Source: Lytechinus pictus
Lineage: Eukaryota
NCBI RefSeq assembly: GCF_037042905.1
Contig: NC_087247.1
Location: forward strand, 12,896,001 to 12,960,000
Direction of reading: 5' to 3'
DNA: 64,000 nucleotides
The notes under the pieces were generated by a model. The model was not told the DNA's origin. It did not search any database and was given only the letters and a program-made list of their open reading frames with translations. Position 1 is the stretch's first letter; every line of letters starts with the position of its first letter. The position numbers were made by a program, and so were the translations under genes. Positions 1-64,000 of this stretch are shown here, in pieces.

Positions 1-352
1 AAAATATTTTTTCGTACAACTACAATATGATTGAGCCCCCTGATTGGAACTAATACACATGAACTTTATTAAAAACGTAAAAATACAGTAAAATGCTTTT
101 TAAAGATTATACAACACTATTTGAACTTTACAGTAGTTGTATAATAATTCAAACAACCATGCTTAATTTATTAGAGATTAAACATTAAAGTTTGTTGTTT
201 TAAGATTATACACACGTATTTAGAATTGTTAAAAACTACTTAAAATAAATTTAGGTTGTGTAACGGATTTAAACAGCGTTTTTACTATGTACTTTAATGG
301 TTTACTTCTTCACGATTTCTAAAATTTTCATGGAAAGCTGACTATTTCTTAC

Positions 353-3300
353 GAACTGGAAATGCCACTCGGTACATCGGCGCGCCGTTCCCTCTTCCAA
401 ACTCAAAGGTGTTTGATGTGGTACTTCGCCAGAGAAATATATTGAATTCATCCGACACGGCCAAGGTGAGGGTCACAACATTATCTGAATGAAATAAGAA
501 CAGCAGTTGGGAGGGGGGGGGGGTTAAAGATACATCATATTGGAAAGGGGTGAAACTTTGATTGTTGCCCCAATTCTGCTTTTCCGGGCTGCTAATGTTT
601 GTGTGCAACCTGATATTGCAACAGGAAGTTGGTAGGTAACTCTCTGACATATACATTACACTGCCAAAAAAACGGTGTTGATTTAACACCAGCCAGATAT
701 ATATTCATGTCCACACCAAAGAAGTGTTAAACAACACCAGTTTGGTTTTGGTAAAACACCAGATAATGATGTGTTTATACAACACCCATTAAAACAGCAT
801 CGGTTTGATTCCAAACTGTTGTTGTTTCAATCTTTACGTTTAACGTTCAACACCAGAGTTTTTGCAGTGTACATGAATATAAAACATGGAAACCTCTCAC
901 TTACATCAAAATCTCAGGAATTAAAATACACCTTGACTAGTTCTTTCTTGTTTTATTTAATGAAAGCTTCAAGTCAATTTATTCAATTTGTTATCAATGA
1001 TGGCATATAAAAATAAAACATTGTGGGATCAAAGTTTTTTTTGTCATTTTATCTCGACCTTCTTCTTTTTCTTTATCTTTCAAGTAGATCATGATCATGG
1101 TGGCCTATATTGACTAACATCAATACCACGTACTCTGGTTCAAGTTTGCCTTGATTGTGATGGAATTACTCAGGAGTTCATTTCGAGTTGCAACAATGAG
1201 AACAGTCTGATTGTGCGGCACTGTCAACACTACCACACCATCGGGTCCGGTTACGGCCGAGTCTATGCGAGTCGTGCCGAAATCTGCCGAAGGGTCGGCG
1301 ATGAATGCCGAAATCACTGTGCCATTTGCTACCAGGTCAATTGTTGAATAAGAAAGGTAGGTTGCGATTACGGTGAGGTTTACAGTTGGAGGAACCTTTC
1401 CATCTTTTAATGAGATGAAAAAGGTGAAAACATGACAAATTATATCAAATGATCAATTTGTTATATTCTTCATTTTATTGTGAAGAATAACTCAAAACTA
1501 CATACATTAGAAAAACTCAATTCGAATAACGAGTCCATCAACAAGGTTATTTTGTCATTGGATCAGTTTACTTTTTACCTTTTATCTCAATTTCCGTGAC
1601 AGGTATTCCGATAATATTCTTTAATGATGAATATTGATAAATTAACGATTTACTGTTTTTGTGTGGGTGTGTGTGCTAAAACTCTGATCTTCAAATTGTC
1701 ATAAATCATTTCTTATCGATGTTAAAACACGTTTATTTAACATTGGGAGAACATGAAAAAGCGAAATATTCCCCTAATCATTGTTGAATTGAATAAAGCA
1801 ATAAGCACTTCTTAGTGACATGCTGAGTTCAAAATGCATTTCCCATCCCCTTAAACATGGTAGTAAATGAGGACCCCTCGGTAGACCGGCAGCATCATGA
1901 TTGATGCTCCCGAGTAGAGCCACCCTCCCTTTTTCATTTGCAAATTTCACATGTTATATGTATTTGTTCACGGAAGTAAATTAAATTCAATGTACTTCAA
2001 TCGTGTCAATTAAAGACCATAACCATGGTAACGAATAGAAGCATTTCGCATGATTTCACGAGAGGTGTAAATGTTGGTGTTGGTGTTGGAGCCCTTTAGG
2101 TTTAGAAAGACCATATACTGGTAGATCAACACCAAGTGACTTGTCGCTGGAATGGGCTGCGAGCCCGCGGGAAGGGTCCCGGAGACTTGTCCACCCTTTA
2201 ATTACGAATTTTGAACAGCACCCTATGTATGGGGGATGCGAGACCTCGTCCCCCCCCCCTCATAAAGGGATTTTTAAAAAGTCTCACACGATCGCCGCAC
2301 TTGATGTTTGTGTTCGATTAGTGCTAACATCAACACACGCTTCGAAGCCATATGCCTACATGAAACCGCATTTTCTTAACTTCGTAATTACTTTTATTTT
2401 TGCCATTAGTCCTTGCCCCAACACCACCAGAGGATCTTGCTCCAGACAACTTTGATGCCGGTTGAGCAGACTCTGTCCCTTCAGTGTTGACGTCATCGCA
2501 CTGGAGACGAGAGATGCATGGAATATCACCCCTGGACCGAGCATTCATGGCAGTTGAAACTGAACAGTGGTATATCCAGACAATAAATGAATATAATTAT
2601 CTCAAGTATTGCTGTATCGATTTTGTATTATTATTTTGATTTCTATTCTTTTGGCAACTTGTTAACACTTGGTAAGATCATGAAGATGAAAAATACAAAA
2701 TAGTTGACTAAATTCTCTGTGATGACAATGTATAGACCCTACTAATTAAATTGACTTGAATCATTTACGGAGTTAATTTGAATTCACTATTTACCAATTA
2801 AATCGCAGATAGTGCCATCGCCAGTAAAACCTGCATTGCATGTACATTGATAGCTTCCGATTGTGTTGACACACGTTGCGTTCTGGTCACAGGCGAAAGA
2901 CCCCGCATCACATTCGTTGATATCTATTAAGTTGGTTTAATCGGAAGAAAAAAAAAGAAAGAAAGGGATCATATTCATTTCAATAAATCTATTCAAAAGG
3001 ACAACATGATTAAATTCTTCAGAATAGATAATAGAGTGAATGAATAAATGATTATTTTTCACACCAAATACATACAAAAAAAGAGTTAGTATGGAAGATG
3101 GGATATTATAGGGTATTGCTTTTCACCCAATGAAGAATCATGCACCATATATCCCACGGGGGTATTAAAGGAGAATGAAACCCTTGAAACCAGCTGTATC
3201 CATATCAAAGAGAAAAATCAAAGAAACATATTGTTGAAAGTTTGAGGAAGATTGAATGAATGATAAGAAAGTTATGAGCATTTGAATATTGAGATCACTA

Positions 3301-4343
3301 ATGCCATGTAGATCCTCCAATTGGCAATGCGACCAAGATCTGTGATGTCACACACGTACAACTCCCTCATTACTTTAGTACTTATTTCACTTATATTCTC
3401 ACTTTTATAGAGTCTATCACAAGGTGAGGTGTTCTCTTTATATATGGGAGGACAATTACAGAGGTTTCACAACATTATAACATTGATGAATCGTTTGTCA
3501 TATGATTAGAATGAGCAAAAAGAGATGTTTTGGGGTATATTTTCAGTGTCCAAAAGGGGAGAGTTGTTCATCTGTGACATCATAGATCTTGGTCGTATTG
3601 CCAAATGGAGGATCTCCATAGCATTAGTGATCTCGACATTCAAATGCTCATAACTCTTCTATTGCTAGTCCTATTTTACTCAAACTTTTGTTGATCTTAT
3701 TCTTCGATTTTTCTGCTTTCACAAAAGCTAACTTGCTCCAAGGGTTTCATTCTCCTTTAAGTAATATAATTCGTAGTGGGGGTGTTGTGGGAAAGACGAA
3801 AACAATATAAACGGGATCTTTTTATTTTTTCCCTTACTATTTAGGAAGATTATCGCAATAAAAAGTTCAACTGCAAAGGGATAACTTCTCAAATGGTTCC
3901 GTGACATTTGCTCCGGCGACGATTGCTCCGATGGAAAACCTGCACATTAACCTAGACATCAAACCTTACCTTCAAAACTAATTTAACCCTAACCCTAATC
4001 TTTATTCTGAACCAAATACTCTATTACAATGCTTATTCTAAGACTATGACCTCTGAAATATTATGAGTGGAGCATATGTCGTGTCACCTCTCAAATGCCC
4101 TCACATTGTGTTTAAGCAAATTAACCCCCCCCCCCCCCGCCCTCTGAAATTTTATTATTCTTACCAATTTTTTAATCGCTTTTTCGAGCATGATGTAAAA
4201 ACGGAAAAAACCAAACGAACCTGTGCAGTTTATCCCGTCTCCTTGGTAACCCTGATTGCAACTACATTGGTAAGAACCAGGAATGTTGATACAGGCCGCC
4301 AATGAGTGACAGTTGGAGGTACCAGTATTGCACTCGTTGATAT
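353..4343 (-). CDS. Partial extracellular protein: two Ca-binding EGF exons followed by a carboxypeptidase-regulatory/prealbumin-like beta-sandwich region; probably continues beyond the left edge
   Basis: Phase-1/1 exons with canonical AG/GT: 4343-4221 ([41 protein letters not shown]), 2923-2795 ([43 protein letters not shown]), 1403-1134 ([15 protein letters not shown]...[41 protein letters not shown]), 484-353 ([43 protein letters not shown]). All lengths are multiples of 3 (123, 129, 270, 132). The beta-sandwich assignment is by motif resemblance only. Confidence 0.8.
659..869. mobile_element. Small non-autonomous DNA transposon (CACTG...CAGTG termini, TA flanks)
   Basis: cactgccaaaaaaacggtgttg ... 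caacaccagagtttttgcagtg inverted termini, TA on both sides, internal aacacc/ggtgtt subrepeats. Confidence 0.65.
3169..3756. mobile_element. MITE with TTAA target duplication (Kolobok/piggyBac-type)
   Basis: ttaa|aggagaatgaaacccttg ... caagggtttcattctcct|ttaa, with long imperfect inverted arms (about 180 bp). Confidence 0.85.
3895..4088. repeat. Short interspersed element with catttgctcc/ggagcatatg inverted ends and an internal aaccct (telomere-like) tract
   Basis: gtgacatttgctccggcgacgattgctcc ... aaccctaaccctaat ... ggagcatatgtcgtgtcacc. Confidence 0.45.
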
Positions 4344-5604
4344 CTAGTATGGAACAATTGAAATGACATTCGAGAAATAAAACAGAGGCTTCCCTCAAGG
4401 TTACATGTTCGAACCTTTCTTACCTTTTTTTTCTTTTAAACGTATGCTAATGCAGCTGCATGTATGATGATCATTTTGAATTAGATTTTCATCACATTGA
4501 CAGATCTTTCATTGATTGACCATATTCATAAAATGTCTTCATGATCAACATCAGTCTTTTTGAGGGGGGGGGGGTGTTTAATTTTTGTGATGGAAGGAAT
4601 ACAAAGGCCTATTAAATTAATTTTACTGCCGATATCTTATTAGTTTGAAGATTTAAAAGAATATCCTTCCCCGGATCCTTCCTAAAAAAATAATGTATTG
4701 AAAAACGACTCTCTATATGTAATAATCGCGATAAATTCTGATTTTGTATATGATTTTCAGTGCATATCGAGAGATAAGCCATCTTGGGTGTCGGCAAATT
4801 GCACAGGCCTAGGCATAGTTCATAGTTGCTTGTGTGTCCTGCATTCTCAGCTGAGATCAGATGCTGTTGATGGCCAGGGTCTCGGTTGTGAGGCGGGATT
4901 GCCCTTCTCTTACCATGCTTAGGTAACGATATAAGGGCAGTCTCTCAGTCGCGTGCGACCTCCACTGGTGAGGACAGATCTCTGTCGCGTGCGACCTCAC
5001 ATGACATCAAGCCTGACCCCAACTCTGGACATATATGTTTCTGTTTTGCGCAAGTCCTCTCGTCGAGTCCCTGGCGGCTGCTTCCCGAGCGAAGCGAGGG
5101 ATATCCTAATTCGCGAATTAGGCCTGGTCCGCTGCGCTCTGCTTCGATATAAGCCTATATATCCCTCGCTTTAAGCTCCTTGCGAGAACAGACACTCGGT
5201 CGATCGCGTGCAGCTAGCTCCGGGCTGAACCTAAGCCGAGGACAAATGCTGTTTTTGGAGGGCACAAACTAGCTCAAGGATGCTTTACTCAGTACACAGT
5301 AACATGTTCAAATGGAAAGCAAATTTATCTTATTTTCATTTTGCTGCCATGCATTTTACACGTGAGATCATTTAGATGCATCCAGCGACAATCGGTTTAT
5401 ATCGATTCAAATCGGGTTAAATGAGGAGAAATCGCAGATTCGTACAAGCTTGCATTGAATTGTGATTTTGTAATTTCCAACCCATATTAATTCGTTACAA
5501 TAAATTATATTTAATTATGTTTGATTGTGAGCCCATAATATCCGGGCATTCCCTGCACTTCCTCTCCTTCTCCTTCACTCCTCTCCCACACACACTCTTT
5601 CTCT

Positions 5605-5983
5605 AATTTCATAAACCGAATTATGCGGCTAATAGCAGCATAATTTGGTCGTAAAATCAGAGGAAGACCAGAGTTATCCGCATTATTTTGATGCTGCAAT
5701 TATCCGCATAATAGCGGCATCAGGACCAGATTTTGACTTTATGAACGCATTTCAAAGTAATGCGGATAATTGCCATGGTGCGGTCACAAGGTCACCCTTT
5801 TCCAACACAACCGCATCGGAGGGGGTGTGTGCGGTTGCCATGACGATTATCCGCCTTTTTCAGGACGGGCGCTCGTAAAAATAGTGCGGATTATTTTCGG
5901 AGTTTGTGAACGCAATTTTTATTGAATTATCCGCATTACTCTTAGGCGGCTAATTGGAGGATGGGTTTATGAAAGGGTTATAA
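5605..5983. mobile_element. Probable MITE or foldback element
   Basis: ttcataaacc ... ggtttatgaaa inverted ends; internal ttatccgca/tgcggataa subrepeats in both orientations. Confidence 0.5.
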
Positions 5984-7138
5984 GTCTCCCTCTCACGCAC
6001 ACACACCCATACAGCCACACTCTCACGACCCACCACAAGCATCTTACTTTCTGGCCATTATCATGATAATGTAGGCAGTCCTGTTTGTTAGGAATACTGG
6101 CGAACTGGTTAGATGTGAAAAGGAGTGGAGCTATCAGTCATGTTTAGGCCTATACCTGTTTGTTTGAGAGGTTTGTAAGTTGGGGGCGATGGTGTCTGTT
6201 AATTTTTCCCTCAAAATATTCTGGTCAAAATGAAGTTGATTGAATCCATAGAATCTCATAACTCAACTTCAATTCATCATTTCATACCCACACCCCCATC
6301 TCTCTCTCCCTCTCATTCACCTCACTACCCTCCCCCTCTCTCTCACCCTCCCTCCCTCCCCGCCCCTCCCCCTCTCTCACTCTGTAGGTCTACCTAGAAA
6401 ATACCCTTTATCTGCCCCGTTCCTCTCTCCATATGCACCGTCTCTCTCTTTGTATCAATCTCTATTTCTCAACGTTTCCATATTCCTTACGTATAACATA
6501 GACAACATTCAATGTAACACTATCAAGAAGGGTACAAAGGAAGTCACATACCATTTTTTTTCGAAAGCCTTCTTTATCTGATATGAAGCGTCTTGACTTT
6601 AACAAAACAACAAAGGGTCTAAATAATCTAATGTCACAGTCATATCCAATAATCCAAAACAAAAAATGACAGAGCATTGTGCACAGATTAAAATGTGTGC
6701 ACTGTGTAAAATCTGTAACAGATGAAATAGTTGGCCCGATTACTGACATTATAACTTATCATCTTATTATTCTACGATTTGTAAATATTTACTGATTCAT
6801 ATGTCTTGTTGATTGTTAACGATAAAGAAGATTGGTCACTGGTAATACATCTTCTAAAGATGTTAGATTAGTAGATGTCCTTTATGATGTGCAGTTGGGT
6901 AAAACTTGGGAGTTAATATGAAGGAGATGGACAATATTGTTGAGACTATACGTCTATAATCTTTTAATATCACGTCACGCGATAGAAACAAAACGGATAA
7001 TTATCGAAAGCTTCATTGACCAAGGGCATGGAGGGTGACGTGTTCCAAACGTACACCAAAACCCCTGATTAGGGGTTTTGTGATATTTTGGAAAACGTCG
7101 CCTTCCATACAAGGGCTTTCCATTTCCCACTGAAACTG

Positions 7139-7560
7139 CTACGGCATAGTGACTGGCCCCATAGTAGCTGCTGGTGGGGCAGGTGCTGCTGTTGTTGCCG
7201 GTGCTGCGGTAGTTGCCGGTGCTGCGGTAGTTGCAGGTGCTGCGGTAGTTGCAGGGGCTTGCGTAGCAGCTGGTGTGGCAGCCGCAGCTTCTTCACTGCT
7301 ACTGGCCGAGCTCGAACTCCCACTCCCACTCGATGACCGCCTGTCACGGTGTCGGCTGCGACGACCTGCAACGAAATAAAATTGCATTTGGAGTAAAGTG
7401 CAGATATCACTGGCAGACAAATTGAGGGGATGGGGCTTGAGGGCACTGGACCCCGTCCACAACCAAGAAAAATAACAGAAGAAGAAGAAAGGAAAAGAAA
7501 GAGGGTAACAGTGTTCTTAAAATATTGTCAAATTTAACACAAAATAAATGAATGTTCATT

Positions 7561-7602
<42 letters not shown>

Positions 7603-9397
7603 AGAAATGAGCGTGGAGTGGTGAATGAATCCAATAACTCGCAGCCCCGTCCATAACATTAGCGTATTTTCGTAATATCACTGACTACGCAGACACTTTC
7701 TACAAAGCACAATGGAGTCAGAGGCTTTGGTCGAAAGAAAATGGTCTGGGACAGCAGAACTTTGTCCGAAGGTTCAGACCGGACGAGAAATTGTAAATAT
7801 TATGTCCTTTTGTCCAGAATCGAGGGGTACACTGCTGTTTTGATTCACCGGTTTTTGAACAAACAATGAAGGGCTTTTGACAAATGATTCTCTGCCGTAT
7901 AGAAAGCGTCTGAGTAGTAATTGCAAAAAAATCCCTATTCTCAACCTCAGCGTCGGGCACTTTCTGCCACAAAAATGGTAGAGAGTGAGCTAATGAACCT
8001 TATGAAGAGGCACTGTATAGAAGATACGCCATACATAATATTTGTCATAAAACTCAGTGGCCCGTATTCTGAAGTCGGGTTTAACTTAAACTCTGGTTTA
8101 AAGTTGTGGTTTAAGTATGGGAAGCCAAAAGTATCAAATTTTTTATTAAGTTGTATCTTTCTTATGTTTACTGTGCTCTTTCCTGATTCATCAATGGTGA
8201 AGACAATCATCTATTTATACCTCCTACACAATTATGAATGATTTGAGAGCCGAATGAGCTGACGTATGATATCTCTACTGTTAGTGATTATGTAACAATT
8301 GGCTGTCCATACTCAAACCACAACTTTAAACCTGAGTTTAAGTTAAACCCGACTTCAGAATACGGACCAGTGGGGATAATCATGCCCCCCCCCCAAAAAA
8401 AAAAAAATCACGTAAGAAAATTGTTGTAAAACAGTTGTTGAGTGCCAATCCGATTTCGTGTACACACTTATGTTATCCGAACATTAAAGTGACACGTATC
8501 TTACACTAAACTTATATTATCACTTATCTGGTCATGATGTGGATGTGCCCATCGGGGCTGTTGTTTGACTAACACTCTATTTTTGCATTGTGATATCGAA
8601 TTATCCGATGATATCTTCTCTCATAAATCTTCTTTAATAAATCTTACTAGAAGTATTATAATAATTTACAGGATTCAAGATTTTTTTTGGTGATACATAC
8701 ATCAAGAAATAGTGAATAATTTGTTCGATTTTAGGTTGTACTGTTTTTCAATTAGACATATGTGTATGAATGTAAGAGAAAAGAATATATATTCCTTGAA
8801 AAATAATTATGGAATCAATCTGGTTAGAATAAAAATGTATATCAGATATTTTGAGAACAAATTGAATTGATTTATAATTCATGACATTGTTTTACTTCAT
8901 TTTCGTTAAGAATTGTCAAATGTATGGATGTGTTGATCATAATAATTGTACGTTCAAACCAAGCTTTGTAATTATGGTGTAATTTTTTATTTTTGAAATT
9001 TGATATCGCTTTTTAATTTATAATCATGAATGCAACATTTTACTATGTTCAATTTTGTTTGATGAGAGAAGAGAATAAAAAATTATTTTTAAAAAATATA
9101 TCAATTAAAAACAAAAAAAAATATCTGATTCTGACGACAATGAAAGAGTGAAAAAAGGATAATGTATGTGTTGATAAAATTTAAGAAGTAAAATTTTGAA
9201 TTAATAAATAGCAAATATATTTAAAAAAATAAGTAAATAAAGATATGAATGAATCAAATTATAAATAATTAGGTAAATAAATGAATGAATGAATAAAATA
9301 ATTCATAAATAATATCAGAATTCTTACATGTCTTACCTTCAACGGTGAGCATCATTGCACACAGCAGAACACACACAGTGAATAGCATTGGCTTCAT
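7139..9397 (-). CDS. Gene A: 95-aa secreted proprotein; signal peptide, RRSRHRDRR, Ser-rich SSSGSGSSSSASSSEE, (APATTA)n repeat
   Basis: Exon 9397-9337 (tag|ATGAAG..., MKPMLFTVCVLLCAMMLTVE/G, 61 nt, G|gtaaga) joined to exon 7365-7139 (gcag|GTCGTCGC..., ends CCG TAG); 288 nt in frame. Upstream non-coding exon donor AAAGAG|gtaggc at 9765. Confidence 0.85.
8059..8368. mobile_element. MITE, PIF/Harbinger-like, in the gene A intron
   Basis: About 60-bp TIRs ggcccgtattctgaagtcgggtttaacttaaactc ... gagtttaagttaaacccgacttcagaatacggacc, with 3-bp agt flanks on both sides. Confidence 0.85.
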
Positions 9398-10106
9398 CTA
9401 CAGATAAAGAAAACACAAATCAATTATTATTTTGTTTTAATTAATGTCGCATTCTTATGCAAAGAAGGGGAATTAATTTCTTAAGGCAGCTCAAAAAGTT
9501 ACCCTTAATAGGCCTATAGTGATGTCCTCAGTTCAGCAAGCTCAAAACATTTATTGAAATTTACCGAGTTATAATTACATAATAACAATATAACATCAAC
9601 AAAAATTACACACATTTGCTTTTATAGATATGTGGTATTTCTCCAAATAATTGGAAGACATGACTTCTGCGAAAAAAGGGGGCAGCCATTTTCTGATTAG
9701 TGAATCTACGTAGGCCTATATATAATTCTTTATTAAAAGTTACGAGATATAGCAAATAGCCTACCTCTTTGTCTTCAAGTTGTCAGTGTTAGGCCATGCT
9801 TATTTTTCGTACACAAACAGCCATGTGAACTCAGAGAATACTAAAACCAAATCACAATATGTGCTATTGCATGTCTAGATATTAGCCTAATGCATGTCTA
9901 TATACTAGATTATGAACAAAAGCTATATTTAACTTTCTTTCTTAATAAGATAAAAACCTAGGCCTATGCTTCATGTTATTTCGTTTTGATACGGACAAAC
10001 GGCAATCTTGTTAGCTGATTGTATAAAAAGTAGTATAGGTTATCATCAAACTCTGATAAATAGCAATGGATACTCTCTTTACTCCATTGAAATCGATATT
10101 GTAGAG

Positions 10107-11354
10107 CAGGGGTTCTCAATAGGTGGCGCGCGCGCCACTTGTGGCGCACCGAGCCTTGCGGAGTGGCGCTTGGGAGCCGGTATAAAAAATAAAGGAAAAA
10201 TAAGGGAGAAAAAATGTATCTACCAGTAACCTGGCAATAAGGTTTTGGTGATCATTTTAATACAAAGAGAAAACAAAAACTCTTTACTTGACACTTAATC
10301 GCTAATTGATTTCCCCAAATTTTGTCAAATTTAGCACTCGATAACCCCTATTATGGAGGATTGATGGTGTTCTCCTTTTTATTTATTCTACGCTGTACAA
10401 AGTTTTTGTGCCGCACAAGTGATTTGAAAACCCCGTTTGTAGGATTTCTATTTCAACGGCGAGAAATTTTGCATTTCCAGAGTATACGTTTTGGTTAAGA
10501 GTTAAACATCAAATGATATGATATTCAAAGAACACCCTGATCATAAAAGATTATGAATTTGGGACATAACAAGCAGAAACTTTGTTTCCGAAGCCGATTA
10601 AAATCCGATGTTGTAAAAATGAAATAAATGTATGCTCAGATGCATTGTCTGCCGTGATTGCCTGCATGCATTCTTGCTTAACATGAACTGAATGAATGAT
10701 ACTGCACGTGAGTTATAGAGAGAGAGGGGCAGTTGGGGCGTTAGTGCAGTGCAACGCCTAATTTTCAGCCCTTGCAAAATCGGGGAACGTAGCTTCAACC
10801 ACTGGCGTACAGATGGGGGTGGCGATTGGGGGGGCCAAATGTTTCATGGCCAAGAAAAAAAAGGAGAAAGGGAAAGAAAAGGAAAGGGAAAGAGTGGAAT
10901 ATTGTATTATTTTCTTAATATTATGTCAAAATATAGATATTTGTATTGCAATAAAGTTCAATATTTTTGCTTCAGCTGCCATATCTAGCCCCCTCATTTT
11001 TTTTTTTACTCATTACGCCACTTGCTTCAGCCAATATATCTGGGGCAGAACAGTCTGAACTAGTGGTATCATTGGTATGTTGTGAAAAATTCACTGGTCA
11101 TTTTTCTTTTAATATTGATATTGTGTAGTTTATTGGCATTTGTATTTCTTCTGTTGATATTAATTAGAGCCCCTCTGGGCAATTTAAAAGGCCTCATATT
11201 CCAAAACGTCTGGGGGCTCTGCCCCCTCGACCCCCACCAGGGGCCTCTGAACCCCCTCCGCTGATACATTGCTGATTTGCGCAATGGACAGTGGAGCATT
11301 GCAGATTCTCAACATGAAATGTGGCGCTTCAAAAAAAGTAATTGAGAATGGCTG
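10107..11354. mobile_element. Non-autonomous hAT (Charlie-like) element with a nested small insertion (about 10800-11025)
   Basis: caggggttctcaat ... attgagaatggctg termini and a perfect 8-bp TSD ttgtagag (10099-10106, 11355-11362). Confidence 0.85.
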
Positions 11355-12613
11355 TTGTAGAGCTTTAAAAGGTTATACACAATATCAAGCCAGTATAGAC
11401 TATTAAATAGCTCTGCCAATTATGTTTGCATATCGTACAAAGGAACTGAAATATTGCAGCCAGTAACAATCAAAAGCCTGCAGTGGCCCAAAAAATTGCG
11501 ATCGAAATTAGATCAACGACATTGAAGGCATAATTAGTCTAAAATAAATAGCGACGAAGAACGCTAATGCACTTTGAAGAACAAGATGAATCATTTAAAT
11601 AAAACATTTAAACTTAAATGTACATACTTTTGAAGAAATGTCAGGGCATCTTACTTTATTATACTACTGAGGTATACAATACCAGAATACAAACTGTTTA
11701 ATGGCGAAGATAAAAAATGTTGGGCAACTTACTTTGAAAGAGGTGATGTTTGGAACTGTCCGGATGAGAGAAAAAACCTTGAACAATCTCAGCAATGAAT
11801 ACTGCTTCACCTTGAAATCTTATTTTAAAATCTTTCCAAACTCGTAGCTGAATATATAGAGATATATTTTAATCCCCTCCTGGAGTAACGGGATGGGGAC
11901 CTGAATCATTTGCAGACTGTTGTCAAGTTCGTTTTATTTTTTCAGTTGCCTATCGGTAATCCCTTCACACAGGTGACGTCAAAATTCATGATTTTGGTAC
12001 TGAATAGTGTAATAAGTTAATTAACTTACATTGGTCATTGCGAATTCATAGTAATTAATTGTAATTAGCTCCCATTATGGCGGATATTTCCGAATACACA
12101 TACATATAGGTTAAGCCTGTGACTTGTGTTTCAATACTTAGATGTCAAGTCATAACGGATTCGGGGTATTTGATTGCTATTTCTTGATATTGCATGTATC
12201 TGACAAATATTGATCTTTGATTCGAGGTATATATTTTCCATGAAATACAACTGTCATTCTAATTTCAAGGGCGTAACAATAATTAGGATTAATAATCCAT
12301 TGGCTGTTGTCATTAATGGATCTCTGCGATGCACGCAAATAATTTGGCATCTTTGATACCCGCGAGCTGGCTTCGTCCCTACGAATCAGAATAGATGGGG
12401 GAGAGAGGGAGAGAGAGGTGGCGAGGGGACAGATGAAAGGGAAAAAAGAGGGAGGGAAGATAAAGAGAGGGAGAGAGGGGGGAGAGAAAACAAAGATGGG
12501 AGGGGGTAAAGCGAGAATGGGGGAGGAGGGAGAATGTATGCATATGCAATGTTTTTTTAAATGGAAGAGAGATGGGGATAGGAGTAGGGCAAGTAGGGAG
12601 GGTGAATTTGAAC

Positions 12614-13574
12614 GGGTCCGCTAGTCATAAGGACCACTAGTGATAACGTGTAAGTTCGCTATTCATAAAAGGGAAATGGGGTCACCAGTCATAAAGTCAT
12701 GAGGTCCGATATTCATAATGCAACATGAGGGCCACTATTCATAATCGAGCATAAGGGTCATTGATCATAAGGATCGCAAGGAGGGTCGGTGTTTATAATT
12801 CTAGATGAGAGTCGCTAGTCACAAAGAGGAAAAGAGTATATTGATCATATGGGTCGTTAGTTTCTGTTTGTTTCTGTTTGTGGTAACTCCCGTAGGAACT
12901 CGGCAGGACAGCATTTTGCTAGTAAACGCCAAGCTGGTATATAACCAATTACCTTGGAAACATTGTACATCTAGGTTAATCAGTCATAGTGGCTGACGCA
13001 ATAGACGACGAGATCACTCTTGGGCCTTTTTATCAAAGTGGAGACAATGGCAGAGTTGGGATTCGAACTCACAACCTTGCGATTATGAGTCCAATGCTCT
13101 AACCACTGGACCACACGACCCTTTAGTCATAATAGGAAAAGGGGTCGCCAGTCATAACAGGAAAAGGGGATCGTCAGTCATAAGAGTAAAAGAGGGTCGC
13201 TAGTCATAATAGTATAGAAGGGGTTCGCCAGTCATAAATGTAGAAGAGGGTCGTTAGTCATAATAGTAGAAGGGGTTCGCCAGTCATAATAGTAGCTGAG
13301 GGTCGCTAGTAATAATAGTAGAAGGGGTTTGCCAGTCAGAATAGTAGATGAGGATAGCTAGGTATAATAGTAGAAGGGGTTCGCTTGTGATAATAGTAGT
13401 AGGGGTTCGCCAGACATAATATATGAGGGTCGCTAGTCATTATAGTACGTAGAAGGGGTTCGCTAGTCGCTATTCTTTGATTATGACTAGCGACCTCTAC
13501 GAACATAGACCCGTATGAATAGCTACCCTTATGACTATTATGACTAGCGGTCCTTATGACTAGCGGTGGACCCC
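12614..13574. mobile_element. DNA element with TIRs and an internal ~27-bp tandem array, interrupted by a SINE
   Basis: gggtccgctagtcataaggacc vs ggtccttatgactagcggtggacccc; array of agtcataatagtagaaggggttcgc units at 13123-13470. Confidence 0.65.
12861..13121 (-). mobile_element. tRNA-derived SINE
   Basis: Head gggtcgtgtggtccagtggttagagcattggactcataatcgcaaggttgtgagttcgaatccc (A and B boxes), non-tRNA body, short caaacagaaa repeat tail. Confidence 0.75.
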
Positions 13575-13605
13575 ATTTGAACTGTGACTTGAAGAGAGGG
13601 GAGGC

Positions 13606-14249
13606 CCGGGGGGGGGGCCACTTACATTGACGAGTGGATACCATGCGCGACCAAAAAAACACGTAAAAAGGATGTCTTTTTCAAGATAGGGCACGTTACG
13701 TACGTAACGTGATAAGGGTGTCAAAAACACAAAAATATTGAAAAAAGGGTATCTATTTCGCTCGGAAAAATATACGTGTTTAGGGTCAAATATGCGGGGA
13801 TTATAAAACAATATCAAAATGTTTTATAAAGGATGTCCTTTTTGCCCCAACAGTACGTGTTTAGAGTCCGATTTGCGCGAGGTGTGGAAGGTGGGGCCGT
13901 ACTAAACCATAATAATGGTGTGTAAAGGTAAAACCGACGACCGACGGACCCGTGACAACAATAAAACATCGCTGTACTCGTTTAGGGGTTCATTTCAGGG
14001 AATACTTGTCAAGAGTATCATTTCGTTTCAGAATATGGAAAATACATCGCTGTACTTGTTTAGGGGCTCAATATTGGGAATACTTGCCAATAGTATTTGT
14101 TTCCAATACTTGTTAAGGGTATAGTTTCACACGCCAATACTTGTTAAGGGGTGCATTTTCAGAATATGGAAAATACATGTTTAGGGTGCTTTTCAAGACC
14201 CCGTGGTCGCGCATGGTATCCACTCGTCAATGGAAGTGGCCCCTCCGGG
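13606..14249. mobile_element. MITE family, copy 1 (ggggccacttacattgacgagtggataccatgcgcgacc TIR)
   Basis: About 45-bp TIRs; homologous copies at 26574-27063 and 31599-31712 (truncated). Confidence 0.85.
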
Positions 14250-15308
14250 AGGGGAGGTAGGTCTGTAACTGATGGACTATTTGAGTTCAAACGACATGGC
14301 TATCTGCAATAATATTTTGGGACAGAGAATACCCATCTCACAAGAATAGCAACCGCATTAGTTTGAGATATGCTTCGAAGGAATTCCTTTACTCCGTGGA
14401 TGTGACGCGATATATAGCTAACGATAAATGAAAAATCAATTATACTTTATCTCGCTCATCACTATATCATGAAGAATCATGAATATTTATCAAAGAGATT
14501 TAGTATTTAAGATAGGTTAGTTACTTTTTCGCGTCTGGAATTTACGAAACACTTTTCGATTTAACGGCGCTAATTCAACAAGCAAGTTTAACGTCGACCT
14601 CCTCAAAAATAGTTTTGTTTTGACATATCGTGTCAGAGTATGCGTGATGAGGTAGGCTTGATGAATCTAGATGTCGACAGGTTGCCAAAGTTTTCTAGCC
14701 CAACAGGAGGCAGGTGATGACAGTTGTGCATTGTCCGAGCTAAAGGACCGCATGCATTTCCATGGATTTTCAAAATTATCTGGCTCTCTTTCGAAATATT
14801 AATTGGTGTTTCCCAAGTGGGGAAAACCCGTCAACCGTACCTGTTTTTCAAGCATTTCCACAGTGTTTTTATCTGCTCATGGCAGCGAAAGTTCGTGATG
14901 ATGTTATAGTCATACAAATCCAGTGGAAATGTCGTGTAGGCCCTACTAGAGTCCTCAGCGTAGACAGATATGAGCATAGTGTTGTTGTTATTGTAACCAA
15001 AAAAAATATCATTATTAAAGGCAGAATGAATTTTCCACATGTCCACAATTACCACAAAATGAAACATTCTCAACGATCAGTTACCCTTCACATAAACAGA
15101 AAAACCATACCACAAACAAATCGTGGACCTGTATAACTTTTCAGGGATGAATGACTAGATGGATAAGTAATATGTTTTGATGTAGGATAAAAGGGTTATT
15201 CCAGTAAATAATTTCTTTGTAAATCGATTATAATGCATGAAATACCACAACTGCAAAGTGAATTCGATCAATCAATAATGAAGATATTGAAAGATAATAA
15301 AAACGAAC

Positions 15309-16083
15309 CTATGCAGTTTCTTCCGTCTCCTTGGTAACCCTGATTGCATCTACATTGGTAAGAACTAGGAATGTTGATACATGTAGCCAATGAGTGACAG
15401 TTGGAGGTACCAGTAGAGCACTCGTTGATATCTAGTATGGAAAAATGGAAATGATATTCGAGAGATAAAACAGAGGCTTTCCTCAATGTCACATCTTCGA
15501 TCCACTTTTCTTTTCTTATATAAAATGGTTGCAGTGAACATTGTGCTATGACAAAATAATGAAGAAAATAAAGTCGAATGTGATGTATGTCGTCCTAAAG
15601 AATAAATGAGCAATATTGTGTTTTCTGGCTATTCAATTTGTAAATATCTCTGATTAATTTTGATCACATCAATTATATAACTTGCCACCAACAACATAAA
15701 TTTGTGACAAGATTTGTTAATCATCATGTTATGTAGCAACTGCCTTTCGAGATATATGTTTTAAAGCGAACTCATTTTCTATGTAAGACGCCTTACAATT
15801 ATAGTTGAAATATTTGTATGTACATGTATTTAACCATGGACCTACTATAGGTTTTCCATGATTTAACTTACTTATATTTTAGCAATGATAGATTATTATT
15901 ATGTATTTTAGCACGTAGTAGAAGCTCTGTAGGGGGAAGTCATTAACATGATTAACCTACCTCTACATGTTCTTCCATTTCCTTGGTAACCCTGATTACA
16001 TCTACATTGGTAGGAACCGGGTGTATTGATACATGTCGCCGATGGGTGGCAGTTGGACATACCCCGGATGCACTCGTTGATAT
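15309..16083 (-). CDS. Two further Ca-binding EGF exons; parent transcript unresolved
   Basis: 16083-15961 (DINECIRGMSNCHPSATCINTPGSYQCRCNQGYQGNGRTCR) and 15431-15309 ([41 protein letters not shown]); each 123 nt, phase 1/1, intact AG/GT, six Cys. Confidence 0.75.
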
Positions 16084-18427
16084 CTTATGAAAGAAGGAAA
16101 ATAAAACTAAAAAGTTAAAATTCCATAGCAATGTTGAACGATACATCTTTTCATGATGTATAGCGCTGAGATCTTGATTATGTGACTCAGTCTTTTACGC
16201 TTTTCTGGAAACCGTTCTGATTGTTTGAAACAGAGAATGATTTGAAGTAAATATCTTTATTCCTCAAATTTGATTTTAATTTATGATTTAATGCCAACAT
16301 TCCGAGAGAGTTGTTTTTTGAAGTTATTTAAAAGGGTACTCAATCGAGCTGGTGTAATTCCAGATTATATCTGCTTCAAATAGTTCCAGTAACGAAAACT
16401 GTTATACATCGAGCTGCTTTGGAGATTTACATTGTTACATTTTGCTACAAATAAATTAGTTTTTAAATCGCAATCTAACCACCGATCATCCTAGTAAAAA
16501 GCAGTCGCAATATCAGACCAATGCTATATAAATTTGCTTCACTTTATATCATTTCTCTCAATAATCAAAAGGGTTTCATTTCATTTTCATCAAAAATGCA
16601 GTCAATATGCAGATAAAAAAGTGTTGACAAGCAATGATAAGTTAAAAAAAAGGATGAACATATTGTCTAAACTCCGTGTCATCATCAGCAATGTAGAAAA
16701 CAAAGTGCACTTTACCCAAATATAAATTAAGTAGTCTATGTCTTTGCCAAATTTATTGAACCACAGCCAAGATAGTTGGAAATGATCATAATCATGACAA
16801 ACATGTCAATAAATTGCTTCATTCCAGAACTTGCATTTTCTTTCACACAGTCACTCTTTAAAAAAGCAGTTGAAAAGTGTGAAGAAAATTTTATATTTTA
16901 CTTCACATCCTACTGATTAATGCGTCTTTTATATATTTATTGTGTTATATAAAACGTCTGAGCATTCTTTAATAGCATTAATTACCAAACGTACACATCT
17001 ACACATCATTAAATACTTTTGGAATATGCATGTATATTGCCCTTTTATCGTTAGCTCCCTAAAAACACCTTCCACATTAGCCATTAGTATAATCTCTTTT
17101 CATATAACCGTACGGATATTATGATTGAATATGGAATTATGTTCCTTTGGAATTACAAAATGTTGCATTGAATGGCACATATATGCTATAATAGCATAAT
17201 GAAGCCAGATAATCAATATACGTTTTTCTCTATTTTGATACATTTTCTTTAAAAATTTAAGGATAGTTTTCTTGTCTCTCACCACCATGGTCATACAATC
17301 AACGTGATAGACGAAACGATTTGAAGGGGTGCCTCTTGATATTTGATGATCAGTGTACTTTGTGGTAGGTAGTAAAATCTATCAAGGACAAGTTATAGAC
17401 ACAATAATTTCCAAAAAAAAATTTAACCGGGTGTAATTGGAAGATTGAAAGACAATATGACCCACACGACTTGCAAATTGATAAGTTGGGTGCCTCTTAA
17501 TTTCATAAATTTTCCTCTTTTTCTTGCTTGCTTTATTTTTCTATTTTCTGTTTTTCCCTAACGAGAACCAATGTAACTTTCCTCTCCTTCCACCTGTAAT
17601 TTCTCAAACCTTTGTTTCTCTCTTTACCCACCCCCCCCCCCCTCTCTCTCTCTCTGCCTGTCTTTCTCTTTTTCTTCTTCAACTCCTTTCCGTATATCTC
17701 GTATTAAATTTTTTTGAATTTTAACAACTACTTTCTTAATATCCACTTAATAATTTTTTCATACATTCGATAACATTAGAAAACAGACAATATTTTTGAA
17801 GATGCTTTCTCAGTCCATATCAGTATGATTTATTTATGAAGTATATCTTTTTTTTTAATGTATAAAACTTTTCATGTATACAAAATAATGTCTCCAGATA
17901 TTGCATAGTTCGTGAAATTCATAAACCCGTATTTGTAATAAAATTAAAAAGCAATAGTGCAAACAATATTTTATTTATACAATAAAGTGGTATACGAACT
18001 GTCACCAAACTTAGTGAGAAAGAACACCATTTAGCATTTAACAAAATACAGTAGATTAATATGATGTTTTAGACTGATATAGGCTCAAGTCATTGTGTTC
18101 TTAACATAAGTAGCGAATGAATTTATGACTATAATTTTTTACTTTATTTGTCAAAGGGTTGTAATTTCCTTTGCTTTACCAAAATACGCAGCGCTGAATG
18201 AATTATTAAAAATGCGTATTTCCAATTATTAAATTAGAAATGCAAACGCCATATTATGGCGTTTGCATTTTTAATTTTTTATTGATAGGTACATTGATAG
18301 TGCACTCTGTTAGTCCTTTTGTTCCAAAAAATTATTTTGCAATAAATATATACAGGTAACCATGACAATATTAAAAAAGAACAATTTCACGGGTAAAAGG
18401 GAAATTGCTTTGAGAGTCACTACTCCG

Positions 18428-20508
18428 CTACGGCACTGGTGGTGTAGCTGTCGCTGCTGGCGTAGTGGCAACAATTGGATTTCCAGCGTCCGCTCCAGTT
18501 CCGGTACCGGCTCCTGCACCGGTGCCTGTGCCAGTACCGGTCCCTGCTTGTGGTGGTGTAGCTGTCGCTGCTGGCGTAGTGGCAACAATTGGATTTCCAG
18601 CGTCCGCTCCAGTTCCGGTACCGGCTCCTGCACCGGTGCCTGTGCCAGTCCCTGTACCGGTACCTGTGCCAGTACCGGTCCCTGTACCGGTACCGGTACC
18701 AGTACCAGTACCAGTTCCCGTTCCTGTACCCGTACCTGTTTCTGTCTCGGTGCTTTCTTCGCTACTGCTCGAACTACTTGACCGCTTGTGTCGCCGGCCT
18801 AGAAGAAATAGATGAAAAATTTGTTTCATTTTTAAAATAGTGATATTTTCATGTTTTTAGCAAAACTACATGTCTAATAAAGGACTGAAAAATAGGTGGA
18901 AAGATCGGCGTATAATCTAGGGAATCTACAGTCCTATTCCAAGATTACATCTTTTTCTTTTGAAACAATTTCAATTTCCTTTTCTTTTTCTTATAGGGCC
19001 TACTATTGATGCTACAAATTGTTGCAGGAATACCTGGCAAATGCCAAGAAAATTAATGCTTGCCTATCATTATTTTTTTAAACAGTCATTGATATAAATA
19101 ATGTTATTTTATCCACTCAAGGTTATAAAGGTGGTGCAATCAACAAGATCAGCCTTTCAGCAGCCCCTTTCATATTCATCTTATTTTCATAACTTTATAC
19201 TTTGTACAATGCATTCTGTATAATCATAAATTATATTGTTCGAAATTCAAATAAATGTAACGAGGAAAATGATTTTCTTTGTTCAAATTTAAATTCAAAT
19301 TTGGTTTAATTCCAGCAGAACAGAAAATTTATTACAAATTGATTTCATACATTTGTAAATTACATTCAATGATTTAAGTGATAATTAAAATGGTATGAAA
19401 TTTATTCAACATTACACTTTAAAAAAATGAATGAAAATTATATTGGTGATGTATCTTCGATTCGTCAGATGGTTATCTCCGACTCAGTTTGGAAACGATT
19501 AAAAACTATTGAAATGAAATGAACCCATTTCTGTTATTTCTAATTTGTAAAGGTGTGTCAACAGTTTTTTCAAGTGTGAAAGAAACCAGGGTGAATCCAG
19601 AAACCACGAAAAAATTCTGAAAATCGTGGACAGAAAAAGATGGAAGTTAAATAAAGGTCCTAAATCAATAATACACACAAAGGGGTTCAATTAAAATTTC
19701 TCAATGACTTTTTAATGGCGTAGGGGACGTGCATTCTGTGATCCTCCAATATATAGATATGCCTATGAGCTTGAAAATGTTTATAATTATTTTAGGGTAA
19801 GATTTCAATCTTACCCTATCTTATATCAATTTCAATCGACAATTTTCAAAGCACTTCCTTGTTATCACACAAAAAATGACACTGCAGATACATTACATTT
19901 TAAAGCGATTTTACGATTTTCATGCCGAGTCCGTAAGGAGATCGCATGGTGGCCTTACGATCTCCGTACAACGGTTTGCCTGCATGTCTACCAAAATTTA
20001 CGATCACTGTCGTATGATTATTACCGCCTCTCCATGGTGTCATAACGATGATAATGCACTGTCATCTACGATAAGGCTACGAGCTGATACCGTGGAGGCC
20101 ACGATGCCGCCGGAGTGTCAGTTTAAAAAAAGAAGATTTTAATGCGCAACTTTTTGCAACGATAACGGCAGCGAGGAAAAAGTTAACATCTTTTCACTCA
20201 AATTTAGAGTTATTTGAATATTCACCATCGAAATCACACAAGAATGATGTCTTGGTTGTATTTCTGAAAATTAGTGTTTCATCTGTTATCGTTATGGCTT
20301 ACTCACTTTTTGTGGAAAATTTCAAATTAAGAGTTTAAAACGATGCATAATCAGAAAGGAATCAATGTTTTTTTTTTTTCTCATTTGAACGTGATGGTAA
20401 ATACTCTGAAGAAAGTAAAATTCACTACGTTGTATGAACATTCTTACCTTCGACGGTTATCAGCATTACACAGAGCAAGACGCACAGGGTGATCATCATT
20501 GGCTTCAT
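18428..20508 (-). CDS. Gene B: 143-aa secreted proprotein, paralog of A; signal peptide, [19 protein letters not shown], (TG)n and a duplicated 38-aa unit
   Basis: Exon 20508-20448 (cag|ATGAAG..., [21 protein letters not shown], 61 nt, G|gtaaga) joined to exon 18798-18428 (ctag|GCCGGCGA..., ends CCG TAG); 432 nt in frame. AATAAA on the minus strand at about 18278-18283. Confidence 0.85.
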
Positions 20509-20544
20509 CTGAAAAAAAGAAATATGATAAATTTAATGAGAAGT

Positions 20545-20619
<75 letters not shown>

Positions 20620-20677
20620 GTAAATGTAAACATGCATCCACTCTTTAACATGACTACTGTGTCTTGTACCAAATACT

Positions 20678-21088
20678 TAGGCGAAAAAATGACAAGACGA
20701 TTTGACGTTGCTGTAGACCACAATTTAATCCGAGCTTTCGGCCTTAGGCCTTCTTCAAGGGTTCTATTTTAACAAAAACGAACGAAACATATCTATACTA
20801 AATACTATACTATTGATATGTTTCGTTCGTTTTTGTTAAAATAGAACCCATGAAGAAGGCCTAAGGCCGAAAGCTCGGACCACAATTTAATCCGATCTTT
20901 CGGCCTTAGGCCTTCTTCATGGGTTCTATTTTAACAAAAACGAACGAAACATATCTATACTATATACTATACTATTGATATGTTTCGTTCGTTTTTGTTA
21001 AAATAGAACCCATGAAGAAGGCCTAAGGCCGAAAGCTCGGATTAAATTGTGGTCTACAGCAACGTCAAATCGTCTTGTCATTTTTTCG

Positions 21089-21092
<4 letters not shown>
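20678..21092. mobile_element. Near-perfect palindromic insertion with an internally duplicated hairpin; Penelope-like fragment with hammerhead-like motifs
   Basis: Outer arms taggcgaaaaaatgacaagacg...cgtcttgtcattttttcgccta; four copies (two per strand) of cc(t/a)tgaagaaggcctaaggccgaaag(c/a)tcgg; lies between (TA)n tracts. Confidence 0.6.
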
Positions 21093-21141
<49 letters not shown>

Positions 21142-21306
21142 CATGTACTGACACATTAACGATACTCACAAGGAGCTCATTTTGCGAAAGAGAGTAATAT
21201 TACTGGGACTGTTCTCTATGGTAAGGCACATATAGATGACTCATGCAGATGATGCATGAAAAATATAACTGTTTTCTCTTTCCGTCAGACTTACGAAACA
21301 GACTCC

Positions 21307-21580
21307 AGGGCCCCACCCATCTTACAAAGAGATACGATTGATCCGATCAGCATCAAATATATGGAAATCAATCAATGTCATACTTTTTTCGACAGCAAGT
21401 TTGAACAATGTCATTTGTAAGCAAAGGAAAGCACGTACACTGAATTTTCAAGAAAACAATGAATGTATGATTATGCATTCTATATTTTGAACAAGCATGC
21501 ATTTTAGACGTTGACGTTGCCTGCTTTCCATAGTTGTTATTCATCGGATCAATCGCAACTCTTTGTAAGACGGGTCCCTG
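21307..21580. mobile_element. Harbinger-like MITE (cttacaaagagttgcgattgatc family)
   Basis: Inverted ends cttacaaagagatacgattgatccgat / atcggatcaatcgcaactctttgtaag; related copies at 39325-39597 and 45091-45366. Confidence 0.75.
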
Positions 21581-21734
21581 ACCGACCAAATCTATGACGT
21601 TGTTTCCAATGACAAGGCTTCAGGCGAAATTTTAAACGAGCAGCATTTTGAGTCAGTTTCGTTGATGTTGATACGACATAAGCTGTCTTGTCTCAATCTT
21701 TTCACTTGTCTTCAATAACAATTGACCCACTTAA

Positions 21735-22315
21735 AGGGATGGTCCGGGCTGAAAGTATTTAGAGCTTAACAAATAGAGTAGAATTCACTGAGCAAAATGC
21801 CGAAAATTTCATCAAAATCGGATAACAAATAACAAAGTTATTGAATTTTATAGTTTAGCAATATTTTGTGAAAACAGTCGTCATGAATATTCATTAGGTG
21901 GGCTGATGATGTCACATCTCCACTTGTTCTTTTGTATTTTATTATATGAAATTAGGTTTATTCAAATTTTTTCCTCCAAGAACTAGAAAAATTGGATTGA
22001 CAATTGATTTAGTGCATTAGATATTTATTGCTGCAACTTATTTCATTATAAGAGAGACATATTCTTTACACAAGTATGAAATAATGAAAAAATATGATTT
22101 TATGTAATAACATAAGAAAACGGAAAGTGGAGATGTGACATCATCAGCCCATCTAATGAATATTCATGACGACTGTTTTCACAAAATATTGCTAAACTTT
22201 AAACTTCAATAACTTTATTATTTGTTATCCGATTTTGATGAAATTTTCGGCATTTTGCTCAGTGAATTCTACTCTATGTATTAAGATGTAAATATTTTCA
22301 GCCCGGACCATCCCT
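21735..22315. mobile_element. MITE with TTAA TSD and ~190-bp TIRs (Kolobok-type)
   Basis: ttaa|agggatggtccgggctgaaa ... tttcagcccggaccatccct|ttaa; the arms are nearly identical. Confidence 0.9.
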
Positions 22316-22451
22316 TTAAGAGTTATTTATTAATCGATAACAACGCTTAAGTATCAGAAAAGAAAGAAAAAGGAACCTCATTCATCAATATCAATAAAAG
22401 GCGAAAGGGTTTTAGTGCTGCAAAGTAGGCCTACTGTAATTATAAGGGGGA

Positions 22452-22725
22452 ATGCATAATGTGACTTACTTTGACTCAAGTGATGACTTTCCAAACTTCC
22501 AGGAAAAAATTACTTACTTTGACTCAAGTGATAACTTTCCTAACTTCCAGGAAGAAATGCATAATATGACTTACTTTGACTCAAGTGATAACTTTCCAAA
22601 CTTCCAGAAAAAATGCATAATATGACTTACTTTGACTCAAGTGATTACCTTCCTAACTTCCAGGAAGAAATGCATAATATGACTTACTTTGACTCAAGTG
22701 ATAACTTTCCAAAGTTCCAGGAAAA
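22452..22725. repeat. Five ~50-57-bp tandem repeats, each carrying a minus-strand 5' splice site (gene B exon 1 end)
   Basis: Unit atgcataatatgacttactttgactcaagtgataactttccaaacttccaggaa; each has TCAAA|gtaagt on the minus strand (GT at 22469, 22517, 22574, 22630, 22687). Confidence 0.85.
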
Positions 22726-22796
22726 TAGGTTGAAGCAAAGATAATGATCTCGCGAAGATGTGCAGATAAAATACATTGTTGTTAGAAAAAAGTTCG

Positions 22797-22808
22797 TGCT
22801 TATATAGG
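22797..22808 (-). promoter_or_regulatory. Candidate TATA box of gene B
   Basis: Minus-strand cctatataagca about 110 nt upstream of the first exon-1 donor. Confidence 0.5.
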
Positions 22809-24264
22809 GTTAAAGGTTTAATGATTTTACAGTATGATGTTAATGACACATGTATGAGTTTAACCTTGCTGTCATGTTAGGTTCTAAAGCCATTCGTCAA
22901 ACAGACTTCAAGCAATGGGCCGGAAATCCTCTGATACAGGTGACAAAGACTTCGCCAAAACCCGGTTTCATATTGAGACACAATTAAACAAACATTGCAC
23001 GTTATATCTGCCTAACATAGCACCAATTGATTGTTTGAAGGTCGACGGATAACTTCGTGAGGTTTCAGGTTTGCTCAAAATAGAGGGTTTACATTCCAAA
23101 TTAATGTTTCTGCAATCAAAAAGTCTATAAACGGGATATAAGAAGGAAGTTTACTTCTTAAACCGATTAGCGAATTCTAACATTTTGAAATAGACCTTTG
23201 GTATAATCAAAACGAATAAATAATGAGGGGTATAAGTATAACTACTTAACTCCTTATACCAATTAGTAAATAATAACATTTTGAAATTATTTCTTGATCA
23301 AAATATTAATCACAAAAGACAAAAAAGTACAAACAACGAAAAAACAAAAACAAAAAATCAAAAGAGCCATTATTGATTGTTCATTAGGGGATGAGGGATA
23401 AGTTTGCTCAACCCTTCCCAGAGAAGAATCAGCTTCGGCATTTTAATGCTTGGGTTTAACATTGATAGGGATATGATAAGATAATCATATTTCCTTTGCT
23501 TTTATGGTATCCTACATTCGGGATACGACGAAAATTCAATGATATATCCATCCGAGTGTCAGTAGAGATGTACTTTCAAAACTCTCATAACTGCAAAAAA
23601 ATGTGTGCTTACACCTTGCTACAATGTGACTTCGGCATCTTACAACAGTACGACCTACGTTGTATCAGTTCCAGGCCCTAGGATAAATGTAGATTTTTAG
23701 TGGGGTCGCTTATTGCCCCAACTCCAACTGAAAATTTTCACAAAACGGTATTTTTTCGGGAGGGGGTCGAATCATTATTACATGTTTCAACATAATTATC
23801 TTCATCAAATAGTGATCAATATCTAGGTTATTCGACATTTTACACGTTAGATGTAATATAAAAATATATTTGTTTTGCTCAATTTCTTTGCTCGCTTGCA
23901 ACCCCCCCCCCCCCCCATAATAGATATTATCCATAACTGAGCCCCTATTCCCTGCATATAGTTTTTGCCTCATGCAGTTCCAAGGGGCAGATCCTGGATT
24001 TCATGAAATGATGCGGCACAGGAGGGAGGTCGCATATTTAAAAATTTGTTTAGGCGAGCAGAAAAATGGTTGCCACTCCCAAAAATACACACTACCCCCC
24101 CCCCCTCCCTCGAAACATAAAATTTAAAACCCCTAAATGATTTATCGTTTCAAAACTCGGAGGCCTTCTGATAAAAAAAATAGAAGGCACAATATAAATC
24201 ATCAGTGTTCCATGAAGCACTCAGCCAATTAGATGCAAGGATTTCAGTAGCTTTCAACAAACTT

Positions 24265-24460
24265 GGAGGCGTGATATCTCAGTCGGTAGAGCGGGGGATT
24301 CGTATTCTGGTGACCCGGGTTCGATTCCCACTTGGTGTGCTAGTGCTCTTCGGTAAGGCATTAATCTTCAGTACCAGGTCCTTCGGAGAGGACCTTAAGC
24401 CGTCGGTCCTCTGGTTGCTTGCTTACAAGCATTCATGCTTTCTTAGCAATCAGGTAAAAA
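24265..24460 (+). mobile_element. tRNA-derived SINE
   Basis: ggaggcgtgatatctcagtcggtagagc...ccgggttcgattccc (A and B boxes), followed by a non-tRNA body; no proper cloverleaf. Confidence 0.75.
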
Positions 24461-26214
24461 AACCACCACCACCACCATGTTGGGGGAATCAACATCAACT
24501 ATGAAATGCCCTCCTAAATAAACAAAATGGGAATACTCGTGCTGATACCATGGTGCTCCAATTTAAGATAGGACTATAAAACAAAGCGCATCCAAAACCG
24601 TGATAATTTTTCATTTATGGACAGTCCACACTTATATTCAGATGGTTTGTACACATAGCGTCAAATCAAAATTAAAAAACATTAAGAATAATCAAAGCTA
24701 ATGAATAGCTAATAAAAGCTACATCAATTCATAAGTTATTATAATATTCAACGAGGCTGTGTGCAAATTAGTCGAATAGTAATGTCCTAAGTTCACAGGG
24801 TTTTATCAATTTTTGTCACATTCAGAATAAACAAAAAATGAATATTTATTAAACAATGTCATAATTACTTTTTTTTTCTTTTTTTTTCCTTTTTTTAATA
24901 TATATACACCAAAAGACATTCGAATTTATTTCAGGAGCATTTTATGATGCTCTGTTGGAAATAAAATCGAATTTTTAATTTAAATTTGATGTGACTAAAC
25001 AACAAATCATATTCATAAGAACCGAAGTCTTATTCTTCAAGGATTTACTTGTCAAATTTCAATAATCAAATTTACATCTTCCATTTAATAAATTTCCTGT
25101 AATTCAGATCAGTGGCAATCATTCAACGGCTTTTTCCATTATAAAAGAAGCATCTGCCTTTTCGCCCACTGACATGGTATATTGATCTTATATGACTTCT
25201 TGAATGGACTACTGAACAGTGAGAAAAAATGGGAGGGGTGTGAGATATGAGAGAGAGGGATGTCACAGAAAACAGGAGAAACAAATGAGAGAGCGCGCTG
25301 CACAAAAATTGAAGGTGGGCAGATATGAATAGCGAAAATACATGACAATGTGTATGGCTGTTTTGATCACGCTGTGATTGGTCACTTGTGTAACACGTCA
25401 TGAACTTGACATGCGCAAATTGAGCTCGGATTTCTTGCAGGTACTTGGAATCCTATTAGTTAACGACCTTTGGCTAGTTGTGGATTCATTTCTTGTTTCC
25501 TTTACTGTGGAAAGCAGTTGTTCGATTCGTTGTTTATGGAAATAAAACTTTGATGATCGAGGTTTTTCCAAATTTTTTCCAGGCATGTTAGGGTAGGCTA
25601 CCTTTGCGTCAGGAGTATCTATTTGTTGTCTGTATTTCAGGTGATCAATTTAAATCGATCTAAATTGTTAAGAAAGCATGTTCTAATTGTAAAAGTAATT
25701 GTGGTTTGTACATCTCTGATTTTGAAAATTGATGCACATATTACAAACTATAACCGGTGATCGTGTAGCTCGCCATTTGGGAAGAAAATTCATAAAGCAT
25801 TCGAGTATTCAAGTATTACGGGAAAGAAAGGCGTTGGAAGATATAACGTTTTGTGTGAATGGATGCAATTCATTGGGCGGTCTGGCCCTAGCGAATGGAT
25901 GGGGTGACGGGGGGGGGGGCACTTAACATCCACTGCCAAGAAAAACAAAGGAAAGGGAGAAAAGGGAACGAAAAATAAAAAGGTGGCATATAATATAATT
26001 TTATCAATTATTTTATATCAAATTCCATCACACAATTACATTTTTACTCAAAAGAAATATGTCTTAACTTTCTTATTTTATATCCGATTTCAATAAAAAA
26101 AAAATCAACGTTATGTTTGTTTGATTTTTCTTTATTGATTGAAATCAACATATTTCTGGGGTGGACTTGACCTTTAACATGATGAACTTTAGAACCATCC
26201 TATAATGTGATCTT

Positions 26215-27885
26215 AATACCGTGTAAGATTATAAACTGGGTGGAGCTGGATTTATATATGAAAATTACTATGACATTCCAATGTCATTTTATCTAAAAAT
26301 AAAAATATTTCAGGAACAATAAAATGCTCCAAGAGGTATACTTAAAACATATAAGGACAATCATGTATCTCGAATTTCTATTTCAATCGAAAATAAAATG
26401 ATGAAGCTCTTCGGTGATAGGCTTATACAGACAGTACGGGTGTATGTGTGGTTAAGTCCCCTTTTCACACCTTCCAAGCATATCATTTTCATCCTTTTGC
26501 CCAACTTTTTTTATTGACCTACACATTATCCCCCATTCCTAAGCCCCATATGTCAGGCGTTAGTGCTCGAAGTCCGGGGGGGGGGGCACTTCCATTGACG
26601 AGTGGATACCATGCGTGACCACAAAAAAAACACATAAAAGGGATATCTTTTTCAAGATAGGGCACGTTACGTACGTAACGTAATAAGGGTATCAAAAACA
26701 CTAAAATAATGAAAAAGGGTATATATTTCGTTAGGAAAACTATGTGTTTATGGTCCAATTTGCGGACCGTAAAAAAGATGTAATTATTGCCCCAACACTA
26801 CGTGTTTAGGGTCCGATTTGAGCGAGGTGTGTGGGGTGGTACTAAACCCAATGAAAGTAAAGGTAAAGCCGACGTCCGTGATCACGTACTTGTTTAGGGG
26901 GTCAATTTTTAGGGAATACGTGTTAAGTGTACCGTTTTGTCTCAAATACTTATTAAGGGTAGAGTTTCACACTCCAATATACTTGTTTAGGGTGCTTTTC
27001 GAAACCCCATGGTCACGCATGGTATCCACTCGTCAATGGAAGTGCGCCCCCCCCCCCCCCCCCCGAGCTCTAAAACCCCCAGTCCTGTTAATTCTAGTTC
27101 CCAAGCACCCAATCAAAGAGGGCCATCATAAGCCCCTCATTTCATAGCAACTTCAGTTCTGGCTATGGTTTCAGATTTGGGGGCGCCGCACACCCCTACG
27201 CTCCAAAAATCTGAGACCCCTACGCTTCCCAGGTGATAACGCGTTGAGTTATGTTACGGGGGGGACATGAAGGAAGTCATGTATTAATACCGTGTAAGAT
27301 TATAATCTGGGTGGAGTTGGATTAAATATTAACATTCTACTATGACATTCCAATGTCATTTAATCTAAAAATAAAAATATATCAGGAACAATGAAATGCA
27401 CCAAGAGGTACTTAACTCATTTAAAACCCAACAAGAGTTGCGATTGAAGGACAATGATGTACCTCAATTTACCTCATAATGAGAGAGGAAGTTCTTCGGT
27501 GATATGCATGTACCCTTAATTGGGGGGGGGGGCATATAAGCATATAATTTTCACCCTTTTCCAGGGAGATGGTAGGTAATTAAACTCCCTGCTTTTTCAT
27601 TGATCTATATATTCTCCCCTGTTTCTAAGCCGCTCCTGTCAGGCGCCAGTTCTCGAATGTTAAATTCCAGTTCTCGAATGTTAAATTCCAGTTCTCAAGC
27701 ACCCCCATTTGTAGAGGGTCATCTATAGTTCTTAAGCCCCTCATTTCATATCAACTTCAGTTCCTAAGGGTACGGTGTCAGATTTTGGGGCATCGCACAC
27801 TCCTACCCTATCCAAATTCGAGTGCCACCCCCCCCCCCTTCACGGGTGATAACGCGTTATGTTTATGTTATTAGGTGGAAAACAT
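26215..27885. repeat. ~600-bp tandem duplication; the first copy is interrupted by a MITE
   Basis: taataccgtgtaagattata...gggtggag occurs at 26215 and 27285; the copy-1 tail (27064-27265) matches 27690-27885. Confidence 0.75.
26574..27063. mobile_element. MITE family, copy 2 (same family as 13606-14249)
   Basis: ggggcacttccattgacgagtggataccatgcgtgacc ... ggtcacgcatggtatccactcgtcaatggaagtgcgcccc. Confidence 0.85.
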
Positions 27886-29374
27886 GAACGAACGGCAGGT
27901 ATACATTATTGACCATAAAGCGTAAGAACGGAAATAATTATAACTAGCATGATTAGCATACATCGCGATGACAGACAGCTCACCGCGTAATTTTTTACCA
28001 TACCTTCGCCAAGTTTAAGGGGGCTGTCTCAAGAAAGAAAAAAAAATGACCTGAACTATTTTCATGAATCCCTCGAGTTGGCATGGTTTTGTGGCTTTCC
28101 TGCCAAATTACAAAATTACGACTGATTTGGAAAGATCCTGTTCATCCAAGTAAAGTGTACTCTGCCATTCATTGAAAATGTTGGTCATTTTCTTTTTAAT
28201 GTGATTAACTTACGAACAATCGAGAATCTCATATCGGTGAGGGTGGTTCAGGTTGATAAGGAAGGATGAAAATCATACAGACAGAAGGTGTCTCATTTTG
28301 ATCGTGATAACGATTCCATCACACATTAAAATTGATTAGATACACATGAAAGAGTGAATTACATTTATTTTCTTTAAGATAAGCATGATCGAAAAAAGAT
28401 ATTCCTCCATGAAGATTTATAACAAATCATTCTTCACAATAAATTTGAATAAACTCATAATACATACCAGATTTCAACATTGAGGTTATTTATTTACAGC
28501 AATATCTTTGTGTGTATTTTGTAATTATCGTTATACTGGACATGAATATTCTACAGAATCTAAAAAACACGCAGGTAAGAACTTTTCATAAATATATTTT
28601 TGTACGATTTCAGCAGCAAATCGACGTTTAAGAAGCTTGATGTTGTACAGAACACAAATTAGAACCCCATAATATGCATTTTTTTAACTACCCCAAGCAT
28701 TATAGGGGCATTAATTTAGCTTTCCAAAATTAAAATCAAAGATTGTCAAAATACTAAATTCGAAATAGGATCTCCGATCTCGAAATTCTCAGCTACTTTA
28801 TATGGTGGTAAATGATGAAATGATGGTTCGTATAATCATAGTTGTTCTGACCTATGTTTTAAAACAAAATTGTGATTGCTGTTCCAGCTTTCAAGTACTA
28901 GTATCTGATATAGTGTTATCATATACACAGACAATTATGACAATCAAAATTTAGAACACAATTGATTTTTACGTTAGCGTATTAAAATCTATCAGGAAAT
29001 ATTATAAGAAAGAGTCCATCGTGAAAATTGATTTGGTTGATGTCGCTAGCGGCATGAAAGACTTGCTATTTATCATCGGCGTGGGGCTTAGGGGCAATGC
29101 TACCCCCCCCCCCCGCGCCATTGATCCCAAAAAGATTTCCATGACCAAGATAAAAGAAAAATAAGGAATTAAAAAAAAAAAATATTATAAAAGTTTTTAA
29201 TATCTTGTCAACACGATTAAAGGTCAAGTTTGATTATGATTTTTTTATGTACAAATTTTCGCTTTCTCCCGACTTTCATCAATTTTCTCCAAACACGTCA
29301 TTTTGTACCCCTTACAATTAGCCCAATTGTAATTGATTTCTTGTAATTTTTTTTTTTTTATTTAGAATCTTATA

Positions 29375-30410
29375 ATGATCCATGGATGTTCGAAGATCGC
29401 ATTGCTTTTCCTTTGCTTTTTCTTTTCATCGGCCGAGGACAGAAGACATCATCCTATTTTGGATGGTAAGAAATCGCAAGTGGTTTCATACAACAAGCTT
29501 AAAAAGTTAAAAAGGTTGAAAAGAAAATATTGTAATGATTATGTTTCTAGTTTAGAGATGGGTAATTAATCATTGAGGGGTAGCCTTGTGAAGAAAGAAG
29601 GTGAAAGAAAAGGAGTAGAAGAAGAAGAAAAAAAGAAAAAAAAGAACAAGAAAAAGAAGAAGAAGAAGAAAAAGAAGAAGGAGGGGAGGATAACTGAATA
29701 GATTACATAATGAGTGAACATGATGATCCACTTTACTATGAGTTTATTTCATGAATTGATCGTCATAAATCATTAAGTTACACATGATCTAAGTAAGGGT
29801 GTAACATTGAGAGAGATCGTGTTAAATCCAATTCTTCGTAAATATCTTTACCCCAACAGAAACTTCAATTGAGCGACAACGTGGAGTCATTTCCTCATCA
29901 ACAAGTACATCTGGGGAGAAAATATCTCACTCCACAGAGATTGTGGTCAGGACTTGTATTACACGTTCTACCGTAACAACTGCTACAACAAAAGCAACAA
30001 CTGCATCAACACCCGGGACAACTGCAACTCCAATAGCAACTTCGAACGGAGAAGCAACAACGCCTTTAACTGTCATGTCAACAATCCAGAGGATAGCAAC
30101 TGCAGCTTTAGCAACATCCAGAGTAAAAAGCACTTCAGTTGCAACTGTTGCAACACCGCTCCCCACGACCAGGATATCGACCGCACCCACCACCACCACC
30201 CAAGCAACTCAGACGCAGCAGACAACAACACGACCGACAACTCCAACCATGGGCATCGTAACGACAACGGCGATTTCACCTACACAGACGCGATCTCAAA
30301 CAGCACAGGTAGCGACAACAACCACCACCACCACCGCAGCAACAACCACGCTAGTAACTACCACAAGAACAAGAGCAGGGACGACCATCCGACGGGGTGA
30401 TTTGGGATAA
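29375..30410 (+). CDS. Gene C: 213-aa secreted Thr-rich mucin-like protein
   Basis: Exon 29366-29465 (ATG at 29375; MIHGCSKIALLFLCFFFSSAEDRRHHPILD, G|gtaag) joined to exon 29860-30410 (cag|AAACTT..., ETSIERQRGVISSSTSTSGEK...TTATTKATTAST...RRGDLG*); 642 nt in frame. Upstream donor CAG|gtaaga at 28574. Confidence 0.75.
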
Positions 30411-31598
30411 AACAATTTGCTCTAAATCTTTGCGATCAGTCATCAACCTCGATCACTAGCGATTAAAGAAAGCAAACATTACTTTCTCTCTTTACAATGT
30501 ATAGGCTTTCTACAAAATCAACACTTGATTGTCTCTGATACCTTTACGAAATGATGTTTGCTCTACATGCCTTTTGACATTTACGTTCTTTGACCCTAAA
30601 ATTACACTTATGGGGTGTTGCCAGAAACTTAGGATCAATTGCAAGTCTATATTTGGTTCCTAAATCGATATGTCTTGCAATTAATTGTAAATTAGTGATT
30701 GATTGCAAATTGGCTCCATGAAACAAGGAGTTTAATCTGATTTGCTATAACTAACGTTGATCTATCAGTTGTAAAATTGCAACAGAATATTTGCAATTGA
30801 TCGCAAATATTTTCTTGCAACACCCCCTAAAACTGGTAGTTGGTTTAGCCATGCTATAGGGTCCATGCATGGTTAGGCTTAGATGCTTTATCGCCCAAAA
30901 CACCAACGCGTTGGTGTTTTGGGCAACGGCCGTACGAAGCGACGGGAGTTAATGTATAATCCTCTAACTTTAAAAATCTGCTTTTTGTTTTAAGTTTTCA
31001 GAATGTAAAGAATGTAAAGAAAACAATGAAAATGCCTAGCTCTGTAGCTTCGAATTTCATTCTGCAAACATGAAATTTTAGAACATTTTACGAAATGCAC
31101 GGACCGGTGACGACCCGGGGTCGATTCGCTTGTCAGCAGTAAGTAGATGCATGAGTTCAAAGCCAGCTGGTTTCAATATTTTTTTTCTTTGCCTTACTTA
31201 CTTCAGATCGATTATGCGATCTAATAGGGGATCTAATTTACTTGGCGAAAGCCATAAATACATGGATTATTAAGCAAGCCCTGAAAATGTAAATTAACGC
31301 ATTCTTTTCCCATCCTGGAACAAAATAAATATAAGTGTACGGTCATGAACAAGCCTGAATTTCGATGTATACTGTTTGCTTTTTTTTATAAATCAAGATT
31401 TTGCCCGGCGATCAATTCAGCCAAAACTTTCTTGACACGTTCTGCCATTTGGTAAAACTTTTTAACGTAGAGCATCGAATTCCAAATATAAAAGTGGGGT
31501 GACCTTTGAATTGGGCATACCTATTGTCTGTTTCCAGGATATCGGGAGTCGACCTTGATAAACACCGGGGCTTGATATTGATCATGGTGTGCAAAAGA

Positions 31599-31712
31599 CC
31601 CGGGGGGGCCACTTACATTGACGAGTGGATACCATGCGCGACCAAGAAAACACGTAAAAAGGATGTCTTTTTTCAAGATAGGGCACGTTACGTACGTAAC
31701 GTGATAAGGGTG
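31599..31712. mobile_element. Truncated MITE family, copy 3
   Basis: Matches the left end of 13606-14249. Confidence 0.75.
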
Positions 31713-32289
31713 CCAAATGAGATTCAACGAATTATTTTTACTTCCCCTTATTTTGTCAAGTTTGACGGTATTAGGTGTGCACACGAGTATCGTCTGCCAA
31801 ATGTGACACGGGAGGATGAGGATATATCTTGTTTACAAATAAAAGTGTACTAAGGTCAAGGTCGCCGTGAACACGGACCACAGCCATGTGATGAGCAAAT
31901 TACATTTTGAAATATGAAAGAGCATTGAAAAGGGATTTCCTCTGTTTACACCGTAAGTGTTTTTTTTCTTCAGGTTATGATGTACCGCGCTAGTTGTTAC
32001 CATGGTTACGGTAGCGAGTTACTCCGAACTACATTATTTTTTAAAGGATGTTTTTATTGTATTCTCTCAAATCAAAATACATATTCACATTCCATAAACA
32101 AGTTGTACAAATTATTTGAAACATGATTATAAATTATACAATAAATCCATATCCCATATAATTATACAAATTATACATCAAACTTCAAAGATACTGGAAA
32201 TTAATACTGATGCGTTTCAACAATTACAAAATGAAATATTACTATCATTATTATTTTCATTTTTTGAACAAGTTCACATCTAGTTACCT

Positions 32290-32398
32290 AGTTAATGCTT
32301 ATAGCATTTCCATTTATTTGAAAGCAGGGTAAAAGAGCATTGTAGATTAAATGCCCCGCTCACGGGCATAGCTGCCGCGGCCGGGGATCGAACCCCTG
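32290..32398 (-). mobile_element. SINE fragment
   Basis: B box gggttcgatcccc followed by a gcccgtgagcggggcatttaatc SINE-body motif. Confidence 0.5.
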
Positions 32399-32891
32399 AT
32401 TATTAATCATGTTAATCGATTGACTCCGGCGTTTTGTTGCACAACTGGAACCAAACAACCCTTTTGCAGGAGGCAACGGGTTAAAAGAGATTTGTCTCTG
32501 CATTGCTAGCCATGTATCCGTTGTTATGTCTAAATATCTAAAAGCATATCAGTTATCCTCGTTACCCGAACTGCCAATTTCAGATGCAGTACTTGGCCTC
32601 ATTTTTCCACCATTATATTGCATTTCAGCTACCATTGCTACACGAGCACATGAACATTGAATTGCCATTCGAAGTATCGGAAAGGAAGATGTTTAAAAAG
32701 TAGGTACAAAAATGCCAAACTGAGCATTATATACATGGGAGATTGTATGAGGTATATGAGAAATCTTATCATTCGATGTAAAATATGTAGATCTTGTGTC
32801 TAACTTTTTCCATTTTCAATAATAGATTATTTTTATTTGAAAACATTGAAGCCTTTCGTGTCTAAGTTGTCAATTTTAAATTAGTAGTGAT

Positions 32892-33900
32892 NNNNNNNNN
32901 NNNNNNNNNNNNNNNNNNNNNNNNNNNNNNNNNNNNNNNNNNNNNNNNNNNNNNNNNNNNNNNNNNNNNNNNNNNNNNNNNNNNNNNNNNNNNNNNNNNN
33001 NNNNNNNNNNNNNNNNNNNNNNNNNNNNNNNNNNNNNNNNNNNNNNNNNNNNNNNNNNNNATGATAATGACGACGATGATGATAATGATGGTGAGACATG
33101 ATTATGACGTTGTTGTTAATGATTATGATGGTGATAGTGATGATGATGAAAACGATGATGATGATGATGATGATGAAGAAGATGACGACGACGATGATGG
33201 TGATGATGATGAATGATGTTGATGATGATGATGATTATGATGCTGATGATGACGACGACGATAATTTTTATTTTTCTATCTATCTATCTATCTAGTTACC
33301 TATCTGTTTATCTATCTATTCATCTATCAATCTACCTACATGTTTGTCTGACTGTCTGTCTGTCTGTCTATCTATCTTTCTGTCGACTCATTACATCTAT
33401 TAATCTATCTATCTACCTATTATCTATCTATCTATCTACATACCTATCTATCTTCTTATCTATATCTATCTAATTATCTATCTATCCATCCATCCATCCA
33501 TCCATCCATCCATCCATCCATCCATCTATCTATCTATCTATCTATATGTTTGTCTGTCTGACTGTCTGTCTGTGACAGTCTTGTCTATCTATCTTTCTGT
33601 CGACTCATTACATCTATTAATCTATCTATCTACCTATTATCTATCTATCTATCTACATACCTATCTATCTTCTTANNNNNNNNNNNNNNNNNNNNNNNNN
33701 NNNNNNNNNNNNNNNNNNNNNNNNNNNNNNNNNNNNNNNNNNNNNNNNNNNNNNNNNNNNNNNNNNNNNNNNNNNNNNNNNNNNNNNNNNNNNNNNNNNN
33801 NNNNNNNNNNNNNNNNNNNNNNNNNNNNNNNNNNNNNNNNNNNNNNNNNNNNNNNNNNCTGTCTGTGACAGTCTTGTCTATCTATCTTTCTGTCGACTCA
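32892..33900. repeat. (GAT)n and (TCTA/TCCA)n microsatellites flanked by two assembly gaps
   Basis: N runs at 32892-33060 and 33676-33858; GAT/GAC tract 33061-33260; TCTA/TCCA tract 33277-33675. Confidence 0.95.
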
Positions 33901-36168
33901 TTACATGTATTTCTATCCACACTTTGAATACATAAGGGGTGGAATCAGTGGAAAACAACCAAGGAATACATTATATTTTTTAAGGTTTATTTGTCGAGAA
34001 TTGAAAAACTATTTCATATCTTTTCTAAAGAAAATGATATTTTGATTTTATCCAAATTACTCATACAAATGATTATGCATATAGAAAACTCTATCGATTC
34101 CTATAATATAAAAGAAAATTGCTGTGATGGTGTACTTAATTGGAGACAGCTGCAACATATAGCGTTCTGTATGGGTTAAATTAGCAAATCTTAAATTATC
34201 ATAGCAGATTTAGCTCCTTTCCGAATGAAAACTCAATTTCTTTCATTATTATGAAAATATAATGTGATAATATCAGTGTATATTATACACTTTTAAATAA
34301 AGGTGGACAAAGAGAATAGGTAATCCTCGTTAACAAATCAAACTTCAGGGACAATCCAAAAGGAGCAATTCTGTCCCGTTTCAAGGTATATATCAAGGCA
34401 AAATTTGAAGAAAAATGTAAATTTGATAAAAATGGATTAAGCTTCGGCCGTTTGGAATGAATCCCTTCACATTCTCACCCACTGGCGTACAGATGTGGGG
34501 GCTTGGGGGCTCTTCCCCTCCCTGCCCCCCCCCCCCCCCAAAAAAAATCATGACCAAGAAATTAAAGGAGAAAGGAAAGAAATGGAAAGGGAAAGGGATT
34601 GTGATATTATTTTCTGAATATTATGTCAAAATCTATCACAAACTTAGAGTTTTGTATATAATAAAAATGCGATACGCCGTATCGAGCCCCCTCAAAATTT
34701 CTGGCTCATTATGACACTGTTCTCACCTGTATGTCTCCTTGTCAAAGGGACTGGATTCTTTTGGCAAAATTTCAATACTTCGTTTCACCGGTTAATGTAA
34801 TAATAGTTATACAATCGACTCTGCAGGTACATTACATTTACCGGAATACTTTATTTAGTAATATGATTAAATATTGCTATTATATCGTTACAAACGAAAT
34901 AGAATTCGCTTCTTCAAAGTAAATCCTACGATTATTGAAGTAGCAACGTTGTCAGGTGTTTTGGTAACAGGTTACATTGTTTTAATGCCTAAGCTTTAAT
35001 TTATTTGATCAGTTGATACATTATTCTGAATTTCTGGTAATTAACTATCAATTTGCAAAGTTCATTACAACATTATATTGGATTGAACAAGTTTTATAAA
35101 TTAAAGTGCGGACAGGTAGAATTCGGACTTCATGGTGCCTTATTATATGTTAAATTCAAAGATCGTATTAGCCGTGTATACAAGTGACTTATTAGATTAG
35201 ATTAATGACCAACTATCATAAGTAATTCTTTCACAAATAAGTGAAATATAAAACAACATTGAATTGAATTCTCTTTATCACCTATGGTTTAGACAGGTAG
35301 ATTCAGAAACTTGACATATCATCAAAAGTAATCAAATTAATGTGTTTGATTCATTACAAATAATATCATACTTCGCATTTTCTATCATCCTGATATGATA
35401 TAAATATGAGTTTTAGAGTAGTTGAATTCATTCGATAAGATATTTTGCCGAATTTTTTGTTCTTTACTGCAGTTATTGTTTGTGAATTTTCAGCTCTGTG
35501 AAAGTACATCAACAAGGTTAGTGCTATACGAATAAACCTTTTCTTCTCCCTTCCCTTAAAAAGATGCTATAGACTTTACCATGTTTACGTTTGCTATTCC
35601 TATGTTTTAGTATCTGCATCATTCCCTCTTTTTAATTTGTTTTTACATTTGTCTACTTTTATTTTTAAAATATGATTTACACACAAAACTGGTAGGATAA
35701 AATTTGTGTAAATGCAAAAACTATATTTTCAAACTATCATCAGTATAGCTTCATAAGCCAAGCGATTGAAGGGGCCCAAGCACGGCGCATGCGGACAAAA
35801 TTTCGACCGAGCGAACGAATGCTTTGGTCTTTTTTAAAATGAAACTCTAAATTAGTGATAGATTTCAACATGATCTTAAAATGATATCATATTTCACCCT
35901 TTCCTCTGCTTCCCCTCCGTTTTCTTTTTCTTCCTTGGACCTGGAATTTTTGGGGAGGGGCAGTGCACCAAAGCCCCCGCCCCCTCTTCCTTCTGTATGT
36001 CAGGGATTAGCTATAGGCCAAAGCTTTCAGCAATTTGACGCCAAAGTCCCATGGTATAAGGTTTGATTAGCTGTCTGCTACCCCATCTTTGAATGTATAT
36101 TTTGCATTTACAATGGTTATATCCGACATTTATCATATTTTTTTTCAACCGATTGTTTTTTCTTTCAG

Positions 36169-39100
36169 ATGAAGGTCGCTATCGTTGCCACTATCCTCAT
36201 CAGCATCTCCATCGCACTTCATTCATCAGGTGAGATCATTTTGAAAAGTCGCCCCAAATATAGGGGTCGTTTCACGAAGCATTTGTCACTGCCGTTATCA
36301 GCTACTGAAACCCTACGATCTGATTAGCTAATAACAATTTGTTATTGACGAAGTGCTTCATGAAAGGCTCGACTTTTTGCAAAGGCTATGATTTCGACGT
36401 AGGTCAACGGCTAGTACGGGTGGAATACTTAGCTTTGATTAGCTGATTGAATGTCTGACTTTGTGAACTTTCACAAGTTCGCCGATTGACAAGTTGCCAT
36501 TGGTTAAAAGAAACTAATGATAATGATAGAGGCACATGGAATCCATATGAACAAAACATAATATGTATCATATATAATTTGAAGAAAAGAGCAATGTTTT
36601 CTATGTAGCAATGTTTTCCCGGCGCGGTGTTTTGCCAGGAGCCCCGCATTTAGCCTTGTGCACCTTCGTGGATTTAGGGGCAAACTGGGCTCTAACCCCC
36701 CCCCCCCCCACCCCCTTCATCCCTTCCTATTTAGCCCCCGAGATGGGGGTAGACTGGCATTAGGTTAGGAAATTTGTTTGCATCCTTCGATGTTTGCTTT
36801 GGAAAGTTCCCGTTATCTAACATGGACAAAACTGGACTGTCCTCAGGGTTATGTATAAAAATAATATGCGGTACACTCCCCCCCCCCCTTATAGTGCCAC
36901 TTTTGGAAACGACATAGTGCCATTTATTTCCTCTACACAGACAAGAAGCAAATATTGATTGTGTCAACGAAAAAAAAAATTAATAATAATGTTTCAGTGC
37001 GATCTTATAGTGCCACTTTTTGGAAACGACATAGTGCCATTTATTTCCTCTACACAGACAAGAAGCAAATATTGATTGTGTCAACGAAAAAAAAATAATA
37101 ATGTTTCAGTGCGATCTTTGAGGTAAGACGTAAGTAATTATTATCACTATCTTGTGATTTATACCTTCCAGCCAACCCCATTGATTTGGGATGCAGTATC
37201 GCGAGGAACGTCGTCGAGTGCTATCTCTCGCAGCTCTGCCCTCACTTCAAGCCTGAGGACATCCTCGACTGCGACAAGGAGCTGATGACGAGCACGATGC
37301 CGGTGGTCAACGACTACATGGTATCCCATTATCTTAGGGAAGCGCACAAAGATAAATTCTGTGACGGTGACGGTCAGCGGTTCGGATCAGCCTGCGCCGT
37401 GCTCGATCACGTTTGCTTAGGGAGGGATACATTTGACATCGATTATTGCGGAGGTGAGTCACTAATGTAGTGATTATTAATGGATAGATGGAATGATTAA
37501 CTGACTGATTGACTGACTGAATGATTGGTTGATAGATGGATGGTTCATGATTTTTGCCTCGTCATAAAAACATAACAATGGACTTCATAAAACCAATGGG
37601 CTTGAAGAGGATAACCCACAAAAGCTCATAAGCCAATCTCTAGTGGGAACAATATGGTCGGCATGGGCAGGAGTTATTACAGGGGCCATGGGCGACATTC
37701 ATGCTATTTTCTTTCAAGTGATTAAAAAAGAGAAAACGCAGAGAAAAATAAAAGATAGGGGAAGAAGAGTTTTCCATGAGGAAATAAGAGGGGAATGGTG
37801 ATAGAGAGGAATGCACCTGAATGAAAACCATTCTCTCTTTTTTTTCCGTTGATGATCAGATGATGCCAATTAATTTGCCTGTCCCGTGAAAGTGCCACTG
37901 CTATATTGCACCTGGGATTTAGTGCCGGTGTCCCATGCGCTTCATTAAAATGACTTCTTTTTTTTAAATCTAAGATTGTCAAGATTGCTATTTTCAGAGA
38001 ATTTATTGCGCTCCAACACGCATGCATGTAATTATGTTAAAAAAAAATCTTCTTCAAAAGAAATAGAAAATAGATTATTTATTTATTCTTTTTAAAAAAT
38101 AAAGAAAGAAAATGAACCGATGATTACATTTTGTTTGTTGCTCTCTGATCGAGCAGGCTTATTAGGATTTATGAATGTACATACCAAGTATAAACTAATA
38201 TCCCAACTGCTTTTAATGGATATAATTGTGTTTATCATTCAAATTAGTCGTAGACATTCTGCGGAAATCCTCTTTAAAAAGTTTTAAAAGGGCGAGTTTT
38301 TTTTCTTGGTATGATCGTGATGGTCGTCCTATTTCAGAAGATGTATTCTTTCCTGATTTCATTTTTGTGCTTTCCCCTAGCTGGTGCAATACCGGGGAGC
38401 GTTTCATGGAACGCCTTGTCCGAATGTTACTGTAGAAACTGCACTTCCCAGCCAATCAGAATCAAGTAAAGTTGTCAGATCTTACAACTTGTCAGATTAC
38501 AAATTTAGATGAAAGGGTCCCCCGGACCCTGCAAGAGCAATGAGTCTAGAAACATCATCACTTTATTATGATGATTATTATATCTTATCAGTCTGATATT
38601 TTGTCCCCCCCCCCCTCACTTCTTTATTCTTTTTGGAGTCCAACAATTGGACCTCTGATGTAAGTCGTCAAACATTTAAGGATTAATTGCAGTTTGGATT
38701 TTTTTTTTAGATTGTCAGAGTAAATGCAAGTTATGCTTGCACCACAATTACTTTATCTTTATTTTGTTTTTGTTTTTTATTAGAAACAAATCAACGATTT
38801 CGCCGCAGCGGCTCCTTCTCTGGTAGTCATTCTGGCTCACACTCGGGTCTCGTACATGTAATATATAAACAACCTGCAACCAAACCACCAACAGCCAAGC
38901 CCGAGGTAACAGAGAAGGCAACAACAGAAACTGATTGTGACACATCTGATGAAGATGCAACCACCGCAGCTACAACATCAGCTGCCACTACAACCCCAAC
39001 ACCCACAACACCAACGACACCTACCACTCCGACAACACCCACAACACCAACTACACCTACAACACCAACGACACCTACCACTCCGACAACACCAACTACA

Positions 39101-39277
39101 CCTACCACACCAACTACACCTACCACACCGACGACTCCGACTACACCAACTACTCCTACGACACCAACTACTCCTACGACACCCACTACACCTACGACAC
39201 CTACCACTCCTACAACACCAACCACACCTACAACACCGACCACACCAACAACTCCGCCGACTGAGCCAACAACATAG
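36169..39277 (+). CDS. Gene D: 278-aa secreted protein; signal peptide, 8-Cys domain, RFRR site, SGSFSGSHSGSHSG, long (TTP)n tail
   Basis: Exons 36169-36229 (cag|ATGAAG, MKVAIVATILISISIALHSS, 61 nt, G|gtgag), 37172-37453 (282 nt, phase 1/1) and 38784-39277 (ETNQRFRRSGS...TTPTTP...TEPTT*); 837 nt in frame. Upstream non-coding exon donor CAAG|gttagt at 35516. Confidence 0.88.
36888..37117. repeat. ~117-bp tandem duplication in a gene D intron
   Basis: ttatagtgccacttttggaaacgacatagtgcc...tgtttcagtgcgatct occurs twice, nearly identical. Confidence 0.9.
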
Positions 39278-39324
39278 CTAGAATTGGAAAGTGTTCCTAT
39301 TCCATAACTTGGAATAGTCAGTAT

Positions 39325-39597
39325 TCTTACAAAGAGTTGCGATTGATCTGATCAACCACAACTATGGAAAGCCAGCAACGCCAACATCTAAAATGCCCGT
39401 TTGTTCAAAACGCTTTCTATATGTATTTTCACATAGGTCTCGTCTTTTGTTTTGTTTTCTTGGCAATTCTGTATACTCCTCTTTGTTTACAAAGGACATA
39501 GTGCACATTTCCTGAAGAAAACAAAATATGACATTGATAGATTTCCATATAGGTAAGGTTGATTGGATCAATTGCAACTCTTTGTAAGACGGGGCCT
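39325..39597. mobile_element. Harbinger-like MITE immediately after the gene D stop codon
   Basis: Same family as 21307-21580 and 45091-45366. Confidence 0.7.
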
Positions 39598-39875
39598 GAT
39601 CTATATTACCAGGTAGATCGAGATCTACATGTAAATATCGATATGGACTGCATATGGAGGATGCCAGTTTGACCGAGGACATGGTCAGGCCGGGCGGTAC
39701 GGGAGCATATGAGCCGAAACAAACCGGGAAACAAACTTGAAATATGTCTAGATTATTTATTAAAGCAGCCCACATTTTTTATGATTATAGGCCTGATGAT
39801 TTAAATATTAAAGAGATCTAGGCCTAGACCTATCTGAACAGTTACTGGGTATTGCAACAGCTAATCCCAGATCTA

Positions 39876-40108
39876 CACTGATAACAATAATTTAAACAAC
39901 GCTCTTTACTATGTGAATCGCAAAGTAGTTGTTTAAACATTTAAACAAGGGTGTAAAATCTTAAACAACACAGTTTTAATTCAAATATTTAATCATCAAT
40001 AATTGAGGCATCGTTGTTTAAGATTTTAAACACTTGTTTAAATTGTTTTAAACAACTACTGTGCGATTCACATAGTAAACATTGTTGTTTATATTATTTT
40101 TAACAGTG
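39876..40108. mobile_element. Foldback element with CACTG...CAGTG ends
   Basis: Long inverted arms tttactatgtgaatcgca..agtagttgtttaaa / tttaaacaactact..tgcgattcacatagtaaa. Confidence 0.65.
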
Positions 40109-40419
40109 AAAAGTTCTAACGTTAGATCTGTTATATTCATGTTATTAGGAATAGATCTAACTGTACATTAGTCGTCTTTTCTGGGATTGTCTTTTTTTCC
40201 TAACGTTAACTTAAAATGAGCCAACGCACTTCAGCCGAGCAACTGGTGACGAGTACAGAGAAAAGTGAAGTGTTTTTGCATTAGATATACTCTAACTAGA
40301 CCTAGATCTATAGCTATAACTTAGGCCTAGCCTAACTTACTAACGTTAGACTAGAGTTATATAGATCTAGATCTATAGCGTTAGATCTAGCTTTTTGTTC
40401 TAACTTAACATTAGGTCTT

Positions 40420-40655
40420 ACCTGACTTTTGCGAGCCTTGATGATTGATCAACGATTAACTTGTTTCAATACTCTTTCCTATACATGTAGGCTTAGGCTA
40501 GTGTTGTTTTTAAACAATATTCAGTAACATATTAGGGATCATAGAACAAGAAGTCAAGAGTGCTATCGTATCGAATATATCGAATATGCCATTTCCGGTA
40601 CGCACACGCGCGCACGACACGCATAGGCATGCGCATAGGTCACGATGCGCAAGTT
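40420..40655 (-). promoter_or_regulatory. Candidate housekeeping-type promoter and first exon, minus strand
   Basis: ETS-type accggaaatggc (40588-40599), NRF1-like gcatgcgcat/tgcgca (40627-40651), local CpG cluster, and a strong donor CAG|gtaaga at 40422/40421. Confidence 0.5.
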
Positions 40656-40677
40656 TGTCATATAAGATTATTTAAGA

Positions 40678-40890
40678 TGTATTCTTTATGTGTAATTAGA
40701 TTATCTCTATAAATATGAAAATCATCAGTTAAATCGCGCTAGTATTATGGTATCCGAAATCGCCGCAATAAGCAACCCTTTTTACGTATTCTATTTATGT
40801 GTAATTAGATATATATCTCTATAATATGAAAATTATCAGTTTAATCGCGCTAGTATTATGGTATCCGAAATCTCTGCAATAAGCAAACTT
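40678..40890. repeat. ~109-bp tandem duplication
   Basis: tattct..ttatgtgtaattagat...aatcgcgctagtattatggtatccgaaatc occurs twice. Confidence 0.8.
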
Positions 40891-41524
40891 TTTGATGTAA
40901 TCAAATGTTGATCTCGACCAAATTTCTTTTTAATATGACCGTTACTAAGTGACAACGCGCAAAAATCTTGTAGTAAACTATGCCAATTTCCCTTGGTGAC
41001 CACCTTAGTTACTATAATTGTTTTGCAGGCAAAGTGAAATATATGACCGCACCAATCAGATGACTGGATTATTCTTTTAAAAAGAAGTTTATGCATAATA
41101 GTAACACAAAAATATTTGCATATTGTTTTTCACATTTCCTTCCATAATATTTCAAATACATTTGTGTTCTCATTTGATTTGATCAGTTTCTTCTCCATTC
41201 ATATACAATTTTTGAATATACGTATAACAAGAATATGGTGATTACATTTTGCACATTGGTTGAATTATACAAGAATAATAGATAAGGTGTAGAAAATATA
41301 CCACACCTTGTCGCTTTGGAAGCTCCAAGGTAAAATGAAGTATATATGTATAATCTATTTTCCATATTATGTGGTATATCTTCCAGCTATACAGTTGTAA
41401 TACAATAAAGCAACTAAATTTGTAAGGATAGAAATTTCTTGGTGTGTTTCTATTTTTCCAAACATTATTGGATTTTTTTTTTAACAAGTGCACACCTATT
41501 TACCAATAATGCGTATAGCATTTT

Positions 41525-41633
41525 CATTTATTTGAATGCGGGATAAAATGTCTTAGGTGCCGTGGTCGGGGATCGAACCCCGGACTTTCCATGTATAGCC
41601 AGTCGCCATAGACCATTCGGCCACGGCACCTCC
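41525..41633 (-). mobile_element. tRNA-derived SINE head
   Basis: ggaggtgccgtggccgaatggtctatggcgactggctatacatggaaagtccggggttcgatccccgaccacggcacc. Confidence 0.6.
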
Positions 41634-42188
41634 ACTTAAAATGGATTAAAATGCTTGATCGAGTCAATTGATGCTCATTGTAAATCTCTTGTGTGTGCGT
41701 GTGAGGGCCCTGAGGTGCGTGTGTGTGGGTGTCTATATTGCTGTGTGTGTGATCAGTAGGGGTGGATGGGTGGTGGGAGAGAGAGATAAATAGATAGTGT
41801 GTGTGTGTGGGGGGGAGCTTGTGTGTGTGTGTGTAAGAGAGAGAGAGAGCAGAAGAAGAAATAAGATTATGTCTGGGCCTGAGAGTAAACAACTTGACAT
41901 ATAAAGTTTTCTATTTGTTCAAAGAAAAATGAACTTCAAATAGGAGTCATAGGAAAATAATCATACATATAAACAAAGATTTAATAATGAATTTCAAATT
42001 AAATCTGGGAGAGAGAGCTATACATAAAGGGTGTGTGGGGAGGGCGGGCTTGTATGTGGGTGGGTGGTTGTGTGTGAGAGAGAGAGAAGTAGACGAAGAA
42101 ATAGGATTGTGTCTGCATTTATTAGCATGCCGAGTATACGACTTGACTATTTGTTTTAAAAAGAGATTGATAATGAACTTTGAATAGA

Positions 42189-43317
42189 AGTGGCGTACCG
42201 TGGGTCACAGCATTCATTGGGGGGAGGGGGGGCACCAGCAAAAATTTGAGTCACTCAGTGGGCACGCCAAGAGCACTCAATAACCAGATATAGGCCTACT
42301 GACCCAATAGAGACATTTTAAGGACCGTGCCATACATTGTGTATCTCACTGATCAAATAACGCAAGCGCGAGCTGAACATTTTTTATATTCAGACCTAAA
42401 AAGAGACAATATAAGCAAATTTTTGTGATCATGATACATACCTCTCTCACTAAACAAAAAGTGCGATCGCGAAACGCGAGCTGATATTTTTGCATATTTT
42501 GACCCCAAACAGGGACATTTTAAGGACTACATTTTAGGAATTCATGAAGACCATACATATCTCACCATAGTCATCTTATGCAAGCGCTTGCAGATTTTGT
42601 TTAGAATTACACATGAAGCGCTTTTTGTAGTCATTGTAATCATGAACATGATACGTATCTCACTAATCAAATACTGCGAGCGCGAAGCGCGAGCTGAAAT
42701 TTTTTTAAACTCGATCTGAAGAGGGGCATTCTAAGGCTTGTTTGTAGGAATTCATTATGACCATACGCATTTCACTAACCAAATGATGCGAGCGCAAAGC
42801 GTGAGCTGAAAAATTTTGATATTCAGACCAGAAAAGGGGATTATTTTAAGGCATTCATAAAGAGCAGCATATCTCACTAATCCACTAATGCGAACGTAAG
42901 CACAGACTGGAAATATCAGATCTTGAAAGGGGGCAATCATATAAGTAGTCATGAAAAATAAGCATGTCACTACATAAAATAATAAAAAAACTCGAGTGCA
43001 AGGAGATGTATTTGGTGTAAATTGACTCAAATACGAGATGTTTTAGTACCTTATAATCCCCTTGAACGGGATTATTTATCTCATTAAACAGACAATGCGA
43101 GCACTTTGAATGATGAACACATACGCCTTATAAAGCAAATTATGTTTTATAAAGTTACGAAAAAAAAAATTCTTACATAAAATAATATAATATATATATA
43201 AAATATACAATGATTTCTTCTTCCCCCACTACGTTTCTTTCCTTCTACCTCACTTTCTCCTTTTTCCCTGTTTTTTTTGGGGTACGAGCCTCCCCCCCCC
43301 CCATAGTTATGCCACTG
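42189..43317. mobile_element. Non-autonomous DNA transposon (agtggcgtac...atgccactg ends) with internal gcgagcgcgaagcgcgagctga subrepeats
   Basis: Inverted termini; inserted in the second copy of a local duplication (41930-42007 vs 42170-42187 plus 43318-43382), with aatag on both flanks. Confidence 0.7.
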
Positions 43318-45090
43318 AATAGGAGTCATAGTAAAACCAAACATATAAACAAAGGTTTAATATGAATTTCCAAATTTAATCTTTGAATAATAAAAATATT
43401 TCAGTATGATATAAAAAATGTGCACCAATAGTTTATTATGAATGGTAAAGTATTAAAAAGCATACATATACATGTATAATGCTATATGTTTATCATATTT
43501 AAGCATGAGATAACAAATGTGCACCAATTCATTATCATTTTCAAAGGTTTAAATTTTCAAAAATAGATATAAATTTGTTTTAATTTTCAGAAAATACATA
43601 CATATTAATGACTGCTATCTTAACTTTAAAAAGGTGACACAGGTTTGCAGCCGATTATCATCAATGTAAGATACAACATAAACAGGAATATATTCTAAGG
43701 TCTTTTTAAAGTACATGTAAATTGTGAAAGGGAATAAGATACATGCCAAAGACTGAGGGAGCAAAACAAAATTTGAATATCCTGTCTCCGTGCACATCAC
43801 AACGAACGTAGAGGGTGTCAACACATTGCAATGGTTGACACACTCTTAGCTCATTGATGAATAAGAGAATACTCTGTTAATATTCTATTGCACAACACAT
43901 TTAATGGGCCTCTTGACATTGGGAGTCGATTATTGTTGGTTTTGGGTCAAAAATTTTCTATACTTCCTTGTTCATGTCCACTATATTTTTTACTGTTCCT
44001 GCAATGATTTCTTCATACATGATGTCACATCCCCACTTTCCTTTTTCGTATGTTATTACATGAAATCATAAATGTTTCATTTTTCCATACATGTGTAAAT
44101 GATGTGTCTTCATTATGATGAAATGAGTTGCGGCAATAAATAACTAATGCACTTAATCAGTTGTCAATCCAATTGTTTTAGTTCTTGATAGAAATTTTTT
44201 GAATAATCCCTCAATAATTAAATTTCAATATTCAAAACCACAATGCAGTTGAATTATTAAATCATTTTCAGGGTCATATGAAAGAAAATTGGTTTGAGCA
44301 ATAAAAATTGAAAAAATGGAAATGATTAACAAAAATTCACATTATCAATTAAAAAAAGTGATTTGTGTCAATATGAATGGAGGCACCTTTAAAGGTATAC
44401 TTTTGTAAAATATTTGTTCCTATCTGTGATGGGAAATACCCAAGGATATACATTGGAAGAAATGTATCATAATCACAATGACAAGTTATAATGCAGGATA
44501 TCACAAAATTTTTCACTCGCACAATTTATATATAGCATGATATGAAAATGCATATTCATAAATTGATGTACATGAATATATCAAAATATGACATAATAAT
44601 ATACATGTATAAAATACAGTATTACATATCACATAAATTTATCTTTTCAATTCAAAATGTAACCATCAAGGTATGCATATACATTCAAATGAGTTACATA
44701 AAGATTTTGGTATGCCCCTCAAGAGAAGATAGAGCTTAAACGTGGCCACCTAATTAAAAAAGCTCACAAGATAATGAATTGTACAGGTCGAAAACAGATA
44801 AAAGAAACATAGTGATACAAAATACAAAGTACACTTTTAACACAATTTCAATGCAATGATAACCAAAGAAAAATGGGGATAAATATTGAAATCAAGTATT
44901 TGAAATATATATTATTCTCATGATATACAATTTATATCAGATAATACCTATCAAAACATTTCAGATGAGGAAACATTTTTTATAAAATTATGCACAGGGT
45001 TGTAAGCTTTGGCAAAAGATTGGTATGTCACAGATATTCTGTCAAGCAAAAAGTAAATAAAGGATGAAAATGGTACATGAGCCATACATC

Positions 45091-45366
45091 TGGGCCCCGT
45101 CTAACAAAGAGTTGCGATTGATCTGATCAATCACAACTATGGACGGCCAGCAAGGTCAAAATCTACTATGCATGTTTGTTCAAAGTATTTTCTAACTATG
45201 ATGTATATTCATGAATTCATTGGTTTTTTTTTTAATTCACTGTGCTTCTCTTCATTTACAAAGAACATTGTGCAAATTTCCTGTTGAAAAAATTAAGACA
45301 CTGATGGACTTCCATAGAGTTACGATTGATCGGATCAATCGTAACTCTTTGTAAGACAGTGCCCAG
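45091..45366. mobile_element. Harbinger-like MITE
   Basis: gggccccgtctaacaaagagttgcgattgatc ... gatcaatcgtaactctttgtaagacagtgccc. Confidence 0.75.
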
Positions 45367-47085
45367 ATCAACAATAAGGTTCCTCTGGGGGAAAACTTAC
45401 TATGATTTGATTCATAAAGAGATGAAGAAATATTGAATGATATCTTACAACATCAAACAAAAAGAAAAAAACAAAATCCTTTCATAAGTTTCATGAGAAA
45501 GATACTTAGTAAAATGTATGATGATATAATTTGAAGATATGCATGTAGATGTATTATAATACAAAATGAACATAAAACACATAATATGACTATTATTACA
45601 ATTTGACTTTCTCCCCTGTACAGAGGCTTGATTTACCCTGAATCCAGCAATTTGATTTTATATTAAACTCAATAGCAAAATTTTTCAGCCGTCTTCAGCA
45701 CTTTTGCAAAATGTGAAGGCTTTTTAAATGACACTTTCAGGGAGCTGAACTTTGCCCTTTGCCTGTGTTTTTTTTTTGGGGGGGGGGGGACAGGGGGGAA
45801 GGGGGGTGTAGTCGATGTGCAGTAATTAAGGAAACACATCTTAGCTTTTCAGAAGGAAAGAACTCACTGTATTACTCATGACTATGAATACAAATCTCCA
45901 TGAAGGCAAAACCAGGAATGAGGTTTGTTATGTTGCCATGGAGATAAACAAGAAGTAAACAAATTTAGAATGTAGAGGAATTTTTTTCGTACAGACTGAA
46001 AACACAGCTGGCTGTGGTTAGAAAAGGAAGTGATGAGATCCTTTATGTTTGTTTTGGCTGTCATATTCTTGATAATAGGAAAATAAACTGTGTAACATGG
46101 GTATTATTTTAAAGGTAGCAAATAGAAATTTGATGTCATAAAGCTATGGAAAATAGCATAATTACTTGGGGAAAGTTACAAGGAATGTTTTCTTTCTTCA
46201 CAAGTTTGGATTATTCTTACCGGAGCCTGTTTCAGAAAGAGTTGAGTTTGAACACAAGCCAGATAATCAAACATATATCCTAAATGTATGGTTCTGATTG
46301 GATGAAAATGAAGTTGTGTTTGATTTTTGGAGGTGAGAATGATTCCAACTCTCCTAAAACAGACGCCCTCATTTGATGCAGGGGTTCTACTGGTGAAATG
46401 CTCAACTTATTTCAATTATTTGAAAAGAAAAACTATTCAAACCATTCATATATTGAAATGTAAAGATAGGGATTAAAAGGGAATTGAAGGAATGAAAGGT
46501 TAATTCAAAGATACAACATGGCACTTCACAGGTTTCCTTGATTGTTATATAAAACTATGATGGCAAAATACCGTCCAAACCATGAATAAGAAACAACTCA
46601 ATCTTTATTTCAGATGATGGACCATAAACATATACTTGTAAACAATTATCTGTTTGTTGCAAGCAGCATTTCAAAGCTTCCTGTATCCTTCAGGAAATGT
46701 CCATATTTAACTGTAGGAACAAAGGATCAGTTGCCCCGAAAACCAAATTCTTCCAGAACTGGAATGTTCAAGGATAGTATTTTCAGAGGATAGTATTTTC
46801 AGAGGAAGATATCTCCATGAAACAAGATGTTAATGGCATGAATAAAAGGTTTTCCATGATTTTCAGTATGATCTGGACTTCCGAGAATGTTTTCAGCCAG
46901 AAATACCACTAAAAATCATTGCGATTCAGGCCTTTGATACACATGTTAACATGTTAAATGGCCTCAATTGGGATTATATGTTTGACCAAAAAGTCATCCT
47001 TGATCTCTTAAGAAGCTGTCCACAACGTTTGGATCAGGTTCTTGATGGCAGTGTTCTTCCTAGCCTGACCCTTTCCTACAAGAAG

Positions 47086-50000
47086 TCAAAGGGATGTTGT
47101 CATTGTTGAACTACTCACAACTTTCCACTTCTGCTTTATCTCCATGATGACATCTTGGCGATTAAGGTCAGGATGTCCGAGATGGCTAATCAGGTTGCGA
47201 AGGGTAGCATTCTTCGACATACCCCAGTCGTCAAGGAGTTTTCCACATGGGTCATAGCAATGCGGGTGTGGGGCCTCAAATTCCTTCAACATAGATATGG
47301 TGCAACCTAGTTGACCTGTTAATACGACAAATAAGAATACAAGCAAAAAAATCAATAAAAAAATGTCGATTTGCGAGATGATTATAAACAGATCACGAAT
47401 GTTTTGAATTATGAAATATTTCAAAATAAAACCCCACACGAAGGCATCAGATTCTGTTTTTTAGTTCATCAACCAATCAAGTACTTGGAATGACATAGAG
47501 CCATTTATAGAATATTTCATTAATAATACTATGTCTAATACTTGCAATCGATTAAAAATGGAGAGAAAATCTAAGGCACTTTTAAAGAAGAATTTTCTTT
47601 TGTTTAAAATACGTATATCCTCACAGAGTAAACTTATATCCTAAAGAGATGCAAAAATACCCCACACACTTTGTTCGGACAAATCTATGGTATGACAGGC
47701 CAAATCGTATTCTTGAATTTAAGTGTATGTCATTTTAATGGCATACACTGAAATTTAAGAATAAGTTTTTTTTACTTAAAAATTTATAACATTTAACTTT
47801 GTTGGGCTTTTCAATTTGAACTTCAACATAATTTTGTTAATGGTCTATATTTAACACAGTCAATGACATAAAGTTTGATCTTAATGAGGAATCCATATCA
47901 TTCCCAGCAACCATATATTATCCTTCAGTGGTTTTATGATTTGTTGTGGTTTTAAGTTTTAATCAATGCTGTTTAAGTTATTCTCCATAATATCAAATGA
48001 CAAGTTTTTGTTTGGGGTGGACTTGCCCCTTAAATATCAATGTTCTAAATAAGTCTCATTTTATTGTCTCATCCTTTCAGTAGGGCAAATAAAGATCCAT
48101 CTTTGACTCAAGATTCAATTTACATTTGTCATATGTTGTCTTAATTCACTTTTAAGTTACTTTCTTTATTTAATCCTTTCCAATCACTGTCCCTGATTGT
48201 TGCAGGGTTCAAACAAGCTGGATGAGCTTGAGCAGGAGGAAGATCAGAGTAGGAGCCTAGGGGGTGTCTTCAGACAAGATGGATCCACTCTCCAAGTTTA
48301 GCTCATATTTGCTATTTTGTATCACTTCATTGGTGAATTTTTGTTATAATTTTTACCTCAATGGTTCACTATATATTACCCCGGCTGTAATATATAGTGA
48401 ACCATTGAATAGGAAACTAGATAATTGGCGCCTCATAAATGCTAGGTATTGTTATTATTACTATTAGAGAGGAGTAGGAGGTAAAAATTATAACAAAAAT
48501 TCTCCAATGAAGTCAGGAGGAAAGTCAGAGTTGGGCTTGTCATGAGACAAAATGGATCAAATCTCTCCTTGTTTAACTCATTTTTGTTATTTTGCATCGT
48601 TTCAATAAGAGTTTATTTTCTTTCTTTACCTGCTAATCCTCTCCAGTCCCTGCCCCTGACTGTTGGTAGATTCATCTTGCTAGAAACAAGCTGAATGAGG
48701 TCAGACGGAAGGTCAGAGTAGGGTGTGTCCTCAGATAGGATCATCCCAGACGAGTCCAGTGATGGCTGCTTCTGAGATAAAAGAGTAATAAATGATGATA
48801 CTAATATCATTTTAGTGATTATGGAAAAGGACAAAGATAATGAGAAGGAGAAGGATAAAGACAAGGAAGAGGGAAAAGAAGCAAGAAGATTAAGGAAGAA
48901 GAATACAACAAAAATATGTTTATATACCATCTTCACAACAATGATAATATTACATGTATTTTTCAGGAGTGTTGATCCATGTTTAGGATTATGGAAGGGG
49001 GGCAAAAGTGAGAATTTTTTTCAGAATATTGGTGCACATCAAAGCATAATTCAGAACTTTCAGTGCAAAACGTGCCTTGTAAGATTAATTTACATGCATT
49101 TCCTTATTTTGAAACATTACCTCTTTCCCTTGGGCGACGATCCATTCTCTAACATCTCTGAACTTGAGGACATCTTCATTTCCACACCATAGAGGGCGTT
49201 CTCCAGAAACCTTAGTCAAATCAATGACATGGGAAATGGTATGGCCACTCAGCTCCTGCTGAAACTAGAGTTTAAAAAAAATAATTTCATTATCGATTTA
49301 TAACTGAGTGAGAGATCTCCTCAATCGCCCTCCCCCAAAGAAAGAAAAAAAAAATGAGTAGCAATTACTGAATATCATTAAAAATTATCACAAAGAATAC
49401 AGAAGCTCCGATGGGGACCCTCCTAGCTAGATCTCTAGATAAACTCTAAAGTTAATTTCTTTCTTGCATTAATCAAACAGAAGTGTAGATGAAGTTCAAA
49501 TATCATCTGGATCCTTAAGCAAGTTTCACGCACATCTTAAAGAAACTTGGAGTAACTTAACCCTGAGCTAAGCAAATTTAGAACATGTATTTTACTATCA
49601 TCTCTACTAGTACCACTTCTACGCCTACTACAACTACTGCTTCTTCTGCCATGATTCAAATCTTACTTCTAAGCATCACATATAAATAAAAAACAATGAA
49701 TTTGATTATCATACATCTGAAATACCATGGAAAAGAAAACATTAATTGACAAACCCAAACAACAAGAAATACCATGAGAAGAAACTGTTAAAAGCCCAGC
49801 TTCTAATTAAATTTCAGTGTCTCCTTTGACACAGATAATTGGTTGCATCTAGCAAGTAAAACTTAAAAATTATTATGGAAGTATGATTTACGATGATTTT
49901 TTTAGAACGCAAGTGTGAATAAAAATGTAGTACTTACCATGCATTTTTTATGCAAAGGACATGGTGGTCCTAAAACAAATCTGTCATCAGATTTCATCAC

Positions 50001-53000
50001 CTTTAGGATAGCACTGTTTATGTCAACCAGCACATTGCGTAAGACAAAGCCTACCTTACACCTACATTAAATAAGCAAAAAGATGGGGGAATAGTCAGCA
50101 AAACAGAAATATCTTCAAATGCACAATTATGCAATCTGGGCCAAAAATATGATAATATTGGTGACACAAATCAACATTTCCCAAACTTGTATTCAAGAGT
50201 TTCTAAATTGAAAGGCATTGTTATTGTTAAGAGATTATTCAGTAGCTCTCATGGCTGGATGCCTCCAATAGAAACCCCAATTAATTGCTCTCTGACAAAT
50301 GATGATAATGATGATAATAATAAAGCACCTTTCCTGGAGGATACAGAGAGTTGTTTAAGACATATGACATACAGTATTAAGATTAATAAAATAGGAGAGT
50401 TCCAAAAATGTTTTTAGCACGTCAAGTGAGGTAATTAATATATTGCATAAAATTCAAGGGAGTATGGTTAAAAGACATGTGGCAAGAGATTGAGAAAAAT
50501 TGCAGTCTGCCTGTTCTCTGGATATGGGAATAACAAGAAATCATGACAATTTCTCTGGGCTTTATCTATCAAGGATATGGCTAGGATAGTAAAACTTGTA
50601 TTTCATTTGTATTTTCATTTGTATAGTGCCTGATCAAGAATCATGATTAGTCTTTGAGGGTCTAAGAAAGTACGTGGAAGTGTCGACATATATATTAATT
50701 GTACTCACACTGTGATAAATTTCACCATGCAACTTCTTGGATCATCCCTCAAGTACACCGTATAATTGCCACCCATGTTGAAGTCCCAGGACGATTCCCT
50801 CAAGAACTTGAAGGTCCCACCTTTCTTGCAGGCTATTCTACCAAGCTCTATGGCAAGCTTTGATAGGAGACCATGAGGACGGTACCCCTTGAAATCTGCC
50901 AGAAGGACTCTCTCTGATGACAGGTCCCTGCAGGAAGCCGAACCACGAGGCAGCAAGGTGCTCATATGGTAGGGCACCAGGTAGAGGGCTTGTTGGGAAC
51001 TTCTCTGTGTTCTTGGACTGTCGCAGGAGAGACCATTGGGCAGCAGCATGGAGTAGTCATAGATGAGGTTGAGTTGTTGAAGACATGCGGTAAGACAAGC
51101 TGCATCGGACTCTACACCAAGGAGATGTGTTAGGAGAGTTTGGCTCAATATCGACTTGGTCCTGAGATCATTCCAGTGCTGGCGCAAGGAATGGTCTTGA
51201 CGGCTCATTTCTGGAACTTCCAGGAGATGCTGGCAGATGTGGACAAGCTCTTCAGGGTTCAGAGCCACAAAGGAATGGTGTGGTTCTTCTTTCTCATTAG
51301 CTGCAAACAGAGACGAATACTAAGTCAATAATACACATTTACAAGTATAGCTTTTCACATCTTATCAAGATTTCCTGTTTGCCATTTTAAAATGTAGAAT
51401 TGGGGACCATAATCCTATAATATGTCCATCCAAACAATCTTGGGAATTGGTGCATGTATATCATCCTGCATATCACAATGAGAATTATGCAATACATTTA
51501 TATGTTTGCCTGTATACATAGAAAATACACTTGCCACTTCAGTACATCTATCTAATCAAGAAGTATAATTCATCTAATCTAATTAAGCTTTAACCTGGTG
51601 TATCTTAAAACGCAGACAGATATGAGTTACCTTTTCATCTGGCGGAAAAAACAAAATATGATACCTGATAAGATGATGACCCCCTGATTGTGCAGGTACT
51701 CTAGGAGAGAAGTCAGTTCTTCACTGTCTGTAATCTTACATGCCCTCTTTATGCCTGATGTAAGCACGCACTTCTGCTTCTGATCTCTCAGTCCAACCAC
51801 GAAAGCCCTGTAGGACAGGAACTTCTGTGGATAGGACTTTCTGGTCAAGAACCCCTGCTCAAAGACATTCCTTGATATGTGCTCCTTCAAATTCAAGCAA
51901 GCTTCAGGAGCACAGGTACTGAGGCAGGTAGAGTAGGAAGATTTCAAAGACAATGATGGAACTTGGTCCGGTTCTTCCATCCAGTCAACCCTGTCATCTA
52001 GGTGCTGGCAATGGTTCCAGGAAGGTGACTGAGATGATGGCAGTTGGTTGGATGTTCTGCTGATCATGAAACATGGACAGTTCTTGTGGTACTGAAGCTG
52101 TCCTCCAAATGCTTCACCAAACCTCTCATGTAGCTGTGCACCAATATTGTTGACCGAGTCAGAGGTGCCAGGCAAGTACAGCCAGCTTGAAACAAGATAG
52201 ACTGGGGATTTTGAAGATGCATACGTCCTAATCTTATTCAATTGTCTTTGTAGTTCTTGCATATGCTTTTCTGTGTCAGCAAGGAATGAATGGCTTTCAA
52301 ATCCAACAATGTACATAGCATTGGATGACATGACCAACTGACTGCAATAATCAGCAAACATAGTATCTTTCACCACGACCACTTCTAACACCACACATTC
52401 TGCAGTGGTTGAAGACCCATCTACACCATTTGATCCAACATGGCGAGGTTTATTGATGGAGTTCAAGATGTCCATGATTTGGTGAGACCTGCAGGACAGA
52501 TACTCAAAGGTGCTGCCCTTTTTCTGTATCTTCACGCAACATTTTCTGCTCATAAGACCATCTTGTCTCCTGGACCAAATCCTAGGACCAACCAACTGTT
52601 CAGCAATGTCCTCTGCATTGCTACCCATGATGACCAGTCTCAAATCTGGTAGTCGTTTCATAAGCCTGTCATCATTACTAAAGGTATCGCTGATGCTGCC
52701 TTGTCTGGATGCTGTTTTCAGAGAAGACATCTCTGAATTGGTAACACTTCTCGACCGAGCACCCTTGGGTCTCTGTATGATGATAGAGACTGGACTATCT
52801 CGACTCTGCTTCTTGAAGACTTCACTTGCTGAAACTTCAGCTGTTGCCTGGAAAGTAATGAAAGTAATGAAAACTTCCCATTAGCAATAATTAACTTTGT
52901 GACGAGCTGGTCTTACATTTTTACATTTTCCAGGCAAAGCCCCTTCAGGGCACAAACGGAAAAAAAGTGAAATGAGCACCACAATATTCAAGGCCAACGT

Positions 53001-56000
53001 GGGGAGCATTGATGCACATAAATAAAGCATCAGAGGATATTGCCTTGAATGGCCTAGGGTTAATTCCAACCCTGAAGAAGAATTTAAAAGGGAAATTTAC
53101 CCTGACAAAAATTTTATTGTAAAAATAGCAGGAAAAGTAATATTGTAGAAGGTTTGAGGAAAATCCATCAAAGAAAAAAAGTTGTTAAAATTTTAATTTT
53201 TTATTTGTGACATCATATGTGAGCAGCTTTCCTACATATCGTATGGTAAAAAATCAATGTAATGTCATTTTCTCAGAAAAGTTAAAACGGTTTTGATTTT
53301 ACCATCAGTTTATCTACACATGAATCATTTCACACCCACTCCTAATAAGAAAATAAAAAAGAAGTCATCATGAACCATTTAAAAAAATTTAATGCTTTTT
53401 AAATTACATAACATATGGGGCAGCTGCTCGCTTATGACATCACAATAAAAACTTGAAAATCCAATAACTTTTATGGATTTTCCTCAAACCTTCACCAATA
53501 TATTTCATTATGTTATGCTATTTTTTTCTACAACAAACTTTTCATAAGTGTGAACTTCCCCTTTAACCATGTCTATGTAGATTAATCACATCTGAATTTT
53601 TAATACATTTTTCCAATTATTTCTTGAATATATACATGAACTAAAAACAATCTGTACAGAATAGGCAAGTCATTATTAATTTTATCCATTTTGGCATGAT
53701 GTAGACCACAGCAATCATTACATTGCATTGTTAGTGTTAGCTCTATTACTAGTTCAGTGAATTAAAGTATAAAATAATAGCAAATAGCAATAAAGATCAC
53801 TTTCCTATAATTGTCCATAAATGAATATCGTGTTGTTGTTGTTGTTTTTGTTTTATTTGCAAAAATGTGAAAGTGAAACTGTTATTAATGTATTCTTTCC
53901 TAGCATGCATTACTATAGAAGTCCAATTACATACAGCAACTATCTCTGTGACTATCAGTCTGCTCTATTTCACTTGGTAATAATTGACTCAATTATGAAC
54001 TTTGATGGTACTTCAAAATCACTTGATTTTCCATCAGGAAACAAGTAGAAATGATTAAATAGGGGTTGTGTAAAATTTGGATTCGACTTAGAGTAAGTGT
54101 TTTGGAGCTGGATTTGGTTCAATTGGGAGAAGAATATTTGTTTAATAGAAAACAACAGAAGGTTCTGGAGTTATTGATACAAAAAAAAGATATATTCGCA
54201 AAGTGAAATTACAAAATCATTGAAGAATAAAAAGTAATGGAAATATGTAAGCGTGTGACAAAATGAGTTTACACCCAATCATGTTGAAAACAAAGTATAC
54301 TGTAAATTGGTTGAAATGAAAATAAAGGCAGAGACCAAATTACAGTATGAGAAGTTTAAAGGTTTATAGAATTAAAATTAATTCAGAGAATAGAGTATAA
54401 GAGTTACAAAACTAGTGAGAAAGGTTTCATATTGAGATTAAACTTAGGTTTCAGCATAGTATTAATACATACTTGTTGGTGGATGGGTGTACCGTTGATT
54501 GATAGTACACGGTCTCCTATTTCTAGTCCACTCATCCTCACTGAAGGTCCTTTCAAAGAGGTGACCATGGCGTAGACCTCGCTTCCATCTCGGCTCTAAA
54601 TAATGATTCAATATAGAAATGATGAATCATACCAATTTACAAGAAGATTGAAGGGGGCATTCAAATATATAAATGTGAGGAATATATTGTCAATATTTTT
54701 TAAAGCTATAATGCGAATTATAAGAACGGTTATTATTATCATTATTTTTATAGTGTCAATGTCTGCTGACTATATTAAAAGCATATACACCACTTAAAAC
54801 TTTAGAACCTTTTAGGAAACACAATAATGGGGTGTTCAATTATAATAAAACCTATTTCAACAACCACCTGTACCAAAATGCTTATCTTTAAACTAATTTA
54901 AAGTTTGGGAAATTATACGTTATAAAATTTTATTAATCTTTATTCACTTTATAAAGATCTATAGACGGTTTGATAAAAAAAACATGCACAATGAGTATAT
55001 GAACAAGATAATGATCCAAGTGCATACACATGAAATTATTGCTTTATACATGAGCCGACCTTGTGTGTAATTCACATCTAGGAATTCCACCTGGAATTGC
55101 CCGAGATGAATGAAAAACTGAAGAAAATCCTCATTACTAAAAATGATCTTGTCATGGACTCGGGATGCTCTAAATACATCCCTAAATGTTTCAATTATTA
55201 AGTTTGAGAGAACTATCATGTGGAAAATTTTCACTGCCAACAATACCTTTTTTGTTCTTCTTATCTTGCGGTTAATAATTCTTCTAATAATAATTTCAAA
55301 TAGTTTTTCTTTGAAGAGCCTCATCAATAACTTTCCATAATTTTCACTGTAGGAATCGAATTCAAAGAAACATAAAATCCACTTTCAGTTTACAATCACT
55401 TCACAATCAGTACAAAACAAAGAGACTTGTAAGAAAACCACATGTCCTAGATCTATATAGATATGAGAGCAATTCAAAGGATGAATCTGTAATCTGTTTA
55501 GACATGCACAGATCAGCAATGTTTTCTATAATCGTTTCCATAGCACATTTGGTAACTATAAAATGGCCCAATTAACTGAATAAACACCATACAGGCATGA
55601 CATCACCATGAATTTGTAAATTATTTTTGCCCCAAACTTTTTTAAAGAATTGGCTTTCAGTACCGTAAAGGTAACCAAGAAAAATCTCACACCCTCTGTA
55701 TTAAAGATATTCTATTGAATGACAACCCATTCACTATATAGTACACAAAATGTAGCTAGGAGCTTTGTCATGTGATCTGTAAACAAGCCTTATAGGTCAA
55801 ATAAGGTTCCTAAAAGTCATGGAGGGTCAAGTCAACTCGCATGATCAATATGTTTGAAGCGAAGGCTTGTAAATGTGAATGTGTATTCCCAGGGCCCCGT
55901 GATATAAAAGTAAAAATCCATTGTACAAGGCACAGCCCTGCTAAGACTTTCTATATAAAAACTTGAAAGACTGGAAAAAACATGCACACATTTTTTTCAA

Positions 56001-58459
56001 CTTATTTTACAATCAATTGCAGATAAGGGAGTGGTAGATCTAGATGCTAATTGACAATATTATATTTTCATGCGAGAGATCCCTGGTACATGTATGCGAA
56101 CATGCAGTGCTGACTTTAGCAATTCACTTCATTTCGGGGAAATAGGACAAGATCGATCATGGTTTGAGGATTGAGGACTACCCAATTTCCAAGAGTAAAT
56201 GAAAGCGGTGGGGCAGGACAAATAACTATTTTGGGATGGGCATTCTCATGAAAGAAAACACAGACATCAGGATGTCTTGACGATTGTTGGGGTTCTCTTC
56301 TATGTTGAAAGTGTGGCCTAAATGGGGGATGCTGAAATAAACTGTTTCCTTAACTTAAATACTAAAAGAAAATATCTTTCTCAGCAGAAATTTAACTGCC
56401 AAAGTAAAAAGAAAACAGACTTTTTTCACCCAGTCAACCCAAGGAGTGCTGGTAACTCACCTAAGACCTCATATGCAGTATCCTGGTTTCTACTTTGGAT
56501 AACCCATAAAGTTATGGTTTTCCTGCTATGCAATTTTAAAAACCAAATGCACATATGTGCACACAGCGCTTAGAAACATTTGTATCAAGTGCTATATCAT
56601 ATATGTTGCATATTATTATTATCATATGTTGCAAAGTTAGGCAAAGGTTTTATCGTCCATGAGTGTACATAAACCCAGGATGAAAATCCAGCTGAATACC
56701 CTATTTGAATACTAATTGGTATTCAATTGGGAGGAAATGGACAGTGAAACAATGGGAGAAAGGGGTGACAATTGCCAAAATTGGTTTCAATATAGGGACT
56801 ACATAAGTGGTCTATTTTGTTTCAATTTGACCAATTGGTCAAATTGAACACCTGAATTGGGCCAAATGCACACTAAGTATATAAATGTTCATATACAGTA
56901 TATGTATAGCTGCATAAAGATAACAACATTTATGTCATCTTGATGTCATTTCTCAGTAAAGTTTCATCATGAAAAATGAAATAATTTGCCAAATGCAACA
57001 ATGTCAAACAGAAAACCATTAAAACTTTGTTTGGGGCTTTGGCACAATTTTAAGAATTCTGTTTTTTAATCATGTCTATCAAAATTTCAAAAGTACTTGG
57101 TATCCAATTAATTTATCACATTCCCTGGAATCATCCATTGAACAAATATGCAACATACACATACGTTCTGGAAATTAAAAAATACCCTATTTTTACTCTC
57201 ACAAAAGGCCAAGTTTTAATTATTCTTTTTTTTTTTAAAGTTTTTATTGGGTTTGAAATTTCAACCCTTTATTTGCTGAAAAACAAGGCCAAATTGTCTT
57301 TTAAAATAACCTTTTATTACTCATGGAGGAAAGTTTTTTTTTTAATCCTCTCCCTATTTGCACAAAACTAGGACAAATGTTGATAAGTGCACAATAAACC
57401 CTTTTTTAATTTGGATGGCAGTATCCTCTGAAAAAAAAACATTTCTGAATTTCAAGAATCATTCATGTACTAAATGTTAGTGAACTGGGTGTGGACTATG
57501 GAAAATACCCCCTTTTCCTCGAATGTTACACATTTCCAAAAAAAAATTATACATGTATGTCATCCCATCGGAAGATCAATTATTTGTGAGTTTAACTTTC
57601 AACTTCCTTGAATAAATACATTACACCACATGTTGTTTGAAATAATAACATCTCAATTTGAGAACAGTGCAATTACCTTGAAATTCTTTATTGTGAAACC
57701 AAGCTTCCCTTCCTTGTTCCACTGCACCACAAACTTCTTGGTGTCCGACCACACGACCAAGTCTGGGTGGTCAAAGGCATCCTGCAAGGGATTCTTCTTC
57801 TTCCTCCTCATCTCCTCCGAAGAGAAGCCACTGGAGTCTGGTCTCAGTTGCTGCGGGGGTAGGGATGGGGGTGATGGTGATGGGTTGCAGTCTAGGAGCG
57901 GCCGGGAGCACATCATGGTGCTGGCAGTGATCAGCTCCGAGGGTGTTTGGAGGAAACTCATGTCATTGTTCAAGCTTGCCGATAAAGAGCTGTAAGCAGA
58001 GTTTCCGCCGCTGAGTAAGGAGGAGAAACTCCCACCTTGCTGAGTCCTGTCATTTCTATACGTCTGCAAACTACCCTCTGAACTGCAGCCATCGCTTGAC
58101 ATGGTTCCTACAGCCCTGCAACTCATTTCCTTCCTCGCCCCTCTGTCCATTTCACAGTCCACAAGAACGTGACTAAGATGTTCCTCTTGGTCAAAGGCAA
58201 ACCTTCCTCCAGACCATCCGCCATAACCCTCCTTCCTTGGAGTAACACAACACTCTGAAATCTCCTCTTGCCTGTATCTCCCATTTTCTTGACCAGTCAG
58301 CTTCACATTGTTATTCAATTCCATCCTGTCAACTCTCAAGTTGGCTTGCTGACCCATAATGTTGTTCATTTGTCCTGGAGTGTACTTGCCTGTCAGCGCA
58401 CCAACCATTTGCTGAGCGTTGACAAGTTTGCCAAAATCTGCAGGTGGTATACCTCCCAT
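47086..58459 (-). CDS. ~1104-aa PDZ, degenerate Roc, COR, Death domain protein (Roco-like signalling protein)
   Basis: Eight exons with canonical, phase-compatible splice sites: 58459-57677, 54595-54473, 52847-51665, 51300-50709, 50061-49938, 49258-49121, 48771-48630, 47315-47086 (3315 nt). PDZ: GKLGFTIK...SGLEIGDRVLSING...VSIIIQR. COR: LLEYLHNQGVII..ALNPEEL, YLVPY, PHGLLSKL. Death domain: DWRGLAGQLG...KLLDDW..ATLRNLISHL..LNRQDV. Start ATG (aagATGg) follows an acceptor at 58487. Confidence 0.85.
53088..53562. mobile_element. MITE with TTAA TSD (Kolobok-type), intronic
   Basis: ttaa|aagggaaatttaccctgacaaaa ... gtgaacttcccct|ttaa; related ends at about 60720-60785 and 61680-62005. Confidence 0.7.
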
Positions 58460-60958
58460 CTTGAATGCGCTCTGAATATCGAGGCCGCTATAGAAAGGAT
58501 GTCCGGTTATCTGATACACTGATGCTGGTACATGCTTGAGTGTCTTTTTATTATTTTCTCAGAGAATAATCACTGTTCTATTAAAGCATTCCAATGTCAA
58601 CATCACACTATCTAAGCTGTTTTGGAACTTGAGAAGCAGTTAAGTCCCCTTGTCTTCAAAATAGAGGGGGGAAAACCTGTCAGAGAGATAAAAGACAGAA
58701 AATTATTTCACTATGCGATAAACAAATTAAACCTCCGAGACAGTCTAGACTGCAACAAGAAAACCATCACCAATGCCACCATTATCATCATCCACCTCCT
58801 AATCATGATCCTTATAATCATCGCCATCATAATTATCACTATCATCCACCATCATCATCACCACCATCGCCATCATGATTACTAGAACCAAGGAGTTCCT
58901 TGCTAGGACTGAAATTCTTACAGTATACAGATCTAAAACTTTCAAACTGCGACCTGCACGCTCACTTTCTTGCAACAATTAAGTTTCAATGCGCCCTGGC
59001 CATTAAGGTATTATATGTGACATGTGTGCACACTATATTGTCACCCTGCTCAATCAATAATTTCCTGATAGATCGAAGTGGAAGACAAGCCAAAGTCCAT
59101 TTCCGGACGATACTTCCTTTTAATTGCAAGTGGTTTGAGGGATCATAAGGCTTTCAAACAGACTACATGTATGTACATGCAGTTGGAATACCTATTAAAT
59201 TATACAAGAGTCAGAAACAAAGTTTACAATCGGCAGAGCACAGAAAATAGCAACTGACTGCAACTTTTTGTTTCAAGTAAACACACTACTAGTAAAAACT
59301 GTTTCAACCAAAGTATACATGTGGAATTTCAAAGAATTGTTAATAAAAGATCATGCATTTGCTAGAAAACGAATGCCTTTGCCTTTTTTGTTCAATTCAA
59401 GACCGGTAGTTTGAAATTGTTGGAGTTTTTGCAAGTTTTGCAATGAAGGAAGATCTATGTGCACAAGCTGAATTTGCACAAGGGTACAAGAAGAAAACCA
59501 TGTTTCTTTTCACCTATCTGAATCAAGGCTTGGTTTTAAAAAGATCTCAAAGAATGAAAAGTGAGAAAAAAATAAATACTAGTGAAAGTTTGAAAGGCAT
59601 TGGATACAAATTTATGAGAAAGTAAACTTTTTGGTTGAGCAGTGGTTTTGGTTAAACAGAGTCGTCACATCCTGATTCACCAGGATCTTGTCCACAAGAG
59701 GCTAGTAATTCCTGTAATCTGTCTATTTTTTTTTTAACAAGCTCGCTTTTATGTAGGTCCCATCATATTTCTTTGACTTAAATAAAACTTTTACCTTATT
59801 ATAAATCGAGTGATTGTATCATTATATATTATTTGTATACTTCTCAGTTGTCTTATTCTATCATTTATTAGTTATGCATTATTGTTGCTGCTTTTTTATA
59901 TGAATCATATTTCAAATAAGAAATGTGAAAATAAATGAAATGAAATGTTGTTTCCGGCTACTGTCCATCATCTCAATTCAAACACCCCAAAACTAACTAT
60001 GTACCACACAAACCCCACACAATTTGTTTATACCAAATGAACACTTTTTCTCCTAAAGCATAGAGTAAACTCTATAATAATCATGATTGCATTCACTGAG
60101 CAGCATTGAGCTCATCAAACAAAAATTAATTTACAAATTACAGTCAAACTTTTTGTAAAAAGATGATATTTTAATCTTCTAGTTGAAAAAATTGAGAAGG
60201 AGTCTCATTAACATTCATTACAATGCATAATTATGTTGCCAATTTGAATCCCCACAGGTACATGTATATAAACTTTTAACAATTCACAACTTTATCAATA
60301 TTTGTCAAATTTTATTCAAATGATCCCAAATAAATCAGCTCCTACTATTTTTATGTTGTTCCTCTTAAAACTTGGACCCTGTAGGCCTAATGTGGGGGGG
60401 AAATGAGCATTACTTTCCTAAATCTGGAAATTATTTAACTCTATTAAAGAACAAACAAAAGTTTTTCCTCACATGCTATTTAAAAATGAAACCTGCTCTG
60501 AAGGCCCCAACAACTATTGTTAAAGCAAGTATAACAGTAAGACCCACAGGGTTTCTGAACACTGCTACCTAGAATGAAACATCTTTGTGTACTTCTTTAT
60601 TTTTTTCTACCCAAAAGATAATATTCCACTCCTCTTTTCAGCATTACAAAATTTGCAAAGAAATAAAATATCTACAGCTTGCTTCAGTTCAAAGCATGCT
60701 TCAACAGTTGAAAAATATATCAAACCTCATTTTTTTCTGCTATTTTTACTATAAACTTTTTTGTCAGGGTGAACTTCCCCTTTAAACACAATACCAAGAA
60801 ACAGTACCAAGAAACAAAATACAGTTGACTTTAATACAAATATATACCTAAATCTCATCTCCCACACACATATCTTTTTTAACATTTTTCTTTTATATCT
60901 ATTGTCACATTCTTGTTGTAAAAAAAATTTACCAAGAGTTTCCCACTTTTCTCATAAT

Positions 60959-61570
60959 CTGATGTGAATAGGTTATTGTATGAAAACTGTTAAACTTTCT
61001 TCATATATATAGCATTAATCTAAATTTTACTTTCAGTTTTAGAACTCATCACCAATAAATATATTTTTAAAGGTGCATATTCTTTATTTCTATTGAAATC
61101 CAAGAATTTAAAATTCCTCTTCAGCAAAACAACAACTAAAACCAACGTTGTTTGATTACTGAACTGATGTGAATAGTTTATTGTATAAAAACTGTTAACC
61201 TTTCTTCATATCGCATTAATCTAATTTTTACTTTCAGTTTTAGAACTCACCACCAATAACAAAAAATTTTAAAGGTGCATATTTTTTATTTCTATTGAAA
61301 ACCAAGAAATTAATAATCCCTCTTCAGCAAAACTACTACTGAAACCAATGTTGTTTGATAACTGAACTGATGTGAATAGTTTATTGTATGAAAACTGTTT
61401 TTCTTTATATTATAGCATTAATCTAATTTTTACTTTCAGTTTTAGAACTCATCACCAATAAAAAAATATTTTTAAAGGTGCATATTTTCTTATTACTATT
61501 GAAAACCAAGAAATTAAAAATTCCTCTTCAGCAAAACAACAACTGAAACCAACATTGTTTGATTACTGAG
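60959..61570. repeat. Three ~205-bp tandem repeats
   Basis: Unit ctgatgtgaatag.ttattgtat.aaaactg...ctcttcagcaaaac...gttgtttgat.actga starts at about 60959, 61164 and 61367. Confidence 0.9.
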
Positions 61571-63019
61571 CTGCAAAAAAGGTAACTAAATAGAATATAA
61601 ATACCACTATAAAATGTCTCTGAAAGCCCTACAAATCAAAAATCATTTCTCATGCATGGAATTGGTTGAATAATTTATGGGGTAGTAAACCCTGACAAAT
61701 AGTTTGTTTTTAAAAATACCAGAAAAAATAATAGAAAATATTGGTGAAGGTTTGAGGGACAAAAGCTAAATATTAGAATTTGAAGTTTTTTTATTTTTGT
61801 CATAACATACAAGCAGCTACCATAAATTTCAACTCTTTTAATGGTTTATTAGTAAAAATTTTCTTCTTTCAGTAGCTGGTGTGAAGTAATTTGTAGGCCT
61901 ATGTTGAAATAATTATACTGAAACAATAAAAACCAATGTTTTTCTGCTATTTCTCTTTACTTTGTACCAGTATATAAACTTTTGTCGGGGTGAACTTCCC
62001 CTTTTAGGATATTTAAAATCTTTGATAGTAGCTTTCTGATATGCAATCACTAAATTTGTAAGATAAATGATCAAAGCACAGGTTTTGAAAAAAAAAACAT
62101 TACCGAGTGATGCAATCACATCATCTTCGCACACAAAATTTATCTTATCGTGTTCTCTCTCTCTCTCCCTCTCTCTCTTATTATTATTATTAGTGATTAG
62201 ATTCTTTTAATGTACCAAATTGAGCTTCTGTTTTCTTTATTCAACTAAGTTTGCATACAATGAAGGACAAAGACGCACAATATTTTGGTGGAGGTATTCA
62301 CTTCGCTACATGACAGGTCAGATTAGTCTAATGCCAAGGACATTATTGAAAAGAGAATTAATAAGCAAATCCATTAATCCATCCACATAGATAAATCTGG
62401 AACTTGGAATCGACCTGGCGCCCTAGCTAGTGCAGATAATCTACAGATTGAGGAGCATTACTCCATCACCAACCAACCAACTAACTCAGCCTATTTTCAA
62501 CTTTTTGAATGAATACTCAAGTCAATCAACCAATCAATCAGATAATCAATCAACTATCTTTATCAATATCACTAGCTACCTTCATTTTCTTATCTCAATT
62601 TGAAAATATCACAAACAAAAGGGTCTGGCTTAATTGATATCCCATCAAGAGTCAACTTAAAGTCAATAAAGAGACTCACTAACTCTAAGCCTCCGGTCTA
62701 AGCCAGAAATCATAAGACACTTGATTAAATACCACCTGTAAAAAAAAGTTTGCTTTCCTTTAAAAAAAAAGAAATAGGTTTACAGTAATAATAATAATAA
62801 TAGTGACTGATATCTTATTGAGCGCACACACCGTCCAGAAACGCTCACGGCGCTAGCGCAGCATCAGTTCCTTTGGATACAAATATTTTATACATGTATA
62901 TATTATAAACAACTACAAAATATAAATAGAAATAAAAATCTTAAAAATCAGGTCTAGCTAGATACCAGCTGTAAAGGTGAATCTACCTACCAGTACCACA
63001 TCTGTAAAATATGAAATAT

Positions 63020-63259
63020 TGTATAATTCAAACAATAAAAAACAAAAGAAATAGTGAGTGATGGACATCGTTGACTGTCTCGTTTTGTCACTGAGTTGTG
63101 CATATCACTGTTTTGTAAAAAATAAACGAAACTTGTCTTAAGAATGTCATAACTTTCTTATTTTACATCTGATTTTAATGAAATTTTCAGCATTATTCTT
63201 GTTTGATTTTTCTCTATTTATTTAAATCAACATTTATCTGGGGTGGACTTGACCTTTAA
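63020..63259. mobile_element. Kolobok-type MITE right-end fragment
   Basis: Ends ggggtggacttgacctttaa, as do fragments at about 26060-26177 and (degenerate) about 48014-48033. Confidence 0.55.
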
Positions 63260-63874
63260 GTTTTATCGCTCCCTCGGACAAAAAAACAATAAAATTGTTT
63301 GATAAAAACATAGAAATTTGATATTTTCAAAAGAATACAATCTTTGCAAATTAAAACTAAAAAGACCGTAATTGAATGCAACATTGATAGTATACAGTTC
63401 AAATTCATACTTACAATTACATATACGTTGCCGCGCATTAGAATGGATTAGAATAGAAATTGATGCGCCGAATTCCATGGATGCACCCGACCTTGATCTC
63501 TACCTCCTTAAACTCCCTGGTTCAGCGAGAAGAGTTGGGGACAGTATTTGGGCTACCAAAGTTTTTGGAGAATCTCCCTGCCTGGTGCCAGCTCCTGGCG
63601 ACCTGGCCCCGGTCCTGGCCATACTAGTACTAGCTGACCTGCAGATCTGTCAAATCATGGACCTATGACTATGTCACCAAGATAGATAATAATTAATAAG
63701 ACCCTGACAACCAGACGGTGGAAATCATGTTTCTTAATTCTCGACCAACCACTCCAAAAATATTAGCAAACGGTCTATGACGTTCCCATCACCGAGTATC
63801 TAGCTAGCTGTCATGCATGCACTGCGCGCGGTGCTGCTGGTATACTGCACGCACGGTGTTCAAAGTCGTATTTC

Positions 63875-63884
63875 GGGGAATCCC
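63875..63884. promoter_or_regulatory. NF-kB consensus site GGGGAATCCC
   Basis: Exact match to GGGRNWYYCC in a GC/CpG-richer patch upstream of the Death-domain gene. Confidence 0.4.
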
Positions 63885-64000
63885 GGATGGATTTATACGT
63901 GTTTGACTTTCACCTGCGGGCATTATAGTCTGCAGGCACAGACCCTGATTGAAACTTTGATCAACAAGCTAGTGGATCTCCACGCAAAGACTAGCACATA

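What the first reader, a model, noticed from the sequence alone, without database searches (positions are those of the whole stretch)
7139..39277. Four-gene cluster of secreted proproteins: convertase site, phospho-Ser block, variable Thr repeat (casein/SCPP-like logic in an invertebrate)
Seen: A, B (minus) and C, D (plus) each have a non-coding first exon, a phase-1 signal-peptide exon and a terminal exon reading basic site, then Ser block, then repeat. A: RHRDRR|SSSGSGSSSSASSSEE-(APATTA)n. B: RRHKR|[14 protein letters not shown]-(TG)n. C: ERQR-GVISSSTSTSGE, then Thr-rich. D: RFRR|SGSFSGSHSGSHSG, then (TTP)n. Established: R-X-K/R-R is the furin consensus (met in A, B, D; only a partial basic site in C), S-x-E/pS is the Fam20C motif, and SSSEE is the casein phosphate centre that stabilises amorphous mineral nanoclusters. 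Inference: cleavage exposes an N-terminal phosphoserine head on an O-glycosylated bottle-brush tail. This would be a modular family of mineral-binding or coating peptides (skeleton, tooth, adhesive or mucus), convergent with vertebrate SCPPs, whose introns are phase 0 rather than phase 1. I do not recognise this family, and such short low-complexity genes are easily missed by annotation.
Basis: partly seen in the sequence, partly recalled or inferred. Interest (0 to 1): 0.8.

Follow-up and report, generated by a model that had tools for sequence, protein, structure and literature searches.

The report
Sea urchin secreted phosphoprotein-like gene cluster
A cluster of at least five small genes in the painted sea urchin encodes secreted proteins with a protease-cutting site, a casein-like serine/acid block and a threonine-rich tail; one member is made only by the skeleton-building cells, so the family probably helps build the calcite skeleton, which remains untested.

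Summary
The genome is Lytechinus pictus. Gene A is a real three-exon mRNA: contigs from two independent studies join a non-coding exon, the phase-1 signal exon and the terminal exon at GT..AG sites. B is its paralogue by tandem duplication. D is conserved in another urchin (dN/dS about 0.12) but carries an extra 6-8-cysteine exon that the finding omitted. C has no support and fits worst: no furin site, a basic tail, no RNA run listed.

A fifth member, E, lies about 18 kb left of the window. It combines D's cysteine exon with an A/B-type terminal exon (RQRR, then DDSSSSEE, then a Thr/Pro tail). NCBI annotates it as "uncharacterized" (LOC129256533). A 2026 paper lists its L. variegatus orthologue as specific to skeletogenic cells and dependent on VEGF. 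Fam20C is a marker of the same cells.

The mineral-matrix reading is therefore supported for E, plausible for A and B, and weak for C and D. Cleavage, phosphorylation and glycosylation are all untested. A, C and D are absent from the protein collections searched.

Verdict: a new, lineage-restricted member of a known kind, the repetitive acidic secreted matrix proteins. The scan has not reported this on other DNA.

The parts
11733..11826 (-). Gene A exon 1, non-coding (5' UTR). No ATG inside. A TATATAT box lies about 30 nt upstream of the contig start.
   Evidence: contig piece 11733-11826 in X13, joint 9397|11733 with GT..AG on the minus strand
9337..9397 (-). Gene A exon 2, 61 nt. It begins exactly at ATGAAG and encodes the 20-residue signal peptide MKPMLFTVCVLLCAMMLTVE plus 1 nt (phase 1).
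6562..7365 (-). Gene A terminal exon. CDS is 7139-7365: G-RRSRHRDRR, then SSSGSGSSSSASSSEE, then (APATTA)n. The 3' UTR runs to about 6560-6620 (contig ends).
   Evidence: (contigs cover 6750-7363 with 0 differences and extend 129-188 nt further)
20448..20508 (-). Gene B signal exon, 61 nt, phase 1 ([20 protein letters not shown]). It is 78-80% identical in DNA to A's exon, differing by about 6 synonymous and 6-7 conservative hydrophobic changes by eye.
18428..18798 (-). Gene B terminal-exon CDS: G-RRHKR, then [14 protein letters not shown], then (TG)n, then two copies of a 38-residue unit (a perfect 114-nt duplication).
   Evidence: no RNA evidence obtained
29375..29465 (+). Gene C candidate signal exon, 91 nt coding, phase 1. 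Unlike A, B, D and E, the ATG is not at the exon start.
   Evidence: unverified
29860..30410 (+). Gene C candidate terminal-exon CDS: ETSIERQR, then GVISSSTSTSGE, then a Thr-rich (36%) basic tail ending RRGDLG. There is no furin consensus.
   Evidence: no homologue and no run listed
36169..36229 (+). Gene D signal exon, 61 nt, begins at ATGAAG, phase 1. It is 84% identical to the orthologous exon in L006.
37172..37453 (+). Gene D cysteine-rich exon, 282 nt, phase 1-1, 8 Cys. Six of the Cys are invariant in D, E and a paralogue on contig C20. dN/dS is 0.126 against L006.
38784..39277 (+). Gene D terminal-exon CDS: ETNQRFRR, then SGSFSGSHSGSHSG, then a linker with DCDTSDED, then (TTP)n. dN/dS of the non-repeat part is 0.122 against L006.
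32892..33060 (.). Assembly gap 1 (169 N). It is intergenic and abuts an (ATG)n array.
33676..33858 (.). Assembly gap 2 (183 N), at the end of a (TCTA)n array. About 48 nt on its two sides are copies of each other.

Best explanation
This is an echinoid-restricted tandem cluster of small secreted-protein genes on Lytechinus pictus contig C3. The order is E, A, B on the minus strand and C, D on the plus strand.

A, B, D and E share one gene plan:
- a non-coding exon 1;
- an exon 2 of 61-64 nt that starts exactly at ATGAAG, encodes the signal peptide and ends in phase 1;
- an optional symmetric (phase 1-1) exon for a 6-Cys domain, kept in D and E and absent in A and B;
- a terminal exon that opens with R-x-K/R-R, continues with a Ser-rich block (acidic in A, B and E) and ends in a fast-changing Thr/Pro/Ala/Gly tail.

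Shown:
- A is spliced and expressed.
- D and E are under purifying selection, including the basic site and the Ser block.
- E's orthologue is specific to skeletogenic cells and depends on VEGF.

Inferred: in the secretory pathway of skeletogenic cells, Fam20C phosphorylates the S-x-E/S-x-pS runs. The tail is O-glycosylated. A furin-type convertase cuts after the basic site. That cut would free an acidic phospho-glyco peptide from a 5-9-residue basic stub (A, B) or from the Cys domain (D, E). The peptide would then bind Ca2+ or amorphous carbonate, or be occluded in the spicule matrix.
For: - Gene models and motifs.
- RNA joints for A in two studies.
- A/B paralogy, with only two copies in the genome.
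- Gene E matches XP_063953913.1 exactly, and the L. variegatus orthologue has the same three coding exons.
- E dN/dS is 0.14, with 0 non-synonymous changes across the 24 codons GNRQRR...EDEDTP.
- D's orthologue has the same three exons, unalignable introns and dN/dS about 0.12 at dS about 0.9.
- Six invariant Cys in D, E and the C20 paralogue.
- The motif combination is absent from shuffles.
- E's orthologue is PMC-enriched and falls with axitinib: PMC13200730.
- Fam20c is PMC-enriched and an Alx1 target, and Fam20 genes are in this genome.
- Sea urchin skeletal matrices contain casein-kinase-type phosphoproteins and a FAM20C-like protein: PMC2830187.
Against: - No direct evidence exists for cleavage, phosphorylation or glycosylation of any member.
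- A had zero depth in two raw RNA-seq runs of the species. Its expressing tissue is unknown because the runs are coded.
- Nothing at about 65.06-65.12 Mb of L. variegatus NC_054742.1, where A-D orthologues should lie, appears in that paper's differential-expression lists. The LOC and gene-model numbers next to E's that I searched are not among its PMC markers.
- D's Ser block lacks S-x-E. C has a basic tail and no convertase site.
- A convertase removing only 5-9 residues, as in A and B, is unusual.
- A and B may share their 5' exons with an EGF-repeat gene.
Confidence: 0.55

Rival explanations
1. These are general extracellular-matrix mucin or proteoglycan core proteins, not mineral binders. 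The Ser-Gly runs (A: SSSGSGSS; D: SGSFSGSHSGSHSG) would carry glycosaminoglycan chains and the Thr/Pro tails mucin-type glycans. The products would hydrate or coat cell surfaces or the blastocoel matrix. Any skeletal link would be indirect.
For: - D's block has no S-x-E, but it does have repeated Ser-Gly next to acidic residues.
- D's tail is 47% Thr and 23% Pro.
- The PMC-enriched lists in PMC13200730 include sulfate transporters, a heparan-sulfate sulfotransferase, galactosyltransferases and mucin-like proteins.
Against: - A, B and E carry canonical SSSEE/SSSSEE runs that need no GAG explanation.
- E's block is invariant between two species.
- E is co-expressed with Fam20c.
Confidence: 0.25
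2. The 'family' is partly an illusion. Only A/B and D/E/F are true paralogue pairs or groups. C is not a gene, or is an unrelated one. The shared phase-1 signal exon and low-complexity tails reflect the commonest plan of secreted proteins, not common descent or function.
For: - A and B are alignable only over the signal exon.
- D against E scores only E = 0.014.
- C has no homologue, no RNA run, a different exon start, a basic tail and no furin site.
- Other frames of the C region are open too.
Against: - E joins the two groups in one protein: it has the Cys exon and an A/B-type RQRR-DDSSSSEE exon.
- In A, B, D and E exon 2 starts exactly at ATGAAG and is 61-64 nt long.
- All five genes lie within about 60 kb.
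- The motif combination is absent from shuffles.
Confidence: 0.3
3. A and B are not independent genes. They would be short isoforms, made by an alternative last exon and intronic polyadenylation, of an EGF-repeat gene that uses the same signal exon. This does not exclude the main explanation.
For: - The A and B units are an 11.1-kb tandem duplication in which only the signal exon (78%) and a calcium-binding EGF exon (87.6%) stay alignable, at the same offset.
- Four phase 1-1 cbEGF exons lie on the same strand downstream of A and B.
- No other phase-1 signal exon was found upstream of them.
- L. variegatus has a 673-residue EGF-repeat gene ending just upstream of E on the same strand.
Against: - In both runs that express A, a single contig covers the signal exon and it joins only to A's terminal exon.
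- E, the annotated member, is a stand-alone gene.
Confidence: 0.3
4. These are precursors of bioactive or antimicrobial peptides released at the basic sites.
For: The signal peptide is conserved while the mature part diverges fast. Basic processing sites are present.
Against: - The released parts are anionic low-complexity Ser/Thr/Pro/Ala/Gly stretches with no amphipathic or cationic core.
- The short basic stubs are not conserved between A and B.
- There is no amidation signal and no repeated peptide copies.
Confidence: 0.05

Closest known systems
Vertebrate SCPP (secretory calcium-binding phosphoprotein) genes: caseins, enamel proteins and the acidic SIBLINGs
   Same: Tandem cluster of small, fast-evolving secreted proteins. 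Exon 1 is non-coding and exon 2 encodes the signal peptide (shown for A; implied for E by the L. variegatus gene model). S-x-E runs lie near the start of the mature chain (A, B, E). Tails are low-complexity and likely glycosylated. Fam20C is expressed in the producing cells.
   Different: Introns are phase 1, not phase 0 (tested). There is no sequence similarity, and this is an echinoid, not a vertebrate SPARCL1-linked locus. A convertase site precedes the Ser block. Two members carry a Cys domain. This is analogy, not membership.
Sea urchin skeletal phosphoproteins (phosphodontin, P16/UTMP16, P19)
   Same: Secreted or membrane acidic Ser-rich proteins of sea urchin mineralising cells. P16 and P19L appear in the same table as E's orthologue as PMC-enriched, axitinib-sensitive genes. 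Phosphorylation of matrix proteins at casein-kinase-type sites has been shown for this group.
   Different: They are different loci and genes (different LOC ids). Phosphodontin has 35 repeats and an Asp-rich C-terminus. From my own knowledge, P16 has a transmembrane segment. None is described with a convertase site plus Thr/Pro tail or with the 6-Cys exon.
Sea urchin spicule matrix proteins (SM30/SM50 family)
   Same: Clustered, duplicated, PMC-specific genes that join a folded domain to repetitive, rapidly evolving low-complexity regions (PMC5460417).
   Different: SM proteins carry a C-type lectin domain and Pro/Gly/Asn-rich repeats. Here Pfam finds no domain and the repeats are Thr/Pro/Ala/Gly with a phospho-type Ser block.
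Kazal / follistatin-type domains (as in SPARC, hevin, testican)
   Same: The C-terminal half of the D, E and F domain has Cys spacing C-10-C-6-C-10/12-C. A strand-helix-strand is predicted there. Kazal families are the nearest rows in the language-model search (score 0.81). Kazal-type entries recur as weak local or shape matches (1y1c and 7kbu; TM 0.38).
   Different: No Pfam hit even at E <= 10. No PDB profile hit. No fold match reaches significance. Treat this as a lead only.
Serglycin-type small proteoglycan cores and mucin-domain proteins
   Same: Short secreted proteins encoded by few exons, with Ser-Gly runs (A, D) and Thr/Pro tracts.
   Different: No homology. A, B and E have SSSEE-type acidic runs rather than pure (SG)n. 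GAG attachment is untested.

Membership tests
Vertebrate SCPP family | All introns in phase 0 | tested here: not met
   The signal exons of A, B, C, D and E end in phase 1. The Cys exons are phase 1-1.
Vertebrate SCPP family | Non-coding exon 1, signal peptide in exon 2 | tested here: met
   For A, RNA contigs show it. For E's orthologue, the gene starts about 1 kb upstream of the ATG exon. It is untested for B, C and D.
Vertebrate SCPP family | S-x-E phosphorylation motif encoded just after the signal peptide | tested here: inconclusive
   Present in A (SSSEE), B ([14 protein letters not shown]) and E (SSSSEESSSQEDED). D has none in its Ser block and C's is weak.
Vertebrate SCPP family | Descent from SPARCL1 / location in the SCPP locus | not testable with these tools
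   This is an echinoid genome with no sequence similarity. A profile of the Cys domain finds no SPARC or hevin chain in the PDB.
Furin-type proprotein convertase substrates | R-x-K/R-R motif in a secretory protein | tested here: met
   A has RDRR, B RHKR, D RFRR (conserved in L006) and E RQRR (conserved in L. variegatus). C has only ERQR.
Furin-type proprotein convertase substrates | Actual cleavage after the motif | not testable with these tools
   This needs N-terminal sequencing or mass spectrometry of the secreted products.
Fam20C (Golgi casein kinase) substrates | S-x-E/pS motifs in a protein that enters the secretory pathway | tested here: met
   A, B and E meet it. The signal peptides have hydrophobic cores scoring at least 3.0.
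Fam20C (Golgi casein kinase) substrates | Kinase present and co-expressed | tested here: met
   Pfam Fam20C hits lie at three loci of this genome. Fam20c and E's orthologue are both PMC markers in L. variegatus. Co-expression is not known for A-D.
Fam20C (Golgi casein kinase) substrates | Phosphoserines observed | not testable with these tools
   No phosphoproteome was searched against these sequences.
Sea urchin PMC biomineralisation effector genes | PMC-enriched expression and dependence on VEGF signalling | tested here: inconclusive
   Met for E's orthologue (Table 3 and supplements of PMC13200730). Nothing at the expected place of A-D orthologues in L. variegatus is in those lists, and they may not be annotated there.
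Kazal domain (PF00050/PF07648) | Profile match above threshold | tested here: not met
   No Pfam hit at E <= 10 for any of five domain sequences.
Kazal domain (PF00050/PF07648) | Kazal fold | tested here: inconclusive
   The model has pLDDT 64.5. Only weak local matches to Kazal-type chains were found and nothing is significant.
Mucin-type domain | Long Thr/Ser/Pro-rich tandem repeats with synonymous codon variation | tested here: met
   D has (TTP)n with an 18/36-nt period, 14 copies and 82% matches, and its tail is 47% Thr and 23% Pro. A has (APATTA)n at 4.5 copies. Glycosylation itself is untested.

The most novel reading that the evidence does not exclude
This could be an echinoid parallel to the vertebrate SPARCL1-to-SCPP story. 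A secreted protein with a (possibly Kazal/follistatin-like) Cys domain and an acidic Ser/Thr tail duplicated in tandem. Some copies lost the symmetric phase-1 Cys exon. The result was casein-like phosphoserine/mucin peptides (A, B). These would be the long-sought Fam20C substrates of skeletogenic cells and would control amorphous calcium carbonate handling in the urchin skeleton.
Probability: 0.15. Interest if true: 0.75.

Novelty: new member of a known kind. Interest (0 to 1): 0.5.

Why it matters
Fam20C is a direct Alx1 target in sea urchin skeletogenic cells, but the papers read here name none of its substrates there. This cluster supplies concrete candidates with casein-type SSSEE runs. 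One of them has already been measured as PMC-specific and VEGF-dependent. Several are invisible to current annotation and so are missing from single-cell and proteomic analyses.

L. pictus is, to my knowledge, amenable to CRISPR, so deleting the cluster, or E alone, is a direct test.

The family also shows a folded domain being dropped through a symmetric exon, leaving a pure low-complexity secreted peptide. The same route is proposed for the vertebrate SCPPs.

Tried and rejected
- **Protein searches.** The terminal exons of A and C found nothing. A local phmmer control shows identical sequences would have scored E = 4.5e-28 and 4e-84, so these proteins are truly absent from the collection.
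- **Exhaustive search with D's Cys exon.** It found one fragment cluster only.
- **Domain and structure searches.** Pfam found nothing for any exon. A PDB profile search gave only a chance row. The single-sequence model was poor. The five-sequence model reached pLDDT 64.5. Foldseek PDB and Swiss-Prot, VIA-align wide and the atlas shape search gave nothing significant.
- **RNA for C.** No run was listed.
- **RNA for A.** Raw RNA runs X14 and X15 had zero depth on A.
- **More family members.** DNA and protein searches of the whole genome with the A signal exon and the E terminal exon found no further copies.
- **Records and neighbours.** The L. pictus record around E is withheld. The ENA contig holding a third-species copy of D's Cys exon had no DNA. 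Looking in the PMC13200730 supplements for neighbours of E's orthologue at 65.06-65.12 Mb found none.
- **Other papers.** No paper mentions the run or analysis accessions. The spicule proteome paper mentions no Kazal, mucin or furin.
- **Readings considered and dropped.** Sp185/333-type immune genes, centrocin/strongylocin-type antimicrobial peptides and neuropeptide precursors were dropped. The composition is anionic and low-complexity, and the gene plan differs. This rests on my own knowledge and was not tested.
- **Downstream of the C20 paralogue.** The 1.46 kb after its Cys exon holds no Ser-block exon.

Full report
**What is in the sequence.**
- A (CDS 7139-7365, minus): G-RRSRHRDRR, then SSSGSGSSSSASSSEE, then (APATTA)n.
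- B (18428-18798, minus): G-RRHKR, then [14 protein letters not shown], then (TG)n.
- C (29860-30410, plus): ETSIERQR, then GVISSSTSTSGE, then a Thr-rich stretch.
- D (38784-39277, plus): ETNQRFRR, then SGSFSGSHSGSHSG, then (TTP)n.

Each has an upstream exon that encodes a hydrophobic signal peptide and ends in phase 1 at a strong donor: A 9337-9397, B 20448-20508, C 29375-29465, D 36169-36229.

The pattern is not chance. A furin consensus followed within 20 residues by SSS[D/E][D/E] occurs three times in 184 kb read in six frames, and never in 100 local shuffles.

**RNA evidence.** Two independent studies of the same species (runs X1 and X13) each hold one contig that:
- covers 6750-7363 without a single difference;
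- joins 7363|9335 (the cut fits two places further right, giving exon ends 7365 and 9337);
- joins 9397|11733, both joints with GT..AG on the minus strand.

One of them continues over 11733-11826. Exon 1 holds no ATG and sits about 30 nt downstream of a TATATAT box.

Two raw RNA-seq runs from a third study had zero depth on A, so expression is conditional. Run names are coded, so the tissue is unknown. No run was listed for C. I had no further read-laying runs for B, C or D.

**Organism and annotation.** The genome carries a Bindin gene (E = 1.5e-67). One of the proteins found is named by NCBI as Lytechinus pictus. The A and C proteins are absent from a 5.8-billion-protein collection, although an identical entry would have scored E = 4.5e-28 and 4e-84. 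D's cysteine exon finds only fragment ORFs from other samples.

**The family is larger and more structured than described.**
- *A and B.* They are paralogues. Their signal exons are 78-80% identical in DNA and differ by synonymous and hydrophobic-to-hydrophobic changes. They are the only two copies in the genome. They sit in an 11.1-kb tandem duplication.
- *D.* It has an extra exon (37172-37453, phase 1-1) encoding a cysteine-rich domain. The same reader noted this exon separately (s1-317737).
- *D's orthologue.* A 1.9-kb genomic contig from another urchin (L006) carries the same three coding exons at 84%, 80% and 76% identity, with unalignable introns. dN/dS is 0.126 for the Cys exon and 0.122 for the start of the terminal exon, at dS about 0.9. 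ETNQRFRRSGSFSGS is unchanged.
- *Gene E.* Scanning 60 kb on each side revealed a fifth gene about 18-20 kb left of the window on the minus strand. It has a 64-nt signal exon, a 297-nt phase 1-1 exon with six Cys, and a terminal exon reading G-NRQRR, then DDSSSSEESSSQEDED, then TPITTTTTAPATATTPRTPVPNP.
- *E links the two groups.* It combines D's architecture with an A/B-type terminal exon.
- *The Cys domain.* The domains of D, E and a paralogue on contig C20 align with six invariant cysteines.
- *Shared exon 2.* In A, B, D and E exon 2 starts exactly at ATGAAG and is 61-64 nt long. C does not share this.

**Gene E is known only as a name.** My model equals XP_063953913.1, "uncharacterized protein LOC129256533 [Lytechinus pictus]". 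The L. variegatus orthologue, LOC121411681, is 95% identical and has the same exons. dN/dS is 0.14. The 24 codons from GNRQRR to EDEDTP carry two synonymous and no non-synonymous changes, while the Thr tail differs by a six-residue indel.

**Expression of E's orthologue.** A 2026 Development paper (PMC13200730) lists LOC121411681 (S. purpuratus LOC115919110) as "Uncharacterized" among PMC-enriched mRNAs that fall specifically under the VEGFR inhibitor axitinib (PMC = primary mesenchyme, the skeletogenic cell). It sits beside P16, P19L, p58a and several metalloproteases. From the supplements:
- log2 fold change -2.68, adjusted p = 1.7e-12;
- single-cell marker log2FC 7.3, detected in 51% of PMCs against 1% of other cells.

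The Fam20c orthologue is a PMC marker in the same list. A review describes it as a direct Alx1 target (PMC7719703). Fam20 kinase genes are present at three loci in this genome. Sea urchin skeletal matrices are known to hold casein-kinase-type phosphoproteins and a FAM20C-like protein (PMC2830187).

**Most likely mechanism.**
- *Shown:* the proteins have signal peptides; A is expressed; D and E are constrained, including the basic site and the Ser block; E is made by skeletogenic cells that also express the S-x-E kinase.
- *Inferred:* Fam20C phosphorylates the Ser runs of A, B and E. The Thr/Pro tails are O-glycosylated. A furin-type convertase cuts after R-x-K/R-R. The acidic phospho-glyco peptide binds calcium or amorphous carbonate, or is occluded in the matrix.

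In D and E the cut would separate the Cys domain from the tail. In A and B, which lack the symmetric Cys exon, it would remove only a 5-9-residue basic stub. That is unusual and may simply be a leftover of the ancestral architecture.

**What does not fit.**
- D's block has no S-x-E. It reads like Ser-Gly glycosaminoglycan attachment sites.
- C has a basic tail (pI about 11.9), no convertase consensus, a different exon 2, no homologue and no RNA support. It may be unrelated or not a gene.
- Nothing at the expected position of A-D orthologues appears in the L. variegatus differential-expression lists, and the gene numbers I searched next to E's are not among its PMC markers. They may be unannotated there too.
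- Four calcium-binding EGF exons lie on the same strand downstream of A and B. One was co-duplicated with the signal exon at the same 11.1-kb offset. I found no other signal exon for them. L. variegatus annotates a 673-residue EGF-repeat gene ending just upstream of E. A and B may therefore share 5' exons with an EGF-repeat transcript. In the two runs that express A, only the A junction was seen.

**Assembly gaps.** The gaps at 32892-33060 and 33676-33858 lie in (ATG)n and (TCTA)n arrays between C's stop codon (30410) and D's exons (from about 35.5 kb). The two sides of the second gap repeat each other. No claimed exon or reading frame touches either gap.

**Comparison with known systems.**
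- The family works like the vertebrate SCPPs in gene plan and in having S-x-E near the mature N-terminus. It fails SCPP membership on intron phase, and homology could not be tested.
- Its nearest functional neighbours are the urchin's own acidic matrix phosphoproteins (phosphodontin, P16, P19) and the repetitive, clustered SM proteins.
- The Cys domain has no Pfam, PDB or significant fold match. A Kazal-like reading recurs only as a weak lead.

**Verdict.** This is a real, lineage-restricted gene family of A, B, D and E, with C doubtful. It is a new member of the well-known kind of fast-evolving acidic secreted matrix proteins. One member already has a documented skeletogenic expression domain. 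The biochemical claims remain inference.

Noticed in passing
window 2805-2912, 4225-4332, 15313-15420, 15965-16072 (minus strand): Four phase 1-1 calcium-binding EGF exons (DINEC...) lie downstream of A and B. The exon at 4213-4438 is 87.6% identical to the one at 15301-15520, at the same 11.1-kb offset as the A/B signal exons, so signal exon and EGF exon were duplicated as one unit. L. variegatus annotates a 673-residue EGF-repeat gene here, ending just upstream of E.
   Followed up: partly
G000:C3 about 12875551-12877509 (L012:627-923, L012:1446-1509, L018:9551-9684), 18-20 kb left of the window: Gene E, the fifth cluster member (LOC129256533, annotated 'uncharacterized'). Its L. variegatus orthologue is specific to skeletogenic cells and dependent on VEGF.
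   Followed up: yes
L004:1464-1745 (G000:C20, minus strand): A paralogue of the 6-Cys exon on another chromosome (phase 1-1; ...GQRFESACEVLDNIC...). No Ser-block exon lies in the 1.46 kb downstream. A further weak hit with stop codons lies on C10 (L005).
   Followed up: partly
window 7944-8540: A very high-copy repeat inside A's second intron. Summed contig depth reaches tens of thousands, with many variant letters and loose ends in all four runs.
   Followed up: no
window 10000-11500: A transcribed multi-copy element inside A's first intron. Raw RNA runs give depth 20-45, almost all with the first mate on the + strand, and many variant positions. Part of it (10844-10935) recurs at 34548-34635, upstream of D.
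   Followed up: no
window 18437-18649: A perfect 114-nt tandem duplication (1.9 copies, 100% match) inside B's terminal exon. It is either a very recent expansion or an assembly effect.
   Followed up: no
window 30390-30407: C's predicted protein ends in RRGDLG and so contains an RGD tripeptide. This could be chance.
   Followed up: no
window 33561-33610 and 33859-33905: About 48 nt before and after the second assembly gap are copies of each other. This suggests the gap is an unresolved repeat rather than missing unique sequence.
   Followed up: partly
window 12020-12090: A dense run of TAAT/ATTA homeodomain-type sites (for example TAATTACAATTAATTA and TTAATTAA) lies 200-260 nt upstream of A's start. 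The region is AT-rich, so this may be chance. It was not tested against Alx1 site models.
   Followed up: no
runs X4-X12 (organism B): Nine small runs of a second species, from three studies, hold 4-9% of the sampled 31-letter words of A's terminal exon and 3' UTR. This is compatible with an expressed orthologue about 90% identical.
   Followed up: no

Follow-up and report, generated by a model that had tools for sequence, protein, structure and literature searches.

A candidate pseudo-GTPase branch of the Roco family that combines PDZ and Death domains in the sea urchin Lytechinus pictus

Introduction

What could a Roc-COR tandem do once its G domain has lost the nucleotide-binding motifs? 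How the Roc GTPase cycle controls LRRK2, a protein of Parkinson's disease, and DAPK1 is still debated. The question is raised in another form by a locus in a 64,000-nucleotide stretch of Lytechinus pictus DNA (hereafter, the window), for which a preliminary description had claimed a PDZ domain, a Roc-like region with a dead GTPase, COR and a Death domain. The innate-immune and Death-domain gene repertoires of echinoderms are known to be very large, and L. pictus is amenable to breeding and editing in the laboratory. With a probability of about 0.68, we suggest that the locus encodes a scaffold built on a nucleotide-free pseudo-GTPase Roc-COR tandem, which would connect Death-domain signalling with a PDZ ligand.

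Gene structure and expression

The whole coding region occupies positions 47086..58459 on the minus strand, from the ATG at 58459 to the TGA stop at 47086-47088, and encodes a PDZ/pseudo-Roc/COR/Death protein of 1106 aa. The preliminary description had delimited exactly this coding sequence, and every string quoted there lies on the minus strand where it had been placed. The gene model is an intact open reading frame of eight coding exons with GT-AG borders throughout. Its product is 98% identical (19 amino acid differences) to that of L. pictus LOC129257803 (P0001), annotated as an "uncharacterized protein".

All exons are on the minus strand. Exon 1 (57677..58459) encodes a Ser-rich N-terminal region (residues 1-235), for which no Pfam domain match was found, and the first PDZ strands with the GKLGF loop. 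The middle of the PDZ domain is encoded by exon 2 (54473..54595), and Pfam PDZ matches the translation of this piece. Exon 3 (51665..52847) includes the PDZ end, a linker, the whole pseudo-Roc G domain (52059-52661), a variable loop and the COR-A start LLEYLHNQGVIIL (51669-51707). The remaining part of COR-A and the first half of COR-B are in exon 4 (50709..51300), supported by COR homology in hhalign and by junctions in RNA. COR-B continues in exon 5 (49938..50061) and ends in exon 6 (49121..49264). These two short exons (50061-49938 and 49264-49121) belong to the gene in addition to the parts listed in the preliminary description, which had otherwise missed nothing essential. Exon 7 (48630..48771) encodes a linker and the first Death domain helices, with a Pfam Death match. 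Exon 8 (47086..47315, coding to 47089, then stop) contributes the remaining Death domain, which alone scores 27 bits with Pfam Death, and a Lytechinus-only tail ending in TTSL. An Rfam search over the whole window gave no match.

A C..C..H..C set is conserved across the two short COR-B exons, with the first and second Cys in exon 5 and the His and fourth Cys in exon 6, and could form a putative Cys/His site.

Spliced RNA contigs of 5.5 and 4.6 kb have no mismatches to the window. Junctions 2-3, 3-4, 4-5 and 5-6 are covered by the spliced contigs and by stranded raw RNA-seq reads, and such reads cross every junction tested. Among them is the junction 54473 -> 52847 between exons 2 and 3, found in both contigs and raw reads; the PDZ exons are joined to the Roc/COR/Death exons in RNA, as the preliminary description had assumed. 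Loose read ends support two further junctions: those at 54597 correspond to the end of exon 1 (junction 1-2), and those at 49121 to the start of exon 7 (junction 6-7). The locus is a real, expressed sea-urchin gene that is single-copy in the L. pictus genome.

Loss of the nucleotide-binding motifs

The P-loop (G1) position of the pseudo-Roc domain (52602-52625, minus strand) reads GSNAEDIA in place of GxxxxGK[ST], as previously described. When the conserved Gly is set at G1 position 1 and no gap is introduced, the Lys, Ser/Thr and second Gly are replaced by Ile, Ala and Asp, respectively, and a further Glu adjoins. The switch-II (G3) position (52347-52382, minus strand), defined by the family alignment and by alignment to the mollusc protein P0032 (WDFAGQ), reads VVVVKDTMFADY; it contains VVVVKDTMF and no DxxG, which agrees with the claimed absence of WDFxGQ. 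The segment 52173..52241 (minus strand) comprises helix alpha3, strand beta5 and the G4 position, and LNKIRTYASSKSPVYLV within it is the motif best conserved in the family, with invariant columns L505, K507 and I508. At the G4 position after strand beta5 (52176-52190, minus strand), SSWLY is found where G-T-[HR]-x-D is expected. The preliminary description had given SSWL for THxD; the motif is indeed gone, and the one-residue shift of the string makes no difference.

The loss is common to orthologues. In the ortholog alignment, GK[ST], DxxG and [NT]KxD are missing in 13 of 13 echinoderm sequences, from urchins, stars and crinoids, and also in the colinear homologue of the brachiopod Lingula, and hence the loss is ancient. 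Based on outside dating, it would have occurred at least 500 million years ago. Since all family members lack these motifs, we file the protein as a divergent pseudo-GTPase branch and not as a canonical Roco GTPase. In both AF2 models described below, a helix begins three residues after the Gly at the P-loop position, and neither model therefore has a phosphate-binding loop. Two features, the absence of G1, G3 and G4 and this helical P-loop of the models, lead us to infer a nucleotide-free state of the pseudo-Roc domain.

A different reading, that the domain still binds nucleotide or another phosphate ligand via non-canonical residues and acts as a regulated switch, could draw on the G-domain fold, which is fully kept and strongly constrained. 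Moreover, nucleotide-binding pseudo-GTPases exist in other families, and some of them bind GTP in unusual ways. However, we regard such binding as unlikely, given that the DxxG Asp and Gly and the G4 Asp are gone together with the G1 residues and that the P-loop has turned into a helix in both models. In addition, the replaced positions vary between classes and therefore do not constitute a new conserved site.

Assignment to the Roco family

The nucleotide-free Roc-COR scaffold proposed here implies a Roco origin of the middle region, which standard domain models hardly detect. Pfam Roc has no match on P0001 or on the separate exon translations. Pfam COR-A reaches 18 bits on P0001, below the cut-off of 35.3 (18-24 bits among full-length family members), and the separate exon translations have no COR match. 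On the full-length protein, Pfam thus bore out the PDZ and Death domains of the preliminary description, but not Roc or COR-A. A family Roc-COR profile compared with PDB sequences retrieved no Roco chain, only a chance Bcl-2-like match (E 1.3). In a genome-wide scan with the Pfam Roc and COR-A models the locus was not flagged; about six other loci in the same genome match the COR-A model. Consequently, the Roc/COR call is confirmed by predicted structure and not by sequence models, and the Roc assignment in particular rests on predicted structure, short local resemblance and the adjoining COR.

The AF2 model of the tandem (residues 355-1000, 646 residues), built from an input alignment of only 11-15 sequences, has a pLDDT of 74 and a pTM of 0.79. 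The top 35 Foldseek matches of this model are all Roco Roc-COR tandems with E from 2e-17 to 1e-6 (LRRK1, 2e-17; C. tepidum Roco, 2.5e-15), and the C. tepidum COR domain alone (3dpt) is matched at 4e-9. The tandem superposes on LRRK1, LRRK2 and Roco over 430-466 residues, with VIA-align Z scores of 22.4 for LRRK1 (629-1194), 22.0 for M. barkeri Roco2, 21.3 for LRRK2 (1329-1867) and 17 for C. tepidum Roco. The Foldseek check proposed earlier thereby favours the Roc and COR folds. By hhalign, the family aligns with an intact mollusc Roc-COR-Death protein over 367 columns of COR (96.3% probability, E 1.8e-9). The COR region and that of known Roco proteins are homologous. Among the nearest ESM Atlas clusters are families of mollusc Roc-COR and Roc-COR-Death proteins (TM 0.61-0.69). 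Taken as predictions, the models support the view that the middle region is a Roc-type G domain directly followed by COR and a member of the Roco family.

In Roco proteins COR-B mediates dimerisation, a point established with LRRK2 and C. tepidum Roco. The protein might therefore be mainly a dominant-negative or regulatory partner of a canonical Roco protein, such as the DAPK1, LRRK or MFHAS1 orthologues, with which it would pair via COR; the other COR-A-matching loci of the genome and the DAPK1-like order of Roc, COR and Death are compatible with this role. We consider it improbable as the main function, because the COR sequence shares very little identity (11-16%) with other Roco proteins and the conserved PDZ and intact Death domain would be left unexplained. 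A complex prediction for two COR-B copies scored 0.00, with an uncertain fold and an alignment that was not used, and speaks neither for nor against dimerisation.

The Roc-like part alone (52044-52661, minus strand, the window's own sequence) was modelled by AF2 with a pLDDT of 80, and the model has the G-domain fold of a pseudo-GTPase. In an exhaustive Foldseek-independent search of 48,161 chains, the Roc domains of LRRK2 and LRRK1 came first (Z 13.4 and 13.2), and 50 of the 50 matches listed are GTPase domains with Z of 10-13. Rab, Rag and other GTPases trail Roc by no more than 1-2 Z units, and Foldseek lists Rab27a first, which, along with the missing Pfam Roc match, would fit another Ras-like or flavodoxin-like alpha/beta domain in front of a COR-like region. 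Such a non-Roc origin is very unlikely, since the whole tandem superposes on the Roco structures, the alpha3-beta5 segment KIRTYASSKSPVYLV aligns with likeness to the Roc segment of the intact mollusc Roc-COR-Death protein, and the protein-language-model neighbours are Roc and COR-A clusters.

Within the Roco family, the pseudo-GTPase family represents a cryptic branch that has no name in the records and papers searched. Because the Pfam Roc and COR-A models leave the locus unflagged, this branch is overlooked entirely by standard domain models, which is of relevance to annotation.

Distribution and selective constraint

The family is represented in sea urchins, sea stars and crinoids (three sampled classes of echinoderms) and in Lingula, whose homologue matches an Acanthaster protein in BLASTP with 8e-61 and is colinear with it from beta1 of Roc through the whole Death domain. 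A phmmer search with the exon 3 region found only 11 relatives among 1.84 billion representatives. Word-indexed searches returned almost only the query's own cluster and one mollusc protein; they are a poor guide to the family range, so nothing is concluded about chordates, hemichordates or other lophotrochozoans. Wherever available, record names are "uncharacterized" or, in UniRef, "PDZ domain-containing protein". Our literature search found no paper describing a PDZ/Roc/COR/Death protein or the S. purpuratus locus, and none pairing "Roco" with "pseudoGTPase", in line with the earlier impression of an uncharacterised architecture. In full-length family members Pfam yields only PDZ, weak COR-A and Death; neither the kinase nor the LRR that the preliminary description had noted as missing was found.

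Relative to a strongylocentrotid mRNA, dN/dS is 0.24 for the whole gene, 0.20 for pseudo-Roc, 0.17 for PDZ and 0.22 for Death. Within the species, pN/pS is 0.37 (synonymous excess, p = 0.003), and the mean identity across the phylum is 0.36 for pseudo-Roc, 0.35 for PDZ and 0.39 for Death. The pseudo-Roc domain is under purifying selection and is constrained like the other domains, which answers the question, posed in the preliminary description, of whether the loss of G motifs is conserved under selection. Decay would also yield a loss of all catalytic motifs, but a decaying or lineage-specific relic without function is refuted as far as sequence evidence goes by the intact, properly spliced and transcribed ORF, dN/dS values of 0.2-0.24 and the same architecture in three echinoderm classes and a brachiopod.

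PDZ and Death domains

The PDZ and Death profiles of the family each match many solved domains of their own type. Pfam PDZ scores 23.5 bits on the near-identical full-length P0001 (cut-off 23.2) and 49 bits on the Lingula homologue, and the family PDZ profile matches 153 solved PDZ chains (best, 1.7e-10). The carboxylate-binding loop GKLGF (57695-57709, minus strand) is intact in the window protein, and this GLGF-type loop is conserved in the family as G-[KS]-[LIM]-G-[FI]. Pfam Death scores 42.5 bits on P0001 (cut-off 22.6). The Death domain had been described as MyD88/IRAK/UNC5-like, and these similarities hold; nevertheless, the nearest in sequence are p75NTR (4e-10) and NRADD (4e-7), then IRAK3 and MyD88 (1e-7), then UNC5 (6e-5).

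The C-terminal TTSL was considered as a ligand of the protein's own PDZ domain and rejected as a family feature, because other genera end right after the Death domain.

Proposed function

The protein would be a cytoplasmic scaffold comprising the Ser-rich N-terminus, PDZ, pseudo-Roc, COR-A, COR-B and the C-terminal Death domain. We propose that its Roc-COR unit has abandoned GTP/GDP cycling and acts as a fixed structural element. The PDZ domain could recognise the C-terminal tail of its partner, with a membrane receptor as the most plausible candidate, and the Death domain, of the p75NTR/MyD88/IRAK type, could recruit other Death-domain proteins. Through these three activities, and without any nucleotide switching, the protein would bring a PDZ ligand together with a Death-domain signalling assembly. 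As the nucleotide motifs are lost, the domain is nevertheless conserved, and PDZ and Death flank it, a fixed, non-switching adaptor seems most likely. The roles suggested in the preliminary description, as a receptor-tail adaptor or a dominant-negative partner, are likewise putative.

A Roc-COR tandem devoid of nucleotide motifs and selected since at least the echinoderm class split (by outside dating) points to a nucleotide-independent job for the tandem. Echinoderms would gain a conserved single-copy candidate adaptor from PDZ to the Death domain. More tentatively, we speculate that this might be the first natural Roco pseudo-GTPase lineage, an additional animal branch older than the protostome/deuterostome split that survives in echinoderms and brachiopods, serving as a permanent nucleotide-free scaffold or dimeriser that connects PDZ-bound receptor tails to Death complexes. 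If true, it would provide a natural test of Roc-COR function in the absence of the GTP cycle.

Comparison with known systems

To our knowledge, no animal Roco group other than DAPK1 has been described with a Death domain. DAPK1 has the order Roc, COR and C-terminal Death and no LRR (review PMC6337361), and by this description it resembles the sea-urchin protein. In contrast to DAPK1, the sea-urchin protein has an N-terminal PDZ domain instead of the kinase, calmodulin-binding and ankyrin region, and its Roc lacks G1, G3 and G4. Neither the N-terminal Ser/Thr kinase nor the ankyrin repeats of the DAPK1 group were found by Pfam in full-length family members.

The closest sequence relatives outside the family are mollusc Roc-COR-Death proteins, e.g. 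Mya arenaria LOC128213275 (P0032; profile E 2.8e-7), which have the same order of these domains. However, P0032 retains GK[T], WDFAGQ and GTRRD and has no PDZ domain, and COR alone aligns by sequence with the sea-urchin family.

Pseudo-GTPase domains are represented by pG1 and pG2 of p190RhoGAP (PMC5593906) and by AAGAB (PMC12490416). They likewise retain a G-domain fold under selection, have lost nucleotide motifs and act as structural or interaction modules, but belong to GTPase lineages unrelated to Roco. The lack of nucleotide binding was measured for p190RhoGAP, whereas for the sea-urchin protein it is deduced.

The Roc-COR tandem finds its best structural matches in LRRK1, LRRK2 and the prokaryotic Roco proteins of C. 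tepidum and M. barkeri (Foldseek E 2e-17 to 1e-8; Z 17-22), and the isolated Roc-like domain matches prokaryotic Roco at Z 11.9, next to the LRRK values given above. Sequence identity to the sea-urchin protein is only 11-18%, and the latter lacks LRR, kinase and WD40 as well as the GTP-binding motifs needed for the dimer-monomer GTPase cycle of these proteins. A naturally "locked" Roc-COR, as the sea-urchin one would be, could be useful for structural and biochemical comparisons.

Gene structure and transcription

The PDZ, pseudo-Roc, COR and Death domains are encoded by a single minus-strand gene spanning 58459 to 47086. Its eight coding exons, all on the minus strand (58459-57677, 54595-54473, 52847-51665, 51300-50709, 50061-49938, 49264-49121, 48771-48630 and 47315-47089), are directly followed by a TGA stop codon (47086-47088, minus strand). 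Every intron has GT-AG borders, and the joined exons constitute 1106 codons without a stop. The preliminary description had placed the gene at 47086-58459, which is the exact coding region of this model. The protein differs from the Lytechinus pictus 'uncharacterized protein LOC129257803 isoform X1' at 19 of 1106 residues, which assigns the window to Lytechinus, and the window's own 812-Mb genome contains one copy of the gene. A nine-residue C-terminal extension past the Death domain (47089-47115) is present in Lytechinus and absent from other genera; it ends with TTSL in the window, which resembles a class-I PDZ ligand, and with TTPL in the database protein.

Two RNA contigs of 5541 and 4641 bases, from two runs, match exons 2 to 6 with 0 mismatches. 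The four introns between these exons are precisely absent from both contigs, their borders being CT..AC on the plus strand, that is, GT..AG on the strand of the gene. The same four junctions are each covered by 3 to 16 raw reads from two stranded RNA-seq runs, and loose ends of raw reads at 54597 and 49121 correspond to the last bases of exon 1 and the first bases of exon 7, respectively. An independent mRNA contig of 3303 bases from a strongylocentrotid urchin encodes the orthologue, PDZ through Death domain, on one molecule. The spliced contigs, the raw reads and this mRNA thus join the PDZ exons to the downstream exons in RNA, as had been proposed.

At least 37 coding positions within 49153-52715 differ between the window and the RNA-seq individuals, often in all reads, and the two raw-read runs differ from each other by whole haplotype blocks. 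Sea urchins are highly polymorphic, and the coding differences fit this background. The intron between exons 2 and 3 includes a segment (53011-53583) with RNA contig depth up to thousands and many loose ends. It belongs to a dispersed repeat about 380 bp in length, for which the genome has 3,648 first-look candidates (the 40 scored copies are about 80% identical), and is an interspersed element rather than a part of the gene. Elsewhere in the window are two runs of N (32892-33060 and 33676-33858; gaps or masked stretches), a Thr/Pro-rich mucin-like open frame (29943-30410, plus strand) and a long hexanucleotide-type repeat read in GVV or QHQ frames (38827-39281). The latter two are probably tied to another observation of the preliminary description, at 37172-37453, rather than to this gene.

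Domain architecture

On the full-length protein, the PDZ domain scores barely above the Pfam cut-off (23.5 vs 23.2 bits). A profile of the family PDZ region matches 153 solved PDZ domains (best 1.7e-10), and the carboxylate-binding loop is conserved (GKLGF in the window protein). The Death domain scores 42.5 bits against a cut-off of 22.6. The domain had been called MyD88/IRAK/UNC5-like; the nearest match of its family profile is p75NTR (4e-10), followed by IRAK3 and MyD88 at 1e-7 and then by NRADD, UNC5, RIPK1, ankyrin, PIDD and FADD. A domain search found no kinase, LRR or ankyrin domains in any family member, in agreement with the proposed lack of a kinase and LRR.

The middle region had been described as Roc and COR. 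Pfam finds no Roc match there, and COR-A stays below threshold (18-24 bits vs 35.3); no Roco chain was found among PDB sequences with the family profile. Genome-wide Pfam scans yield 69 Roc and 6 COR-A places, none of them in the window. On the same contig, Pfam COR-A and Roc matches lie 15 kb apart at 10637643-10652213, about 2.2 Mb from the window, and probably mark a canonical Roco gene.

The structural evidence consists of predictions from shallow alignments. The AlphaFold2 model covering residues 355-1000 (15 aligned sequences; pLDDT 74, pTM 0.79) represents the L. pictus protein, which is 98% identical to the window protein. In a Foldseek search of PDB, the model's best 35 matches are all Roco Roc-COR tandems, followed by small GTPases; E-values are 2e-17 for LRRK1, 2.5e-15 for C. 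tepidum Roco, 9e-14 for LRRK2 and 1.5e-8 for M. barkeri Roco2. VIA-align Z scores are 22.4 for LRRK1 (629-1194), 22.0 for M. barkeri Roco2 and 21.3 for LRRK2 (1329-1867). The nearest ESM Atlas clusters include mollusc Roc-COR and Roc-COR-Death families (TM 0.61-0.69), and the remaining rows listed are likewise Roc/COR families, several of them bacterial. The Roc-like part folded alone from the window sequence (52044-52661; pLDDT 80) was compared, independently of Foldseek, with 48,161 chains: the LRRK2 Roc (Z 13.4) and LRRK1 Roc (Z 13.2) rank on top, and all matches listed are GTPase domains. At the sequence level there is some further support: the COR part aligns to an intact mollusc Roc-COR-Death protein with 96% probability, and a protein language model places the region beside Roc and COR-A clusters. 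As judged chiefly from predicted structure, the middle region is a Roc-COR tandem overlooked by sequence models.

Loss of GTPase motifs

The reported loss of G motifs was borne out at each position. With G1 position 1 set at the conserved Gly that follows strand beta1, the P-loop reads GSNAEDIA against GxxxxGK[ST], so that the Lys is replaced by Ile, the Ser/Thr by Ala and the second Gly by Asp. The switch-II position reads VVVVKDTMF, without DxxG, and SSWLY follows strand beta5 in place of Roc's G-T-[HR]-x-D. In both models a helix starts three residues past the conserved Gly; a phosphate-binding loop would therefore not form.

Among 1.84 billion representative proteins searched exhaustively with phmmer, only 11 are relatives; later homologue searches were word-limited, so the true family range may be wider. 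The relatives comprise sequences of sea urchins (Lytechinus, Strongylocentrotus, Diadema), sea stars (Acanthaster, Asterias), crinoids (Antedon, Anneissia), three unnamed sequences and one protein of the brachiopod Lingula. The latter combines two PDZ domains with a Roc of the same degenerate type, COR and a Death domain, and aligns colinearly with the Acanthaster protein (E 8e-61). None of the 11 relatives has GK[ST], DxxG or the G4 motif. Decay specific to Lytechinus is thereby rejected, and the loss is ancient: by sequence comparison it is older than the split of echinoderm classes and, provided that the Lingula protein is an orthologue, would also be older than the protostome-deuterostome split.

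Selection

Compared with the strongylocentrotid mRNA (Nei-Gojobori), dN/dS is 0.24 for the whole gene, 0.17 for PDZ, 0.20 for pseudo-Roc, 0.22 for COR-A, 0.28 for COR-B and 0.22 for the Death domain. The 37 variants in RNA of other individuals comprise 21 non-synonymous and 16 synonymous changes (pN/pS 0.37; synonymous excess p = 0.003). Mean identity of the pseudo-Roc across the phylum (0.36) is on par with PDZ (0.35) and the Death domain (0.39), and within the protein as a whole conservation is highest at LNKIRTYA...PVYLV, a motif of Roc helix alpha3 and strand beta5.

At the end of COR-B (residues 925-963, 49181-49970), a Cys-x4-6-Cys ... His ... Cys set (GPPCPL..C ... HVIDL ... WCG) is kept in every full-length family member and, read by eye, in Lingula. 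It could form a zinc site, a feature not known from canonical COR-B.

Possible function and comparison with known Roco proteins

One transcribed, constrained protein thus combines a PDZ domain, a Roc with the G-domain fold and no nucleotide motifs, both COR parts (COR-A and COR-B) and a Death domain. We put the probability that it represents a pseudo-GTPase Roco branch at about 0.8. Its mechanism is more tentative, and we rate it slightly below even odds: the PDZ domain would bind a C-terminal tail, most plausibly that of a receptor, the Death domain would recruit Death-domain partners, and Roc-COR, its GTP switch gone, would serve as a fixed structural unit. Together these would make a constitutive adaptor in innate-immune, apoptotic or neurotrophin/TNF-receptor-like Death-domain signalling.

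Less probably, the pseudo-Roc may retain non-canonical nucleotide binding, a reading favoured by its predicted GTPase fold and disfavoured by its lost motifs, or the protein may pair with canonical Roco proteins and regulate them. A G domain of non-Roc origin would agree with the lack of a Pfam Roc match and less well with Roc-COR tandems as top structural matches. A relic gene, suggested at most by the lost motifs, is least consistent with splicing and constraint.

The architecture had been considered uncharacterised. The literature searched contained no paper combining 'Roco' with 'pseudoGTPase' and none using the S. purpuratus locus name; database names, where given, are uncharacterized or 'PDZ domain-containing protein'. 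In the Roco review classification, DAPK1 is the only Death-domain group, with a kinase preceding Roc-COR (PMC6337361). The Roc-COR-Death order is common to DAPK1 and the present family. However, DAPK1 has kinase and ankyrin parts, whereas the family has a PDZ domain instead and a dead Roc; hence it is neither a DAPK1 orthologue nor a canonical Roco GTPase. The mollusc Roc-COR-Death proteins, with intact GTPase motifs, are the nearest active relatives among those found, and the family fits best within the Roco kind, of which it would form a new, divergent variant.
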